From the NCBI GenBank assembly GCA_002269645.1, contig NIVC01000633.1, forward strand, positions 1-64,000: a DNA stretch of 64,000 bases. The letters are read 5' to 3'. Position 1 is the first letter of the stretch, and the number at the start of each line of letters is the position of its first letter. Position numbers and translations under genes: made by a program. Source of the DNA: Macrostomum lignano (Eukaryota). Positions 1 through 64,000 of the stretch are shown piece by piece. The notes beneath the pieces are model-generated. The model was not told the DNA's origin, searched no databases, and worked only from the letters and a program-made list of their open reading frames with translations.

Positions 1-3000
1 TGCCTGCAGGACACGGTTTAGCGCTTGTCGAGCCAGTCTTGTCGACGAATGATCCCGGTGGACTCGGTGTACACTTGCTAGATCCGGCGATCGCAAACGT
101 TCCCGCCTTGCACTTGGTCGGCTCGGAGGCGCCGTTGGTACACACGCTTCCAGCAGGACACTTGGTGCATTCCTTGGACCCCTTCTTGTTGGCGAAGCTA
201 CCCGGTGGACACTTAGTGCAGGCGCTTAACCCGGCTCGGTCAGCAATGCTTCCTGCCGGGCACTGGGTGCATGCCGAAGAGCCGACAGTTGAGATTGTTC
301 CAGGCTCGCAGTTCGTACACGCGGCCGCGCCTTTACCGCTCCACGTGCCTGCAGGACACGGTTTAGCGCTTGTCGAGCCAGTCTTGTCGACGAATGATCC
401 CGGTGGACTCGGTGTACACTTGCTAGATCCGGCGATCGCAAACGTTCCCGCCTTGCACTTGGTCGGCTCGGAGGCGCCGTTGGTACACACGCTTCCAGCA
501 GGACACTTGGTGCATTCCTTGGACCCCTTCTTGTTGGCGAAGCTACCCGGTGGACACTTAGTGCAGGCGCTTAACCCGGCTCGGTCAGCAATGCTTCCTG
601 CCGGGCACTGGGTGCATGCCGAAGAGCCGACAGTTGAGATTGTTCCAGGCTCGCAGTTCGTACACGCGGCCGCGCCTTTACCGCTCCACGTGCCTGCAGG
701 ACACGGTTTAGCGCTTGTCGAGCCAGTCTTGTCGACGAATGATCCCGGTGGACTCGGTGTACACTTGCTAGATCCGGCGATCGCAAACGTTCCCGCCTTG
801 CACTTGGTCGGCTCGGAGGCGCCGTTGGTACACACGCTTCCAGCAGGACACTTGGTGCATTCCTTGGACCCCTTCTTGTTGGCGAAGCTACCCGGTGGAC
901 ACTTAGTGCAGGCGCTTAACCCGGCTCGGTCAGCAATGCTTCCTGCCGGGCACTGGGTGCATGCCGAAGAGCCGACAGTTGAGATTGTTCCAGGCTCGCA
1001 GTTCGTACACGCGCGCGCGCCTTTACCGCTCCACGTGCCTGCAGGACACGGTTTAGCGCTTGTCGAGCCAGTCTTGTCGACGAATGATCCCGGTGGACTC
1101 GGTGTACACTTGCTAGATCCGGCGATCGCAAAACGTTCCCGCCTTGCACTTGGTCGGCTCGGAGGCGCCGTTGGTACACACGCTTCCAGCAGGACACTTG
1201 GTGCATTCCTTGGACCCCTTCTTGTTGGCGAAGCTACCCGGTGGACACTTAGTGCAGGCGCTTAACCCGGCTCGGTCAGCAATGCTTCCTGCCGGGCACT
1301 GGGTGCATGCCGAAGAGCCGACAGTTGAGATTGTTCCAGGCTCGCAGTTCGTACACGCGGCCGCGCCTTTACCGCTCCACGTGCCTGCAGGACACGGTTT
1401 AGCGCTTGTCGAGCCAGTCTTGTCGACGAATGATCCCGGTGGACTCGGTGTACACTTGCTAGATCCGGCGATCGCAAACGTTCCCGCCTTGCACTTGGTC
1501 GGCTCGGAGGCGCCGTTGGTACACACGCTTCCAGCAGGACACTTGGTGCATTCCTTGGACCCCTTCTTGTTGGCGAAGCTACCCGGTGGACACTTAGTGC
1601 AGGCGCTTAACCCGCTCGGTCAGCAATGCTTCCTGCCGGGCACTGGGTGCATGCCGAAGAGCCGACAGTTGAGATTGTTCCAGGCTCGCAGTTCGTACAC
1701 GCGGCCGCGCCTTTACCGCTCCACGTGCCTGCAGGACACGGTTTAGCGCTTGTCGAGCCAGTCTTGTCGACGAATGATCCCGGTGGACTCGGTGTACACT
1801 TGCTAGATCCGGCGATCGCAAACGTTCCCGCCTTGCACTTGGTCGGCTCGGAGGCGCCGTTGGTACACACGCTTCCAGCAGGACACTTGGTGCATTCCTT
1901 GGACCCCTTCTTGTTGGCGAAGCTACCCGGTGGACACTTAGTGCAGGCGCTTAACCCGGCTCGGTCAGCAATGCTTCCTGCCGGGCACTGGGTGCATGCC
2001 GAAGAGCCGACAGTTGAGATTGTTCCAGGCTCGCAGTTCGTACACGCGGCCGCGCCTTTACCGCTCCACGTGCCTGCAGGACACGGTTTAGCGCTTGTCG
2101 AGCCAGTCTTGTCGACGAATGATCCCGGTGGACTCGGTGTACACTTGCTAGATCCGGCGATCGCAAACGTTCCCGCCTTGCACTTGGTCGGCTCGGAGGC
2201 GCCGTTGTACACACGCTTCCAGCAGGACACTTGGTGCATTCCTTGGACCCTTCTTGTTGGCGAAGCTACCCGGTGGACACTTAGTGCAGGCGCTTAACCC
2301 GGCTCGGTCAGCAATGCTTCCTGCCGGGCACTGGGTGCATGCCGAAGAGCCGACAGTTGAGATTGTTCCAGGCTCGCAGTTCGTACACGCGGCCGCGCCT
2401 TTACCGCTCCACGTGCCTGCAGGACACGGTTTAGCGCTTGTCGAGCCAGTCTTGTCGACGAATGATCCCGGTGGACTCGGTGTACACTTGCTAGATCCGG
2501 CGATCGCAAACGTTCCCGCCTTGCACTTGGTCGGCTCGGAGGCGCCGTTGGTACACACGCTTCCAGCAGGACACTTGGTGCATTCCTTGGACCCCTTCTT
2601 GTTGGCGAAGCTACCCGGTGGACACTTAGTGCAGGCGCTTAACCCGCTCGGTCAGCAATGCTTCCTGCCGGGCACTGGTGCATGCCGAAGAGCCGACAGT
2701 TGAGATTGTTCCAGGCTCGCAGTTCGTACACGCGGCCGCGCCTTTACCGCTCCACGTGCCTGCAGGACACGGTTTAGCGCTTGTCGAGCCAGTCTTGTCG
2801 ACGAATGATCCCGGTGGACTCGGTGTACACTTGCTAGATCCGGCGATCGCAAACGTTCCCGCCTTGCACTTGGTCGGCTCGGAGGCGCCGTTCGTACACA
2901 CGCTTCCAGCAGGACACTTGGTGCATTCCTTGGACCCCTTCTTGTTGGCGAAGCTACCCGGTGGACACTTAGTGCAGGCGCTTAACCCAGCTCGATCAGC

Positions 3001-6000
3001 AATGCTTCCTGCCGGGCACTGGGTGCATGCCGAAGAGCCGACAGTTGAGATTGTTCCAGGCTCGCAGTTCGTACACGCGGCCGCGCCTTTACCGCTCCAC
3101 GTGCCTGCAGGACACGGTTTAGCGCTTGTCGAGCCAGTCTTGTCGACGAATGATCCCGGTGGACTCGGTGTACACTTGCTAGATCCGGCGATCGCAAACG
3201 TTCCCGCCTTGCACTTGGTCGGCTCGGAGGCGCCGTTGTACACACGCTTCCAGCAGGACACTTGGTGCATTCCTTGGACCCCTTCTTGTTGCGAAGCTAC
3301 CCGGTGGACACTTAGTGCAGGCGCTTAACCCGCTCGGTCAGCAATGCTTCCTGCCGGGCACTGGGTGCATGCCGAAGAGCCGACAGTTGAGATTGTTCCA
3401 GGCTCGCAGTTCGTACACGCGGCCGCGCCTTTACCGCTCCACGTGCCTGCAGGACACGGTTTAGCGCTTGTCGAGCCAGTCTTGTCGACGAATGATCCCG
3501 GTGGACTCGGTGTACACTTGCTAGATCCGGCGATCGCAAACGTTCCCGCCTTGCACTTGGTCGGCTCGGAGGCGCCGTTCGTACACACGCTTCCAGCAGG
3601 ACACTTGGTGCATTCCTTGGACCCCTTCTTGTTGCGAAGCTACCCGGTGGACACTTAGTGCAGGCGCTTAACCCAGCTCGGTCAGCAATGCTTCCTGCCG
3701 GGCACTGGGTGCATGCCGAAGAGCCGACAGTTGAGATTGTTCCAGGCTCGCAGTTCGTACACGCGGCCGCGCCTTTACCGCTCCACGTGCCTGCAGGACA
3801 CGGTTTAGCGCTTGTCGAGCCAGTCTTGTCGACGAATGATCCCGGTGGACTCGGTGTACACTTGCTAGATCCGGCGATCGCAAACGTTCCCGCCTTGCAC
3901 TTGGTCGGCTCGGAGGCGCCGTTCGTACACACGCTTCCAGCAGGACACTTGGTGCATTCCTTGGACCCCTTCTTGTTGGCGAAGCTACCCGGTGGACACT
4001 TAGTGCAGGCGCTTAACCCAGCTCGGTCAGCAATGCTTCCTGCCGGGCACTGGGTGCATGCCGAAGAGCCGACAGTTGAGATTGTTCCAGGCTCGCAGTT
4101 CGTACACGCGGCCGCGCCTTTACCGCTCCACGTGCCTGCAGGACACGGTTTAGCGCTTGTCGAGCCAGTCTTGTCGACGAATGATCCCGGTGGACTCGGT
4201 GTACACTTGCTAGATCCGGCGATCGCAAACGTTCCCGCCTTGCACTTGGTCGGCTCGGAGGCGCCGTTCGTACACACGCTTCCAGCAGGACACTTGGTGC
4301 ATTCCTTGGACCCCTTCTTGTTGGCGAAGCTACCCGGTGGACACTTAGTGCAGGCGCTTAACCCAGCTCGATCAGCAATGCTTCCTGCCGGGCACTGGGT
4401 GCATGCCGAAGAGCCGACAGTTGAGATTGTTCCAGGCTCGCAGTTCGTACACGCGGCCGCGCCTTTACCGCTCCACGTGCCTGCAGGACACGGTTTAGCG
4501 CTTGTCGAGCCAGTCTTGTCGACGAATGATCCCGGTGGACTCGGTGTACACTTGCTAGATCCGGCGATCGCAAACGTTCCCGCCTTGCACTTGGTCGGCT
4601 CGGAGGCGCCGTTCGTACACACGCTTCCAGCAGGACACTTGGTGCATTCCTTGGACCCCTTCTTGTTGCGAAGCTACCCGGTGGACACTTAGTGCAGGCG
4701 CTTAACCCGCTCGTCAGCAATGCTTCCTGCCGGGCACTGGGTGCATGCCGAAGAGCCGACAGTTGAGATTGTTCCAGGCTCGCAGTTCGTACACGCGGCC
4801 GCGCCTTTACCGCTCCACGTGCCTGCAGGACACGGTTTAGCGCTTGTCGAGCCAGTCTTGTCGACGAATGATCCCGGTGGACTCGGTGTACACTTGCTAG
4901 ATCCGGCGATCGCAAACGTTCCCGCCTTGCACTTGGTCGGCTCGGAGGCGCCGTTCGTACACACGCTTCCAGCAGGACACTTGGTGCATTCCTTGGACCC
5001 CTTCTTGTTGGCGAAGCTACCCGGTGGACACTTAGTGCAGGCGCTTAACCCAGCTCGGTCAGCAATGCTTCCTGCCGGGCACTGGGTGCATGCCGAAGAG
5101 CCGACAGTTGAGATTGTTCCAGGCTCGCAGTTCGTACACGCGGCCGCGCCTTTACCGCTCCACGTGCCTGCAGGACACGGTTTAGCGCTTGTCGAGCCAG
5201 TCTTGTCGACGAATGATCCCGGTGGACTCGGTGTACACTTGCTAGATCCGGCGATCGCAAACGTTCCCGCCTTGCACTTGGTCGGCTCGGAGGCGCCGTT
5301 CGTACACACGCTTCCAGCAGGACACTTGGTGCATTCCTTGGACCCCTTCTTGTTGGCGAAGCTACCCGGTGGACACTTAGTGCAGGCGCTTAACCCAGCT
5401 CGATCAGCAATGCTTCCTGCCGGGCACTGGGTGCATGCCGAAGAGCCGACAGTTGAGATTGTTCCAGGCTCGCAGTTCGTACACGCGGCCGCGCCTTTAC
5501 CGCTCCACGTGCCTGCAGGACACGGTTTAGCGCTTGTCGAGCCAGTCTTGTCGACGAATGATCCCGGTGGACTCGGTGTACACTTGCTAGATCCGGCGAT
5601 CGCAAACGTTCCCGCTTGCACTTGGTGGCTCGGAGGCGCCGTTCGTACACACGCTTCCAGCAGGACACTTGGTGCATTCCTTGGACCCCTTCTTGTTGCG
5701 AAGCTACCCGGTGGACACTTAGTGCAGGCGCTTAACCCAGCTCGATCAGCAATGCTTCCTGCCGGGCACTGGGTGCATGCCGAAGAGCCGACAGTTGAGA
5801 TTGTTCCAGGCTCGCAGTTCGTACACGCGGCCGCGCCTTTACCGCTCCACGTGCCTGCAGGACACGGTTTAGCGCTTGTCGAGCCAGTCTTGTCGACGAA
5901 TGATCCCGGTGGACTCGGTGTACACTTGCTAGATCCGGCGATCGCAAACGTTCCCGCCTTGCACTTGGTCGGCTCGGAGGCGCCGTTGTACACACGCTTC

Positions 6001-8195
6001 CAGCAGGACACTTGGTGCATTCCTTGGACCCCTTCTTGTTGCGAAGCTACCCGGTGGACACTTAGTGCAGGCGCTTAACCCAGCTCGGTCAGCAATGCTT
6101 CCTGCCGGGCACTGGGTGCATGCCGAAGAGCCGACAGTTGAGATTGTTCCAGGCTCGCAGTTCGTACACGCGGCCGCGCCTTTACCGCTCCACGTGCCTG
6201 CAGGACACGGTTTAGCGCTTGTCGAGCCAGTCTTGTCGACGAATGATCCCGGTGGACTCGGTGTACACTTGCTAGATCCGGCGATCGCAAACGTTCCCGC
6301 CTTGCACTTGGTCGGCTCGGAGGCGCCGTTCGTACACACGCTTCCAGCAGGACACTTGGTGCATTCCTTGGACCCCTTCTTGTTGGCGAAGCTACCCGGT
6401 GGACACTTAGTGCAGGCGCTTAACCCAGCTCGATCAGCAATGCTTCCTGCCGGGCACTGGGTGCATGCCGAAGAGCCGACAGTTGAGATTGTTCCAGGCT
6501 CGCAGTTCGTACACGCGGCCGCGCCTTTACCGCTCCACGTGCCTGCAGGACACGGTTTAGCGCTTGTCGAGCCAGTCTTGTCGACGAATGATCCCGGTGG
6601 ACTCGGTGTACACTTGCTAGATCCGGCGATCGCAAACGTTCCCGCCTTGCACTTGGTCGGCTCGGAGGCGCCGTTCGTACACACGCTTCCAGCAGGACAC
6701 TTGGTGCATTCCTTGGACCCCTTCTTGTTTGCGAAGCTACCCGGTGGACACTTAGTGCAGGCGCTTAACCCAGCTCGGTCAGCAATGCTTCCTGCCGGGC
6801 ACTGGGTGCATGCCGAAGAGCCGACAGTTGAGATTGTTCCAGGCTCGCAGTTCGTACACGCGGCCGCGCCTTTACCGCTCCACGTGCCTGCAGGACACGG
6901 TTTAGCGCTTGTCGAGCCAGTCTTGTCGACGAATGATCCCGGTGGACTCGGTGTACACTTGCTAGATCCGGCGATCGCAAACGTTCCCGCCTTGCACTTG
7001 GTGGGCTCGGAGGCGCCGTTCGTACACACGCTTCCAGCAGGACACTTGGTGCATTCCTTGGACCCCTTCTTGTTGGCGAAGCTACCCGGTGGACACTTAG
7101 TGCAGGCGCTTAACCCAGCTCGATCAGCAATGCTTCCTGCCGGGCACTGGGTGCATGCCGAAGAGCCGACAGTTGAGATTGTTCCAGGCTCGCAGTTCGT
7201 ACACGCGGCCGCGCCTTTACCGCTCCACGTGCCTGCAGGACACGGTTTAGCGCTTGTCGAGCCAGTCTTGTCGACGAATGATCCCGGTGGACTCGGTGTA
7301 CACTTGCTAGATCCGGCGATCGCAAACGTTCCCGCCTTGCACTTGGTCGGCTCGGAGGCGCCGTTCGTACACACGCTTCCAGCAGGACACTTGGTGCATT
7401 CCTTGGACCCCTTCTTGTTTGCGAAGCTACCCGGTGGACACTTAGTGCAGGCGCTTAACCCAGCTCGATCAGCAATGCTTCCTGCCGGGCACTGGGTGCA
7501 TGCCGAAGAGCCGACAGTTGAGATTGTTCCAGGCTCGCAGTTCGTACACGCGGCCGCGCCTTTACCGCTCCACGTGCCTGCAGGACACGGTTTAGCGCTT
7601 GTCGAGCCAGTCTTGTCGACGAATGATCCCGGTGGACTCGGTGTACACTTGCTAGATCCGGCGATCGCAAACGTTCCCGCCTTGCACTTGGTCGGCTCGG
7701 AGGCGCCGTTCGTACACACGCTTCCAGCAGGACACTTGGTGCATTCCTTGGACCCCTTCTTGTTTGCGAAGCTACCCGGTGGACACTTAGTGCAGGCGCT
7801 TAACCCAGCTCGATCAGCAATGCTTCCTGCCGGGCACTGGGTGCATGCCGAAGAGCCGACAGTTGAGATTGTTCCAGGCTCGCAGTTCGTACACGCGGCC
7901 GCGCCTTTACCGCTCCACGTGCCTGCAGGACACGGTTTAGCGCTTGTCGAGTCAGTCTTGTCGACGAATGATCCCGGTGGACTCGGTGTACACTTGCTAG
8001 ATCCGGCGATCGCAAACGTTCCCGCCTTGCACTTGGTCGGCTCGGAGGCGCCGTTCGTACACACGCTTCCAGCAGGACACTTGGTGCATTCCTTGGACCC
8101 CTTCTTGTTTGCGAAGCTACCCGGTGGACACTTAGTGCAGGCGCTTAACCCAGCTCGGTCAGCAATGCTTCCTGCCGGGCACTGGGTGCATGCCG
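1..8195 (-). repeat. Coding tandem array, 345-bp unit, ~23.7 copies in the window
   Basis: The unit recurs every 345 bp (e.g. ORF-track starts 6290, 6635, 6980, 7325, 7670, 8015). Each unit is 7 sub-repeats of 16-17 aa (17+17+16+16+17+16+16=115) with 12 Cys. Confidence 0.98.
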
Positions 8196-8880
8196 TTATG
8201 CCACTCGTGCTGTAAGAGCTGAATGTTCCTGGGTTGCAGACAATGCAGTTTTGATTTCCTTCTTGGTATTTGTAGCTTCCAGCAGGGCATGGCACGCAGA
8301 GGTTATTTGTTGTCACGCTTTTTTGATGGCCTACGGGACACCTTGGTATACAGTCATATCTTTGGCTACCTTTTTTATCATTAAAAGTTGGTGATTTGAT
8401 TTTGACGTTGCGACACTCTTTGCAGGCCATACTGTCGTATGGTTTATCGCAGTCAGTGCACTCTTTGTGACAATTAGGTTTGCAAATACCGTTTTTCAAG
8501 GTATAGTTTGCATTTTTGCATAGTTTTCTTTTTGTGACGACTAAGTTGAGAAAAGAAAAAACTTTGTAGCCTTTTCTAGAGTGCATCGAAAGTCTGGACA
8601 CGCGAGTTCGCTGGACTCCATGCACCGTGCTGTTAGGAGGCTTTTCTTCGTTTAAAATATTTCGCAAAAACTGTTGCGTCACAGTTTTTGGCAGTTTGTC
8701 TTTCAAGTTGGCGAAAGTTTCACGTTTGACCAGGGCCCCATCGGCGCCACCAGCTGCAGCGCCACCAGCTGCAGCGCCACCATCTCTTGGGTTTCGTTGC
8801 CCATATTCCGCTGTCGTCTTTCCGCTGGTGGCATCCAAGCTGAGGGTGAGCAAAATGAATGCCACTGACGCAAGTCTCAT
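1..8880 (-). CDS. Giant secreted cysteine-rich tandem-repeat protein (signal peptide, furin-like domain, GCC2/GCC3 ephrin-receptor-like repeats); 3' end lies outside the window
   Basis: ATG at 8880 in context cggaaaATGa starts MRLASVAFILLTLSLDATSG (hydrophobic signal peptide). It is followed by GGAAA repeats, LVKR and TKRK dibasic sites, CKPNCHKECTDCDKPYDSMACKECRN..CIPRCP (furin-like), then C-x-x-C-P-x-G-[ST]-[FY] repeats. The frame is open without a break from 8880 to ~6040, and the same peptide repeat continues across 1-bp indels to position 1. Recurrent differences between repeat copies are synonymous in this frame. Confidence 0.85.
8296..8520 (-). other. Furin-like / growth-factor-receptor domain IV-type cysteine-rich module
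   Basis: C..CH.EC..C..P.DS.AC.ECR..K..CIP.CP.G..(N)LC spacing resembles FU repeats of EGFR/PCSK-type proteins. Recognised by eye, no HMM run. Confidence 0.6.
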
Positions 8881-11800
8881 TTTCCGCAGTTGTCGGAAGT
8901 TGCAGATTGTTCCAGTTGATCGATTCACTGTTGTGTTTCTGAAGACTGAAGTTGTTTACGAGCTAGCTTAAAGGTACCGGAAAAGAACTACGTCTTTTAT
9001 TGCGATAAGTTCTTAGCAGAAAAAAAATTAAATTGAATAAATCGATTCCTACTGACTATCCCGCTAGCTGAGTTTCCTACAGCCAGTTTTTTTCCGATTT
9101 GAATTGCAGCAAAACTCGACAGGAATGTTGGACGCGGTCAAATTTCAAGTCGATCTGCGTTTTCTGCCGAACTTCTGTCTGCCAATAAGTTGCTTTTCCA
9201 ACGTTTTTTCTTTGCTGGTTGCCAGCGGAATATTTTTGAAACTTTTAACTACAAGTTTATTGAAATTCCAAAGGTTTTTTTGTTTTATCTGTTTTTTAAT
9301 TTTTTTTATTTTCGTAGATTTTTTGCCTGGTATACATGTAAGTACAACTTTGGTGCATTGCATGATACTACATCGCGTGATTTTAGTAAGACCTTAGTAA
9401 TTTGTAGATTTTAGTAAGAAAAATAATGCGTGCAGTACGGAAAAAATACAATCGATATGATTTGGCTAGCCATCGGTTGAGTACGTGTACTCAGAAAACT
9501 GCATAGTCCAAGAATTCGATGACATCCGTCTTTACATGCCTCTAATGCATGTGCATGTTGACGGTTGATGGCCTTGTCTTGCTCCGCAAAGCAATTCTTG
9601 CTGGACCGCATGTAACACACGATGCATTATGGTAAATTCCTGCTAAATTTACATCCTGGTAGAACCTACACGAACCTACGTGAAATACAGATATTGTATA
9701 TTGTACTTACAGTACCCCGTATGCATTAAGCCTGTAATATCCACGAAATTAAGCTCTACGTGTCTACCAGTGCCATATTAGGGTGCTCTCCAGTACGTGA
9801 ACATGCAAAACTTTCTTTGCTGAGAATGCTGTATGGAATGTGGCTCAAAATCAACTAGTAAGGCTGTCGCGCATTCCATTGTTTGCGTAAATTTACAAAA
9901 GTTTCAACGTACGAGCGTACATATGAAACATGCATGAACACAGACAGCGCGTTAGTGTCCGGATTCTCAGGTACTAAATTTCTAAAACAATGAACAGAAG
10001 TTTTTAACTTAAGCTGTATTTCTATGGGTTGGTTAAAATTATTTTAATTTATTAGCTTCCGATTTTTGTCTCTCGATAGGAAGTCAGTTCTGTGGTGTAC
10101 ATGTAATTTACTCGTAATTTGTATACAGAAGTACTGAAGCATTATGCATGCATGTATACATAAAAGTGCAGATCGTTACAAACAAGGACTAAATCTTTGC
10201 TCGCATTGTCTTTGAACGTATATACTGTTGTATTTTTATTCATACTTTTCCATGTCTGTTATGTTTTCTGCTCCGACCTGGAGCTGCTACATTTAAGTAA
10301 GAAGGCAATGGTTCGCTTAAGCGGTTCGAGCTATCGTATTGCTCCGGTTGATTAACTCCTCTTGGGATTCATTTTGTAAAAACTTTATTATAAAATAATA
10401 GGTTGTGCCCTAGACAACAAAATATTGGGCTGCGGCATACTCTGTGTCTTCTCTGTTAATATACAACAATGGGAGATAATACATAAGGTACTAGAGGTAA
10501 ACAATAAGCAAAATCACGATATTTATCGTGATATCGTGTACCGTGTGTATAGACTTATTGTCACTATCGTTTAGCATACTCGACTAGAAGCATTGTTTAA
10601 CGCTTGTAGCTATATGAATCTGCCATACTTGTAGTTATAATAACATAGGCGCGGTTTTATATACTAAAGGCTTGTTTACTTGCCTTCTCTCTCCGCCTCA
10701 CTCCGCCACGGTTCTAGCTACGCCTTCGCCAGCCTCAGCCACGCCACTTCCACTGTCTGTTCGAGCTCGATCGCTACGAGCACCGCCACCGTACGTTCAC
10801 CGCCATCACTTCGTCACCGTTGCCTCAAACTCATCGACCCACTCTGCCTTCTACCATCTAACTTATTGTTGTGTAGCCGCCAGTGCATCGTTTGCGAATT
10901 CAACTAGTACTTTGACCTATCTCTGTTAACCGCCCAGGACGGAATTAATAATAGCAAACCTAACTGTCCTCTCATACGTTACAATAAACAAAGTCTGCGG
11001 CCATTGCCCGCATCAGTTGCCATTACTGCCAAGTGCTACCGCTACAGAATTGCCTCGGCCGTATTTGTCTTCGTCGATTATCGAGGCCGCCACATTAACA
11101 CAGAGCCCGTTGCATTAAAGCCCATTAAAGAACCAACTTAAAATTTACGCTTGTGTGAAATCGGCTGCTGAGCTGGATCGTAGACTTATTCAAATTAAAT
11201 AAATTAACCGCTACACCAGATAAGACTTCCGTCTTAATCGTCACATTATTATCACGTTATATCCAGCAAGCTTCAGCTGATATTTCACACCGTCAGATAT
11301 GAAATTTACAAGCAGTTAGAATTATTAGGAAAAAAGATATAAATAAATAATAAAAAAAATAAAGTTAATGTATGCTATTCATTTTGCTTCGTTTTAGGTA
11401 TTAGCTAGAAACATTTTTAATGCTACACCGGATTTAGTAAATGTACGAGTTTAATTTAAAACAGTACTATAAGGGCCGATCGGCTCTTCTGGAGGCCCCG
11501 TGGTAAATTCGAGGCTGTTTGAGCTTTCTGTGTGAGGTTGTGTGGGCGCACTCGCGGAGTCAGCTAGTTCGCGACTATGCGGCTATCTTACCAGTACGTA
11601 CCATATACCAAGTCGTCGACGGCCTCGACCGGCGACCTGCTCAATGCGACGGCGCCACTGTGATGAATAACCTTTGTTTCCTTTCCTGCAATTACTTTTT
11701 CTATAATTAAATATTTTTTATAAAGTGTAAATTTACAGTATGTGGTGAGAAAGTATAAGTATGTGGTGACTGCGGGCTGCAACACAAGTCATTATTAACA

Positions 11801-12479
11801 TTACGCTACTACTACACTATGTGACAATAATTTTAATTTAAACACGATTTAATATGCATTCATGTTCTAAAATCTAGGCCCTACATACATGATAATTTTT
11901 ACTATTACAACCTGTTGGTGTTGGTTTTTATTATTTATGAAAAGCTTCAGAACATGTTTTATTTTAGAAGCCAAGCTTATGAAGCAACTATTTCTCCTGA
12001 TTAAATTGTTAGGCCTATTAAAGTGTTTATCAAATATAAGTAGAACATAGCTATATAGTATGGTAAAAACAAGTGAATTTTTTAACTCAGATATTAATAT
12101 TAGTCAAAATCATTTGACTGAGATCATAATAAATGAGTCAACATATTATAGTGAGGGCTCTATTGAAATTTTGAAAGTTTTTTTGCTATTTTTTATAAAT
12201 TACAATTTACAACAGCTTTCTACTAACCTATATTAACCAATATGTCCCATTATTATTTATAGAGAAAAAAATGGCTTTGCCTGCCTATATATTTCTTATT
12301 ATTAGGCCTACTAACAGCTATTAAGCCTTTATTGCTTAAAGACCATAGTTTGACCCTAATGCTATGCTTCTAATATTATATAGTAAAAAAATTATACCTA
12401 GTAAAAGTAGCATGGCTGCTATTTTTATTATTTATTTACTTTTATGAATATATTGATGAAGTGAAGTTTTTGACATTCT

Positions 12480-13210
12480 TTCATTTTACTCTACCCATAT
12501 CCTAACTGATTATTTGCCTCAATTTTGTTATATGATACCCAATGAAAAATATAAGTGAAAATTGAAATAAACATAGCCATGATAGTATAAATGCTACAAT
12601 TTTAGCTTACTAGATCACAATCCTTATATCCACTTTCATTATTTGATGTCTTCAATGAAGAATTTGTTAAAATGTATCATAAAATGAAAGACAATGAAAG
12701 GTATAAAAGACAAAGCAAAAATGAGAGAGAATAGTAAGAATTGGATGTAGCCAGGCAAGAATCCTATAATTGTAGCTATAATTATACCTTACATTCACTT
12801 TTGTTATATGATGCCCTCAATAGAAAATTTGCTAAGAATGCATTATAAAATGAAAGTGAGGGGGGTAGATAGAAGCAAAAATTTGTCAAATTAGAAGAGC
12901 CAGATAAATTGCATTTTACTACTTTGGCTAGAAAATAGAAAGAAATAGGTGTGATAGTATTAACAAATTGTCTCTTATTTTCATTTCTATCCCTTCACTT
13001 TTGTTTTATGATTTATTAGTAGTAGTCTTCATTGAGGGCATTGTATAATGAAAGTGAATATAAGGATTTTGCTTTATTAAGGTATGATTGTAGCATTTTT
13101 GCAATCATGGCTATGTCTATTTTAATTCTTACTATTTTACTATTTTACTTTGTTATCATATAACAAAATTGACACAACAATATGGGTATTATAAAGCAAA
13201 AGAATGCTAA
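12480..13210. repeat. Degenerate AT-rich inverted/palindromic repeat (foldback- or MITE-like)
   Basis: 12518-12660 (tcaattttgttatatgata...catagccatgat..aaatgctacaat..aatccttatat.cactttcattat..caatgaag) aligns to the reverse complement of ~13026-13175. Related internal copies lie at ~12790-12870 and ~12990. Confidence 0.7.
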
Positions 13211-14047
13211 GCTTTTATGTTATATTTCTTATTTATTAGGTAACTAATTATTAAAATACAAAGATATAAACTTATAATTATTAATGAAACCATTAGATTA
13301 TGAATATGTGGCAAGGCAGTTATATTGAGTTTTGGTCATAGATATCCAAAAACATAATTTTAAATGTTTAGTAAAAGGTTGAAGGATTAAAACAGATGAT
13401 ATATTTTGAAGTTATTAAACTTAACTTATTTTCAATGTGGCTAGCCAACAACTTGCCCTTAGGCCTTGAATTTATTTGGCTATAGGTATTTTGCTTTAAT
13501 ACATGAGGTTTAAACAAAAAAGCAAATAAAAAAATCATTTAATATTAAGGGGCTATCAATACTAAATAAAAGAATTAATCAAGTTTACTATTTAGGCTTA
13601 TGAAAACTAGCCTTAGTCATTATTTGACTAGAAGATTAATATATAATTAGCAAATTAAAAAATAGCATATGATCAATTCACCTTTTTTTCTAGATTATTC
13701 AACTGGCAAGCTATACTATAAACTAAGCAACTAAATTGGACAAAGTATCCAGGTCTTTAGATAAAATAATTTGGCCATTTTGCTAAAAATTGTATAACCA
13801 TATAATTTTTGCTATAGTAAAAAAGTTGTTCATTTTATTGTAATGCTTTATTAGATTCAAAATCTATTAAATCCCTTTGATATTCCAATTCTCTTGAGAG
13901 TTGGTTGACCCTATACTATTTTGTTTTAAAAGTTGATTTATTTACTTGCTAGTTCAAAAAATTAGAAAATAAATCCTAGGAAAAACCATTATTAGATACC
14001 ATATAAACATAATTTTTTGCATTTTTACTCATAATAACAATTTAGGC

Positions 14048-14087
14048 TAGGGGTTGGCAAACTTTTTATATTGATGGCCAGATATAG
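14048..14087 (+). mobile_element. hAT/Charlie-like terminal inverted repeat remnant
   Basis: TAGGGGTTGGCAAACTTTTTATATTGATGGCCAGATA resembles the CAGGGGTCGGCAAACTTTTT...GGGCCAGATA ends of hAT non-autonomous elements (recalled, not searched). No partner end was found downstream. Confidence 0.35.
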
Positions 14088-14619
14088 GAGTCATACTATA
14101 AAGTTGTTGTAGCGTTAAGTTTGATCATAAGTTGGAACTTTTACACTGTAGAGATAAGAGCTAAGAATGATCTTATCTTACAATGGCTTTATAGAATTGG
14201 CCCACATACTATAGGATGGGAAGATAAGATGGAATAGAAGAGAGGAAAGAAGAGAATAGAGATTAGAAAGAGGAGAGCTAAGAAGAGTTACAAATCTTAA
14301 GTAGGCCAGATTGCTATTATGAAGTTTCAAAGGACTCCAGGGTGGGACCATAGGTTTAGACTTATTTTTTGTCAACTTATGAATTTCATTATTCTTGTTT
14401 TTTAAAGACTATCTAGACCTATCATTTCTGATAACAATTAATATGTTGCTCATATATACTAAAGGCTTATTTTATATTAGTTTAACTGTTTGAATAAATG
14501 AATATAGTAGGCCTTCTAACAGTTTAAATTTTATTGATTCAGTTGCTTTACTCAGAGCCATGGTGATTTATTAGCTTGATATTTTATAAAATTGCATTAC
14601 ACCGCATGCATTTTTGCAG

Positions 14620-14694
14620 ATGGCTACTGTAGAAGACTTGCTTGACCTGGGCAGCGAAGCTCCAGTGCCCAACATATCGGAAGTCAGCTTAAAT
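14620..14694 (+). CDS. Candidate first coding exon of the LIM gene, longest isoform (MATVEDLLDLGSEAPVPNISEVSLN)
   Basis: tttttgcag|ATG acceptor, 25 open codons, aat|gtgagt donor, phase 0. It may instead belong to a separate gene. Confidence 0.55.
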
Positions 14695-14790
14695 GTGAGT
14701 TTTCTATAAACTTTTTTTCAAGGTAAATAAACGCTTAGAATTTAGGCAGTCAGAGGCCATGCAAATGTGCAACTTGGCGACAAACTTTAG

Positions 14791-14844
14791 CCTGATCAGC
14801 AGCAGCCGAGTATCGATCTGTTGATGATGGATACTGGAGAGCAG
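14791..14844 (+). CDS. Candidate exon (PDQQQPSIDLLMMDTGEQ)
   Basis: aaactttag acceptor, cag|gtttgt donor, phase 0-0, in frame with the previous exon. Confidence 0.45.
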
Positions 14845-15599
14845 GTTTGTCATTGATTGATAGGGGGATCACAATGCTGCATCATCTGTTGTCTTTAGAG
14901 CACCGTGTTAGCTATAGCTAGTCTGGATCTAAGTTATGCGCACCAGTTCACTCGAAAATGCAAGTTCAATATTTTTTACAAAAATTTTATCAAGACACCG
15001 CAAAATCATCGATACTCTTGCATTATTCTTGTGCGTTGTGCTAAAAATAGGCCCTGGGCTGCACTGGATACGGGGCTGATAGGCTTTTGCTAATCGGTCC
15101 AATCTAGCCTGTGAGCGCACTCTATTGATTTGGCTTCAACGCCTTGCCTTCTGTCCCTGCGTGCGCTCGGCCTCGCACTCATGTACTGAAGGCGCCTCCC
15201 TTGCCCTGCTCTCCTCCCTAAACTGCCATTCTTTGAGACTGAAAGAAAGCAAGCAAGAAATACTGCTTCTAACCGAGTAACCAAGTGCTCAAACAGTTTT
15301 TTTATGCGGCGCAAATCCCGCTGTTGGGGAACGGGGCGTGCCCGGCTTTCTTCGCCTCTTCTGGGAGAGTTGGGCAGGGCAGGAATTCACCGCGACTGCA
15401 TGGTAGCTTCTGTGGCTGCCTGCCAGTTTCAAAAGTCTGCTTATTTTGCTCTCGGCCCCGCGCTCTCTCGCCCTCGGTTTTCGACTTGCATGGCTTTGTA
15501 CTGCTTCTGCTGTTGCTGTTTGCTGCTTTTGCGCCCTTTTTGTTGCGGGGCGAGGCTCCGGGATCTCTGAGCGCGTATTTAAGCGAACTCCCGCGCTCT

Positions 15600-15792
15600 T
15601 GTAAGAAAATTGCTCCACTCTTCTGCTGTACAAGCAAATCAAATTGACCAGCCTGAGTGCCGCCCCATCACTGGGGGATGATTTTCTAACCCGACCCCGC
15701 TGTTCTAGTCTGGCTAGAGGCCCGCGCCGCGCACCTGCACGCATCGCCACCAGCAAAAATCTCCGACTTTCTTTGCGCGCTCGCCAGCGTGC
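15600..15792 (+). other. Candidate alternative non-coding first exon (start approximate)
   Basis: GC/CpG-rich patch ending in a consensus donor gc|gtaagt at 15793. Confidence 0.3.
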
Positions 15793-16153
15793 GTAAGTTT
15801 TGCGACAGTCTGTGTTGCGTTTCTTTAAGGGCGCCGTTCTGTCGGCCGCTACGGTACTGCACTTATACCCTGTACTCCTGCACTAAAACTTGCATTTTCT
15901 CTGACTGTACTTTAAACTAAAAACTATTTCTTTACTACACCAAATTGTGCGCGTTGTTTCCTTAACTTTTGCACCTGGACTGTATTTTTAATTCAACAAA
16001 TGATTGAATAAAACTTTGAAATCAGAAATTTTATTTGGCACTTCTTGCACCTTTTTTACTGTCTGTTAGTCATAAAGTTTTGCAATGTGGGCGTAGCTTT
16101 GTACTTGTGCTAGGTCTATTGAATAAACTGGCTTTTGCATGCCTACATGTCGC

Positions 16154-17392
16154 CTCTGGGACAGATGGGAGACTCTGGGACAGTTAATTAGACTCTGAGA
16201 CAGGTGGGGAGACTGGGGCAGTTAGGAGACTCTGGGGCAGGTGGGAGACTCTGAAACAGATGTAGAGACTCTGAGGCAGGTTGGGAGACTCTGGGGCAGG
16301 TGGGAGTCTCCGGGGCAGGGTGGGGACTCTGGGGCAGGTGGGAGACTCCGGGGTAGGTGGGAGACTCCGGGGCAGGTTGGGAGACTCTGGGGCAGGTGGG
16401 AGTCTCTGGGGCAGGGTGGGGACTCTGGGGCAGGTGGGAGACTCCGGGGTAGGTGGGAGACTCCGGGGCAGGTTGGGAGACTCTGGGACAGGTGGGAGAC
16501 TCCGGGGCAGGTGGGAGACTGAAACAGATGTAGAGACTCTGGGGCAGGTTGGGAGACTCTGGGGCAGGTGGGAGACTTCGGGGCAGGTGGGGACTCTGGG
16601 GCAGGTGGGGAGACTCTGGGACAGATGGGAGACTCTGGGACAGTTAATTAGACTCTGGGACAGTTAATTAGACTCTGGGACAGCTAATTAGACTCTGCGA
16701 CAGTTAATTAGACTCTGGGACAGTTAATTAGACTCTGGGACAGTTAATTAGACTCTGGGACAGTTAATTAGACTCTGGGACAGTTAATTAGACTCTGGGC
16801 CAGTTAATTAGACTCTGGGACAGTTAATTAGACTCTGGGACAAGTGGGGAGACTCTGGGACAGGTGGGGAGACTCTAGGCAGGTGGAGAGACTAGGGCAG
16901 TTAGGAGACTCTGGAACTCGTGGGGAGACTCTTGGGCAGGTTGGGAGACTCGGGCAGGTGGGGAGACTCGGGCAGGTGGGGAGACTCGGGCAGGTGGGGA
17001 GACTCGGGCAGGTGGGGGACTCTGGGGCAGGTGGGGAGACTCTGGGGCAGGTGGGGAGACTCGGGCAGGTGGGGGACTCTGGGGCAGGTGGGGAGACTCG
17101 GGCAGGTGGGGGACTCTGGGGCAGGTGGGGAGACTCGGGCAGGTGGGGGACTCTGGGGCAGCTGGGGAGACTCGGGCAGGTGGGGAGACTGGGGCAGGTG
17201 GGAGACTCTGGGGCAGCTGGGGAGACTCGGGAGGTGGGAGACTCGGGCAGGTGGGAGACTCTGGGGCAGGTGGGGAGACTCTGGGGCAGGTGGGGAGACT
17301 CGGGCAGGTGGGAGACTCTGGGGCAGCTGGGGAGACTCGGGCAGGTGGGGAGACTCGGGCAAGTGGGAGACTGGGGCAGGTGGGGAGACTCA
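16154..17392 (+). repeat. Composite G-rich intronic minisatellite (gggagactctggggcaggtg-type, plus a 20-bp gactctgggacagttaatta sub-array at ~16630-16840)
   Basis: Directly visible tandem units that switch family along the array, with many GGG runs. Confidence 0.95.
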
Positions 17393-17624
17393 GAAACCTA
17401 AAATTTGTACAGATCCACTTGTTCACTGCACACTTTGGTGGGCCAGTTTTTTCTTAATTTTACATCCGTCGTCTTCTTATATACTAAAACTGAAAAGTTG
17501 TGTAGCCATTTGCTAAATGACTTTCATTCCTTATCTTTATCTGACTATCCAACTTTCTAGCCCGCTCAGCATTTCCTATGTCGTCAGTGTCTTGTCTAAT
17601 CTGAGAAAATGTTTACCAATCTAG

Positions 17625-17669
17625 GCCGGCAATCGCGGACTCGACGCGTTAGAGAAACCAGTTGCCAAG
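17625..17669 (+). CDS. Candidate 45-nt exon (AGNRGLDALEKPVAK)
   Basis: ccaatctag acceptor, aag|gtaaac donor, phase 0-0. Could be UTR in some isoforms. Confidence 0.45.
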
Positions 17670-18217
17670 GTAAACAAATTGGATGGTGACGATGTTACTA
17701 TGGTGTGGTTATTATTATTTTATACCTAATAAGTGTATTGTGTTGCAATATTATCTTGATGGACTCGATGTGCGCACTGGAGTTTTCATTACTGCCGGTT
17801 TTGAGGCGGTGCCGGGCGGTTAATCAGCTGTTGATTCTCAAGTGTTTCTCTGTCCATTCCGGTATTGCGCAGTGCCTCCGTCTGTCTGTATCAATTATAT
17901 GTATCGGCACTGGGCAGCTATCTATTTAATTTAGTCCACAAGCAGTGCCTTTTTTATTCGGCTCTGCTATAGTCCCGGCTGCCGCTTGATTCGCAGCCTC
18001 GCACCAGTGGTTTCTTACCGGTAATCGGTCTTCATCCGGCCTTGACCCTCGGTGTCGTGTTGTCTGTCTCACCCATTCAATAAGCGATTGTGAAGGCACT
18101 TTTTATTCATCCAATTGCCTGTCGGTGTCGGTCTTGACTGATTCTGGTGTTGCCGCGACAAGCAGGCTCGCAGAACCCGCAATGCATTCGCTATGCCGCG
18201 GCCGCGTCGAATTGCAG

Positions 18218-21200
18218 AGACAGTCGGCCGCATCGACAGACCGACAGTCGGAGGAGGACTCGGCCAGCTTAGCCTCCGCCGCTACCTACACTGTGCGCAC
18301 CGAGCCGCAGCTCCGGCCCGGTGGCACCTTCACATTGCGCAAGTCCCGGCTCAGACAGCCGACCCCGCTGCAGCCAGGCATGCCCATCTCCTCGGGCGCC
18401 TCCCAGCTGGCCAAGTCCACCCCGAACCTGTTGGCCGCCGAGGACAAGCCGCCCAAGGCCAGGCCTAAGCAGCCGCCGGCTTCCCTCTCCCCCGCTGATG
18501 GCACCCTGTCCAAGGCCAAGTCCCGCTCCGTCACCAGCCTGCCCGCCGGCCACCGCAGCCGAACGGTGCCGCCAGGCCGCAGTCCGATCTCGCCGAAGAA
18601 CTACCCGGTGCACAGTTGCACCGGCGCCGCCAGTCGCCGAGGCTCCGAGTCGCGCCACCCCAGCGGCGGCGGCAGCGGAGAGCGGATGATTGACGCGCCG
18701 CCGCGCATCGAGACTCGGGGCTCCCGGCAGCGCCAGCGTCAGCAGCAGTTGTACGGCACCAAGCCGCCTTGGGCCACGGACGAAGACTTCGAGGCTGACT
18801 GGACAACGTCCGCTCGGCCGTTTTATCCCGCTGGTGACGCTTCTTCTGCAGGCGGTAGCGGCGAGCCCGTGCGAATGCGCCGGCTGAAGGCGGCCCGCGA
18901 GCTGTACAAGTCTCCTCAAAGCCGCAGCCAGTACTCCGGCAGCGTTGACAACCTGCTCAGGCAGGCCGAGTCTGAGGCGGCCGTCTCGTCCTCGGCAAAC
19001 GCATCGACCTCGCCAAGCCCAACCAGGCAGAGTCCCTCCAGGCAGCAGCAGCATCTCAACAGGCGCAAGGCGCAGCAGCAGCAGCAGCACGGAAGAGCCG
19101 TCCCGACCTCGGAGACAACGGCCAGCCAAACGCCTCGCAGCCTGACGCGGAGCGAGCCGGACCTGCGGCGCTCCCTGTCCGATGACAGCCTCAACGGGGA
19201 GGAAGCTGCTGCTGTCAAACACGGTGACGAAGCTGGCGTCACGTGCGGAACTTCTCCGCCTGTCCGCAAAGCCAACGCGTCCACCGTTACCTCGCCCGTG
19301 CAGACGGAGGCTGCGCAGTCGGTGACGCACGCTACGCAGACGGTGCCAGACCCGCAGCCGTCCAGCCAGCAGCAGGCAGTCTCGCCTATGGGCGGCGGCT
19401 ACTCGACCAGCCTGCAGTTCTCTCCCCCCGCCGCCAAGCGCCAGACCTTCAACCGCACCAAGATGGCGCCTGGTCTCCGGCCGGCTGCGGACAAGAAATA
19501 CCAACCGGCGCCGCGGGTTCAGCCCTCGATCATTCGGCCAGCCAACGCTGGCAAGCAGCAGAGCAGGCAGCACAAGGCCGGCCGCGAGCCGAGCCAGAGC
19601 AACACGACCACCTCCGGCTACCGCAGCGGCGGCAGCTCGCCGCAGCGTCCGCCGCAGCTGGCGCCGCAGAAAATTCGGCACGAACGTCAGCGGAGCATGG
19701 ACGAAGACTCGCTCACCGAGGACGCCTCGGCGGACACGGAGTTTATTCGTCCGGAACAGGCGGCCAAACCTCGGCCGGCCGATGTCGTGGACGGCGCGCT
19801 CCGCCACCTGCAGGCCGGCCAGCAGGTGAGTTTCGTGCACGAAAGAAACAGCGCGGCGCACTTTGTGCTCACTCAGCCGGTCGATCAGGTGGTGGCTGCC
19901 TCCAGCAGCGGAGGAGACGCGCACACGGACAGCGCCAGTAGGGTTGGGCCCCTGCACCCGCCGGCTATTGCACACTTTGGCAGGCGATTGCGCACTCAGA
20001 ACTCTGCCGGCTCCCTTGACGAAGATGAGGCCGCGGTGGCCGAGAATTTAGCTCCCTCCTCTCACGATGGAACCTCGCAGGACGGCACCAGCCTGGAGGA
20101 TGAGGCGGCGGGGGCGGCCGCTACCGAGTACGGACACCAGCCGCAGGCGCAGCCAAGGCCGCCTCTGAAGATCGAGCACCCCTACAAGAAAGTGGTGCTG
20201 GTTCGAAAGCCGCAGAGGCACAGCAGCGGGCCCGGCTCAGATAAGAGCTTCAGCAACTCCAGCGATGTGATGGTCCTACCTGACAAGGTGCGCAAGGATC
20301 GCTCGGTGACTGATATCAATCTTGACGAGATTTTCGGCACCAGTCCCGCGCCCAGGCCCAGCGAGAAGCTGCCGGAGGACCACGAGGTGAACCAGCGCAT
20401 CCAGTACTGGCTGAAGAAGAACATCTACTTCCAGACCAGCGAGCCGGAGGCGGCTCAACACCAGCAGCCGGTAATGGAGGTGCTGGTGCAACAGGAGGAG
20501 GATGCTCCGGCATCGGAAGACCCAGCAGCTGGGCCTGTTGTATCCAGCGTGGAGTACCCGATACGCAAGTTTCAGCCGCTGAGGTTCGGCTACATCAGCC
20601 CCGGAGTGTCGCCCGCCGCGCCTGCCGAAACCGCCTCGGACGAAGACGCGGATGCTAACGAGGAGTTGGACGCTGAGCCCAGCTTTGAGGTGTTGATGCA
20701 CACGCTGATCTACCCAGAGCCCGACCGTCAGGCACGAGACGCCGCCGAGCAGCAGCAGCAGCAGCCAGAGTCGTTCTGGTACGCTGGGAACTCGTCGCCA
20801 AGGAATCTGTCCTACACCTACAATGCTGCGCCCAGCGACTCAAATCCCATTCGCACCGGGAAAGTGCGCGCACTGGCCAGCCGCTTCCAGGAGCAGCAGC
20901 AGCCAGCCGAGTCTCGAGCCGCCTACCATCAGCAGCTTCGCAGGACACCGGCGCCGCCTCAGCAGCAGCAGCAGCCACCGGCTCAGCCTTCATCATCGCA
21001 CGACGCCATCGTTAATCAGCTCCGCCGGTATCAGCAGCAAACTCAGCAGCAGCAGCAGCAGCAACCGCCGCCTTCGCAGGGACGGCCTCCGGTGACGTCG
21101 AGCTCAAAGCCGACAGCCAGCGGGTCGGACTCCAAGACGTTCTACTTTGGTGACAAGTCGCTGGTGAGCAAGCGCGAAGAGCGCGAACACTGGGCCAGCC

Positions 21201-21265
21201 GGTACTTCAATCGGCCCAATATTGAAATCATCGGCCGGCTGGGCACCGACACGGACGCCAGCCAG
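18218..21265 (+). CDS. Large (~1016-codon) exon encoding a low-complexity Ser/Pro/Gln/Arg-rich disordered region, probably the N-terminal part of the LIM protein
   Basis: ORF 18125-21274 has strong GC3 codon bias and ends at a cag|gtaaat donor at 21265 (phase 0). The phase-0 acceptor gaattgcag lies at 18217; an ATG at 18182 is an alternative start. Confidence 0.8.
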
Positions 21266-22581
21266 GTAAATTAAGGTCACGTGGTCAGTTCTAGCCTGTC
21301 AGATTAGCTAGCTTACGAGCATTGTCAAACATATCATTGTTGTCTGTGCATACGTTTCTTTGTCTTTCTCAAATGTTGCACTTACCTATCGTTGGTACTT
21401 TTGTGCCATCACACACCTGTCCTGAGAGTTTTATTCTGTGTGTAGTTTAGCTATATATGCATATACGATATTGCCTCACTGTGTTGACACCGCTGTCTGT
21501 CTCTACACTCTACTGTCATATCGATCAATGCGCAATAGCACTCAGTACCAGTGCGGACACGCCCTGTGCCTGAGCTGTCTACCTGTCCTTACTGTGCAGC
21601 AATACAATATTTTTGGGTGTGGCTGTGGTTATCCAAGCATACCCAATCTGATCAGGTCTCTGCATTCTGTCTTCTTTGTGGGCTGGCTTTACTAATTACA
21701 GGGACTTTTAATTAGCGTCCCGGTTTCTATTTTGTATTATCAAAGAAAGGAATGCGGCTTAGTGATTCATGGCTCGTGTATATAATTTATAGTAGTCTGC
21801 CTGTCTGCTACAGATTGCTGACGGCAGATCGGGGTGTCTGGTAGAATTCTTTCTTCAGCAATCTTTGTGTTCCAAATTCTCTCTGTCTGGGACTGTACAG
21901 TCGGATCCTCTCGCTGACTTCTTGCTCACGCCTCTCTGCCCTGCCGGATTAGATTGCGGGGAGTCGCTCTTGGCCTTCTGCAGTTCCCCGCGTTCATCCC
22001 TTTCTATCTTTTCCCTTCTCCCCTCCTCTTCCCCAATAAGTCGGGCCGTTCCCTGTGCCCCATCGGGGCCAGCAGTTATGACTCACTCAGGCCGCCAAGG
22101 CCTCTTAGCTTGCACTGCGCATTAGTAAGGGCTGGGCGCACTCGATGCTAGCGCGGTACCGACAGTGTGGTATTGCCCGCTTGTTATTTTACGATCGTAT
22201 GCTGATTCAAATTTTATTAAGTGCTACCTACCTCTCATTTGAGAGTTTGTATTGAAGTGCCTCTGTACGTGCGTACGAGGTATAGATGTGCGGTGTTGGC
22301 TGTTCAGTGCATTCCCGGGGTGCTCATTTCAGCCAAATCCCTAATACGCCCAAAACTTCCCTACACTGTCACTTCTCACGTACTGCAGGATCTGCTCTAC
22401 CCATATCTATGTGCATTGTTTGTTCTTAAGAAAACTTTACTGCAGCATTTTTTGGTTTCAATGCGCATTTGCGCACTACACTACTGGAATAAGTAGAAAT
22501 AATTGCGTTCTTTGTTCGGGAAAAAAGTTTTTTATTAGAACTTTTCCGACTCCGCTAGTATTGTGCTGATATAACTCGCAG

Positions 22582-22803
22582 GACGGTAGCCAGTCGGATG
22601 ATGCAGAAAAGTTGAACGCCCCAGCTGCGGCAGCTGCGACACTCGATGAGCTGCAGCTGCTCACTGAGCAGGCCTTGATAGCCGCTGAAATCTTGTCCAG
22701 CGAGGACGACTCGGACCTGACGGCGCTTGCCGCAGCCGAAGTCGCCGTCTCGGCCAAGACCTGCCTGACCATCCGAGCCGCAGTGTCGCCCAGTCTGGAC
22801 CGG
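22582..22803 (+). CDS. Candidate acidic/Ala-rich exon (DGSQSDDAEKLNAPAAAAATLDELQLL...SPSLDR)
   Basis: aactcgcag acceptor, 74 open codons with GC3 bias, cgg|gtgggt donor, phase 0-0. Confidence 0.55.
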
Positions 22804-23422
22804 GTGGGTGAAGGCCAGCGAATCCTGCCGGGCCATGCGCTGCGTCACGGATGTTGTCCATCTCTTAGTCCTTTAGCCCTTCCTTGCGCTTACCTCTTTT
22901 TTTACTTCTTTCCGTGTTGTCAACCGGACCAAACGCACAGACTCCGACGGACTGCCGAAGTCCACAGTGTTGTAAACTTTGCATTGCGGCTCCAGAATAG
23001 TTGCTGTTATTTAGCTTCTGGCTCTCCAGCACAGCTCTGAGTGTTTTCCTGCCTCTCCCACTATTTCAGCGCACTGACTAGGCGCCGGGATTTGCGAACT
23101 GGAGTTTGTCGGGTGCTCACAGACTCATTTCGGACACCTTGATATAATCGCAAAAAAATTACTTAATCGGAGTTTATCGTTTAACTGTACCTGAATTTTA
23201 TTGCCCCCCCCCCCAGGTGTTGCGGTGAAGCACAGATCACCTGAGGGAGCACAAATTGAAACTTTGCACCTTCAAAAAGTATTTATTATTTGCTGGCACA
23301 TGGTCAACCCTGCACCAATTTTCTCTGGGAAATGTTTCCAGCTGCCCAATTCATTTTTTAGACAATTGAAAATCGAGTCTTAATACGACTTTTAGCTGTT
23401 AAGATTCTGAGATTTTGTTGCA

Positions 23423-25113
23423 GATTTCAGTGCCGCTGCAGCTTCCCCCATCCCCAATCTCAGTGAGATTTCAGTGCCGCTGCAGCTTCCCCCATCCCCA
23501 ATCTCAGTGAGATTTCAGTGCCGCTGCAGCTTCCCCCATCCCCAATCTCAGTGAGATTTCAGTGCCGCTGCAGCTTCCCCCATCCCCAATCTCAGTGAGA
23601 TTTCAGTGCCGCTGCAGCTTCCCCCATCCCCAATCTCAGTGAGATTTTAGTGCCGCTGCAGCTTCCCCCATCCCCAATCTCAGTGAGATTTCAGTGCCGC
23701 TGCAGCCCCCCCCCCCAATCTCAGTGAGATTTCAGTGCCGCTGCAGCCCCCCCCCATCTCAGTGAGATTTCAGTGCCGCTGCAGCCCCAATCTCAGTGAG
23801 ATTTCAGTGCCGCTGCAGCCCCCCGCCCCCAATCTCAGTAAGATTTCAGTGCTGCTGCAGCCCCAATCTCAGTGAGATTTCAGTGCCGCTGCAGCCCCAA
23901 TCTCAGTGAGATTTCAGTGCCGCTGCAGCCCCCCGCCCCCAATCTCAGTGAGATTTCAGTGCCGCTGCAGCCCCCCCCAATCTCAGTGAGATTTCAGTGC
24001 CGCTGCAGCTCCCCCCCCAATCTCAGTGAGATTTCAGTGCCGCTGCAGCCCCCCCCCCAATCTCAGTGAGATTTCAGTGCCGCTGCAGCTTCCCCCATCC
24101 CCAATCTCAGTGAGATTTCAGTGCCGCTGCAGCTTTCCCCATCCCCAATCTCAGTGAGATTTCAGTGCCGCTGCAGCCCCAATCTCAGTGAGATTTCAGT
24201 GCCGCTGCAGCCCCCCCCCCAATCTCATTGAGATTTCAGTGCCGCTGCAGCCCCCCATCCCCAATCTCAGTGAGATTTCAGTGCCGCTGCAGCCCCCCCC
24301 CAATCTCAGTGAGATTTCAGTGCCGCTGCAGCTCCCCCCCCCAATCTCAGTGAGATTTCAGTGCCGCTGCAGCCCCCCCCCAATCTCAGTGAGATTTCAG
24401 TGCCGCTGCAGCTTCCCCCATCCCCAATCTCAGTGAGATTTCAGTCCCGCTGCAGCCCCAATCTCAGTGAGATTTCAGTGCCGCTGCAGCCCCAATCTCA
24501 GTGAGATTTCAGTGCCGCTGCAGCCTCAATCTCAGTGAGATTTCAGTGCCGCTGCAGCCCCAATCTCAGTGAGATTTTAGTGCCGCTGCAGCCCCCCCCC
24601 CAATCTCAGTGAGATTTCAGTGCCGCTGCAGCTTCCCCCATCCCCAATCTCAGTGAGATTTCAGTCCCGCTGCAGCCCCAATCTCAGTGAGATTTCAGTG
24701 CCGCTGCAGCCCCAATCTCAGTGAGATTTCAGTGCCGCTGCAGCCCCAATCTCAGTGAGATTTCAGTGCCGCTGCAGCCCCAATCTCAGTGAGATTTCAG
24801 TACCGCTGCAGCCCCAATCTCAGTGAGATTTCAGTACCGCTGCAGCCCCAATCTCAGTGAGATTTTAGTGCCGCTGCAGCCCCAATCTCAGTGAGATTTC
24901 AGTACCGCTGCAGCCCCAATCTCAGTGAGTTTTCAGTCCCGCTGCAGACCCCCGCCCCCAATCTCAGTGAGATTTCAGTGCCGCTGCAGCGCTAATCTCA
25001 GTGAGATTTCAGTGCCGCTGCAGCCCCAATCTCAGTGAGATTTCAGTGCCGCTGCAGCCCCAATCTCAGTAAGATTTCAGTGTCGCTGCAGCCCCACTGT
25101 CAGTGAGATTTTA
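23423..25113 (+). repeat. Intronic minisatellite, ~33-41-bp unit ccaatctcagtgagatttcagtgccgctgcagc(C)n, ~45 copies
   Basis: Visible tandem units with a constant core and a variable C-rich linker. Each contains the palindrome AATCTCA-G-TGAGATT. Confidence 0.97.
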
Positions 25114-26727
25114 GTAGTTTAAAGGTAAAATTTCACAGACCAGGCACTAATTTGCGATAATTTGGACGCCGAAGCAGTTACTAGATGACAGAGTTAATTG
25201 GCCAGAGAGTTTTGGGCGCACCTGGCAGGACAAACTCGGCACAGATTTTATCCGGTTGCAGTTAATTTAATCGCGCACCAAATTATTTTTATTTTGGCTG
25301 TTGTAAATTTTGATAACCGAAGCTGCAGGGCCGGCACCAGCTTTGGTGTCTGCACTGGCGCCTGCTGCATGGAAATTCAAGGCATGAGAATTCTCACGGG
25401 CCTGAACTATTTGCCCAATGTAGGCTACACTCTGCTGGCTGCTAGTTGCTCTTTTACTCGCCATTGTTAATTAACAGGCTTGAATTTGTTGCTTTTTGTG
25501 TGCCGTAACTGCGGCAGCACTTAGGCGTTTTATTTGCCTCTGGCGCCTGCTGCTGCCGCTGGCTGCGCCCGAGTCTGCAGACTGAGTCTCCCCCTGTCCT
25601 CTCAATCTGCCATCCCCCGATCTCCCCCTCTCTGCCGTACCGCCATGGCGTCTGTTAACAGACTTACTGGTTATTGTGCCCGCAGCAGTCACGCGGTGCC
25701 CCTGTTTGAGAGCCCCTGTTTGACAGATGATCCACCGTTGTACATAGCAGCGCATCTGTCTTTTAGTTCCTCATATTTCAACAAGCAATAAAATACTTCC
25801 ACTCTAGCGACTGTGCTGAAAAATTGAAATTGTACCAATAGTAATTGTGGATAAATATTTTCATGTTTTTCTTTCTTTCGGGAATCTTTCGGAACCCTAA
25901 ACGAAGGGCCATCAAAGCGAAGCCTCTTGCTTGAAAACTAGCCAGAGTATCCCAGCGCCCCTGCCAATGCTGGCTCGCATATTTTCACCTGGCCCCGCGT
26001 GTGTGCAGCTGCTGACGCCAGCCTGCCGCTGCAAAGGCTTTGCTAAGGGGAGCCATCGGAGGCGGGCAAAAAAAAGCTGCGGGCAACGGGGATAGCGGAT
26101 GGAGGCCGGGAATGCGGCCTGCCCTCCACCGTTGGCGTGCCATTCGGAGTAAACAGCGAATCGCTCCGCCGTCCTTCGCTGCTTGGCCGGGACATTCAAC
26201 CCTTTCCATTGCGCACCCCCCCCCCCTGGTTTCCCTGCGCGCTGAACGCGCAGGGGTGGCCGCGTTTGCGAAGCCCGCGGGAGCTGCCAGCCTTAGATGG
26301 AAATTCGAATTTCGAATGCGCCCAGCCTCGGTCCTTCCCTTCCCCCGTCTATAAACTGTGCATAGATTGCTAAAACCTACGCATCTGGAATGGAAACTGC
26401 AAATTATAGCATTGTTTTTGTGTTTCAAGTCCAATGCCCAAACATGAAGGCCCGATTATCAAGATTTACTATTTTATAAGTTCAAATGTTGTTTGTGCGC
26501 AGCCTAAGTAAATTGCAGCCTGCGCCTGCGCGTATCCTCACCATCATCAATTTTCCACTCCGGATGCTTATAAGAATTCTATAGAACTCCTTGCGCTGGG
26601 AGTCTGGAATACCTGGCTGTACAGCTGCCCCCTGCCCCACCGCCCCCTGCCTGCAGTTGGCAGCCAGTCGCGATCGCAGAGCTTTCACTTCGGAAGGCCC
26701 CTGCCGTCCCCACCAGGCCTGCGGGTT

Positions 26728-26798
<71 letters not shown>
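26728..26798 (+). repeat. (GA)n microsatellite just upstream of a candidate alternative first exon
   Basis: ~35 GA units with one GC interruption. Confidence 0.97.
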
Positions 26799-26802
<4 letters not shown>

Positions 26803-26940
26803 AAAACGGCAAGAAAGAAAGTAAAAATAGCGGCGCCGCAATCTTCGCCATCGGATTGCTGCTGACTTGAGGGCTGCACATCAGAGTCTGCTATTCGCGC
26901 TAAACCAGATCGCTTATTGCACTGCCAGACCAGATTAGCC

Positions 26941-26943
26941 ATG
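26941..26943 (+). CDS. Candidate alternative start exon contributing only the ATG
   Basis: ttagccATG|gtaagg: ATG immediately followed by a strong donor, phase 0, compatible with exon 27115. Confidence 0.5.
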
Positions 26944-27114
26944 GTAAGGCCAAGCATCTTGTGCAAGCTACTCAAGAGCCGCACTTCAGATTGTGTCTGT
27001 TCTCACGGTGCTTCATCAACCCCCCCCCCCAGCCTGTTTTCCAAGCCAGTTGTCTCCCTGTCTATTTGATTAACTGGCAGCAGTGTTTGATTCAGACCCG
27101 CATTCCGTTCGCAG

Positions 27115-27187
27115 GAGACGGCAGCCACCGATTCGAAGCAGCCGGAGCAGCGGCTCGAGTCCGAGGATACTCAACAGCAGGTTGCAG
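27115..27187 (+). CDS. Candidate exon (ETAATDSKQPEQRLESEDTQQQVA)
   Basis: cgttcgcag acceptor, gca g|gtgagt donor (phase 1), which joins in frame to 28682. Confidence 0.6.
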
Positions 27188-27731
27188 GTGAGTTTGCCGA
27201 CGCGCTTCTGGTTCAGCGACTGCGGATCTGCGGCTCAGCTGACTCAGCCTTGGGCCATCCATTATTTAGTAACATGCTTGCCTTCATTCTCTGCGATTTG
27301 GACTCTGCCGGAGTTTCACCATCTCCCCCGTCTGGCGTACTGCGCAGCCTGCCCTGAATCAGCTTCATCCTCTCACTGCCTCACTGGGATTCGCAGCCTC
27401 CTCCCTTGCGCCTCATCGGTTTGCAGCGGCCCATTCCCAGAATCACGCAGCCCAGCAGCCGCCCATCTCACTGCCACTAGAATTTTGTGCCCATTGATGT
27501 GCCCAATTCAGCTGTCCGAAGTTCTACTGGCTGCGCTGTTTTCCTTTGTAGTGTGGGGGGGGTAATTTGCCTGCACTTTTAACCTGCCCTGCCGCCTGCT
27601 GGCTGCCCGCTGCATGTCTGCTGGCGTGCCGGCCATTTGTGAATGCACTGCCGCGTGCCGAGTTTTGCTGCACGATCTGCGGTCATCTTGAATTCCATTT
27701 CTGCGCAGCTGCTTGTGGCTTAGACTGGGGC

Positions 27732-27734
27732 GAC

Positions 27735-27803
<69 letters not shown>

Positions 27804-27822
27804 CTAAGACAGACAGACACTA

Positions 27823-27899
<77 letters not shown>

Positions 27900-27902
27900 C
27901 TC

Positions 27903-27987
<85 letters not shown>

Positions 27988-27990
27988 CTA

Positions 27991-28079
<89 letters not shown>

Positions 28080-28082
28080 CTA

Positions 28083-28115
<33 letters not shown>

Positions 28116-28116
28116 C

Positions 28117-28147
<31 letters not shown>

Positions 28148-28172
28148 CTAAGACAGACAGACAGACAGACAC

Positions 28173-28215
<43 letters not shown>

Positions 28216-28240
28216 CTAAGACAGACAGACAGACAGACAC

Positions 28241-28305
<65 letters not shown>

Positions 28306-28312
28306 AAGACAC

Positions 28313-28357
<45 letters not shown>

Positions 28358-28425
28358 AAGACACACAGACAGACAGGCAGACAGACACTAAGACACTAAG
28401 ACAATAGGAGAGACAGACAGACAGA
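27732..28425 (+). repeat. (ACAG)n tetranucleotide array with cactaag interruptions
   Basis: Directly visible. Confidence 0.98.
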
Positions 28426-28681
28426 GGCATAGATCGACATGCATAAACGGAAGCATAGCTTACAGACGCAAGCCTGGTGACGAAAATATCAAATTTATTT
28501 TGTTTCATTTCTCTCCTGCCCGTGCGCTGCCGGCCGCATGAGCTTGTCAGCTAAAGTCGGTCACTCACTGCTACTCACCCAGGCGCTGATTTGCGTCACA
28601 AATACCTGCTCAATTTTTGGAGTGCCACAATTTATTTATTATTAATTTTTCCCTGTCTCAGTGCATGCGCATGCGTTGCAG

Positions 28682-28899
28682 TGCTGTGGCCACCCACCCC
28701 ACCCTCCGCTCCCCCGCTCGCCCGCTCGAACCGAACAGCCGCTGAAGAAGAGTCTGGAGGCGAAGACCAGCCGCCGTTGGAATCCGTCGGAGCCGAGGAG
28801 AGCGCAGAGGAGGCCGTTGCCATAGCAACCGAGTCTGCCAACGGCGACGAATTTGGCAGCCGCATGAGCAGCGGCAACGGCAGCGTGGGTCAGGGACAG
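28682..28899 (+). CDS. Candidate acidic exon (VLWPPTPPSAPP...EEESGGEDQ...SVGQGQ)
   Basis: gcgttgcag acceptor (phase 1), cag|gtgagg donor (phase 0), matching the LIM exon at 30587. Confidence 0.6.
28816..28829. promoter_or_regulatory. Canonical X-box (RFX/DAF-19-type) motif GTTGCCATAGCAAC
   Basis: Exact 14-bp match to the RFX palindromic consensus, but it lies inside a predicted exon, so function is unproven. Confidence 0.3.
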
Positions 28900-29730
28900 G
28901 TGAGGCTGGGCTTTAATTACGGTGTGTTGCCATGCTATGCCAAATGTTTCAATTCCTTTCCTACTCTTGGAAGAGCTCTGCTTCTAGCAGCAGATGGCAG
29001 CAGCAGCGGCAGTCAGCCAGCAATCCATTCGGCGGAGGGCCGGCGTCCAGCTTATTCAGGCACAACAGCACAGCCTCCTGCTCCAGAGGCAGCTATGTAA
29101 TTACCTGCCAATCAATGATGTGCTGCTTTGTACTTTCCTAGAAAGTGCGGCTTGCCGGGACACGCAGTTGGCACCGCGCCAGCCCAGTCTGCCTGCTCCG
29201 CAATGCACCGATTTCTTTTGATTCTTCTTTAGCGTCTGCATGCTGGCATACAGACTCTACTGGCTTGAGTTGCACTCAGAGGCATTGCTGTTTAATCAAC
29301 TGCAATTATTTGGCATGCTCTCCAATGTCGCCTGTTGCACACCTGACAGCCTTTCTGCACCATCGTCTGTGCGCAAACAGAAGATCTGCTTTTATGCTCT
29401 TGAAGGATGAAGAAGACATTTCCAATCCTCCTCCCTTAGATTGAGACAATGGGCTTCTGGTCCGAGAATCTTGTGCCGGACACGGAGCCCGACTGTCTGT
29501 GCGGCACACTTGTGCGGGTTCGGTCTCAGCTGACTGTTGCTTGTTTTTAGTATTGCTGTTGCCTGTGATCATCTTCACGATTAGTAGTTCATCACCTGAG
29601 CAATCACGTGATTTCTGGGCACACACGTACCTGATATTGTACCGATTCACCTATGATGTCAACCTTCTTGGTCACATTGAATTAATTTGTAAATTTAAAC
29701 AAATGCTGCTTGTGCCATGATATTGGTCGC

Positions 29731-30415
29731 TTCGTGTCAGAAGATCTCTGTCGACTTGTGTCAGAGCCTCTTCGATTTGTGTCAGAGCCTCGTTGTTTTG
29801 TGTAAGATCTTTGTCAATTTTATGTCTGAGTTTCGTCGGTGTATGTCAGAGCTTTGCCGATTTGTGTCAGATCTTTGCCGATTTGTGTCAGGTCTTTGCC
29901 GATTTGGGTCAAATCGGTACCAATTTGTGTCAGATATTTTCCAGTTTGTGTAGATCTTTGCCGATTTGTGTCAGATATTTGTCAATTTTATGTCAGAGCT
30001 TCGTCGGTGTATGTCAGATCTTTGCCGATTTGTGTCAGATCTTTGCCGATTTGTGTCAGGTCTTTGCCGATTTGTGTCGAAGCTTTGCCGATTTGTGTCA
30101 GTTCTTTGCCGATTTGTGTGAGATCTGTGCTGATTTGTGTCAGATATTTTCCAGTTTGTGTCAGATCTTTGCCGATTTGTGTCAGTTCTTTGCCGATTTG
30201 TGTCAGTTCTCTGCTGATTTGTGTCAGATATTTTCCAGTTTGTGTCAGATCTTTGCCGATTTGTGTCAGATATTTTCCAGTTTGTGTGAGATCTGTGCGG
30301 ATATGTGTCCAATATTTGCCAGTTTGTATCAGAAATTCGTCGGTGTGTGTCAGATCTTTGCCGATTTGTGTCAGATCTTCGTCAGCTTGTGTAGGGCTTC
30401 GTCGATTTGTGTCAG
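29731..30415 (+). repeat. Intronic 21-bp minisatellite (gatttgtgtcagatctttgcc)
   Basis: ~32 diverged tandem units, ending ~170 bp before the LIM exon acceptor. Confidence 0.95.
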
Positions 30416-30586
30416 TGCCTTTCAGAAGTTGTTACCACTTTTACTTTGCACTCGTTGAGTCTTAGTTTTTGTTCTTAAATTTGCCTCCAACTTCACTAAA
30501 GCCTATAGTCTTCCTGGGCACCCTAATGTATTGAATCTGCAACCTGCAAAGCAATTTCTGAAACAAATCTGCTTTTTCATTCGCAG

Positions 30587-30711
30587 GGCGGAGGCGCCGA
30601 CTCCTGCAAAATGTGCCACGGGCGGGTTTACCCAATGGAGCGGCTAACCTCCGATGGCCAGGTGTACCACAAGTCCTGCTACCGCTGCTACAAGTGCAAG
30701 CGGCAGCTCAG
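30587..30711 (+). CDS. LIM domain exon 1 (GGGADSCKMCHGRVYPMERLTSDGQVYHKSCYRCYKCKRQL)
   Basis: ttcgcag acceptor, ctc ag|gtatgg donor (phase 2). C-x2-C-x17-H-x2-C-x2-C-x2-C LIM ligands. The VYPMERL motif is typical of LIMA1/XIRP2/MICAL-type LIMs. Confidence 0.93.
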
Positions 30712-30765
30712 GTATGGCGTTTGGCTGTGCATTTTTCTGGGGGGTTTCTGTTGCTAAGCTGCTAA

Positions 30766-33700
30766 ATAGTGAATGCTAAAGACTCAAGATAGTGAATGCT
30801 GAAGACTCAAGATAGTGAATGCTAAAGACTCAAGATAGTGAATGGTGAAGACTCAAGATAGTGAATGGTGAATACTCAAGATAGTGAATGGTGAATACTC
30901 AAGATAGTGAATGGTGAAGACTCAAGATAGTGAATGGTGAATACTCAAGATAGTGAATGGTGAATACTCAAGATAGTGAATGCTGAAGACTCAAGATAGT
31001 GAATGGTGAAGACTCAAGATAGTGAATGGTGAATACTCAAGATAGTGAATGCTGAAGACTCAAGATAGTGAATGGTGAAGACTCAAGATAGTGAATGGTG
31101 AAGACTCAAGATAGTGAATGGTGAATACTCAAGATAGTGAATGCTGAAGACTCAAGATAGTGAATGCTAAAGACTCAAGATAGTGAATGCTAAAGACTCA
31201 AGATAGTGAATGGTGAAGACTCAATATAGTGAATGGTAAAGATTCAAGATAGTGAATGGTGAAGACTCAAGATAGTGAATGGTGAAGACTCAAGATAGTG
31301 AATGGTGAAGACTCAAGATAGTGAATGGTGAATACTCAAGATAGTGAATGCTGAAGACTCAAGATAGTGAATGCTGAAGACTCAAGATAGTGAATGCTGA
31401 AGACTCAAGATAGTGAATGCTGAAGACTCAAGATAGTGAATGGTGAAGACTCAAGATAGTGAATGGTGAATACTCAAGATAGTGAATGCTGAAGACTCAA
31501 GATAGTGAATGCTGAAGACTCAAGATAGTGAATGGTGAAGACTCAAGATAGTGAATGGTGAATACTCAAGATAGTGAATGGTGAAGACTCAAGATAGTGA
31601 ATGCTAAAGACTCAAGATAGTGAATGCTGAAGACTCAAGATAGTGAATGGTGAAGACTCAAGATAGTGAATGCTGAAGACTCAAGATAGTGAATGGTGAA
31701 TACTCAAGATAGTGAATGGTGAATACTCAAGATAGTGAATGCTGAAGACTCAAGATAGTGAATGGTGAATACTCAAGATAGTGAATGCTGAAGACTCAAG
31801 ATAGTGAATGCTGAAGACTCAAGATAGTGAATGCTGAAGACTCAAGATAGTGAATGCTGAAGACTCAAGATAGTGAATGGTGAAGACTCAAGATAGTGAA
31901 TGCTGAAGACTCAAGATAGTGAATGGTGAAGACTCAAGATAGTGAATGCTGAAGACTCAAGATAGTGAATGGTGAAGACTCAAGATAGTGAATGCTGAAG
32001 ACTCAAGATAGTGAATGCTGAAGACTCAAGATAGTGAATGCTGAAGACTCAAGATAGTGAATGCTGAAGACTCAAGATAGTGAATGCTGAAGACTCAAGA
32101 TAGTGAATGGTGAAGACTCAAGATAGTGAATGGTGAATACTCAAGATAGTGAATGGTGAAGACTCAAGGTAGTGAATGCTGAAGACTCAAGATAGTGAAT
32201 GCTAAAGACTCAAGATAGTGAATGCTGAAGACTCAAGATAGTGAATGGTGAAGACTCAAGATAGTGAATGGTGAAGACTCAAGATAGTGAATGGTGAAGA
32301 CTCAAGATAGTGAATGGTGAAGACTCAAGATAGTGAATGGTGAAGACTCAAGATAGTGAATGGTGAAGACTCAAGATAGTGAATGGTGAAGACTCAAGAT
32401 AGTGAATGGTGAAGACTCAAGATAGTGAATGCTGAAGACTCAAGATAGTGAATGGTGAAGACTCAAGATAGTGAATGGTGAATACTCAAGATAGTGAATG
32501 CTGAAGACTCAAGATAGTGAATGCTGAAGACTCAAGATAGTGAATGCTGAAGACTCAAGATAGTGAATGGTGAAGACTCAAGATAGTGAATGCTGAAGAC
32601 TCAAGATAGTGAATGGTGAATACTCAAGATAGTGAATGCTGAAGACTCAAGATAGTGAATGCTGAAGACTCAAGATAGTGAATGGTGAAGACTCAAGATA
32701 GTGAATGGTGAAGACTCAAGATAGTGAATGCTGAAGACTCAAGATAGTGAATGGTGAATACTCAAGATAGTGAATGCTGAAGACTCAAGATAGTGAATGC
32801 TGAAGACTCAAGATAGTGAATGCTGAAGACTCAAGATAGTGAATGCTGAATACTCAAGATAGTGAATGGTGAAGACTCAAGATAGTGAATGGTGAATACT
32901 CAAGATAGTGAATGCTGAAGACTCAAGATAGTGAATGGTGAAGACTCAAGATAGTGAATGCTGAAGACTCAAGATAGTGAATGCTGAAGACTCAAGATAG
33001 TGAATGCTGAAGACTCAAGATAGTGAATGGTGAAGACTCAAGATAGTGAATGGTGAATACTCAAGATAGTGAATGCTGAAGACTCAAGATAGTGAATGCT
33101 GAAGACTCAAGATAGTGAATGCTGAAGACTCAAGATAGTGAATGGTAAAGACTCAAGATAGTGAATGCTGAAGACTCAAGATAGTGAATTGTGAAGACTC
33201 AAGATAGTGAATGCTGAAGACTCAAGATAGTGAATGCTGAAGACTCAAGATAGTGAATGCTGAAGACTCAAGATAGTGAATGGTGAAGACTCAAGATAGT
33301 GAATGCTGAAGACTCAAGATAGTGAATGGTGAAGACTCAAGATAGTGAATGCTGAAGACTCAAGATAGTGAATGCTGAAGACTCAAGATAGTGAATGGTG
33401 AAGACTCAAGATAGTGAATGGTGAAGACTCAAGATAGTGAATGGTGAAGACTCAAGATAGTGAATGCTGAAGACTCAAGATAGTGAATGGTGAAGACTCA
33501 AGATAGTGAATGGTGAAGACTCAAGATAGTGAATGCTGAAGACTCAAGATAGTGAATGCTGAAGACTCAAGATAGTGAATGGTGAAGACTCAAGATAGTG
33601 AATGCTGAAGACTCAAGATAGTGAATGGTGAAGACTCAAGATAGTGAATGGTGAAGACTCAAGATAGTGAATGCTGAAGACTCAAGATAGTGAATGCTGA

Positions 33701-36700
33701 AGACTCAAGATAGTGAATGCTGAAGACTCAAGATAGTGAATGGTGAAGACTCAAGATAGTGAATGCTGAAGACTCAAGATAGTGAATGGTGAAGACTCAA
33801 GATAGTGAATGCTGAAGACTCAAGATAGTGAATGCTGAAGACTCAAGATAGTGAATGGTGAAGACTCAAGATAGTGAATGGTGAAGACTCAAGATAGTGA
33901 ATGCTGAAGACTCAAGATAGTGAATGGTGAAGACTCAAGATAGTGAATGCTGAAGACTCAAGATAGTGAATGCTGAAGACTCAAGATAGTGAATGCTGAA
34001 GACTCAAGATAGTGAATGGTGAAGACTCAAGATAGTGAATGGTGAAGACTCAAGATAGTGAATGGTGAAGACTCAAGATAGTGAATGCTGAAGACTCAAG
34101 ATAGTGAATGCTGAAGACTCAAGATAGTGAATGGTGAAGACTCAAGATAGTGAATGCTGAAGACTCAAGATAGTGAATGCTGAAGACTCAAGATAGTGAA
34201 TGCTGAAGACTCAAGATAGTGAATGGTGAAGACTCAAGATAGTGAATGGTGAAGACTCAAGATAGTGAATGCTGAAGACTCAAGATAGTGAATGGTGAAG
34301 ACTCAAGATAGTGAATGGTGAAGACTCAAGATAGTGAATGCTGAAGACTCAAGATAGTGAATGCTGAAGACTCAAGATAGTGAATGCTGAAGACTCAAGA
34401 TAGTGAATGCTGAAGACTCAAGATAGTGAATGGTGAAGACTCAAGATAGTGAATGCTGAAGACTCAAGATAGTGAATGGTGAAGACTCAAGATAGTGAAT
34501 GCTGAAGACTCAAGATAGTGAATGGTGAAGACTCAAGATAGTGAATGCTGAAGACTCAAGATAGTGAATGCTGAAGACTCAAGATAGTGAATGCTGAAGA
34601 CTCAAGATAGTGAATGGTGAAGACTCAAGATAGTGAATGGTGAAGACTCAAGATAGTGAATGCTGAAGACTCAAGATAGTGAATGCTGAAGACTCAAGAT
34701 AGTGAATGCTGAAGACTCAAGATAGTGAATGGAAGACTCAAGATAGTGAATGCTGAAGACTCAAGATAGTGAATGTGAAGACTCAAGATAGTGAATGCTG
34801 AAGACTCAAGATAGTGAATGCTGAAGACTCAAGATAGTGAATGCTGAAGACTCAAGATAGTGAATGGTGAAGACTCAAGATAGTGAATGCTGAAGACTCA
34901 AGATAGTGAATGGTGAAGACTCAAGATAGTGAATGCTGAAGACTCAAGATAGTGAATGCTGAAGACTCAAGATAGTGAATGCTGAAGACTCAAGATAGTG
35001 AATGCTGAAGACTCAAGATAGTGAATGCTGAAGACTCAAGATAGTGAATGCTGAAGACTCAAGATAGTGAATGGTGAAGACTCAAGATAGTGAATGCTGA
35101 AGACTCAAGATAGTGAATGGTGAAGACTCAAGATAGTGAATGCTGAAGACTCAAGATAGTGAATGGTGAAGACTCAAGATAGTGAATGCTGAAGACTCAA
35201 GATAGTGAATGCTGAAGACTCAAGATAGTGAATGCTGAAGACTCAAGATAGTGAATGGTGAAGACTCAAGATAGTGAATGCTGAAGACTCAAGATAGTGA
35301 ATGCTGAAGACTCAAGATAGTGAATGCTGAAGACTCAAGATAGTGAATGCTGAAGACTCAAGATAGTGAATGGTGAAGACTCAAGATAGTGAATGCTGAA
35401 GACTCAAGATAGTGAATGCTGAAGACTCAAGATAGTGAATGCTGAAGACTCAAGATAGTGAATGCTGAAGACTCAAGATAGTGAATGCTGAAGACTCAAG
35501 ATAGTGAATGGTGAAGACTCAAGATAGTGAATGCTGAAGACTCAAGATAGTGAATGCTGAAGACTCAAGATAGTGAATGCTGAAGACTCAAGATAGTGAA
35601 TGCTGAAGACTCAAGATAGTGAATGCTGAAGACTCAAGATAGTGAATGGTGAAGACTCAAGATAGTGAATGGTGAAGACTCAAGATAGTGAATGCTGAAG
35701 ACTCAAGATAGTGAATGCTGAAGACTCAAGATAGTGAATGCTGAAGACTCAAGATAGTGAATGCTGAAGACTCAAGATAGTGAATGCTGAAGACTCAAGA
35801 TAGTGAATGGTGAAGACTCAAGATAGTGAATGGTGAAGACTCAAGATAGTGAATGCTGAAGACTCAAGATAGTGAATGGTGAAGACTCAAGATAGTGAAT
35901 GCTGAAGACTCAAGATAGTGAATGCTGAAGACTCAAGATAGTGAATGCTGAAGACTCAAGATAGTGAATGCTGAAGACTCAAGATAGTGAATGCTGAAGA
36001 CTCAAGATAGTGAATGCTGAAGACTCAAGATAGTGAATGCTGAAGACTCAAGATAGTGAATGCTGAAGACTCAAGATAGTGAATGCTGAAGACTCAAGAT
36101 AGTGAATGGTGAAGACTCAAGATAGTGAATGCTGAAGACTCAAGATAGTGAATGCTGAAGACTCAAGATAGTGAATGCTGAAGACTCAAGATAGTGAATG
36201 CTGAAGACTCAAGATAGTGAATGCTGAAGACTCAAGATAGTGAATGCTGAAGACTCAAGATAGTGAATGCTGAAGACTCAAGATAGTGAATGGTGAAGAC
36301 TCAAGATAGTGAATGCTGAAGACTCAAGATAGTGAATGCTGAAGACTCAAGATAGTGAATGGTGAAGACTCAAGATAGTGAATGCTGAAGACTCAAGATA
36401 GTGAATGCTGAAGACTCAAGATAGTGAATGCTGAAGACTCAAGATAGTGAATGGTGAAGACTCAAGATAGTGAATGCTGAAGACTCAAGATAGTGAATGC
36501 TGAAGACTCAAGATAGTGAATGGTGAAGACTCAAGATAGTGAATGGTGAAGACTCAAGATAGTGAATGCTGAAGACTCAAGATAGTGAATGCTGAAGACT
36601 CAAGATAGTGAATGCTGAAGACTCAAGATAGTGAATGCTGAAGACTCAAGATAGTGAATGGTGAAGACTCAAGATAGTGAATGCTGAAGACTCAAGATAG

Positions 36701-39700
36701 TGAATGCTGAAGACTCAAGATAGTGAATGCTGAAGACTCAAGATAGTGAATGCTGAAGACTCAAGATAGTGAATGCTGAAGACTCAAGATAGTGAATGCT
36801 GAAGACTCAAGATAGTGAATGCTGAAGACTCAAGATAGTGAATGCTGAAGACTCAAGATAGTGAATGCTGAAGACTCAAGATAGTGAATGCTGAAGACTC
36901 AAGATAGTGAATGCTGAAGACTCAAGATAGTGAATGCTGAAGACTCAAGATAGTGAATGGTGAAGACTCAAGATAGTGAATGGTGAAGACTCAAGATAGT
37001 GAATGCTGAAGACTCAAGATAGTGAATGCTGAAGACTCAAGATAGTGAATGCTGAAGACTCAAGATAGTGAATGCTGAAGACTCAAGATAGTGAATGCTG
37101 AAGACTCAAGATAGTGAATGGTGAAGACTCAAGATAGTGAATGCTGAAGACTCAAGATAGTGAATGCTGAAGACTCAAGATAGTGAATGCTGAAGACTCA
37201 AGATAGTGAATGCTGAAGACTCAAGATAGTGAATGGTGAAGACTCAAGATAGTGAATGGTGAAGACTCAAGATAGTGAATGGTGAAGACTCAAGATAGTG
37301 AATGCTGAAGACTCAAGATAGTGAATGCTGAAGACTCAAGATAGTGAATGCTGAAGACTCAAGATAGTGAATGCTGAAGACTCAAGATAGTGAATGGAAG
37401 ACTCAAGATAGTGAATGGTGAAGACTCAAGATAGTGAATGCTGAAGACTCAAGATAGTGAATGCTGAAGACTCAAGATAGTGAATGCTGAAGACTCAAGA
37501 TAGTGAATGCTGAAGACTCAAGATAGTGAATGGTGAAGACTCAAGATAGTGAATGGAAGACTCAAGATAGTGAATGGTGAAGACTCAAGATAGTGAATGC
37601 TGAAGACTCAAGATAGTGAATGCTGAAGACTCAAGATAGTGAATGGTGAAGACTCAAGATAGTGAATGCTGAAGACTCAAGATAGTGAATGCTGAAGACT
37701 CAAGATAGTGAATGCTGAAGACTCAAGATAGTGAATGCTGAAGACTCAAGATAGTGAATGCTGAAGACTCAAGATAGTGAATGGTGAAGACTCAAGATAG
37801 TGAATGCTGAAGACTCAAGATAGTGAATGCTGAAGACTCAAGATAGTGAATGCTGAAGACTCAAGATAGTGAATGCTGAAGACTCAAGATAGTGAATGCT
37901 GAAGACTCAAGATAGTGAATGCTGAAGACTCAAGATAGTGAATGCTGAAGACTCAAGATAGTGAATGCTGAAGACTCAAGATAGTGAATGGTGAAGACTC
38001 AAGATAGTGAATGGTGAAGACTCAAGATAGTGAATGCTGAAGACTCAAGATAGTGAATGCTGAAGACTCAAGATAGTGAATGCTGAAGACTCAAGATAGT
38101 GAATGGAAGACTCAAGATAGTGAATGCTGAAGACTCAAGATAGTGAATGGTGAAGACTCAAGATAGTGAATGCTGAAGACTCAAGATAGTGAATGCTGAA
38201 GACTCAAGATAGTGAATGCTGAAGACTCAAGATAGTGAATGGTGAAGACTCAAGATAGTGAATGCTGAAGACTCAAGATAGTGAATGCTGAAGACTCAAG
38301 ATAGTGAATGCTGAAGACTCAAGATAGTGAATGCTGAAGACTCAAGATAGTGAATGCTGAAGACTCAAGATAGTGAATGCTGAAGACTCAAGATAGTGAA
38401 TGCTGAAGACTCAAGATAGTGAATGCTGAAGACTCAAGATAGTGAATGGTGAAGACTCAAGATAGTGAATGCTGAAGACTCAAGATAGTGAATGCTGAAG
38501 ACTCAAGATAGTGAATGCTGAAGACTCAAGATAGTGAATGGTGAAGACTCAAGATAGTGAATGCTGAAGACTCAAGATAGTGAATGGTGAAGACTCAAGA
38601 TAGTGAATGCTGAAGACTCAAGATAGTGAATGCTGAAGACTCAAGATAGTGAATGCTGAAGACTCAAGATAGTGAATGCTGAAGACTCAAGATAGTGAAT
38701 GGTGAAGACTCAAGATAGTGAATGCTGAAGACTCAAGATAGTGAATGCTGAAGACTCAAGATAGTGAATGCTGAAGACTCAAGATAGTGAATGCTGAAGA
38801 CTCAAGATAGTGAATGGTGAAGACTCAAGATAGTGAATGCTGAAGACTCAAGATAGTGAATGGTGAAGACTCAAGATAGTGAATGGTGAAGACTCAAGAT
38901 AGTGAATGCTGAAGACTCAAGATAGTGAATGCTGAAGACTCAAGATAGTGAATGCTGAAGACTCAAGATAGTGAATGCTGAAGACTCAAGATAGTGAATG
39001 GTGAAGACTCAAGATAGTGAATGGTGAAGACTCAAGATAGTGAATGCTGAAGACTCAAGATAGTGAATGCTGAAGACTCAAGATAGTGAATGGTGAAGAC
39101 TCAAGATAGTGAATGCTGAAGACTCAAGATAGTGAATGCTGAAGACTCAAGATAGTGAATGCTGAAGACTCAAGATAGTGAATGGTGAAGACTCAAGATA
39201 GTGAATGCTGAAGACTCAAGATAGTGAATGCTGAAGACTCAAGATAGTGAATGGTGAAGACTCAAGATAGTGAATGGTGAAGACTCAAGATAGTGAATGC
39301 TGAAGACTCAAGATAGTGAATGCTGAAGACTCAAGATAGTGAATGCTGAAGACTCAAGATAGTGAATGCTGAAGACTCAAGATAGTGAATGGTGAAGACT
39401 CAAGATAGTGAATGCTGAAGACTCAAGATAGTGAATGCTGAAGACTCAAGATAGTGAATGGTGAAGACTCAAGATAGTGAATGCTGAAGACTCAAGATAG
39501 TGAATGCTGAAGACTCAAGATAGTGAATGCTGAAGACTCAAGATAGTGAATGGTGAAGACTCAAGATAGTGAATGCTGAAGACTCAAGATAGTGAATGGT
39601 GAAGACTCAAGATAGTGAATGCTGAAGACTCAAGATAGTGAATGCTGAAGACTCAAGATAGTGAATGCTGAAGACTCAAGATAGTGAATGGAAGACTCAA

Positions 39701-42700
39701 GATAGTGAATGCTGAAGACTCAAGATAGTGAATGCTGAAGACTCAAGATAGTGAATGCTGAAGACTCAAGATAGTGAATGCTGAAGACTCAAGATAGTGA
39801 ATGCTGAAGACTCAAGATAGTGAATGCTGAAGACTCAAGATAGTGAATGCTGAAGACTCAAGATAGTGAATGCTGAAGACTCAAGATAGTGAATGCTGAA
39901 GACTCAAGATAGTGAATGCTGAAGACTCAAGATAGTGAATGCTGAAGACTCAAGATAGTGAATGCTGAAGACTCAAGATAGTGAATGCTGAAGACTCAAG
40001 ATAGTGAATGCTGAAGACTCAAGATAGTGAATGCTGAAGACTCAAGATAGTGAATGGTGAAGACTCAAGATAGTGAATGCTGAAGACTCAAGATAGTGAA
40101 TGCTGAAGACTCAAGATAGTGAATGGAAGACTCAAGATAGTGAATGCTGAAGACTCAAGATAGTGAATGCTGAAGACTCAAGATAGTGAATGCTGAAGAC
40201 TCAAGATAGTGAATGCTGAAGACTCAAGATAGTGAATGCTGAAGACTCAAGATAGTGAATGCTGAAGACTCAAGATAGTGAATGCTGAAGACTCAAGATA
40301 GTGAATGCTGAAGACTCAAGATAGTGAATGCTGAAGACTCAAGATAGTGAATGCTGAAGACTCAAGATAGTGAATGCTGAAGACTCAAGATAGTGAATGC
40401 TGAAGACTCAAGATAGTGAATGGTGAAGACTCAAGATAGTGAATGCTGAAGACTCAAGATAGTGAATGCTGAAGACTCAAGATAGTGAATGCTGAAGACT
40501 CAAGATAGTGAATGCTGAAGACTCAAGATAGTGAATGCTGAAGACTCAAGATAGTGAATGCTGAAGACTCAAGATAGTGAATGCTGAAGACTCAAGATAG
40601 TGAATGCTGAAGACTCAAGATAGTGAATGCTGAAGACTCAAGATAGTGAATGCTGAAGACTCAAGATAGTGAATGCTGAAGACTCAAGATAGTGAATGCT
40701 GAAGACTCAAGATAGTGAATGCTGAAGACTCAAGATAGTGAATGCTGAAGACTCAAGATAGTGAATGCTGAAGACTCAAGATAGTGAATGCTGAAGACTC
40801 AAGATAGTGAATGCTGAAGACTCAAGATAGTGAATGCTGAAGACTCAAGATAGTGAATGGTGAAGACTCAAGATAGTGAATGCTGAAGACTCAAGATAGT
40901 GAATGCTGAAGACTCAAGATAGTGAATGCTGAAGACTCAAGATAGTGAATGCTGAAGACTCAAGATAGTGAATGCTGAAGACTCAAGATAGTGAATGCTG
41001 AAGACTCAAGATAGTGAATGCTGAAGACTCAAGATAGTGAATGCTGAAGACTCAAGATAGTGAATGCTGAAGACTCAAGATAGTGAATGCTGAAGACTCA
41101 AGATAGTGAATGCTGAAGACTCAAGATAGTGAATGCTGAAGACTCAAGATAGTGAATGCTGAAGACTCAAGATAGTGAATGCTGAAGACTCAAGATAGTG
41201 AATGCTGAAGACTCAAGATAGTGAATGCTGAAGACTCAAGATAGTGAATGCTGAAGACTCAAGATAGTGAATGCTGAAGACTCAAGATAGTGAATGCTGA
41301 AGACTCAAGATAGTGAATGCTGAAGACTCAAGATAGTGAATGCTGAAGACTCAAGATAGTGAATGGTGAAGACTCAAGATAGTGAATGCTGAAGACTCAA
41401 GATAGTGAATGCTGAAGACTCAAGATAGTGAATGCTGAAGACTCAAGATAGTGAATGCTGAAGACTCAAGATAGTGAATGCTGAAGACTCAAGATAGTGA
41501 ATGCTGAAGACTCAAGATAGTGAATGCTGAAGACTCAAGATAGTGAATGCTGAAGACTCAAGATAGTGAATGCTGAAGACTCAAGATAGTGAATGCTGAA
41601 GACTCAAGATAGTGAATGCTGAAGACTCAAGATAGTGAATGCTGAAGACTCAAGATAGTGAATGCTGAAGACTCAAGATAGTGAATGCTGAAGACTCAAG
41701 ATAGTGAATGCTGAAGACTCAAGATAGTGAATGCTGAAGACTCAAGATAGTGAATGCTGAAGACTCAAGATAGTGAATGCTGAAGACTCAAGATAGTGAA
41801 TGCTGAAGACTCAAGATAGTGAATGCTGAAGACTCAAGATAGTGAATGCTGAAGACTCAAGATAGTGAATGCTGAAGACTCAAGATAGTGAATGCTGAAG
41901 ACTCAAGATAGTGAATGCTGAAGACTCAAGATAGTGAATGCTGAAGACTCAAGATAGTGAATGCTGAAGACTCAAGATAGTGAATGCTGAAGACTCAAGA
42001 TAGTGAATGCTGAAGACTCAAGATAGTGAATGCTGAAGACTCAAGATAGTGAATGCTGAAGACTCAAGATAGTGAATGCTGAAGACTCAAGATAGTGAAT
42101 GCTGAAGACTCAAGATAGTGAATGCTGAAGACTCAAGATAGTGAATGCTGAAGACTCAAGATAGTGAATGCTGAAGACTCAAGATAGTGAATGCTGAAGA
42201 CTCAAGATAGTGAATGCTGAAGACTCAAGATAGTGAATGCTGAAGACTCAAGATAGTGAATGCTGAAGACTCAAGATAGTGAATGCTGAAGACTCAAGAT
42301 AGTGAATGCTGAAGACTCAAGATAGTGAATGCTGAAGACTCAAGATAGTGAATGCTGAAGACTCAAGATAGTGAATGCTGAAGACTCAAGATAGTGAATG
42401 CTGAAGACTCAAGATAGTGAATGCTGAAGACTCAAGATAGTGAATGCTGAAGACTCAAGATAGTGAATGCTGAAGACTCAAGATAGTGAATGCTGAAGAC
42501 TCAAGATAGTGAATGCTGAAGACTCAAGATAGTGAATGCTGAAGACTCAAGATAGTGAATGCTGAAGACTCAAGATAGTGAATGCTGAAGACTCAAGATA
42601 GTGAATGCTGAAGACTCAAGATAGTGAATGCTGAAGACTCAAGATAGTGAATGCTGAAGACTCAAGATAGTGAATGCTGAAGACTCAAGATAGTGAATGG

Positions 42701-45700
42701 AAGACTCAAGATAGTGAATGCTGAAGACTCAAGATAGTGAATGCTGAAGACTCAAGATAGTGAATGCTGAAGACTCAAGATAGTGAATGCTGAAGACTCA
42801 AGATAGTGAATGCTGAAGACTCAAGATAGTGAATGCTGAAGACTCAAGATAGTGAATGCTGAAGACTCAAGATAGTGAATGCTGAAGACTCAAGATAGTG
42901 AATGCTGAAGACTCAAGATAGTGAATGCTGAAGACTCAAGATAGTGAATGCTGAAGACTCAAGATAGTGAATGCTGAAGACTCAAGATAGTGAATGCTGA
43001 AGACTCAAGATAGTGAATGCTGAAGACTCAAGATAGTGAATGCTGAAGACTCAAGATAGTGAATGCTGAAGACTCAAGATAGTGAATGCTGAAGACTCAA
43101 GATAGTGAATGCTGAAGACTCAAGATAGTGAATGCTGAAGACTCAAGATAGTGAATGCTGAAGACTCAAGATAGTGAATGCTGAAGACTCAAGATAGTGA
43201 ATGCTGAAGACTCAAGATAGTGAATGCTGAAGACTCAAGATAGTGAATGCTGAAGACTCAAGATAGTGAATGCTGAAGACTCAAGATAGTGAATGCTGAA
43301 GACTCAAGATAGTGAATGCTGAAGACTCAAGATAGTGAATGCTGAAGACTCAAGATAGTGAATGCTGAAGACTCAAGATAGTGAATGCTGAAGACTCAAG
43401 ATAGTGAATGGTGAAGACTCAAGATAGTGAATGGTGAAGACTCAAGATAGTGAATGCTGAAGACTCAAGATAGTGAATGCTGAAGACTCAAGATAGTGAA
43501 TGCTGAAGACTCAAGATAGTGAATGCTGAAGACTCAAGATAGTGAATGGAAGACTCAAGATAGTGAATGCTGAAGACTCAAGATAGTGAATGCTGAAGAC
43601 TCAAGATAGTGAATGCTGAAGACTCAAGATAGTGAATGCTGAAGACTCAAGATAGTGAATGCTGAAGACTCAAGATAGTGAATGCTGAAGACTCAAGATA
43701 GTGAATGCTGAAGACTCAAGATAGTGAATGCTGAAGACTCAAGATAGTGAATGCTGAAGACTCAAGATAGTGAATGCTGAAGACTCAAGATAGTGAATGC
43801 TGAAGACTCAAGATAGTGAATGCTGAAGACTCAAGATAGTGAATGCTGAAGACTCAAGATAGTGAATGCTGAAGACTCAAGATAGTGAATGCTGAAGACT
43901 CAAGATAGTGAATGGTGAAGACTCAAGATAGTGAATGCTGAAGACTCAAGATAGTGAATGCTGAAGACTCAAGATAGTGAATGCTGAAGACTCAAGATAG
44001 TGAATGCTGAAGACTCAAGATAGTGAATGCTGAAGACTCAAGATAGTGAATGCTGAAGACTCAAGATAGTGAATGCTGAAGACTCAAGATAGTGAATGCT
44101 GAAGACTCAAGATAGTGAATGCTGAAGACTCAAGATAGTGAATGCTGAAGACTCAAGATAGTGAATGGTGAAGACTCAAGATAGTGAATGCTGAAGACTC
44201 AAGATAGTGAATGCTGAAGACTCAAGATAGTGAATGCTGAAGACTCAAGATAGTGAATGCTGAAGACTCAAGATAGTGAATGCTGAAGACTCAAGATAGT
44301 GAATGGTGAAGACTCAAGATAGTGAATGCTGAAGACTCAAGATAGTGAATGCTGAAGACTCAAGATAGTGAATGCTGAAGACTCAAGATAGTGAATGCTG
44401 AAGACTCAAGATAGTGAATGCTGAAGACTCAAGATAGTGAATGCTGAAGACTCAAGATAGTGAATGCTGAAGACTCAAGATAGTGAATGCTGAAGACTCA
44501 AGATAGTGAATGCTGAAGACTCAAGATAGTGAATGCTGAAGACTCAAGATAGTGAATGCTGAAGACTCAAGATAGTGAATGCTGAAGACTCAAGATAGTG
44601 AATGCTGAAGACTCAAGATAGTGAATGCTGAAGACTCAAGATAGTGAATGCTGAAGACTCAAGATAGTGAATGCTGAAGACTCAAGATAGTGAATGCTGA
44701 AGACTCAAGATAGTGAATGCTGAAGACTCAAGATAGTGAATGCTGAAGACTCAAGATAGTGAATGCTGAAGACTCAAGATAGTGAATGGAAGACTCAAGA
44801 TAGTGAATGCTGAAGACTCAAGATAGTGAATGCTGAAGACTCAAGATAGTGAATGCTGAAGACTCAAGATAGTGAATGCTGAAGACTCAAGATAGTGAAT
44901 GCTGAAGACTCAAGATAGTGAATGCTGAAGACTCAAGATAGTGAATGCTGAAGACTCAAGATAGTGAATGCTGAAGACTCAAGATAGTGAATGCTGAAGA
45001 CTCAAGATAGTGAATGCTGAAGACTCAAGATAGTGAATGCTGAAGACTCAAGATAGTGAATGCTGAAGACTCAAGATAGTGAATGCTGAAGACTCAAGAT
45101 AGTGAATGCTGAAGACTCAAGATAGTGAATGCTGAAGACTCAAGATAGTGAATGCTGAAGACTCAAGATAGTGAATGCTGAAGACTCAAGATAGTGAATG
45201 CTGAAGACTCAAGATAGTGAATGCTGAAGACTCAAGATAGTGAATGCTGAAGACTCAAGATAGTGAATGCTGAAGACTCAAGATAGTGAATGCTGAAGAC
45301 TCAAGATAGTGAATGCTGAAGACTCAAGATAGTGAATGCTGAAGACTCAAGATAGTGAATGCTGAAGACTCAAGATAGTGAATGCTGAAGACTCAAGATA
45401 GTGAATGCTGAAGACTCAAGATAGTGAATGCTGAAGACTCAAGATAGTGAATGCTGAAGACTCAAGATAGTGAATGCTGAAGACTCAAGATAGTGAATGG
45501 TGAAGACTCAAGATAGTGAATGCTGAAGACTCAAGATAGTGAATGCTGAAGACTCAAGATAGTGAATGCTGAAGACTCAAGATAGTGAATGCTGAAGACT
45601 CAAGATAGTGAATGCTGAAGACTCAAGATAGTGAATGCTGAAGACTCAAGATAGTGAATGCTGAAGACTCAAGATAGTGAATGCTGAAGACTCAAGATAG

Positions 45701-48700
45701 TGAATGGTGAAGACTCAAGATAGTGAATGCTGAAGACTCAAGATAGTGAATGCTGAAGACTCAAGATAGTGAATGCTGAAGACTCAAGATAGTGAATGCT
45801 GAAGACTCAAGATAGTGAATGCTGAAGACTCAAGATAGTGAATGCTGAAGACTCAAGATAGTGAATGCTGAAGACTCAAGATAGTGAATGCTGAAGACTC
45901 AAGATAGTGAATGGTGAAGACTCAAGATAGTGAATGCTGAAGACTCAAGATAGTGAATGCTGAAGACTCAAGATAGTGAATGCTGAAGACTCAAGATAGT
46001 GAATGCTGAAGACTCAAGATAGTGAATGCTGAAGACTCAAGATAGTGAATGCTGAAGACTCAAGATAGTGAATGCTGAAGACTCAAGATAGTGAATGCTG
46101 AAGACTCAAGATAGTGAATGCTGAAGACTCAAGATAGTGAATGCTGAAGACTCAAGATAGTGAATGCTGAAGACTCAAGATAGTGAATGCTGAAGACTCA
46201 AGATAGTGAATGCTGAAGACTCAAGATAGTGAATGCTGAAGACTCAAGATAGTGAATGCTGAAGACTCAAGATAGTGAATGCTGAAGACTCAAGATAGTG
46301 AATGCTGAAGACTCAAGATAGTGAATGCTGAAGACTCAAGATAGTGAATGCTGAAGACTCAAGATAGTGAATGCTGAAGACTCAAGATAGTGAATGCTGA
46401 AGACTCAAGATAGTGAATGCTGAAGACTCAAGATAGTGAATGGTGAAGACTCAAGATAGTGAATGCTGAAGACTCAAGATAGTGAATGCTGAAGACTCAA
46501 GATAGTGAATGCTGAAGACTCAAGATAGTGAATGCTGAAGACTCAAGATAGTGAATGCTGAAGACTCAAGATAGTGAATGCTGAAGACTCAAGATAGTGA
46601 ATGCTGAAGACTCAAGATAGTGAATGCTGAAGACTCAAGATAGTGAATGCTGAAGACTCAAGATAGTGAATGCTGAAGACTCAAGATAGTGAATGCTGAA
46701 GACTCAAGATAGTGAATGCTGAAGACTCAAGATAGTGAATGCTGAAGACTCAAGATAGTGAATGCTGAAGACTCAAGATAGTGAATGCTGAAGACTCAAG
46801 ATAGTGAATGCTGAAGACTCAAGATAGTGAATGCTGAAGACTCAAGATAGTGAATGCTGAAGACTCAAGATAGTGAATGCTGAAGACTCAAGATAGTGAA
46901 TGGTGAAGACTCAAGATAGTGAATGCTGAAGACTCAAGATAGTGAATGCTGAAGACTCAAGATAGTGAATGCTGAAGACTCAAGATAGTGAATGCTGAAG
47001 ACTCAAGATAGTGAATGCTGAAGACTCAAGATAGTGAATGCTGAAGACTCAAGATAGTGAATGCTGAAGACTCAAGATAGTGAATGCTGAAGACTCAAGA
47101 TAGTGAATGCTGAAGACTCAAGATAGTGAATGGTGAAGACTCAAGATAGTGAATGCTGAAGACTCAAGATAGTGAATGCTGAAGACTCAAGATAGTGAAT
47201 GCTGAAGACTCAAGATAGTGAATGCTGAAGACTCAAGATAGTGAATGCTGAAGACTCAAGATAGTGAATGCTGAAGACTCAAGATAGTGAATGCTGAAGA
47301 CTCAAGATAGTGAATGCTGAAGACTCAAGATAGTGAATGCTGAAGACTCAAGATAGTGAATGCTGAAGACTCAAGATAGTGAATGCTGAAGACTCAAGAT
47401 AGTGAATGCTGAAGACTCAAGATAGTGAATGCTGAAGACTCAAGATAGTGAATGCTGAAGACTCAAGATAGTGAATGCTGAAGACTCAAGATAGTGAATG
47501 CTGAAGACTCAAGATAGTGAATGCTGAAGACTCAAGATAGTGAATGCTGAAGACTCAAGATAGTGAATGCTGAAGACTCAAGATAGTGAATGGTGAAGAC
47601 TCAAGATAGTGAATGCTGAAGACTCAAGATAGTGAATGCTGAAGACTCAAGATAGTGAATGCTGAAGACTCAAGATAGTGAATGCTGAAGACTCAAGATA
47701 GTGAATGCTGAAGACTCAAGATAGTGAATGCTGAAGACTCAAGATAGTGAATGCTGAAGACTCAAGATAGTGAATGCTGAAGACTCAAGATAGTGAATGC
47801 TGAAGACTCAAGATAGTGAATGCTGAAGACTCAAGATAGTGAATGCTGAAGACTCAAGATAGTGAATGCTGAAGACTCAAGATAGTGAATGCTGAAGACT
47901 CAAGATAGTGAATGCTGAAGACTCAAGATAGTGAATGCTGAAGACTCAAGATAGTGAATGCTGAAGACTCAAGATAGTGAATGCTGAAGACTCAAGATAG
48001 TGAATGCTGAAGACTCAAGATAGTGAATGGTGAAGACTCAAGATAGTGAATGGTGAAGACTCAAGATAGTGAATGCTGAAGACTCAAGATAGTGAATGCT
48101 GAAGACTCAAGATAGTGAATGCTGAAGACTCAAGATAGTGAATGCTGAAGACTCAAGATAGTGAATGCTGAAGACTCAAGATAGTGAATGCTGAAGACTC
48201 AAGATAGTGAATGCTGAAGACTCAAGATAGTGAATGCTGAAGACTCAAGATAGTGAATGCTGAAGACTCAAGATAGTGAATGCTGAAGACTCAAGATAGT
48301 GAATGCTGAAGACTCAAGATAGTGAATGGTGAAGACTCAAGATAGTGAATGCTGAAGACTCAAGATAGTGAATGCTGAAGACTCAAGATAGTGAATGCTG
48401 AAGACTCAAGATAGTGAATGCTGAAGACTCAAGATAGTGAATGCTGAAGACTCAAGATAGTGAATGGTGAAGACTCAAGATAGTGAATGCTGAAGACTCA
48501 AGATAGTGAATGCTGAAGACTCAAGATAGTGAATGCTGAAGACTCAAGATAGTGAATGCTGAAGACTCAAGATAGTGAATGCTGAAGACTCAAGATAGTG
48601 AATGCTGAAGACTCAAGATAGTGAATGGTGAAGACTCAAGATAGTGAATGCTGAAGACTCAAGATAGTGAATGCTGAAGACTCAAGATAGTGAATGCTGA

Positions 48701-51700
48701 AGACTCAAGATAGTGAATGCTGAAGACTCAAGATAGTGAATGGTGAAGACTCAAGATAGTGAATGGTGAAGACTCAAGATAGTGAATGCTGAAGACTCAA
48801 GATAGTGAATGCTGAAGACTCAAGATAGTGAATGCTGAAGACTCAAGATAGTGAATGGTGAAGACTCAAGATAGTGAATGCTGAAGACTCAAGATAGTGA
48901 ATGCTGAAGACTCAAGATAGTGAATGCTGAAGACTCAAGATAGTGAATGCTGAAGACTCAAGATAGTGAATGGTGAAGACTCAAGATAGTGAATGCTGAA
49001 GACTCAAGATAGTGAATGCTGAAGACTCAAGATAGTGAATGGTGAAGACTCAAGATAGTGAATGCTGAAGACTCAAGATAGTGAATGCTGAAGACTCAAG
49101 ATAGTGAATGCTGAAGACTCAAGATAGTGAATGGTGAAGACTCAAGATAGTGAATGCTGAAGACTCAAGATAGTGAATGCTGAAGACTCAAGATAGTGAA
49201 TGCTGAAGACTCAAGATAGTGAATGCTGAAGACTCAAGATAGTGAATGCTGAAGACTCAAGATAGTGAATGCTGAAGACTCAAGATAGTGAATGCTGAAG
49301 ACTCAAGATAGTGAATGCTGAAGACTCAAGATAGTGAATGCTGAAGACTCAAGATAGTGAATGCTGAAGACTCAAGATAGTGAATGCTGAAGACTCAAGA
49401 TAGTGAATGCTGAAGACTCAAGATAGTGAATGGTGAAGACTCAAGATAGTGAATGCTGAAGACTCAAGATAGTGAATGCTGAAGACTCAAGATAGTGAAT
49501 GCTGAAGACTCAAGATAGTGAATGCTGAAGACTCAAGATAGTGAATGCTGAAGACTCAAGATAGTGAATGCTGAAGACTCAAGATAGTGAATGCTGAAGA
49601 CTCAAGATAGTGAATGCTGAAGACTCAAGATAGTGAATGCTGAAGACTCAAGATAGTGAATGCTGAAGACTCAAGATAGTGAATGCTGAAGACTCAAGAT
49701 AGTGAATGCTGAAGACTCAAGATAGTGAATGCTGAAGACTCAAGATAGTGAATGCTGAAGACTCAAGATAGTGAATGCTGAAGACTCAAGATAGTGAATG
49801 CTGAAGACTCAAGATAGTGAATGCTGAAGACTCAAGATAGTGAATGCTGAAGACTCAAGATAGTGAATGGTGAAGACTCAAGATAGTGAATGCTGAAGAC
49901 TCAAGATAGTGAATGCTGAAGACTCAAGATAGTGAATGCTGAAGACTCAAGATAGTGAATGCTGAAGACTCAAGATAGTGAATGCTGAAGACTCAAGATA
50001 GTGAATGCTGAAGACTCAAGATAGTGAATGGTGAAGACTCAAGATAGTGAATGCTGAAGACTCAAGATAGTGAATGCTGAAGACTCAAGATAGTGAATGC
50101 TGAAGACTCAAGATAGTGAATGGTGAAGACTCAAGATAGTGAATGGTGAAGACTCAAGATAGTGAATGGTGAAGACTCAAGATAGTGAATGGTGAAGACT
50201 CAAGATAGTGAATGCTGAAGACTCAAGATAGTGAATGCTGAAGACTCAAGATAGTGAATGCTGAAGACTCAAGATAGTGAATGCTGAAGACTCAAGATAG
50301 TGAATGCTGAAGACTCAAGATAGTGAATGGTGAAGACTCAAGATAGTGAATGGTGAAGACTCAAGATAGTGAATGCTGAAGACTCAAGATAGTGAATGCT
50401 GAAGACTCAAGATAGTGAATGCTGAAGACTCAAGATAGTGAATGCTGAAGACTCAAGATAGTGAATGCTGAAGACTCAAGATAGTGAATGCTGAAGACTC
50501 AAGATAGTGAATGCTGAAGACTCAAGATAGTGAATGCTGAAGACTCAAGATAGTGAATGCTGAAGACTCAAGATAGTGAATGGTGAAGACTCAAGATAGT
50601 GAATGCTGAAGACTCAAGATAGTGAATGCTGAAGACTCAAGATAGTGAATGCTGAAGACTCAAGATAGTGAATGCTGAAGACTCAAGATAGTGAATGGTG
50701 AAGACTCAAGATAGTGAATGCTGAAGACTCAAGATAGTGAATGCTGAAGACTCAAGATAGTGAATGCTGAAGACTCAAGATAGTGAATGCTGAAGACTCA
50801 AGATAGTGAATGCTGAAGACTCAAGATAGTGAATGCTGAAGACTCAAGATAGTGAATGCTGAAGACTCAAGATAGTGAATGCTGAAGACTCAAGATAGTG
50901 AATGCTGAAGACTCAAGATAGTGAATGCTGAAGACTCAAGATAGTGAATGGTGAAGACTCAAGATAGTGAATGCTGAAGACTCAAGATAGTGAATGCTGA
51001 AGACTCAAGATAGTGAATGCTGAAGACTCAAGATAGTGAATGGTGAAGACTCAAGATAGTGAATGCTGAAGACTCAAGATAGTGAATGCTGAAGACTCAA
51101 GATAGTGAATGCTGAAGACTCAAGATAGTGAATGCTGAAGACTCAAGATAGTGAATGGTGAAGACTCAAGATAGTGAATGGTGAAGACTCAAGATAGTGA
51201 ATGCTGAAGACTCAAGATAGTGAATGGTGAAGACTCAAGATAGTGAATGCTGAAGACTCAAGATAGTGAATGCTGAAGACTCAAGATAGTGAATGCTGAA
51301 GACTCAAGATAGTGAATGGTGAAGACTCAAGATAGTGAATGCTGAAGACTCAAGATAGTGAATGCTGAAGACTCAAGATAGTGAATGCTGAAGACTCAAG
51401 ATAGTGAATGGTGAAGACTCAAGATAGTGAATGCTGAAGACTCAAGATAGTGAATGCTGAAGACTCAAGATAGTGAATGCTGAAGACTCAAGATAGTGAA
51501 TGCTGAAGACTCAAGATAGTGAATGCTGAAGACTCAAGATAGTGAATGGTGAAGACTCAAGATAGTGAATGGTGAAGACTCAAGATAGTGAATGGTGAAG
51601 ACTCAAGATAGTGAATGCTGAAGACTCAAGATAGTGAATGGTGAAGACTCAAGATAGTGAATGGTGAAGACTCAAGATAGTGAATGGTGAAGACTCAAGA

Positions 51701-54700
51701 TAGTGAATGCTGAAGACTCAAGATAGTGAATGCTGAAGACTCAAGATAGTGAATGCTGAAGACTCAAGATAGTGAATGCTGAAGACTCAAGATAGTGAAT
51801 GCTGAAGACTCAAGATAGTGAATGCTGAAGACTCAAGATAGTGAATGGTGAAGACTCAAGATAGTGAATGCTGAAGACTCAAGATAGTGAATGCTGAAGA
51901 CTCAAGATAGTGAATGGTGAAGACTCAAGATAGTGAATGCTGAAGACTCAAGATAGTGAATGCTGAAGACTCAAGATAGTGAATGCTGAAGACTCAAGAT
52001 AGTGAATGGTGAAGACTCAAGATAGTGAATGGTGAAGACTCAAGATAGTGAATGCTGAAGACTCAAGATAGTGAATGGTGAAGACTCAAGATAGTGAATG
52101 GTGAAGACTCAAGATAGTGAATGCTGAAGACTCAAGATAGTGAATGGTGAAGACTCAAGATAGTGAATGGTGAAGACTCAAGATAGTGAATGGTGAAGAC
52201 TCAAGATAGTGAATGGTGAAGACTCAAGATAGTGAATGCTGAAGACTCAAGATAGTGAATGCTGAAGACTCAAGATAGTGAATGCTGAAGACTCAAGATA
52301 GTGAATGCTGAAGACTCAAGATAGTGAATGGTGAAGACTCAAGATAGTGAATGCTGAAGACTCAAGATAGTGAATGCTGAAGACTCAAGATAGTGAATGC
52401 TGAAGACTCAAGATAGTGAATGGTGAAGACTCAAGATAGTGAATGCTGAAGACTCAAGATAGTGAATGGTGAAGACTCAAGATAGTGAATGGTGAAGACT
52501 CAAGATAGTGAATGCTGAAGACTCAAGATAGTGAATGCTGAAGACTCAAGATAGTGAATGGTGAAGACTCAAGATAGTGAATGGTGAAGACTCAAGATAG
52601 TGAATGGTGAAGACTCAAGATAGTGAATGCTGAAGACTCAAGATAGTGAATGCTGAAGACTCAAGATAGTGAATGCTGAAGACTCAAGATAGTGAATGCT
52701 GAAGACTCAAGATAGTGAATGGTGAAGACTCAAGATAGTGAATGGTGAAGACTCAAGATAGTGAATGCTGAAGACTCAAGATAGTGAATGCTGAAGACTC
52801 AAGATAGTGAATGGTGAAGACTCAAGATAGTGAATGGTGAAGACTCAAGATAGTGAATGGTGAAGACTCAAGATAGTGAATGGTGAAGACTCAAGATAGT
52901 GAATGGTGAAGACTCAAGATAGTGAATGGTGAAGACTCAAGATAGTGAATGGTGAAGACTCAAGATAGTGAATGCTGAAGACTCAAGATAGTGAATGCTG
53001 AAGACTCAAGATAGTGAATGCTGAAGACTCAAGATAGTGAATGCTGAAGACTCAAGATAGTGAATGGTGAAGACTCAAGATAGTGAATGGTGAAGACTCA
53101 AGATAGTGAATGGTGAAGACTCAAGATAGTGAATGGTGAAGACTCAAGATAGTGAATGGTGAAGACTCAAGATAGTGAATGGTGAAGACTCAAGATAGTG
53201 AATGGTGAAGACTCAAGATAGTGAATGGTGAAGACTCAAGATAGTGAATGCTGAAGACTCAAGATAGTGAATGGTGAATACTCAAGATAGTGAATGCTGA
53301 ATACTCAAGATAGTGAATGGTGAATACTCAAGATAGTGAATGGTGAAGACTCAAGATAGTGAATGGTGAAGACTCAAGATAGTGAATGCTGAAGACTCAA
53401 GATAGTGAATGCTGAAGACTCAAGATAGTGAATGCTGAAGACTCAAGATAGTGAATGCTGAAGACTCAAGATAGTGAATGCTGAAGACTCAAGATAGTGA
53501 ATGCTGAAGACTCAAGATAGTGAATGCTGAAGACTCAAGATAGTGAATGCTGAAGACTCAAGATAGTGAATGGTGAAGACTCAAGATAGTGAATGCTGAA
53601 GACTCAAGATAGTGAATGGTGAAGACTCAAGATAGTGAATGGTGAAGACTCAAGATAGTGAATGGTGAAGACTCAAGATAGTGAATGGTGAAGACTCAAG
53701 ATAGTGAATGGTGAAGACTCAAGATAGTGAATGCTGAAGACTCAAGATAGTGAATGCTGAAGACTCAAGATAGTGAATGCTGAAGACTCAAGATAGTGAA
53801 TGCTGAAGACTCAAGATAGTGAATGCTGAAGACTCAAGATAGTGAATGCTGAAGACTCAAGATAGTGAATGCTGAAGACTCAAGATAGTGAATGGTGAAG
53901 ACTCAAGATAGTGAATGGTGAAGACTCAAGATAGTGAATGGTGAAGACTCAAGATAGTGAATGCTGAAGACTCAAGATAGTGAATGCTGAAGACTCAAGA
54001 TAGTGAATGCTGAAGACTCAAGATAGTGAATGCTGAAGACTCAAGATAGTGAATGCTGAAGACTCAAGATAGTGAATGGTGAAGACTCAAGATAGTGAAT
54101 GCTGAAGACTCAAGATAGTGAATGCTGAAGACTCAAGATAGTGAATGGTGAATACTCAAGATAGTGAATGCTGAAGACTCAAGATAGTGAATGCTAAAGA
54201 CTCAAGATAGTGAATGCTGAATACTCAAGATAGTGAATGGTGAAGACTCAAGATAGTGAATGCTGAAGACTCAAGATAGTGAATGGTGAATACTCAAGAT
54301 AGTGAATGGTGAAGACTCAAGGTAGTGAATGGTGAAGACTCAAGATAGTGAATGCTGAAGACTCAAGATAGTGAATGGTGAAGACTCAAGATAGTGAATG
54401 GTGAAGACTCAAGATAGTGAATGGTGAAGACTCAAGATAGTGAATGGTAAAGACTCAAGATAGTGAATGCTGAAGACTCAAGATAGTGAATGCTGAAGAC
54501 TCAAGATAGTGAATGCTAAAGACTCTAGATAGTGAATGCTGAATACTCAAGATAGTGAATGGTGAAGACTCAAGATAGTGAATGGTGAATACTCAAGATA
54601 GTGAATGCTGAAGACTCAAGATAGTGAATGCTGAAGACTCAAGATAGTGAATGGTGAAGACTCAAGATAGTGAATGGTGAAGACTCAAGATAGTGAATGC

Positions 54701-54847
54701 TGAAGACTCAAGATAGTGAATGCTGAAGACTCAAGATAGTGAATGGTGAATACTCAAGATAGTGAATGCTGAAGACTCAAGATAGTGAATGCTGAAGACT
54801 CAAGATAGTGAATGCTGAAGACTCAAGATAGTGAATGCTGAAGACTC
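30766..54847 (+). repeat. 24-kb intronic satellite, 23-bp unit gctgaagactcaagatagtgaat, ~1047 copies
   Basis: 24,082 bp / 23 bp. The main variant is C/G at unit position 2 (gct/ggt). Stop codons occur in every frame on both strands, consistent with the empty ORF track. Confidence 0.99.
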
Positions 54848-54876
54848 CAGTCTGCTGTCGCACTCCAAAATTTCAG

Positions 54877-54950
54877 CGTCGGCAATTTCGCCATCATGGA
54901 TGACCGGCTGTACTGCCAGCCTCACTACATTGAGCTGTTCCGGCTGAAGG
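54877..54950 (+). CDS. LIM domain exon 2 (SVGNFAIMDDRLYCQPHYIELFRLK)
   Basis: aaatttcag acceptor. AG+C rebuilds the Ser codon. Supplies the final LIM ligands C-x2-H. aag g|gttggt donor. Confidence 0.93.
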
Positions 54951-55038
54951 GTTGGTGAAGCTGAACTGTTGCTCATTAATAGTCTTGAGTTCTGACCCAA
55001 CAGCTTATGGCTCCAACTTGCTACTCTCCCAATTGCAG

Positions 55039-55086
55039 GCAGCTACCGCTTCCACGATTCGGCTGGAGTCCCGGTTAACTCCATAG
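55039..55086 (+). CDS. Exon following the LIM (GSYRFHDSAGVPVNSI)
   Basis: aattgcag acceptor. Gives LFRLKGSY, matching the LF..KGNY tail of EPLIN/Xirp2-type LIMs. ata g|gtttgc donor in phase 1. Confidence 0.8.
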   Translation, partial: AATASTIRLESRLTP

Positions 55087-55364
55087 GTTTGCATGCTGGC
55101 CTAGTTGGCCTCTCGCCTTTTATTACCGATTACCGACTCATACACCTGCCCTAATTGCATGTCTTGAATGAGCATGGGATCAGCTTGGTTCGGATTTTGA
55201 GCTGAGGACAGCTTTTGTTTAAACCGGGACTCCCTCATTCTTAACTGGACACTTTTCAAACTCCTGCAAATTCAGATTGAAAATTCCCTAAATATTCTTT
55301 CTAGCTACTAACTAGGCAAGTAGTTTAATCGCGAATTTATTCTAATCAAAAATTATTGTAGCAG

Positions 55365-55501
55365 GCAGCGGCGACGAGTCCGTTGAGAACGGCGGCGGCT
55401 CTAACGACAGCGGCCACGTGCCCAAGCTCAGCAACATCAAGTCTCGCTTCGAGTCCTTTGAGGAGCAGCCGCCCGCGTCTCCGTCTAAGAGGAAGGAGAA
55501 G
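55365..55501 (+). CDS. Exon (GSGDESVENGGGSNDSGHVPKLSNIKSRFESFEEQPPASPSKRKEK)
   Basis: gtagcag acceptor (phase 1), aag|gtgagg donor (phase 0). Confidence 0.85.
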
Positions 55502-55539
55502 GTGAGGAGATTGGGGTTTGAGTTGTTTGCATTGGCGAG

Positions 55540-56250
55540 CAGTTCCCAGATTCTCAGTTGCTGGGCCAGCCGCCCAGATTCTCAGTTGCTGGGCCAGCCG
55601 CCCAGATTCTCAGTTGCTGGGCCAGCCGCCCAGATTCTCAGTTGCTGGGCCAGCCGCCCAGATTCTCAGTTGCTGGGCCAGCCGCCCAGATTCTCAGTTG
55701 CTGGGCCAGCCTCCCAGATCCTCAGTTGCTCCGCTGCCCTCTCAGTTTCTAGGCCAGCCGCCCAGATCCTCAGTTGCTGGGCCAGCCGCCCAGATTCTCA
55801 GTTGCTGGGCCAGCCGCCCAGATTCTCAGTTGCTGGGCCAGCCTCCCAGATCCTCAGTTGCTCCGCTGCCCTCTCAGTTTCTAGGCCAGCCGCCCAGATC
55901 CTCAGTTGCTGGGCCAGCCGCCCAGATTCTCAGTTGCTGGGCCAGCCTCCCAGATTCTCAGTTGCTGGGCCAGCCGCCCAGATTCTCAGTTGCTGGGCCA
56001 GCCGCCCAGATTCTCAGTTGCTGGGCCAGCCGCCCAGATTCTCAGTTGCTGGGCCAGCCTCCCAGATCCTCAGTTGCTCCGCTGCCCTCTCAGTTTCTAG
56101 GCCAGCCGCCCAGATCCTCAGTTGCTCCGCTGCCCTTTCAGATTCTCAGTTGCTGGGCCAGCCGCCCAGATCCCCAGTTACTTCGCTTCCCTCCCAGAGT
56201 AACTCAGTTGCTCAGTTGCTGGGCCGTCGCAACCTTCCCAGATTCTCAGA
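55540..56250 (+). repeat. Intronic 28-bp minisatellite (cagattctcagttgctgggccagccgcc)
   Basis: Visible tandem units with a larger recurring variant block, starting ~40 bp after the donor. Confidence 0.95.
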
Positions 56251-56448
56251 TCTGAGTTTTGCATTAATTTTTGCTGCTGCATGCACTAACAGAATGTATT
56301 AACTAAGGCATTATTAGTCTTGATTGCTAAAGCTTGAAGCAAGTGAGCATTCAGTTAGCAGCAGTTCTAATTGCTACCCAGTCGCAGCACCCAGCTACCT
56401 GCAAAGGGAAATGGCCGGTTAAATTGGTCTGGAAAATATTCTATCCAG

Positions 56449-56955
56449 CTTGCAGAGCCGGCGGCATCATCAAAGGTTTCCAAGGCAACCGTTCAGCTAA
56501 GAATGGTCGCTAGGCAGTCGTCTGTTTCCGGATTACAGTCCCCGATCGATCCTAATGCTGATTCATTGGTTGCTACGCAACAGCCGGTTGCCAAGGAGAC
56601 GCCGGTTGCTAGGCAATCATCGGTGACTTCTCTGCTGCCAGTTGCTCGGCAGCAATTTTTGTCCTTTCAACCGCCTTCGGTTTCTCCGCCCTTGAATGCT
56701 GTTGCTATGCAGCCATTTTTGGCTGCTACGCAACCATCTCCAGTGGTTGCTACGCTGTCTTCTCCGGAGGTTGCTATGCAGCCTGCAGTTTCTAGGCAAC
56801 CAATGCCGGCATCCAGCGGCAACACCCGGCACCCGAAGCTGACAGCCGAGCTGTCCTGCGCTCCGAACTTTCCCTCCGACTGCGACGAGGGCGACTCTGC
56901 CGCCCCTGACGAGGCCGAAGAGATGGAGACCGCGCAGCCTCCTGCTTCATCTGGG
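56449..56955 (+). CDS. Candidate cassette exon with VA(R/T/M)Q repeats and an acidic tail
   Basis: tattctatccag acceptor, 169 open codons, ggg|gtactt donor, phase 0-0. The 3' part has GC3-rich codons; the 5' part is T3-rich. Confidence 0.4.
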
Positions 56956-57289
56956 GTACTTTTTTAACGGCGATCTGCTTTCCCTAGACTTCCTTTCTTT
57001 TGATTCGTGGATCAGTTCGGCACTCGTCGTCATTCGGCATTAATAATTGGTTCACCTGGTCCTGTTCACCTTCGCATGCTTCACGGTCGGATGAGTCACT
57101 CAGCTTGGCAAGAAGCGATCAAAGCTTTAATATTTTAGTTTATTTACTTTTTCACTGGTTATTTCACCGGTCACTGGTGATGTTGCTGCTTGTAATTCAG
57201 ATTCAGTTTTTTACTGGTCCCGCACTGGCTGCTCCGTCACTTTGCTACGAATTTTCACATTTTCATTCCGGTGTCCGACTCAAAACACT

Positions 57290-57955
57290 TTTCAATCCTG
57301 AGTCCCAATTCTCCAAATCCCGAATTCCAGTTCATCAAATCCCGAATCCCACTCTATCAAATTCCGAATTCCAGTTCATCAAATCCTGAATCCAACTTAA
57401 TCAAATCCCGAATCCCAATCCAAATCCCGAATCCCACTTCATCAAATCCCGAATTCCAGATCATCAAATTCCGAATCCCACTCCATCAAATCCTGAATCC
57501 CACTTCATCAAATCCCGAATCCCAATCCAAATCCCGAATCCCAGTTCATCAAATCCCGAATCCCAATCCTAATCCCGAATCCCAGTTCATCAAATCCCGA
57601 ATCCCAATCCATCAAATCCCGAATCGCACTTCATCAAATCCAGAATCCCAGTTCATCAAATCCCGAATCCCAATCCATCAAATCCCGAATCCCAGTTCAT
57701 CAAATCCCGAATCCCAGTTCATCAAATCCCGAATCCCAGTTCATCAAATCCCGAATCCCAGTTCATCAAATCCCGAATCCCAGTTCATCAAATCCCGAAT
57801 CCCAGTTCATCAAATCCCGAATCCCAGTTCATCAAATCCCGAATCCCAGTTCATCAAATCCCGAATCCCAGTTCATCAAATCCCGAATCCCAGTTCATCA
57901 AATCCCGAATCCCAGTCCATCAAATCCCGAGTTCTAATTTTCCAAATCCCGACTC
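57290..57955 (+). repeat. Intronic 22-bp minisatellite (aatcccagttcatcaaatcccg)
   Basis: Visible tandem units that homogenise toward the 3' end and stop ~45 bp before the acceptor. Confidence 0.95.
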
Positions 57956-58001
57956 CCAAAGCATCGCGTTCGCACGCAGCTCCCCACCTGGATCCGCCCA
58001 G

Positions 58002-58304
58002 GTGTACTACGCTGGCCTGCAGTCCGCCAGACACCGCTACGAGACGGCCACCAGCGAGAAGGAGCGGCCGCACTCGGAGAAGCCAAAGCGCTTCACCCCG
58101 CCCAGGGAGGGCAGCGCCGGCGTGGTCGAAAGCCAGCCGCAGGAGTTGCCACCAGATGTAGTCCGTTGCTATGACAACGGCGACTCGGACGACCGGCCGG
58201 CACCCGGCAGCAGCCGCAACGTGCTGGCCCGCTTCCGGGAGATCGAGCAGCAGAACGGCAACCACCAGCCGCCTGCCAAGGAGGCGGAGGCCCGGCCGCG
58301 ATCT
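58002..58304 (+). CDS. Exon (VYYAGLQSARHRYE...GVVESQPQELPPDVVR...NVLARFREIEQQ...RPRS)
   Basis: ccgcccag acceptor, tct|gtgagt donor, 101 codons, phase 0-0. Confidence 0.88.
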
Positions 58305-59013
58305 GTGAGTGCCGCCCTCAGTTTTAGCGAAACTGAGCTTCCGCCTCACTGAATTTGTGAGCTTTCAACAGCGCAGAATGCGCCAGAATGCTCAAATCGG
58401 CTGTCTTATATTTGAAGCTAGAATAAAAAGCCATAGGTATTACTACTGAGGTGAAGAATCGGTAAGTAGTGTGTTGCTCAATGAAAACCTGATCGCTCTC
58501 TGATAGTCAGCAAATTCACAAGATTTTCCTTAAATTCAAATAATACTCGTGAATACTACTCGTTAATCACTTCATCTCAGTAGTATGTCCTGTTTGCTAA
58601 TAAGTTTGGCCTTATTTTTTATGCAGAGCGGTCGACTGAGCATTCTGGCCTGTTCTGCGCTTTAGAGGGGATTTCAGCTTAGTCAGAAAATGGCTTATCA
58701 GACCCGCCGTCTCCCCGTGGCCTCCCACTGATTGCACTGAGCAGGCATGCACACTTCACTGTGCCTTGGGGGTTGCGCCTCAAGGCCGTTAATTGCACAA
58801 GCAGAGCCAAGCTGCGATTCCAATTCATCGCCAAATTCATGTGACTGCACTTGGAATGCAGCTCGGGGCCGCTGGCACATCACAGCGCCGCGCCAGACTA
58901 CTAGGCGCTTCCATTTTCCGACTAGTAAAAATGTGATTTTATGAAAGCCCGGGTCCAGACTCCAGCATCATCTAAGCCACTCTCTGATCTCCCGAACTAA
59001 AATCGCAAATTAG

Positions 59014-59172
59014 CGAAATTGCGCCTCGGAGTCGTCAGCCAGCGATGAAGCTGAGCGGGAATCTGCGCCAGCAGCCAGCAGCTGCCTGGACGGCCTGCCG
59101 CAGGTCGGCGTCGCCCGCAGCCTGCTTGACCTCTGGCGCCGCCGGGAGTCGCAGGCGGCTGCGCAATTCCAG
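59014..59172 (+). CDS. Exon (RNCASESS...LPQVGVARSLLDLWRRRESQAAAQFQ)
   Basis: caaattag acceptor, cag|gttgat donor, 53 codons, phase 0-0. This frame is not in the ORF track. Confidence 0.75.
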
Positions 59173-59429
59173 GTTGATCATTCGCATTGTTGTGCCTTCC
59201 TTATCCCATCCTGACTCTTTGTCCTGTCACTCTGTCACAGAGATCCGCTGTCACCCGGGCACTGGGCGTGTTTATCCTGACAGACACCAGATATTTATGG
59301 CCTATAAGCACTGCAGTATCTTGCTGCTTTGGATTCTCTGCTCTGTGTGTTGGTAACTTCATTTACTGTTTTAAACTCCACATTCACATTAGACTTCAGA
59401 TATGCACTGCCATTCTCTGGATCTGGTAC

Positions 59430-60170
59430 ATTTGGTCTGGCAGTCTCTAGACCTGGACTGTCAGTCTCTAGATCTGGGCTGACAGTCTCTAGACCTGGAC
59501 TGACAGTTTTTAGACCTGGGCTGGCAGTCTTTAGATCTGGACTGACAGTCTTTAGACCTGGGCTGGCAGTCTCTAGACCTGGACTGACAGTCTCTAGATC
59601 TGGACTGACAGTCTCTAGACCTGGGCTGGCAGTCTCTAGACCTGGACTGACAGTCTTTAGACCTGGGCTGGCAGTCTCTAGACCTGGACTGGCAGTCTCT
59701 AGACCTGGACTGGCAGTCTCTAGATCTGGACTGACAGTCTCTAGACCTGGGCTGGCAGTCTCTAGACCTGGACTGACAGTCTTTAGACCTGGGCTGGCAG
59801 TCTCTAGACCTGGACTGGCAGTCTCTAGACCTGGACTGGCAGTCTCTAGAAATGGACTGGCAGTCTCTAGACCTGGACTGACAGTCTCTAGACCTGGACT
59901 GACAGTTTTTAGACCTGGGCTGGCAGTCTTTAGACCTGGACTGACAGTCTTTAGACCTGGACTGACAGTCTTTAGACCTGGGCTGGCAGTCTTTAGACCT
60001 GGACTGGCAGTCTCTAGAAATGGACTGACAGTCTCTAGACCTGGACTGACAGTCTCTAGACCTGGGCTGGCAGTCTCTAGACCTGGGCTGGCAGTCTCTA
60101 GACCTGGACTGACAGTCTCTAGATCTGGACTGACAGTCTCTAGACCTGGACTGACAGTCTCCAGACCTGA
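59430..60170 (+). repeat. Intronic 21-bp minisatellite (ctggactgacagtctctagac)
   Basis: ~35 visible tandem units, ending ~50 bp before the acceptor. Confidence 0.96.
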
Positions 60171-60219
60171 CACGTGTTGAAAATGCCCTTAATTCCTGAA
60201 TCGCTATCGCTTGCTAAAG

Positions 60220-60300
60220 GGCTCCCGCATCAGCTCAATGTGGGAGAAGGCGCTTGAGGAGGAGACCAAGCGACCCCGGCAGAACAGGATAGACCCTCAC
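60220..60300 (+). CDS. Exon (GSRISSMWEKALEEETKRPRQNRIDPH)
   Basis: gctaaag acceptor, cac|gtgagt donor, 27 codons, phase 0-0. Confidence 0.8.
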
Positions 60301-60644
60301 GTGAGTGTTGCAGCAAAACTGGCGAGCTTCTCCAGTTTTGACAGGCATGATTTTCCCGTGTTGGAAGCTGCGAGCCCGAGATTTCCGCGTGTTTAAAGAG
60401 CGCACCCGTGCATTTGTACTTTTGCTGTTTTTTATTTGTGTCAAGTTTAACTGACTCACGGTTTGCACTTTTCTGCGCCTCTCATCGGTTATTTTATTAC
60501 TCTGTGTAATTATTTGTCCTGCTTTCCTACTTTTCATTTATATGGAAAATCCTCTGCTTGTTTCATAAAGTGTTCCAGTCATGTACGAGTATGTGCACGA
60601 ACTGATGGCAGTTTGTCTGCCCCTGTGTCCGCATGAGCTGTTCT

Positions 60645-60775
60645 GCTTGCGTGTGCGGTTCAGAACAAAGACCAGCAGCTGGCTGAGATGCTTGCGTGTG
60701 CGGTTTAGAACAAAGACCAGCAGCTGGCTGAGATGCTTGCGTGTGCGGTTCAGAACAAAGACCAGCAGCTGGCAG
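60645..60775 (+). repeat. Three tandem copies of a 45-bp unit (tgcttgcgtgtgcggttcagaacaaagaccagcagctggctgaga)
   Basis: Directly visible, near-identical copies. Confidence 0.9.
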
Positions 60776-60928
60776 CAGTGCACGCAGCAAGTCACCGCTT
60801 TTTCTCGCGTCACCTCGGAGCCCCGCATGCCGCCTGCCGTCTGCCGTGACCAATTCCGAATCTGCCACCGAGTCTGCAGCCCCGAATCCGCAAACGAATC
60901 TAATTTCAAACTTTGCACGCCAACGCAG

Positions 60929-61126
60929 CAAGAGATCCAGTCCTTCGCCTCGCAGTCGGCCACCGCAGTCTACGAGAACGAGCCCGCCCCGCTGCCCGAT
61001 GGTGTTGTGCGGTACGGCCAGTCCACTACCGACGGAGCACAGGACCAGCTGGAGCAGCAGTACACCAAACGGCTCAAGGAGAAGTTCCTGCTCGAGTCCC
61101 AGCAGCAGAAAACTGTGGAGAGACCG
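60929..61126 (+). CDS. Exon (QEIQSFASQSATAVYENEPAPLPDGVVRY...KEKFLLESQQQKTVERP)
   Basis: caacgcag acceptor (alternative in-frame acceptor at 60941), ccg|gtgaga donor, phase 0-0. Confidence 0.85.
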
Positions 61127-61144
61127 GTGAGAGTCAAGTTGTTC

Positions 61145-61530
61145 CAGTCTGACTCAAACTGTCTCAGTCTCACTCAAGCTGTCCCAGACTCACTCAAACT
61201 GTCTCAGTCTCACTCAAGCTGTCCCAGACTCACTCAAACTGTCTCAGTCTCACTCAAGCTGTCTCAGTCTCACTCAAGCTGTCCCAGTCTCACTCAAACT
61301 GTCTCAGTCTCACTCAAGCTGTCCCAGACTCACTCAAACTGTCTCAGTCTCACTCAAGCTGTCCCAGACTCACTCAAACTGTCTCAGTCTCACTCAAGCT
61401 GTCCCAGTCTCACTCAAGCTGTCCCAGTCTCACTCAAGCTGTCCCAGTCTCACTCAAGCTGTCCCAGTCTCACTCAAACTGCCTCAGTCTCACTCAAGCT
61501 GTCCCAGGCTCACCCAAACTTCCCCAGTCT
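61145..61530 (+). repeat. Intronic 20-bp minisatellite (ctcactcaagctgtcccagt)
   Basis: Fills nearly all of intron 61127-61558. Confidence 0.95.
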
Positions 61531-61558
61531 CACTTCACCTTGCCTCCCCAATCCTCAG

Positions 61559-61927
61559 CCCATCCGTCTAGACGAAGGCGAGGGCGGCATCTACGAGAAC
61601 GAGCCGGTGCAGCTGCCCGACGTTGTCCGGCCGGACCCCGCGGCGGCCGAGGACTACCGGCTGTACGCTGAGGGCAAGTGCGCCACCCTGGCCAAGCAGC
61701 GCTTCATGTCCGAGGCGGCGCAGAAGGCGGCCTCGGCCGAGCGACGCGTGGTGCTGGAGCTTGCCAACGATAGCGGTGTGTACGAGAACTGTCCGGAGGT
61801 CCGCGACGATGTCGCCCGCTGGGGCGCCCAGGACGAGGCAGCCGCCTTCGATCCGGCCGGCGCCTACAGCCGCGCAGTCAGCGCCTGGCAGCAGGCCGGC
61901 AGCCAGCAGCAGCCCGCGGCGCCCAAG
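61559..61927 (+). CDS. Exon with two YEN repeats (PIRLDEGEGGIYENEPVQLPDVVR...SGVYENCPEVRDDVAR...APK)
   Basis: aatcctcag acceptor, aag|gtgagg donor, 123 codons, phase 0-0. Confidence 0.9.
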
Positions 61928-61944
61928 GTGAGGCTGTCTGTGAA

Positions 61945-62840
61945 GGTGCCTGTCATTCCTCACTGTAGTGTCTGCCACTCCTCACTCTGTAGTGTCTGTC
62001 ATTCCTCACTGTAGTGCCTGTCACTCCTCACTCTGTAGTGTCTGTCACTCACTCTGTAGTGTCTGCCACTCCTCACTCTGTAGTGTCTGTCATTCCTCAC
62101 TGTAGTGCCTGTCACTCCTCACTCTGTAGTGTCTGTCACTCACTCTGTAGTGTCGTCTGTCACTCCTCACTGTAGTGCCTGTCACTCCTCACTCTGTAGT
62201 GTCTGTCATTCCTCACTCTGTAGTGTCTGTCACTCCTCACTCTGTAGTGTCTGTCACTCCTCACTCTGTAGTGCCTGTCACTCCTCACTCTGTAGTGTCT
62301 GTCATTCCTCACTCTGTAGTGTCTGTCACTCCTCACTCTGTAGTGTCTGTCACTCCTCACTCTGTAGTGTCTGTCACTCCCCACACCACCGAGTCTGTCA
62401 TTCCTCACTCTGTAGTGTCTGTCACTCCTCACTCTGTAGTGTCTGTCACTCCTCACTCTGTAGTGTCTGTCACTCCTCACTCTGTAGTGTCTGTCACTCC
62501 CCACACCACCGAGTCTGTCACTCCCCACACCACCGAGTCTCACTCCCCACACCACCGAGTCTCACTCTCCACACCACCGAGTCTGTCACTCATCACCACA
62601 ATGTCTGTCACTCATCACCACAGTGTCTGTCACTCCTCACTCTGTAGTGTCTGTCACTCCCCACACCACCGAGTCTGTCACTCCCCACACCACCGAGTCT
62701 CACTCCCCACACCACCGAGTCTGTCACTCCCCACACCACCGAGTCTCACTCCCCACACCACCGAGTCTGTCACTCATCACCACAGTGTGTGTCACTCCCC
62801 ACACCACCCAGTCCGTCACTCATCACCAGTGTCTGTAACT
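61945..62840 (+). repeat. Intronic ~24-bp minisatellite (cactcctcactctgtagtgtctgt, shifting to cactccccacaccaccgagtctgt)
   Basis: Fills nearly all of intron 61928-62857. Two related unit types are interleaved. Confidence 0.95.
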
Positions 62841-62857
62841 CCCCCTGCCGCCCGCAG

Positions 62858-63160
62858 CCGTTGGACTTCGATCCGCAGACCGGAGAATTCGTCGGGGCCC
62901 GCGCGGCCCGCCAGCAGTACGAGCGCAGCCTTAGCAACAGCTCGGCGCCGAAGCCCAAAGCCCCCGTGGCCCTGGAGATGGGCGAGGGCGGCGTCTACGA
63001 GAACCAGCCGCAGAAGCTGCTGCCTGACGTGGTGCAGTACCAGGCTGGCGGCGGCGGCGAGCTTGGCGACATCCGCGGCACCGCCAGCGCCGCCAAGCGG
63101 CAGCTGCTGCTCCGACAGCGCGAGGCGGAGGAGGCCGCCAGAGCCGGCCGGCCTGGAATG
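62858..63160 (+). CDS. Exon with a YEN repeat (PLDFDPQTGEF...GEGGVYENQPQKLLPDVVQY...RPGM)
   Basis: gcccgcag acceptor, atg|gtgaat donor, 101 codons, phase 0-0. Confidence 0.88.
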
Positions 63161-63274
63161 GTGAATTTTGCTGCTGCTGCTGCTGCTGCTGCCGCTGTGT
63201 GTGTGCTGCTGCTGGCTGTTGCACTGCAGCTGCGGCACATTGCCTGACGCCTCCTCTCTGCGTGCGCACCGCAG

Positions 63275-63288
63275 CTGGCTGGCGGCAG
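63275..63288 (+). CDS. Candidate 14-nt microexon (LAGG + phase 2)
   Basis: Branch-like cctgac, a pyrimidine tract, caccgcag acceptor and cag|gtattg donor. Confidence 0.4.
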
Positions 63289-63296
63289 GTATTGGC

Positions 63297-64000
63297 GCAG
63301 TTCTGTCTGTGTCTGTGTCTGTGTGTGTCTGTCTGTGTCTGTGTGTTGTGTCTGTGTGTGTCTGTCTGTGTGCTGTGTGTGTCTGTCTGTGTGCTGTGTC
63401 TGTGTCTGTGTGCTGTGTCTGTGTGCTGTGTCTGTGTCTGTGTGCTGTGTCTGTGTGCTGTGTCTGTGTGCTGTGTCTGTGTGCTGTGTCTGTGTGCTGT
63501 GTCTGTGTGCTGTCTGTGTGCTGTGTCTGTGTCTGTGTGCTGTGTCTGTGTCTGTGTGCTGTGTCTGTGTGCTGTGTCTGTGTGCTGTGTCTGTGTGCTG
63601 TGTCTGTGTCTGTGTGCTGTGTCTGTGTGCTGTCTGTGTGCTGTGTCTGTGTGTGTCTGTGTGCTGTGTCTGTGCGTTGTTTCTGTCTGCTGTGTCTGTG
63701 TGCTGTGTCTGTGTGCTGTGTGTCTGTGTGTTGTCTGTCTGTCTGTTGTTTTTGTCTGCTGTGTGTCTGTTTGCTCTGTCTGTCTGTCTACTGTGTCTGT
63801 CTGTGTGTTGTGTCTGCTGTGTCTGTCTGTGTGTTGTGTCTGCTGTGTCTATCTGTGTGTTGTGTCTGCTGTGTCTGTCTGTTTGTTGTGTATGTCTGCT
63901 GTGTGCTAACATAACATAACTAATGTGTCAGTTTGTTGTCTGTGATCTAATTGTTCAGTTAGGGGAATGTCTGCTGTGTCTGTCTGTTTGTTCTGCCTAC
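63297..64000 (+). repeat. Low-complexity (tgtgtc/tgtgc)n intronic repeat
   Basis: Directly visible TG-rich simple repeat running to the window end. Confidence 0.93.

What the first reader, a model, noticed from the sequence alone, without database searches (positions are those of the whole stretch)
1..8880. Giant intronless secreted Cys-rich fibre protein built as a higher-order repeat
Seen: a signal peptide, a propeptide with LVKR/TKRK, one furin-like module, then at least 23.7 copies of a 115-aa unit. The unit is seven 16-17-aa C-T-x-C-P-x-G-[ST]-F sub-repeats with 12 Cys, 11 Lys + 1 Arg and 5 acidic residues (net about +7). The protein is at least ~2,950 aa and open-ended. Established: this sub-repeat pattern resembles GCC2/GCC3 (ephrin-receptor-like) modules found in extracellular proteins. 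Inference: a long, basic, disulfide-stiffened secreted rod, a candidate adhesive, mucus, egg-capsule or surface-coat component. I do not recognise it as a named gene.
Basis: partly seen in the sequence, partly recalled or inferred. Interest (0 to 1): 0.7.

Follow-up and report, generated by a model that had tools for sequence, protein, structure and literature searches.

The report
Giant repeat protein of flatworm prostate
The window holds the start and about 24 near-identical 115-residue repeats of a giant secreted cysteine-rich protein of the flatworm Macrostomum lignano; published in situ probes place its transcripts in the prostate gland cells, so it is a candidate seminal-fluid protein, not an adhesive or egg-shell protein.

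Summary
The repeat is real: 23.7 copies of a 345-bp unit (99% identical) on the minus strand. They follow an ATG at 8880, a signal-peptide-like start and a 230-residue unique N-terminus. Each 115-residue unit has 12 Cys and net charge +7, and it matches Pfam Ephrin_rec_like (GCC2/GCC3).

As assembled, the frame is open for only 983 codons. From 6040 onward, 18 one-base indels break it. Fourteen sit on the five synonymous sites where copies differ, which points to consensus errors rather than decay.

The organism is M. lignano: a UniProt fragment carries the identical repeat and supplies a C-terminus with no membrane anchor.

Published in situ primers for Mlig-pro50 and Mlig-pro62 (prostate-limited, 'No Blast Hit') match every repeat copy exactly. 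A third pair, also scored 'prostate', brackets the unique N-terminus. The transcript models are Mlig000334.g5 (best ORF 2,952 nt, the window's ORF length) and g11 (12,312 nt, about 4,103 aa, about 31 repeats). Both are tail-specific.

So the gene and its expression site were already on record. What I found described nowhere is the protein architecture and the merging of two 'orphan' seminal-fluid candidates into one gene. The role in the ejaculate is inferred.

The parts
8881..8926 (-). 5' untranslated region, at least up to 8926
   Evidence: The forward in situ primer of RNA815_23926.c (GAATCGATCAACTGGAACAATCTG) matches 8903-8926 exactly and only once. No in-frame ATG lies upstream of 8880.
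8821..8880 (-). Start codon and predicted signal peptide (residues 1-20, MRLASVAFILLTLSLDATSG)
   Evidence: Translation and hydrophobicity scan. This is a heuristic; SignalP was not available.
8524..8820 (-). Cys-free basic segment, residues 21-119 (pI 10.8). It has dibasic sites LVKR (49-52) and TKRK (116-119) and is a possible propeptide.
   Evidence: The small paralogues carry R-G-K-R at the same relative place, a few residues before the first Cys. Cleavage is inferred.
8191..8523 (-). Unique Cys-rich region, residues 120-230 (13 Cys). Residues 190-224 (8209-8313) are a divergent Ephrin_rec_like module.
   Evidence: Pfam E = 2.1e-6 for residues 190-224. PDB hits to MST1 and the EphA4 cysteine-rich domain cover the same stretch. 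No Furin-like hit.
8261..8284 (+). Site of the reverse in situ primer of RNA815_23926.c. With 8903-8926 it brackets a 666-bp probe over the unique N-terminus.
   Evidence: Exact single match. The probe is scored 'prostate' and mapped to Mlig000334.g5 in Table S11 of PMC7336406.
1..8190 (-). Coding tandem array: 23.74 copies of a 345-bp (115-aa) unit made of seven Ephrin_rec_like-type sub-modules. It runs off the window at position 1.
   Evidence: TRF; copy-by-copy alignment; Pfam. Primers of Mlig-pro50, Mlig-pro62 and the forward primer of RNA815_7654.1 match 23-24 copies exactly, with forward primers on the minus strand.
5929..6040 (-). First frameshift (1-base deletion at 6040, second at 5987) and the resulting stop codon at 5929-5931, which ends the 983-codon ORF
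   Evidence: ORF length 8880..5929 = 2,952 nt, the same as the best-ORF length listed for Mlig000334.g5.
1133..5697 (-). Sixteen further single-base indels: 5697, 5626, 5615, 4713, 4708, 4667, 3633, 3331, 3290, 3237, 2678, 2645, 2250, 2206, 1613 (deletions) and 1133 (insertion)
   Evidence: Of all 18 indels, 14 lie on the five synonymous variable positions of the unit and the other 4 in G, C or T runs. Chance of that overlap: 1.7e-7 by position, 4e-20 by event.

Best explanation
This is the 5' three quarters of a gene for a giant secretory protein of the prostate gland cells of Macrostomum lignano. It is the source of the putative seminal-fluid transcripts Mlig-pro50 and Mlig-pro62 (transcript cluster Mlig000334; this locus is most likely g5).

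Shown:
- The minus strand encodes a signal-peptide-like start, a basic Cys-free segment with two dibasic sites, a short unique Cys-rich region, and then near-identical 115-residue units built of Ephrin_rec_like (GCC2/GCC3) modules.
- Transcripts from both the unique N-terminus and the repeat exist, and in situ hybridisation localised them to the prostate.
- A sister locus has an uninterrupted 12.3-kb ORF, about 4,103 aa. That fits 230 + 31 x 115 + 41 + 270 residues.
- The C-terminus known from a UniProt fragment has more Ephrin_rec_like modules and a 137-residue orphan all-beta domain, with no membrane anchor.

Inferred:
- The 18 frameshifts in this copy are assembly or polishing errors.
- After signal-peptide removal, and possibly convertase cleavage before the first Cys, the product is a roughly 400-kDa chain with about 400 Cys, all paired, and net charge about +240.
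- It folds into a stiff disulfide-ladder rod. Scaling from the ~11 A disulfide spacing in MST1 gives roughly 200 nm.
- It is packed into prostate granules and transferred with the ejaculate.
- There it most likely acts as a structural or cohesive component that binds anionic glycans on sperm or on the partner's antrum. It would be a scaffold or plug-like matrix rather than a signalling ligand.
For: - Repeat and composition.
- Coding strand: the Pfam Ephrin_rec_like hit is in the minus frame. 43 of 46 inter-copy substitutions are synonymous third-position changes in that frame.
- Species and C-terminus: P0001 (A0A1I8JM00) and P0126 (A0A1I8H4D0) share 66/66 residues with the unit, then continue to a C-terminus whose most hydrophobic 19-residue window scores only 0.86.
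- Expression: Table S11 of PMC7336406 lists the primers and scores 'prostate' for Mlig-pro50, Mlig-pro62 and RNA815_23926.c. The primers match the window exactly. Predicted amplicons are 205, 243 and 666 bp, against listed probe lengths of 205, 243 and 714.
- Weber et al. 2018 define these as prostate-limited and list the two fragments as 'No Blast Hit'.
- Cluster Mlig000334 is tail-specific: read counts 0/0/0/49 for g11 and 0/0/0/193 for g5. Members g4 and g13 are up-regulated in octets versus isolated worms, padj 1e-4 and 0.015.
- The best ORF of g5, 2,952 nt, equals the window ORF. The best ORF of g11 is 12,312 nt.
- Small paralogues with the same layout (signal peptide, RGKR, Ephrin_rec_like modules, same C-terminal domain) are also scored 'prostate' or 'prostate;gonads'.
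- Rod model: best PDB match is MST1 residues 1280-1849, E = 1.2e-34. That region carries a ladder of disulfides about 11 A apart (PMC10602792).
Against: - No protein-level evidence exists: no proteomics, and no proof of transfer to the partner.
- The in situ probes lie in sequence shared by all loci of the cluster, so expression of this particular copy is not separated from that of its paralogues.
- One probe from the 3' part (RNA815_7654.1) is scored 'prostate;testes'.
- As assembled, this copy cannot make more than 983 residues.
- Mlig-pro50 and Mlig-pro62 were not among the 18 candidates tested by RNAi, so there is no phenotype.
- The structural or cohesive role rests on composition and analogy only.
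- The fold of the C-terminal domain could not be settled: pLDDT 53.6 and 36.3, best Foldseek E = 7e-3.
Confidence: 0.6

Rival explanations
1. This particular locus is a decaying duplicate (pseudogene) of the intact paralogue Mlig000334.g11. The 18 frameshifts are real, and only a 983-residue truncated product, or none, is made from it.
For: Eighteen indels in 5.9 kb. M. lignano carries most genes in duplicate (PMC7336406), and an intact 12.3-kb ORF exists elsewhere. Identical deletions recur in several units, as unequal crossing-over could produce.
Against: 14 of 18 indels fall on the five positions where copies differ by a synonymous change to C. Each reads as that C variant with a CC or CCC run shortened by one base. 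The other 4 lie in G, C or T runs. Chance overlap is 1.7e-7. No stop-creating or other non-synonymous decay accompanies them: 43 of 46 substitutions are synonymous. The first 2.8 kb, next to unique sequence, is clean. That is the pattern expected when reads are placed badly deep in a repeat.
Confidence: 0.15
2. It is a component of the temporary adhesive, cement or shell-gland secretion, mucus, rhabdites or the surface coat.
For: It is large, Cys-rich, cationic and repetitive, like the adhesive protein Mlig-ap1. The tail region also holds adhesive organs and cement and shell glands.
Against: All three probe sets that match the window are scored 'prostate', not adhesive organs, cement glands or antrum, although those categories are used in the same table. 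Mlig-ap1 and Mlig-ap2 have KR regions, vWD, C-type lectin, EGF and TSP1 domains and no Ephrin_rec_like.
Confidence: 0.04
3. It is a polyprotein or signalling seminal-fluid factor. The array is cut into many identical 115-residue (or smaller) peptides that act on the partner's physiology or behaviour, rather than serving as a structural rod.
For: Other M. lignano prostate transcripts change partner 'suck' behaviour. Dibasic sites are present in the N-terminal region. Many identical units would give a high dose.
Against: The unit has no R-x-K/R-R site, only one K-K within ANKKGSK. The modules run on without linkers, as in the continuous rod of MST1.
Confidence: 0.08
4. It is a non-coding satellite whose long ORFs arise by chance from GC-rich periodic DNA.
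For: Long ORFs also occur on the plus strand across the array, up to 716 aa. The window is full of satellites.
Against: Only the minus frame gives a Pfam hit. That frame is continuous with a signal peptide and a unique Cys-rich region. Variation is synonymous in that frame. Sense-strand transcripts exist and were used as in situ probes.
Confidence: 0.01

Closest known systems
Mlig-pro50 / Mlig-pro62 (RNA815_7654.2/.3), putative seminal-fluid transcripts of M. lignano (Weber et al. 2018, PMC5977470); transcript models Maclig_37v3 Mlig000334.g5 and g11
   Same: Same gene family, and most likely the same locus for g5. The primers match every repeat copy exactly, the amplicon sizes agree, and the ORF length of 2,952 nt agrees. 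Expression is prostate-limited.
   Different: In the literature they are two separate 354- and 399-nt fragments with 'No Blast Hit' and no protein description. Here they are collapsed copies of one 345-bp coding repeat in a gene of about 4,100 codons.
Small M. lignano paralogues: Mlig024117.g1 (PAA70246.1, 455 aa), Mlig029370.g1 (PAA50063.1, 448 aa), A0A1I8H091 (372 aa), Mlig025175
   Same: Same layout: signal peptide, dibasic site just before the first Cys, Ephrin_rec_like modules, and the same orphan C-terminal domain (26% identity, conserved Cys and S-Y-G motif). In situ scores are 'prostate' or 'prostate;gonads'.
   Different: They have about 8 diverged modules instead of about 31 near-identical 115-residue units. 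They have a perfect R-G-K-R site, where the giant gene has LVKR and TKRK. One probe (RNA815_8281.1) is scored 'gonads' only.
Mlig005822.g1 (Mlig-pro42, 44, 58, 60, 69), the other 'GCC2 and GCC3 domain containing' prostate gene of M. lignano
   Same: Ephrin_rec_like / GCC2-GCC3 annotation and prostate-limited expression. Several 'separate' seminal-fluid candidates collapse into one gene.
   Different: It is a different gene: its primers do not match the window or L001 within 4 mismatches. RNAi of Mlig-pro60 gave no significant effect.
Chlamydomonas mastigoneme protein MST1 (PDB 8tx1), cysteine-rich 'SD' tandem
   Same: Best solved-structure match, E = 1.2e-34 over MST1 residues 1280-1849. It is a run of Ephrin-receptor-like cysteine-rich modules forming an extended extracellular rod with disulfides about every 11 A.
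   Different: MST1 also has nine Ig-like domains and a hydroxyproline-rich polyproline helix, and it polymerises on cilia. None of these features is seen here. Its modules are diverged rather than 99% identical. The similarity is at the level of a shared domain, not orthology.
Mlig-ap1 / Mlig-ap2, adhesive proteins of the same animal (PMC6410801)
   Same: Very large, Cys-rich, repetitive secreted proteins of a tail gland. Mlig-ap1 is also strongly cationic and binds anionic sugars.
   Different: Different domains (KR regions, vWD, C8, TIL, C-type lectin, EGF, TSP1, LDL) and a different cell type, the adhesive gland.
Repeat-rich structural ejaculate proteins of other animals (semenogelins, rodent SVS2, insect mating-plug proteins); comparison from my own knowledge
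   Same: Accessory-gland origin, tandem repeats, basic charge, and a proposed gel or plug role.
   Different: No sequence relationship. Those proteins are cross-linked by transglutaminase or are disordered, whereas this one is a folded disulfide-rich module array. A plug role in M. lignano is untested.

Membership tests
Pfam PF07699 Ephrin_rec_like (= GCC2/GCC3 modules) | Profile score above the curated gathering threshold | tested here: met
   83.6 bits against a cut-off of 23.1, E = 8.2e-24, 8 stretches in residues 1-460. The overlapping related models NCD3G and TNFR_ELAPOR1_6th also pass.
Eph receptor tyrosine kinases | Ephrin-binding domain, fibronectin III repeats, transmembrane helix and kinase domain | tested here: not met
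   Pfam finds no such domains in the N-terminal 460 residues or in the C-terminal fragment P0001. P0001 has no hydrophobic segment; the highest 19-residue Kyte-Doolittle mean is 0.86.
   No hit at E <= 10 for residues 1-188 or at E <= 1 for residues 1-230. Only Ephrin_rec_like matches, at residues 190-224.
M. lignano putative seminal-fluid proteins (criteria of Weber et al. 2018) | Prostate-limited expression by whole-mount in situ hybridisation | tested here: met
   The published primers of Mlig-pro50, Mlig-pro62 and RNA815_23926.c match the window exactly and their probes are scored 'prostate'. The in situ result comes from the literature. It is not locus-specific.
M. lignano putative seminal-fluid proteins (criteria of Weber et al. 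2018) | Bioinformatic evidence of secretion (signal peptide) | tested here: inconclusive
   The N-terminus has the n-, h- and c-regions of a signal peptide by hydrophobicity and the (-3,-1) rule. No SignalP run was possible.
Seminal-fluid proteins in the strict sense | Protein present in the ejaculate and transferred to the partner | not testable with these tools
   This needs proteomics or antibody work. None was found in the papers searched.
Proprotein-convertase-processed precursors | R-x-K/R-R consensus site after the signal peptide | tested here: inconclusive
   The small paralogues have R-G-K-R. The giant protein has only the dibasic sites L-V-K-R and T-K-R-K, without Arg at P4.
Flatworm temporary-adhesion proteins (Mlig-ap1/ap2 type) | vWD/C8/TIL, C-type lectin, EGF, TSP1 or KR regions, with expression in adhesive gland cells | tested here: not met
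   None of these domains is found. The expression score is 'prostate'. The defining features are taken from PMC6410801.
MST1-type mastigoneme filament proteins | Ig-like domain array plus a hydroxyproline-rich polyproline-II tail in addition to the cysteine-rich tandem | tested here: not met
   Only the cysteine-rich tandem aligns. No Ig-like or proline-rich region is present in the window part or in P0001.

The most novel reading that the evidence does not exclude
The protein self-assembles, or is laid down, as disulfide-laddered extracellular fibres in the ejaculate. This would be an animal counterpart of the mastigoneme-type rod. The fibres would anchor sperm or form a cohesive plug in the partner's antrum by binding anionic glycans, and so would take part in the sexual conflict over ejaculate removal (the 'suck' behaviour). 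Repeat number would then be a fast-evolving, selectable trait.
Probability: 0.15. Interest if true: 0.6.

Novelty: new member of a known kind. Interest (0 to 1): 0.35.

Why it matters
For researchers working on flatworm reproduction, this turns two 'orphan' seminal-fluid candidates, Mlig-pro50 and Mlig-pro62 (both 'No Blast Hit'), into one defined gene. Its product is a roughly 400-kDa cationic array of about 31 near-identical Ephrin_rec_like repeats with a signal peptide and a free C-terminus.

Together with Mlig005822.g1, which absorbs Mlig-pro42, 44, 58, 60 and 69, at least seven of the 76 listed candidates come from two Ephrin_rec_like genes. A family of small paralogues is also prostate-expressed. 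The catalogue of candidates is therefore shorter than it looks, and cysteine-rich rods are a recurrent part of the prostate secretion.

This gives a concrete target for RNAi, antibodies and ejaculate proteomics, using the unique 666-bp N-terminal probe and the predictable tryptic peptides.

It is also a worked example of how long-read consensus errors at sites that differ between repeat copies can truncate gene models. Here a 12.3-kb ORF is reported as 2,952 nt.

It is not a new kind of molecule. The domain is common, and giant repetitive secreted proteins are well known.

Tried and rejected
- Exact look-up of the 983-residue product in public assemblies found nothing on record.
- A homology search with the N-terminus plus one unit matched only the repeat part. 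Nothing matched the unique N-terminus.
- The C-terminal domain gave nothing useful:
  - A word-indexed search found nothing, not even its own parent protein, so absence in that tool is weak evidence.
  - The exhaustive HMMER search gave three hits, E = 1e-5 to 4e-4, to unrelated repetitive proteins that I judge spurious.
  - Pfam gave nothing at E <= 10.
  - Two AlphaFold runs on 3- and 5-sequence alignments gave pLDDT 53.6 and 36.3.
  - Foldseek on the better model gave no hit below E = 7e-3. The top hits were assorted beta-sandwiches (CUB, CBM32, F5/8 type C, fucose-binding lectins). I say only 'probably an all-beta sandwich'.
- I first suspected that the two 'GCC2 and GCC3' prostate transcripts of Weber et al. 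(RNA815_14562 and RNA815_18395) were this gene. Their primers do not match the window or L001, and they belong to Mlig005822.g1.
- Mlig-ap1 and Mlig-ap2 were rejected on domain content.
- The bacterial promoter/terminator scan is irrelevant for a eukaryote.
- Rfam and tRNA scans of the window were empty.
- Pfam on five other ORFs of the window gave nothing.
- Text searches for 'Macrostomum + ephrin', 'flatworm + Ephrin_rec_like' and the gene identifiers found no paper.
- All primer pairs of Table S11 were scanned against the window. Only the three sets reported here match.
Full report
**What is in the sequence**

Tandem Repeats Finder reports a single array at 1..8195 with period 345, 23.8 copies, 99% matches and no net indels. 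The longest ORF on the minus strand starts upstream of 8880 and ends at 5929.

From the first in-frame ATG at 8880 the translation reads as follows:
- MRLASVAFILLTLSLDATSG: one Arg, a 13-residue hydrophobic core, then small residues.
- A Cys-free basic stretch (residues 21-119, pI 10.8) holding LVKR (49-52) and TKRK (116-119).
- A unique Cys-rich stretch (residues 120-230, 13 Cys).
- The repeat, starting at 8190.

One unit is 115 residues with 12 Cys, 11 Lys + 1 Arg and 2 Asp + 3 Glu (net +7). It has 25% Ser+Thr and no N-glycosylation sequon. It contains seven P/K/E-x-G-[ST]-hydrophobic modules of 13-20 residues.

**Is it coding, and on which strand?**

Long ORFs exist on both strands of the array, so an ORF alone proves nothing. 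Four things single out the minus frame:
- Pfam Ephrin_rec_like scores 83.6 bits against a cut-off of 23.1 (E = 8.2e-24).
- The frame is continuous with the signal-peptide-like start.
- Of 46 substitutions between copies, 43 are third-position synonymous changes at five sites of the unit (positions 32, 38, 80, 134, 152), all to C.
- Published sense primers lie on this strand (see 'Expression' below).

**The broken frame**

Copy-by-copy alignment shows 17 one-base deletions and one insertion, the first at 6040. As assembled, the ORF therefore ends after 983 codons, and the rest of the array is read in shifting frames.

Fourteen of the 18 indels sit on the same five synonymous variable positions. 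Each can be read as the C variant with a CC or CCC run shortened by one base. The other four lie in short G, C or T runs. The overlap of indel and substitution positions has a chance probability of 1.7e-7 by position and 4e-20 by event. The 2.8 kb next to unique sequence is clean.

I read this as consensus or polishing error deep in a repeat. I give real decay of this copy about 0.15. A sister transcript model with an uninterrupted 12,312-nt ORF exists.

**Organism and the missing C-terminus**

The best database hits are two M. lignano UniProt fragments: P0001 (A0A1I8JM00) and P0126 (A0A1I8H4D0). Their first 66 residues are identical to the repeat. They continue with diverged Ephrin_rec_like modules and a 137-residue C-terminal domain ending ...IIIELAFFYKE. 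There is no hydrophobic tail, so neither a transmembrane nor a GPI anchor is indicated.

This C-terminal domain is shared at 26% identity, with conserved Cys and an S-Y-G motif, with small M. lignano proteins of 372-455 residues. Those proteins have the same layout: signal peptide, R-G-K-R, about eight Ephrin_rec_like modules, then this domain.

The domain has no Pfam match and no credible relatives outside M. lignano. AlphaFold models are all-beta but of low confidence. Foldseek gives only weak beta-sandwich matches.

The small paralogue Mlig024117.g1 has one 212-nt GT..AG intron before this domain. 'Intronless' is therefore shown only for the part of the gene in the window.

**Expression**

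Weber et al. 2018 (PMC5977470) list 76 prostate-limited transcripts as putative seminal-fluid proteins. Brand et al. 2020 (PMC7336406, Table S11) give the in situ primers and their mapping to the Mlig_37v3 transcriptome. I scanned every primer pair in that table against the window.

| Transcript | Primer match in the window | Predicted / listed probe | In situ score | Mapped to |
|---|---|---|---|---|
| Mlig-pro50 (RNA815_7654.2) | both primers, 23-24 exact sites | 205 / 205 bp | prostate | Mlig000334.g11 |
| Mlig-pro62 (RNA815_7654.3) | both primers, 23-24 exact sites | 243 / 243 bp | prostate | Mlig000334.g11 |
| RNA815_23926.c | one exact site each, at 8903-8926 (-) and 8261-8284 (+) | 666 / 714 bp | prostate | Mlig000334.g5 |
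| RNA815_7654.1 (1,668 nt) | forward primer in every repeat copy; reverse primer outside the window | not applicable | prostate;testes | Mlig000334.g11 |

For pro50 and pro62 the forward primers lie on the minus strand. The RNA815_23926.c pair brackets the unique N-terminus.

Further points from the same sources:
- In Weber's Table S1 the two repeat fragments (354 and 399 nt, about one unit each) are 'No Blast Hit'.
- In Brand's tables, cluster Mlig000334 (g4, g5, g6, g11, g13, g15) is 'Tail'-specific, with zero reads in the other three body regions.
- Members g4 and g13 are significantly up-regulated in octets versus isolated worms.
- The listed lengths are best-ORF lengths. The value for g5, 2,952 nt, is exactly 8880..5929. 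The value for g11, 12,312 nt (4,103 codons), fits 230 + 31 x 115 + 41 + 270 = 4,106.
- The small paralogues are scored 'prostate' or 'prostate;gonads', and one probe is scored 'gonads'.
- A second Ephrin_rec_like gene, Mlig005822.g1, accounts for Mlig-pro42, 44, 58, 60 and 69. Its primers do not match this window.
- Mlig-pro50 and Mlig-pro62 were not among the 18 candidates tested by RNAi.

**How it probably works**

The features listed under 'What is in the sequence' and 'Expression' are shown. The rest is inference.

With 31 units the precursor would be about 4,106 residues and 401 kDa, with 409 Cys and a net charge of about +244. The even number of Cys per unit fits complete intramolecular pairing.

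The closest solved structure is the cysteine-rich tandem of the Chlamydomonas mastigoneme protein MST1 (E = 1.2e-34). There such modules form an extended rod with disulfides about every 11 A. Six disulfides per unit would give roughly 6-7 nm per unit and about 200 nm in all. This is a rough scaling, not a measurement.

By analogy with the R-G-K-R site of the small paralogues, cleavage at TKRK just before the first Cys could remove residues 21-119.

A stiff polycationic rod from an accessory reproductive gland most plausibly serves as a scaffold or cohesive matrix. It could sit in the secretory granules and ejaculate, binding anionic glycans on sperm or on the partner's antrum. A signalling or polyprotein role is less likely because the unit lacks convertase sites.

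**Comparison and novelty**

The domain family is common, from protists to vertebrates. The gene, its transcripts and its expression site are on record.

In the papers I could search, I did not find any of the following:
- the protein architecture;
- the recognition that Mlig-pro50 and Mlig-pro62 are collapsed copies of one coding repeat;
- the link to a family of prostate-expressed Ephrin_rec_like proteins with a shared orphan C-terminal domain;
- the explanation of the truncated g5 model.

I rate this a new member of a known kind, of moderate interest to specialists in flatworm reproduction and seminal-fluid evolution.

Noticed in passing
window 30766-54847: A 24-kb satellite of a 23-bp unit (ATAGTGAATGCTGAAGACTCAAG), about 1,048 copies at 98% identity, with strong G and A excess on the plus strand.
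   Followed up: no
window 16154-17391, 23422-25095, 27732-28425, 29742-30415, 55545-56179, 57294-57958, 59433-60169, 61134-61534, 61946-62844, 63304-63905: About ten separate minisatellite or microsatellite arrays (periods 4-48 bp, including (GACA)n). Many create long spurious ORFs in several frames.
   Followed up: no
window 18125-21274 (+): A 1,049-codon ORF in a 67% GC stretch, rich in Ser, Pro and Gln, with no Pfam match. It could be a real single-exon gene for a disordered protein.
   Followed up: partly
window 60581-62014 and 62789-63247 (+): Two ORFs share a recurring motif, G-[GIV]-Y-E-N-x-P ... L-P-D-V-V, between minisatellite-encoded stretches. They may be exons of one gene. No Pfam match.
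   Followed up: partly
window 1-8880: Base composition steps: the repeat array is 60% GC (GC3 60%), the unique N-terminal coding part 46%, and the upstream kilobase 38%. Every synonymous difference between copies is a change to C. The C variants accumulate towards the 3' copies: copies 1-6 are mostly T/T/A/G at unit positions 32/38/80/134, while the copies from 1996 down to the window edge carry C wherever the site is not deleted. This suggests local homogenisation, perhaps GC-biased conversion.
   Followed up: partly
window 4720-8215 (+): Antisense ORFs of 452 and 716 codons run across the array. They have no domain match and are best explained as a by-product of periodic GC-rich coding DNA.
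   Followed up: yes
L001 10001-11580 (M. lignano NIVC01001256.1, gene Mlig024117.g1): The small paralogue has one 212-nt GT..AG intron (10941-11152) just before the orphan C-terminal domain. Primers of RNA815_18334 match it exactly and span the intron; the probes are scored 'prostate' or 'prostate;gonads'. The forward primer of RNA815_8281.1 (scored 'gonads') also matches exactly at 10285-10304, but its reverse primer does not, so that transcript comes from a sister gene.
   Followed up: yes
literature: PMC5977470 Table S1 and PMC7336406 Table S11: At least seven of the 76 'Mlig-pro' seminal-fluid candidates (42, 44, 50, 58, 60, 62, 69) derive from only two Ephrin_rec_like genes (Mlig005822.g1 and Mlig000334). 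The candidate list is therefore redundant at these loci.
   Followed up: partly

What the first reader, a model, noticed from the sequence alone, without database searches (positions are those of the whole stretch)
30587..54950. A LIM zinc finger split by a 24-kb intron that is 99.7% one 23-bp satellite
Seen: exon 30587-30711 ends ...CYKCKRQL-AG and exon 54877 resumes C-GTC (S-VGNF...YCQPH), rebuilding an intact LIM domain. The 24,165-bp intron has only 54 unique bp after the donor and 29 bp before the acceptor, 83 bp in total, about the size of the next intron (88 bp). Inference: a minimal intron was inflated ~290-fold by in-situ amplification, yet the gene looks intact. The spliceosome must therefore pair sites across ~1047 repeats that each carry AG dinucleotides and a GTGAAT donor-like word. 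Established parallel: satellite-filled giant introns in Drosophila Y-loop genes need dedicated RNA-binding proteins. This may be a comparable system in a different lineage.
Basis: partly seen in the sequence, partly recalled or inferred. Interest (0 to 1): 0.78.

Follow-up and report, generated by a model that had tools for sequence, protein, structure and literature searches.

The report
Hugely expanded minisatellite inside a flatworm intron
One of three copies of a flatworm (Macrostomum lignano) LIM-domain gene has an intron whose usual 23-37-copy minisatellite has grown to about 1,050 copies (24 kb). This is an extreme case of something ordinary in this repeat-rich genome, not a new splicing system.

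Summary
Exons 30587-30711 and 54877-54950 have GT..AG borders and join into a complete LIM domain (Pfam E=2.3e-14, EPLIN/LIMD2-like). The 24,165-bp gap between them is 99.7% one 23-bp repeat (1,047.9 copies).

The window is Macrostomum lignano assembly Mlig_3_7, contig NIVC01000633.1, positions 1-64000. Two homeologous copies of the gene in the same assembly carry the same repeat in the same intron, but only 37 and 23 copies (introns of 944 and 621 bp). A distant paralog has an intron at the same LIM position filled by an unrelated 21-mer. Almost every long intron examined carries its own minisatellite, and other arrays differ more than 10-fold between copies.

So this is a copy-specific, roughly 30-45-fold expansion of an existing intronic minisatellite, in a neopolyploid genome where tandem repeats are 15% of the DNA.

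The array is 66% purine on the sense strand. It has no pyrimidine run over 4 nt, almost no AG|GT, and only weak donor-like words. Ordinary splicing should cope, and 24 kb is far from Drosophila Y-loop scale.

The annotated junction rests on multi-mapping RNA-seq, so splicing of this copy and the exact array length remain unproven.

The parts
27115..27187 (+). Upstream coding exon of the annotated isoform (ETAATDSKQPEQRLESEDTQQQVA). Acceptor ttcgcag|, donor G|GTGAGT.
   Evidence: matches P0002 = PAA79440.1 residues 24-47 at 100%.
28739..28899 (+). Coding exon (…AAEEESGGEDQPP…MSSGNGSVGQGQ). It ends in phase 0 at CAG|GTGAGG. Base 28887 is G here and T in both homeologs, so it is diagnostic for this copy.
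29742..30415 (+). 21-bp minisatellite (32 copies) in the intron upstream of LIM exon A. It is present at the same place in the homeologs (35 and 29 copies).
30587..30711 (+). LIM exon A: the first zinc finger and the start of the second (…CKMCHGRVYPMERLTSDGQVYHKSCYRCYKCKRQL + AG).
   Evidence: identical in the nucleotide sequence of both homeologs.
30712..30765 (+). Unique 5' part of the intron (54 bp), including the donor GTATGG. The donor scores 8.6 bits on a rough generic position-weight matrix (PWM).
   Evidence: the same 54 bp are present in L001.
30766..54847 (+). 23-bp minisatellite array, 1,047.9 copies. Unit A (ATAGTGAATGCTGAAGACTCAAG) occurs 777 times and unit B (GCT>GGT) 217 times, plus 13 rarer variants.
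30766..35362 (+). Heterogeneous 5' edge of the array. It has 17-32 non-A units per 50 and holds variants C, E, F, G, H, I, J, K and L.
39955..47000 (+). Homogenised core of the array, with 1-6 non-A units per 50. The longest pure-A run is 57 units and starts at 41379.
51447..54847 (+). Heterogeneous 3' edge of the array, with 22-29 non-A units per 50.
54848..54876 (+). Unique 3' part of the intron (29 bp), with the acceptor ...cgcactccaaaatttcag|.
54877..54950 (+). LIM exon B (C completes Ser, then VGNFAIMDDRLYCQPHYIELFRLK + G). Base 54901 is T here and C in both homeologs, so it is a diagnostic SNP 25 nt into exon B.
54951..55038 (+). The next intron, 88 bp, with no repeat.
55039..55086 (+). 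Exon C (GSYRFHDSAGVPVNSI).
55362..55501 (+). Exon D (AGSGDESVENGGGSNDSGHVPKLSNIKSRFESFEEQPPASPSKRKEK). A NAGNAG alternative acceptor lies at 55365. Diagnostic SNPs are at 55366 and 55483.

Best explanation
The feature is a hyper-expanded intronic minisatellite (a VNTR-type array) in one homeolog of an EPLIN/LIMD2-like LIM-domain gene. The gene is BOX15_Mlig024286g1 of the neopolyploid flatworm Macrostomum lignano, line DV1.

Shown:
- The intron is old and conserved in position.
- Before the homeologs diverged it already held a 23-bp minisatellite. The other two copies keep 23 and 37 units.
- In this copy the array is 1,048 units long. Both edges are variant-rich and resemble the short arrays. 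The core is almost pure unit A.
- Minisatellites specific to each intron fill most long introns of this gene, its homeologs and its paralogs. Their copy numbers change faster than point mutations accumulate.

Inferred:
- The array grew in place by repeated unequal sister-chromatid or homolog exchange, or by replication slippage or restart. This homogenised the centre on unit A.
- The pre-mRNA is still processed by the ordinary spliceosome. The only good donor and the only acceptor with a TTTCAG/pyrimidine context are the real ones. The sense-strand repeat is purine-rich and unstructured, and offers only weak donors and no credible acceptors.
- Any cost is buffered by two further homeologs with short introns.

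No dedicated machinery is needed.
For: Identity of the locus. The window matches NIVC01000633.1 at 59,375 of 59,375 bases.

Homeologs:
- L001 has a 944-bp intron with 37.3 copies. L002 has a 621-bp intron with 23.3 copies.
- Their unique flanks are 96.8-98.6% identical to the window on both sides of the array.
- All three arrays begin with unit E, and the short arrays are A/B mixtures like the window's edges.

Background variability:
- The other arrays of the gene differ by 3.5-fold or less between copies.
- In the paralog, a 33-mer has 9.8 against 111 copies and a 23-mer has 13.1 against 154.2 copies.
- The paralog's intron at the same LIM position is filled by an unrelated 21-mer, 38.3 and 19.3 copies.
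- Minisatellites cover 20-62% of the five loci.
- Tandem and simple repeats are 15% of the genome (PMC5730564). Three subgenomes differ by about 2% in SNPs (PMC10733133).

Gene integrity: 18 synonymous against 7 non-synonymous differences in 1,972 coding nt, and all splice sites are intact.

Decoy sites:
- The array is 66% purine and its longest pyrimidine run is 4 nt.
- AGGT occurs twice. GTAAG and GTGAG do not occur.
- The best donor-like words score 6.9 bits (24 copies), 5.5 bits (219) and 3.7 bits (1,046), against 8.6 bits for the true donor.
- No YAG site has 65% or more pyrimidine upstream.
- The repeat RNA is less structured than all 200 shuffles (z=+5.0).

Assembly realism: the unit map is non-periodic. 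The longest repeated informative block is 19 units, and the longest pure-A run is 57 units, or 1.3 kb.
Against: - No copy-specific RNA evidence is available. The annotated junction could rest entirely on reads from the two short-intron homeologs (STAR multimap 1000).
- No transcript-level contigs exist in the searchable collections.
- The array length comes from one CLR-based contig. The same assembly is reported to contain wrongly expanded or collapsed variants and many chimeric scaffolds (PMC10733133).
- The annotated product of this copy has a frameshifted C-terminal tail. It arises from a C4 against C5 homopolymer in the last exon, which could be real decay rather than a sequencing error.
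- The donor scores use a rough generic matrix that I wrote from general knowledge, not a flatworm-trained model. The true acceptor's pyrimidine content (0.60) is only moderately above the array maximum (0.55).
Confidence: 0.55

Rival explanations
1. The expansion is real but the copy is functionally compromised. The 24-kb repeat intron lowers transcription or splicing efficiency, or the homeolog is already silenced. It persists only because two (or, by dosage, more) short-intron homeologs supply the protein. On this view it is an early step of homeolog loss after whole-genome duplication.
For: - Three subgenomes give redundancy (PMC10733133).
- A 1-bp homopolymer difference shifts the reading frame of the last 86 residues of this copy's annotated product relative to both homeologs.
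- The junction support in the annotation is not copy-specific.
- 243 donor-like ATG|GTGAA(G/T) words score close to some genuine donors of this gene, for example the real donor at 54951 at 2.9 bits.
Against: - Exons are about 99% identical to the homeologs, with mostly synonymous changes.
- All splice sites are intact.
- The frameshift lies in a C-run, a typical PacBio CLR consensus error, inside an exon that is otherwise 647/650 identical.
- If the expansion is recent, decay would leave no sequence trace either way.
Confidence: 0.25
2. The array length is an assembly artefact. The true array in this haplotype is much shorter, or of unknown length. Canu over-extended it or stitched reads through a low-information repeat.
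For: - The assembly is PacBio CLR based.
- PMC10733133 reports incorrectly expanded or collapsed variants and 36% of assembly length in chimeric scaffolds.
- The core has few informative variants (1-6 non-A units per 50).
- The two other copies have arrays under 1 kb.
Against: - Both flanks belong to the same third haplotype. They are equally diverged from L001 and L002 and collinear with them, so this is not a misjoin of different loci.
- The unit map is non-periodic and has no long duplicated blocks (maximum 19 units).
- It shows a smooth, symmetric gradient from heterogeneous edges to a homogeneous centre, plus private variants (C 24 times, the 21-bp D 9 times), as real arrays do.
- The longest featureless stretch is 1.3 kb, well below typical CLR read length.
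- Multi-kb arrays occur in paralog introns too (3.5-3.6 kb).
Confidence: 0.12
3. It is a Y-loop-like system. The satellite intron needs dedicated RNA-binding proteins and a special transcription or splicing programme, as for Drosophila kl-3 and kl-5.
For: The intron is over 99% tandem repeat, and it would be transcribed if the gene is expressed. The unit contains GAAGAC and is purine-rich, so it could bind SR-type proteins. That last point is my speculation and was not tested.
Against: - Scale. Y-loop introns are megabases and take days to transcribe (PMC6508621). 24 kb is an everyday metazoan intron length (my own knowledge).
- Repeat-filled introns are the rule in this genome, so general machinery evidently copes.
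- The array lacks strong decoy sites and recursive-splice AG|GT sites.
Confidence: 0.03

Closest known systems
Large intronic VNTRs of humans, for example the 30-bp CACNA1C intron 3 VNTR (PMC11118589)
   Same: It is a minisatellite with a 20-30-bp unit inside an intron of an expressed gene, expanded in situ from a much smaller state (one unit in chimpanzee). It holds hundreds of units and runs to kilobases. Unit variants are interspersed, a few units dominate, and the 5' end is conserved. Unequal exchange is the proposed mechanism.
   Different: Here the array makes up 99.7% of its intron, with only 83 bp of unique sequence. By my own knowledge the human array occupies only part of a much larger intron; this was not checked in the paper read. 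The comparison here is between homeologs inside one neopolyploid genome, not between individuals. The copy number (about 1,050) exceeds the mean of about 220 units per CACNA1C haplotype (34,172 units in 155 haplotypes).
Satellite-filled gigantic introns of Drosophila Y-loop genes kl-3 and kl-5 (PMC6508621, PMC11207136)
   Same: Introns consist almost wholly of tandem repeats that must be transcribed to express the gene.
   Different: The Drosophila introns are megabase-scale, built of 5-7-bp simple satellites, Y-linked, spermatocyte-specific and dependent on Blanks and Heph. This one is 24 kb with a 23-bp unit, in a gene with two short-intron homeologs. No dedicated factors are indicated.
Genome-wide tandem-repeat load and homeolog divergence of Macrostomum lignano (PMC5730564, PMC10733133)
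   Same: Tandem and simple repeats are 15% of the genome. Three subgenomes have about 2% SNP divergence but over 30% divergence once long insertions are counted. That is exactly the pattern seen between this copy and L001/L002.
   Different: In the parts of those papers that I read, there is no description of intron-specific minisatellites or of this array. The 23-mer sequence is not found in the searchable literature.
EPLIN (LIMA1) and LIMD2 LIM domains (PDB 2d8y, 2lzu), for the host gene
   Same: The LIM domain aligns over its full length with the VYPMERL…H.SC(F/Y)RC…LS(L/V)G…YC(K/Q)PH(F/Y)…LF(K/R).KG(N/S)Y signature (E=2.5e-19 and 5.4e-17).
   Different: The flatworm protein is much larger, Q-rich and low-complexity. 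It carries five G(V/I)(Y/V)E(N/S)xP…(L)P(P)D(V/G)V(R/Q)-like motifs downstream. Orthology was not tested by phylogeny.
Pathogenic intronic repeat expansions (FXN GAA, C9orf72 G4C2, RFC1 AAGGG); cited from my own knowledge
   Same: A copy-specific intronic expansion that could reduce expression or sequester RNA-binding proteins.
   Different: The unit is a 23-mer without a long homopurine mirror repeat or a G-quadruplex motif. The predicted RNA and DNA are unstructured. No phenotype is known.

Membership tests
LIM zinc-binding domain (Pfam PF00412) | C-x2-C-x16-23-H-x2-C-x2-C-x2-C-x16-21-C-x2-(C/H/D) with all eight ligands, matching the profile above the gathering score | tested here: met
   The joined exons give CKMC-x17-HKSC-YR-CYKC-x16-CQPH. 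The Pfam score is 53.8 bits against a cut-off of 22.9, covering profile positions 1-58 of 58. The PDB EPLIN LIM matches at E=2.5e-19.
Spliceosomal GT-AG intron at a conserved position | GT…AG borders, a preserved reading frame across the junction, and the same position in related genes | tested here: met
   The borders are AG|GTATGG … TTTCAG|C, in phase 2. The position is the same in both homeologs and in paralogs P0037 and P0153 (…CNRLL|SVGNF…).
Spliceosomal GT-AG intron at a conserved position | Removal of this particular intron copy from RNA | not testable with these tools
   Annotated models PAA79440.1 and A0A1I8JMK4 join the exons. The annotation pipeline allowed 1,000 multi-mappings, and no transcript contigs are searchable.
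Minisatellite / VNTR | Head-to-tail array of 10-100-bp units | tested here: met
   Period 23, 1,047.9 copies, 98% matches.
Minisatellite / VNTR | Copy-number variation between alleles or copies at the same locus, with interspersed unit variants | tested here: met
   The three copies have 1,047.9, 37.3 and 23.3 units. There are 15 unit variants with a positional gradient.
Classical satellite DNA | A repeat family present in long arrays at many loci or in heterochromatin, making up a measurable share of the genome | not testable with these tools
   The 23-mer occurs only in this intron within the window and in the two homeologous introns. It is absent from the paralog loci. The whole genome could not be scanned.
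Drosophila Y-loop type intron gigantism | Megabase-sized introns | tested here: not met
   The intron is 24,165 bp, against megabases in PMC6508621.
Drosophila Y-loop type intron gigantism | Dedicated RNA-binding proteins required for transcription or processing | not testable with these tools
   No data are available. Repeat-filled introns are widespread in all five loci examined, which argues for general machinery.
Recursively spliced long intron | Internal AG|GT ratchet sites with a polypyrimidine tract | tested here: not met
   AGGT occurs only twice in 24 kb (AAG|GTAGTG in the variants whose first base is G). The longest pyrimidine run is 4 nt.
Triplex / R-loop-forming intronic expansion (FXN-GAA type) | A long homopurine·homopyrimidine mirror repeat | tested here: not met
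   From the unit sequence, the longest purine run is 5 nt (GAAGA). The predicted single-strand DNA MFE is 0 kcal/mol. The positive GC skew (+0.35 to +0.45) could still favour R-loops; this was not tested.

The most novel reading that the evidence does not exclude
The 24-kb, 99.7%-repeat intron is real, and is transcribed and correctly spliced in the same nuclei as homeologs with 0.6- and 0.9-kb versions of the same intron. That would make this locus a natural allelic series in a transgenesis-capable animal, for measuring how tandem-repeat intron length affects transcription, splicing and homeolog expression bias.

More broadly, intron-specific minisatellites of about 20-34 bp may be a systematic, hypermutable component of M. 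lignano introns. If so, their origin, and their role in homeolog divergence after genome duplication, have not been described.
Probability: 0.35. Interest if true: 0.5.

Novelty: new member of a known kind. Interest (0 to 1): 0.3.

Why it matters
The array itself is a curiosity: an extreme tail of ordinary minisatellite instability.

The context gives it modest value. It documents a 30-45-fold, homeolog-specific intron expansion within roughly 2% sequence divergence. It shows that M. lignano introns are routinely built from private minisatellites that change faster than point mutations. It also supplies ready diagnostic SNPs (28887, 54901, 55366, 55483) to ask whether such an expansion alters expression of one homeolog in a young polyploid.

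There is a warning for users of the Mlig_3_7 annotation too. Junctions in duplicated genes are not copy-specific evidence.

Tried and rejected
- **First protein search.** A word-indexed search with the 128-aa joined peptide found nothing. The exhaustive HMMER search then identified the species.
- **Early guesses at the organism.** I first considered a volvocine alga, Drosophila or another insect. These were dropped once UniRef and NCBI names gave Macrostomum lignano.
- **RNA genes.** Rfam and tRNA scans of the window found nothing.
- **Literature search for the 23-mer.** Four sub-words on both strands gave no paper.
- **Copy-specific RNA evidence.** I looked for transcript-derived (Logan) contigs through a second protein search and through contig look-ups. 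Only NCBI genome contigs and UniRef models came back.
- **Wasik et al. 2015 genome paper.** It is not held in the library.
- **Poorly designed literature query.** One query on M. lignano satellites returned irrelevant papers.
- **Dispersed repeat family.** The other 23-bp arrays in the paralog loci are unrelated, at 10-14 of 23 matches in the best rotation. The idea is not supported by the loci available.
- **Assembler loop.** The unit map has no long duplicated blocks.
- **Hairpin-driven instability.** The repeat is less structured than every shuffle.
- **Recursive splicing.** There are no ratchet sites.
- **Collection scans.** I did not scan the metagenome or prokaryote genome collections for the 23-mer, because a flatworm locus is not expected there.
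Full report
**1. What is in the sequence**

The finding's coordinates are exact.
- Exon A (30587-30711) follows ...ttcattcgcag| and ends ...CAGCTCAG|GTATGG.
- Exon B begins at 54877 after ...ccaaaatttcag| and ends at 54950 before GTTGGT.
- Exon A translates to GGGADSCKMCHGRVYPMERLTSDGQVYHKSCYRCYKCKRQL plus two bases. The first base of exon B completes a Ser codon, followed by VGNFAIMDDRLYCQPHYIELFRLKG.
- The joined peptide covers the whole Pfam LIM profile (positions 1-58 of 58, E=2.3e-14). It is most similar to the EPLIN/LIMA1 and LIMD2 LIM domains (2d8y at 2.5e-19, 2lzu at 5.4e-17).
- The intron is 24,165 bp. TRF finds one array at 30766-54847 with period 23, 1,047.9 copies and 98% matches.
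- The array is 99.66% of the intron, leaving 54 + 29 unique bases.
- The 23-mer occurs 1,038 times at up to 3 mismatches, against none in 100 shuffles.
- The next intron is 88 bp.

**2. Anatomy of the array**

Cutting the array at the TAGTGAAT anchor gives 15 unit types:
- A, ATAGTGAATGCTGAAGACTCAAG, 777 copies
- B (GCT>GGT), 217 copies
- C (also GAAGAC>GAATAC), 24 copies
- a 21-bp unit D, 9 copies
- rarer types

Non-A units per 50 units run 32, 28, 21, 17, 11, 15, 10, 14, 4, 1, 1, 6, 2, 3, 3, 11, 7, 11, 22, 29, 23. Both edges are therefore heterogeneous and the core is nearly pure A. This is the usual picture of an array homogenised from the middle.

The longest repeated informative block is 19 units, and the longest featureless run is 57 units, or 1.3 kb. 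Nothing looks like an assembler loop.

The sense strand is 66% purine, with GC skew +0.35 to +0.45 and AT skew +0.29. Six units fold worse than all 200 shuffles as RNA (-9.9 against -25.9±3.2 kcal/mol, z=+5.0). They do not fold at all as DNA.

**3. Whose genome, which gene**

A first word-indexed protein search found nothing. An exhaustive HMMER search with a composite of the window's exons returned near-identical proteins. Their source names are all Macrostomum lignano:
- PAA79440.1, BOX15_Mlig024286g1
- PAA48516.1 and PAA65233.1, BOX15_Mlig011398g1 and g2
- UniRef A0A1I8JMK4

All three models contain the joined junction ...CKRQLSVGNFAIMDD....

Fetching the contig that encodes PAA79440.1 showed that the window is GCA_002269645.1 (assembly Mlig_3_7), contig NIVC01000633.1, positions 1-64000. 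All 59,375 overlapping bases are identical.

The annotated isoform uses these exons:
- 14626-14694
- 27115-27187
- 28739-28899
- 30587-30711
- 54877-54950
- 55039-55086
- 55362-55501
- about 58026-58300
- a last exon beyond the window

A 1,094-codon open frame at 17990-21271 and exons at 60.6-63.2 kb carrying G(V/I)YENxP..LPDVVR motifs are annotated as separate nested models.

**4. The decisive comparison: the other copies**

The same assembly holds two further copies of the gene. In L001 (NIVC01001672.1) the LIM intron is 944 bp with 37.3 copies of the same 23-mer. In L002 (NIVC01004126.1) it is 621 bp with 23.3 copies.

Unique sequence on both sides of the array is 96.8-98.6% identical between the window and L001 or L002. 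L001 and L002 are 98.8-100% identical to each other.

This fits the published picture of three subgenomes, S, L1 and L2. They show about 2% SNP divergence, but over 30% divergence once long insertions are counted (PMC10733133). By elimination the window is probably the S copy. That is an inference.

All three arrays start with unit E. The short arrays are A/B mixtures with B in the majority, like the window's edges.

Every other minisatellite of the gene is conserved in position in all three copies. The copy numbers for window / L001 / L002 are:

| Unit | Window | L001 | L002 |
|---|---|---|---|
| 21-mer | 32 | 35 | 29 |
| 28-mer | 23.5 | 35.6 | 35.6 |
| 22-mer | 30.6 | 51.5 | 61.5 |
| 21-mer | 35 | 16.6 | 15.6 |
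| 20-mer | 20 | 38 | 38 |
| 45-mer | 2.9 | 9.9 | 5.9 |
| **23-mer** | **1,047.9** | **37.3** | **23.3** |

The others vary by 3.5-fold or less. The 23-mer differs 28-45-fold. The immediate ancestor of the 24-kb intron was therefore most likely a 0.6-0.9-kb intron already about 90% minisatellite, not an 83-bp intron.

**5. It is the local norm taken to an extreme**

A paralog only 40% identical (P0037 and P0153) has an intron at exactly the same LIM position (...CNRLL|SVGNF...). That intron is filled by an unrelated 21-mer, TTACAGGTCTGACAGAATGAG, with 38.3 and 19.3 copies.

Across the five loci, minisatellites with period 10 or more and at least 5 copies cover 20-62% of the DNA.

Between the two paralog copies, a 33-mer has 9.8 against 111 copies and a 23-mer has 13.1 against 154.2 copies, giving arrays of 3.5-3.6 kb. 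These 23-mers are unrelated to ours.

Wudarski et al. report simple and tandem repeats as 15% of the genome and a mean intron of 1.1-1.4 kb (PMC5730564). The 24-kb array is about 7 times longer than any other array I saw, but it belongs to the same class.

**6. Is the gene alive, and is the intron spliced?**

Between the window copy and L002, 1,972 aligned coding bases differ at 18 synonymous and 7 non-synonymous sites. LIM exons A-C differ only by one synonymous change, 54901 T/C. All splice sites are intact. The copy has therefore been under purifying selection for most of its separate history.

Against this, the last exon of the annotated model, outside the window, has a C4 run where both homeologs have C5. 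This shifts the final 86 residues. It could be a PacBio CLR homopolymer error or a real lesion.

The annotation that joins the exons is a genome-guided transcriptome. It used STAR with outFilterMultimapNmax 1000, BLAT of de novo transcripts with near-best hits kept, then StringTie and TACO (PMC5730564). The junction on this contig could therefore be supported wholly by reads from the short-intron homeologs.

No transcript-derived contigs are available in the searchable collections. Splicing of this particular copy is therefore unproven.

**7. How it most likely works**

Shown: the array offers poor decoys.
- Each A unit has one GT, ATA|GTGAAT, scoring 3.7 bits on a rough generic donor matrix of my own.
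- B units add ATG|GTGAAG (5.5 bits, 219 copies). C units add ATG|GTGAAT (6.9 bits, 24 copies).
- The true donor, CAG|GTATGG, scores 8.6 bits.
- There is no GTAAG or GTGAG. AGGT occurs twice. The longest pyrimidine run is 4 nt.
- None of the 1,049 YAG sites has 65% or more pyrimidine upstream. A typical one, counted on the unit sequence, has 35%.

Other introns of the same gene carry pyrimidine-rich arrays with more acceptor-like sites. The 24-mer array has 26 such sites and the 28-mer array has 11. Both arrays are also kept in the homeologs, and those copies encode the complete annotated protein P0003.

Inferred: the ordinary spliceosome pairs the one good donor with the one TTTCAG acceptor. 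24 kb adds only minutes of transcription (my own knowledge of elongation rates).

Growth was by unequal exchange or replication slippage/restart within the array. That is the mechanism proposed for the human CACNA1C intron 3 VNTR, which went from one 30-bp unit in chimpanzee to hundreds in humans (PMC11118589). Redundancy from the other homeologs would buffer any cost.

**8. Comparison with the Y-loop model**

Drosophila kl-3 and kl-5 have megabase introns of simple satellites, a transcription programme of about 90 hours, and dedicated proteins Blanks and Heph (PMC6508621). Only one feature is shared: the intron is almost all repeat. The scale criterion is tested here and not met. Dedicated factors cannot be tested. 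The ubiquity of repeat-filled introns in this genome argues for general machinery.

**9. Verdict**

The feature is a new, extreme member of a known kind, an intronic VNTR expansion, in a genome where the kind is commonplace.

The two open points are the true array length and copy-specific splicing. Both can be decided with existing or easily obtained data, using the diagnostic SNPs listed above.

Noticed in passing
window 1-8195 (ORFs 5929-8928, 4689-6020 and 3312-4622, minus strand): The '345-bp satellite' (23.8 copies, 99% identical) is a coding tandem repeat on the minus strand. It encodes cysteine-rich Ephrin_rec_like (PF07699) modules of 115 aa each (E=4e-31). The frame is broken twice. 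The contig begins inside the array, so its true length is unknown.
   Followed up: partly
window 16154-17391, 23422-25095, 27732-28425, 29742-30415, 55545-56179, 57294-57958, 59433-60169, 61134-61534, 61946-62844, 63304-63905; L001, L002, L004, L005: Nearly every long intron of this gene, its homeologs and a paralog carries its own unrelated minisatellite, mostly with 17-34-bp units. The arrays are conserved in position between copies but differ in copy number even where the flanks are 100% identical. These arrays cover 20-62% of the loci.
   Followed up: partly
L004 6423-6739 and 14656-14962 against L005 6457-10085 and 20858-24411: In the paralogous LIM gene, two intronic arrays differ more than 10-fold between copies: a 33-mer with 9.8 against 111 copies, and a 23-mer with 13.1 against 154.2 copies. 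Large homeolog-specific expansions are therefore recurrent.
   Followed up: partly
L003 ~61857 (contig NIVC01000633.1 ~66.48 kb, just outside the window): A C4 against C5 homopolymer difference in the last coding exon gives the annotated product of this copy (PAA79440.1) a frameshifted 86-residue tail relative to both homeologs. The rest of the exon is 647/650 identical. It could be a CLR error or a real frameshift.
   Followed up: partly
window 14626-64000 (and beyond): The annotation nests several 'genes' in one 52-kb transcription unit. These include an 812-aa model on the large Q-rich exon (about 19205-22956) and Mlig033901g3 on exons at 60.6-64.3 kb with five G(V/I)YENxP..LPDVVR-type motifs. 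They are probably alternative or trans-spliced products of one locus.
   Followed up: no
window 55359-55366: There is a NAGNAG tandem acceptor (ttgtag|cag|GC) at the start of exon D. The annotated model uses the upstream AG, which adds one Ala.
   Followed up: no
window 12001-14000: A markedly AT-rich stretch (26% GC) lies inside the first large intron of an otherwise 45-65% GC region. It was not examined.
   Followed up: no
window 41379-41516 (representative of the array core): The repeat transcript is predicted to be unusually unstructured (z=+5.0 against shuffles). It is purine-rich with GAAGAC/GAAUG words, so about 24 kb of open RNA could in principle titrate RNA-binding proteins. This is speculation and was not tested.
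   Followed up: partly
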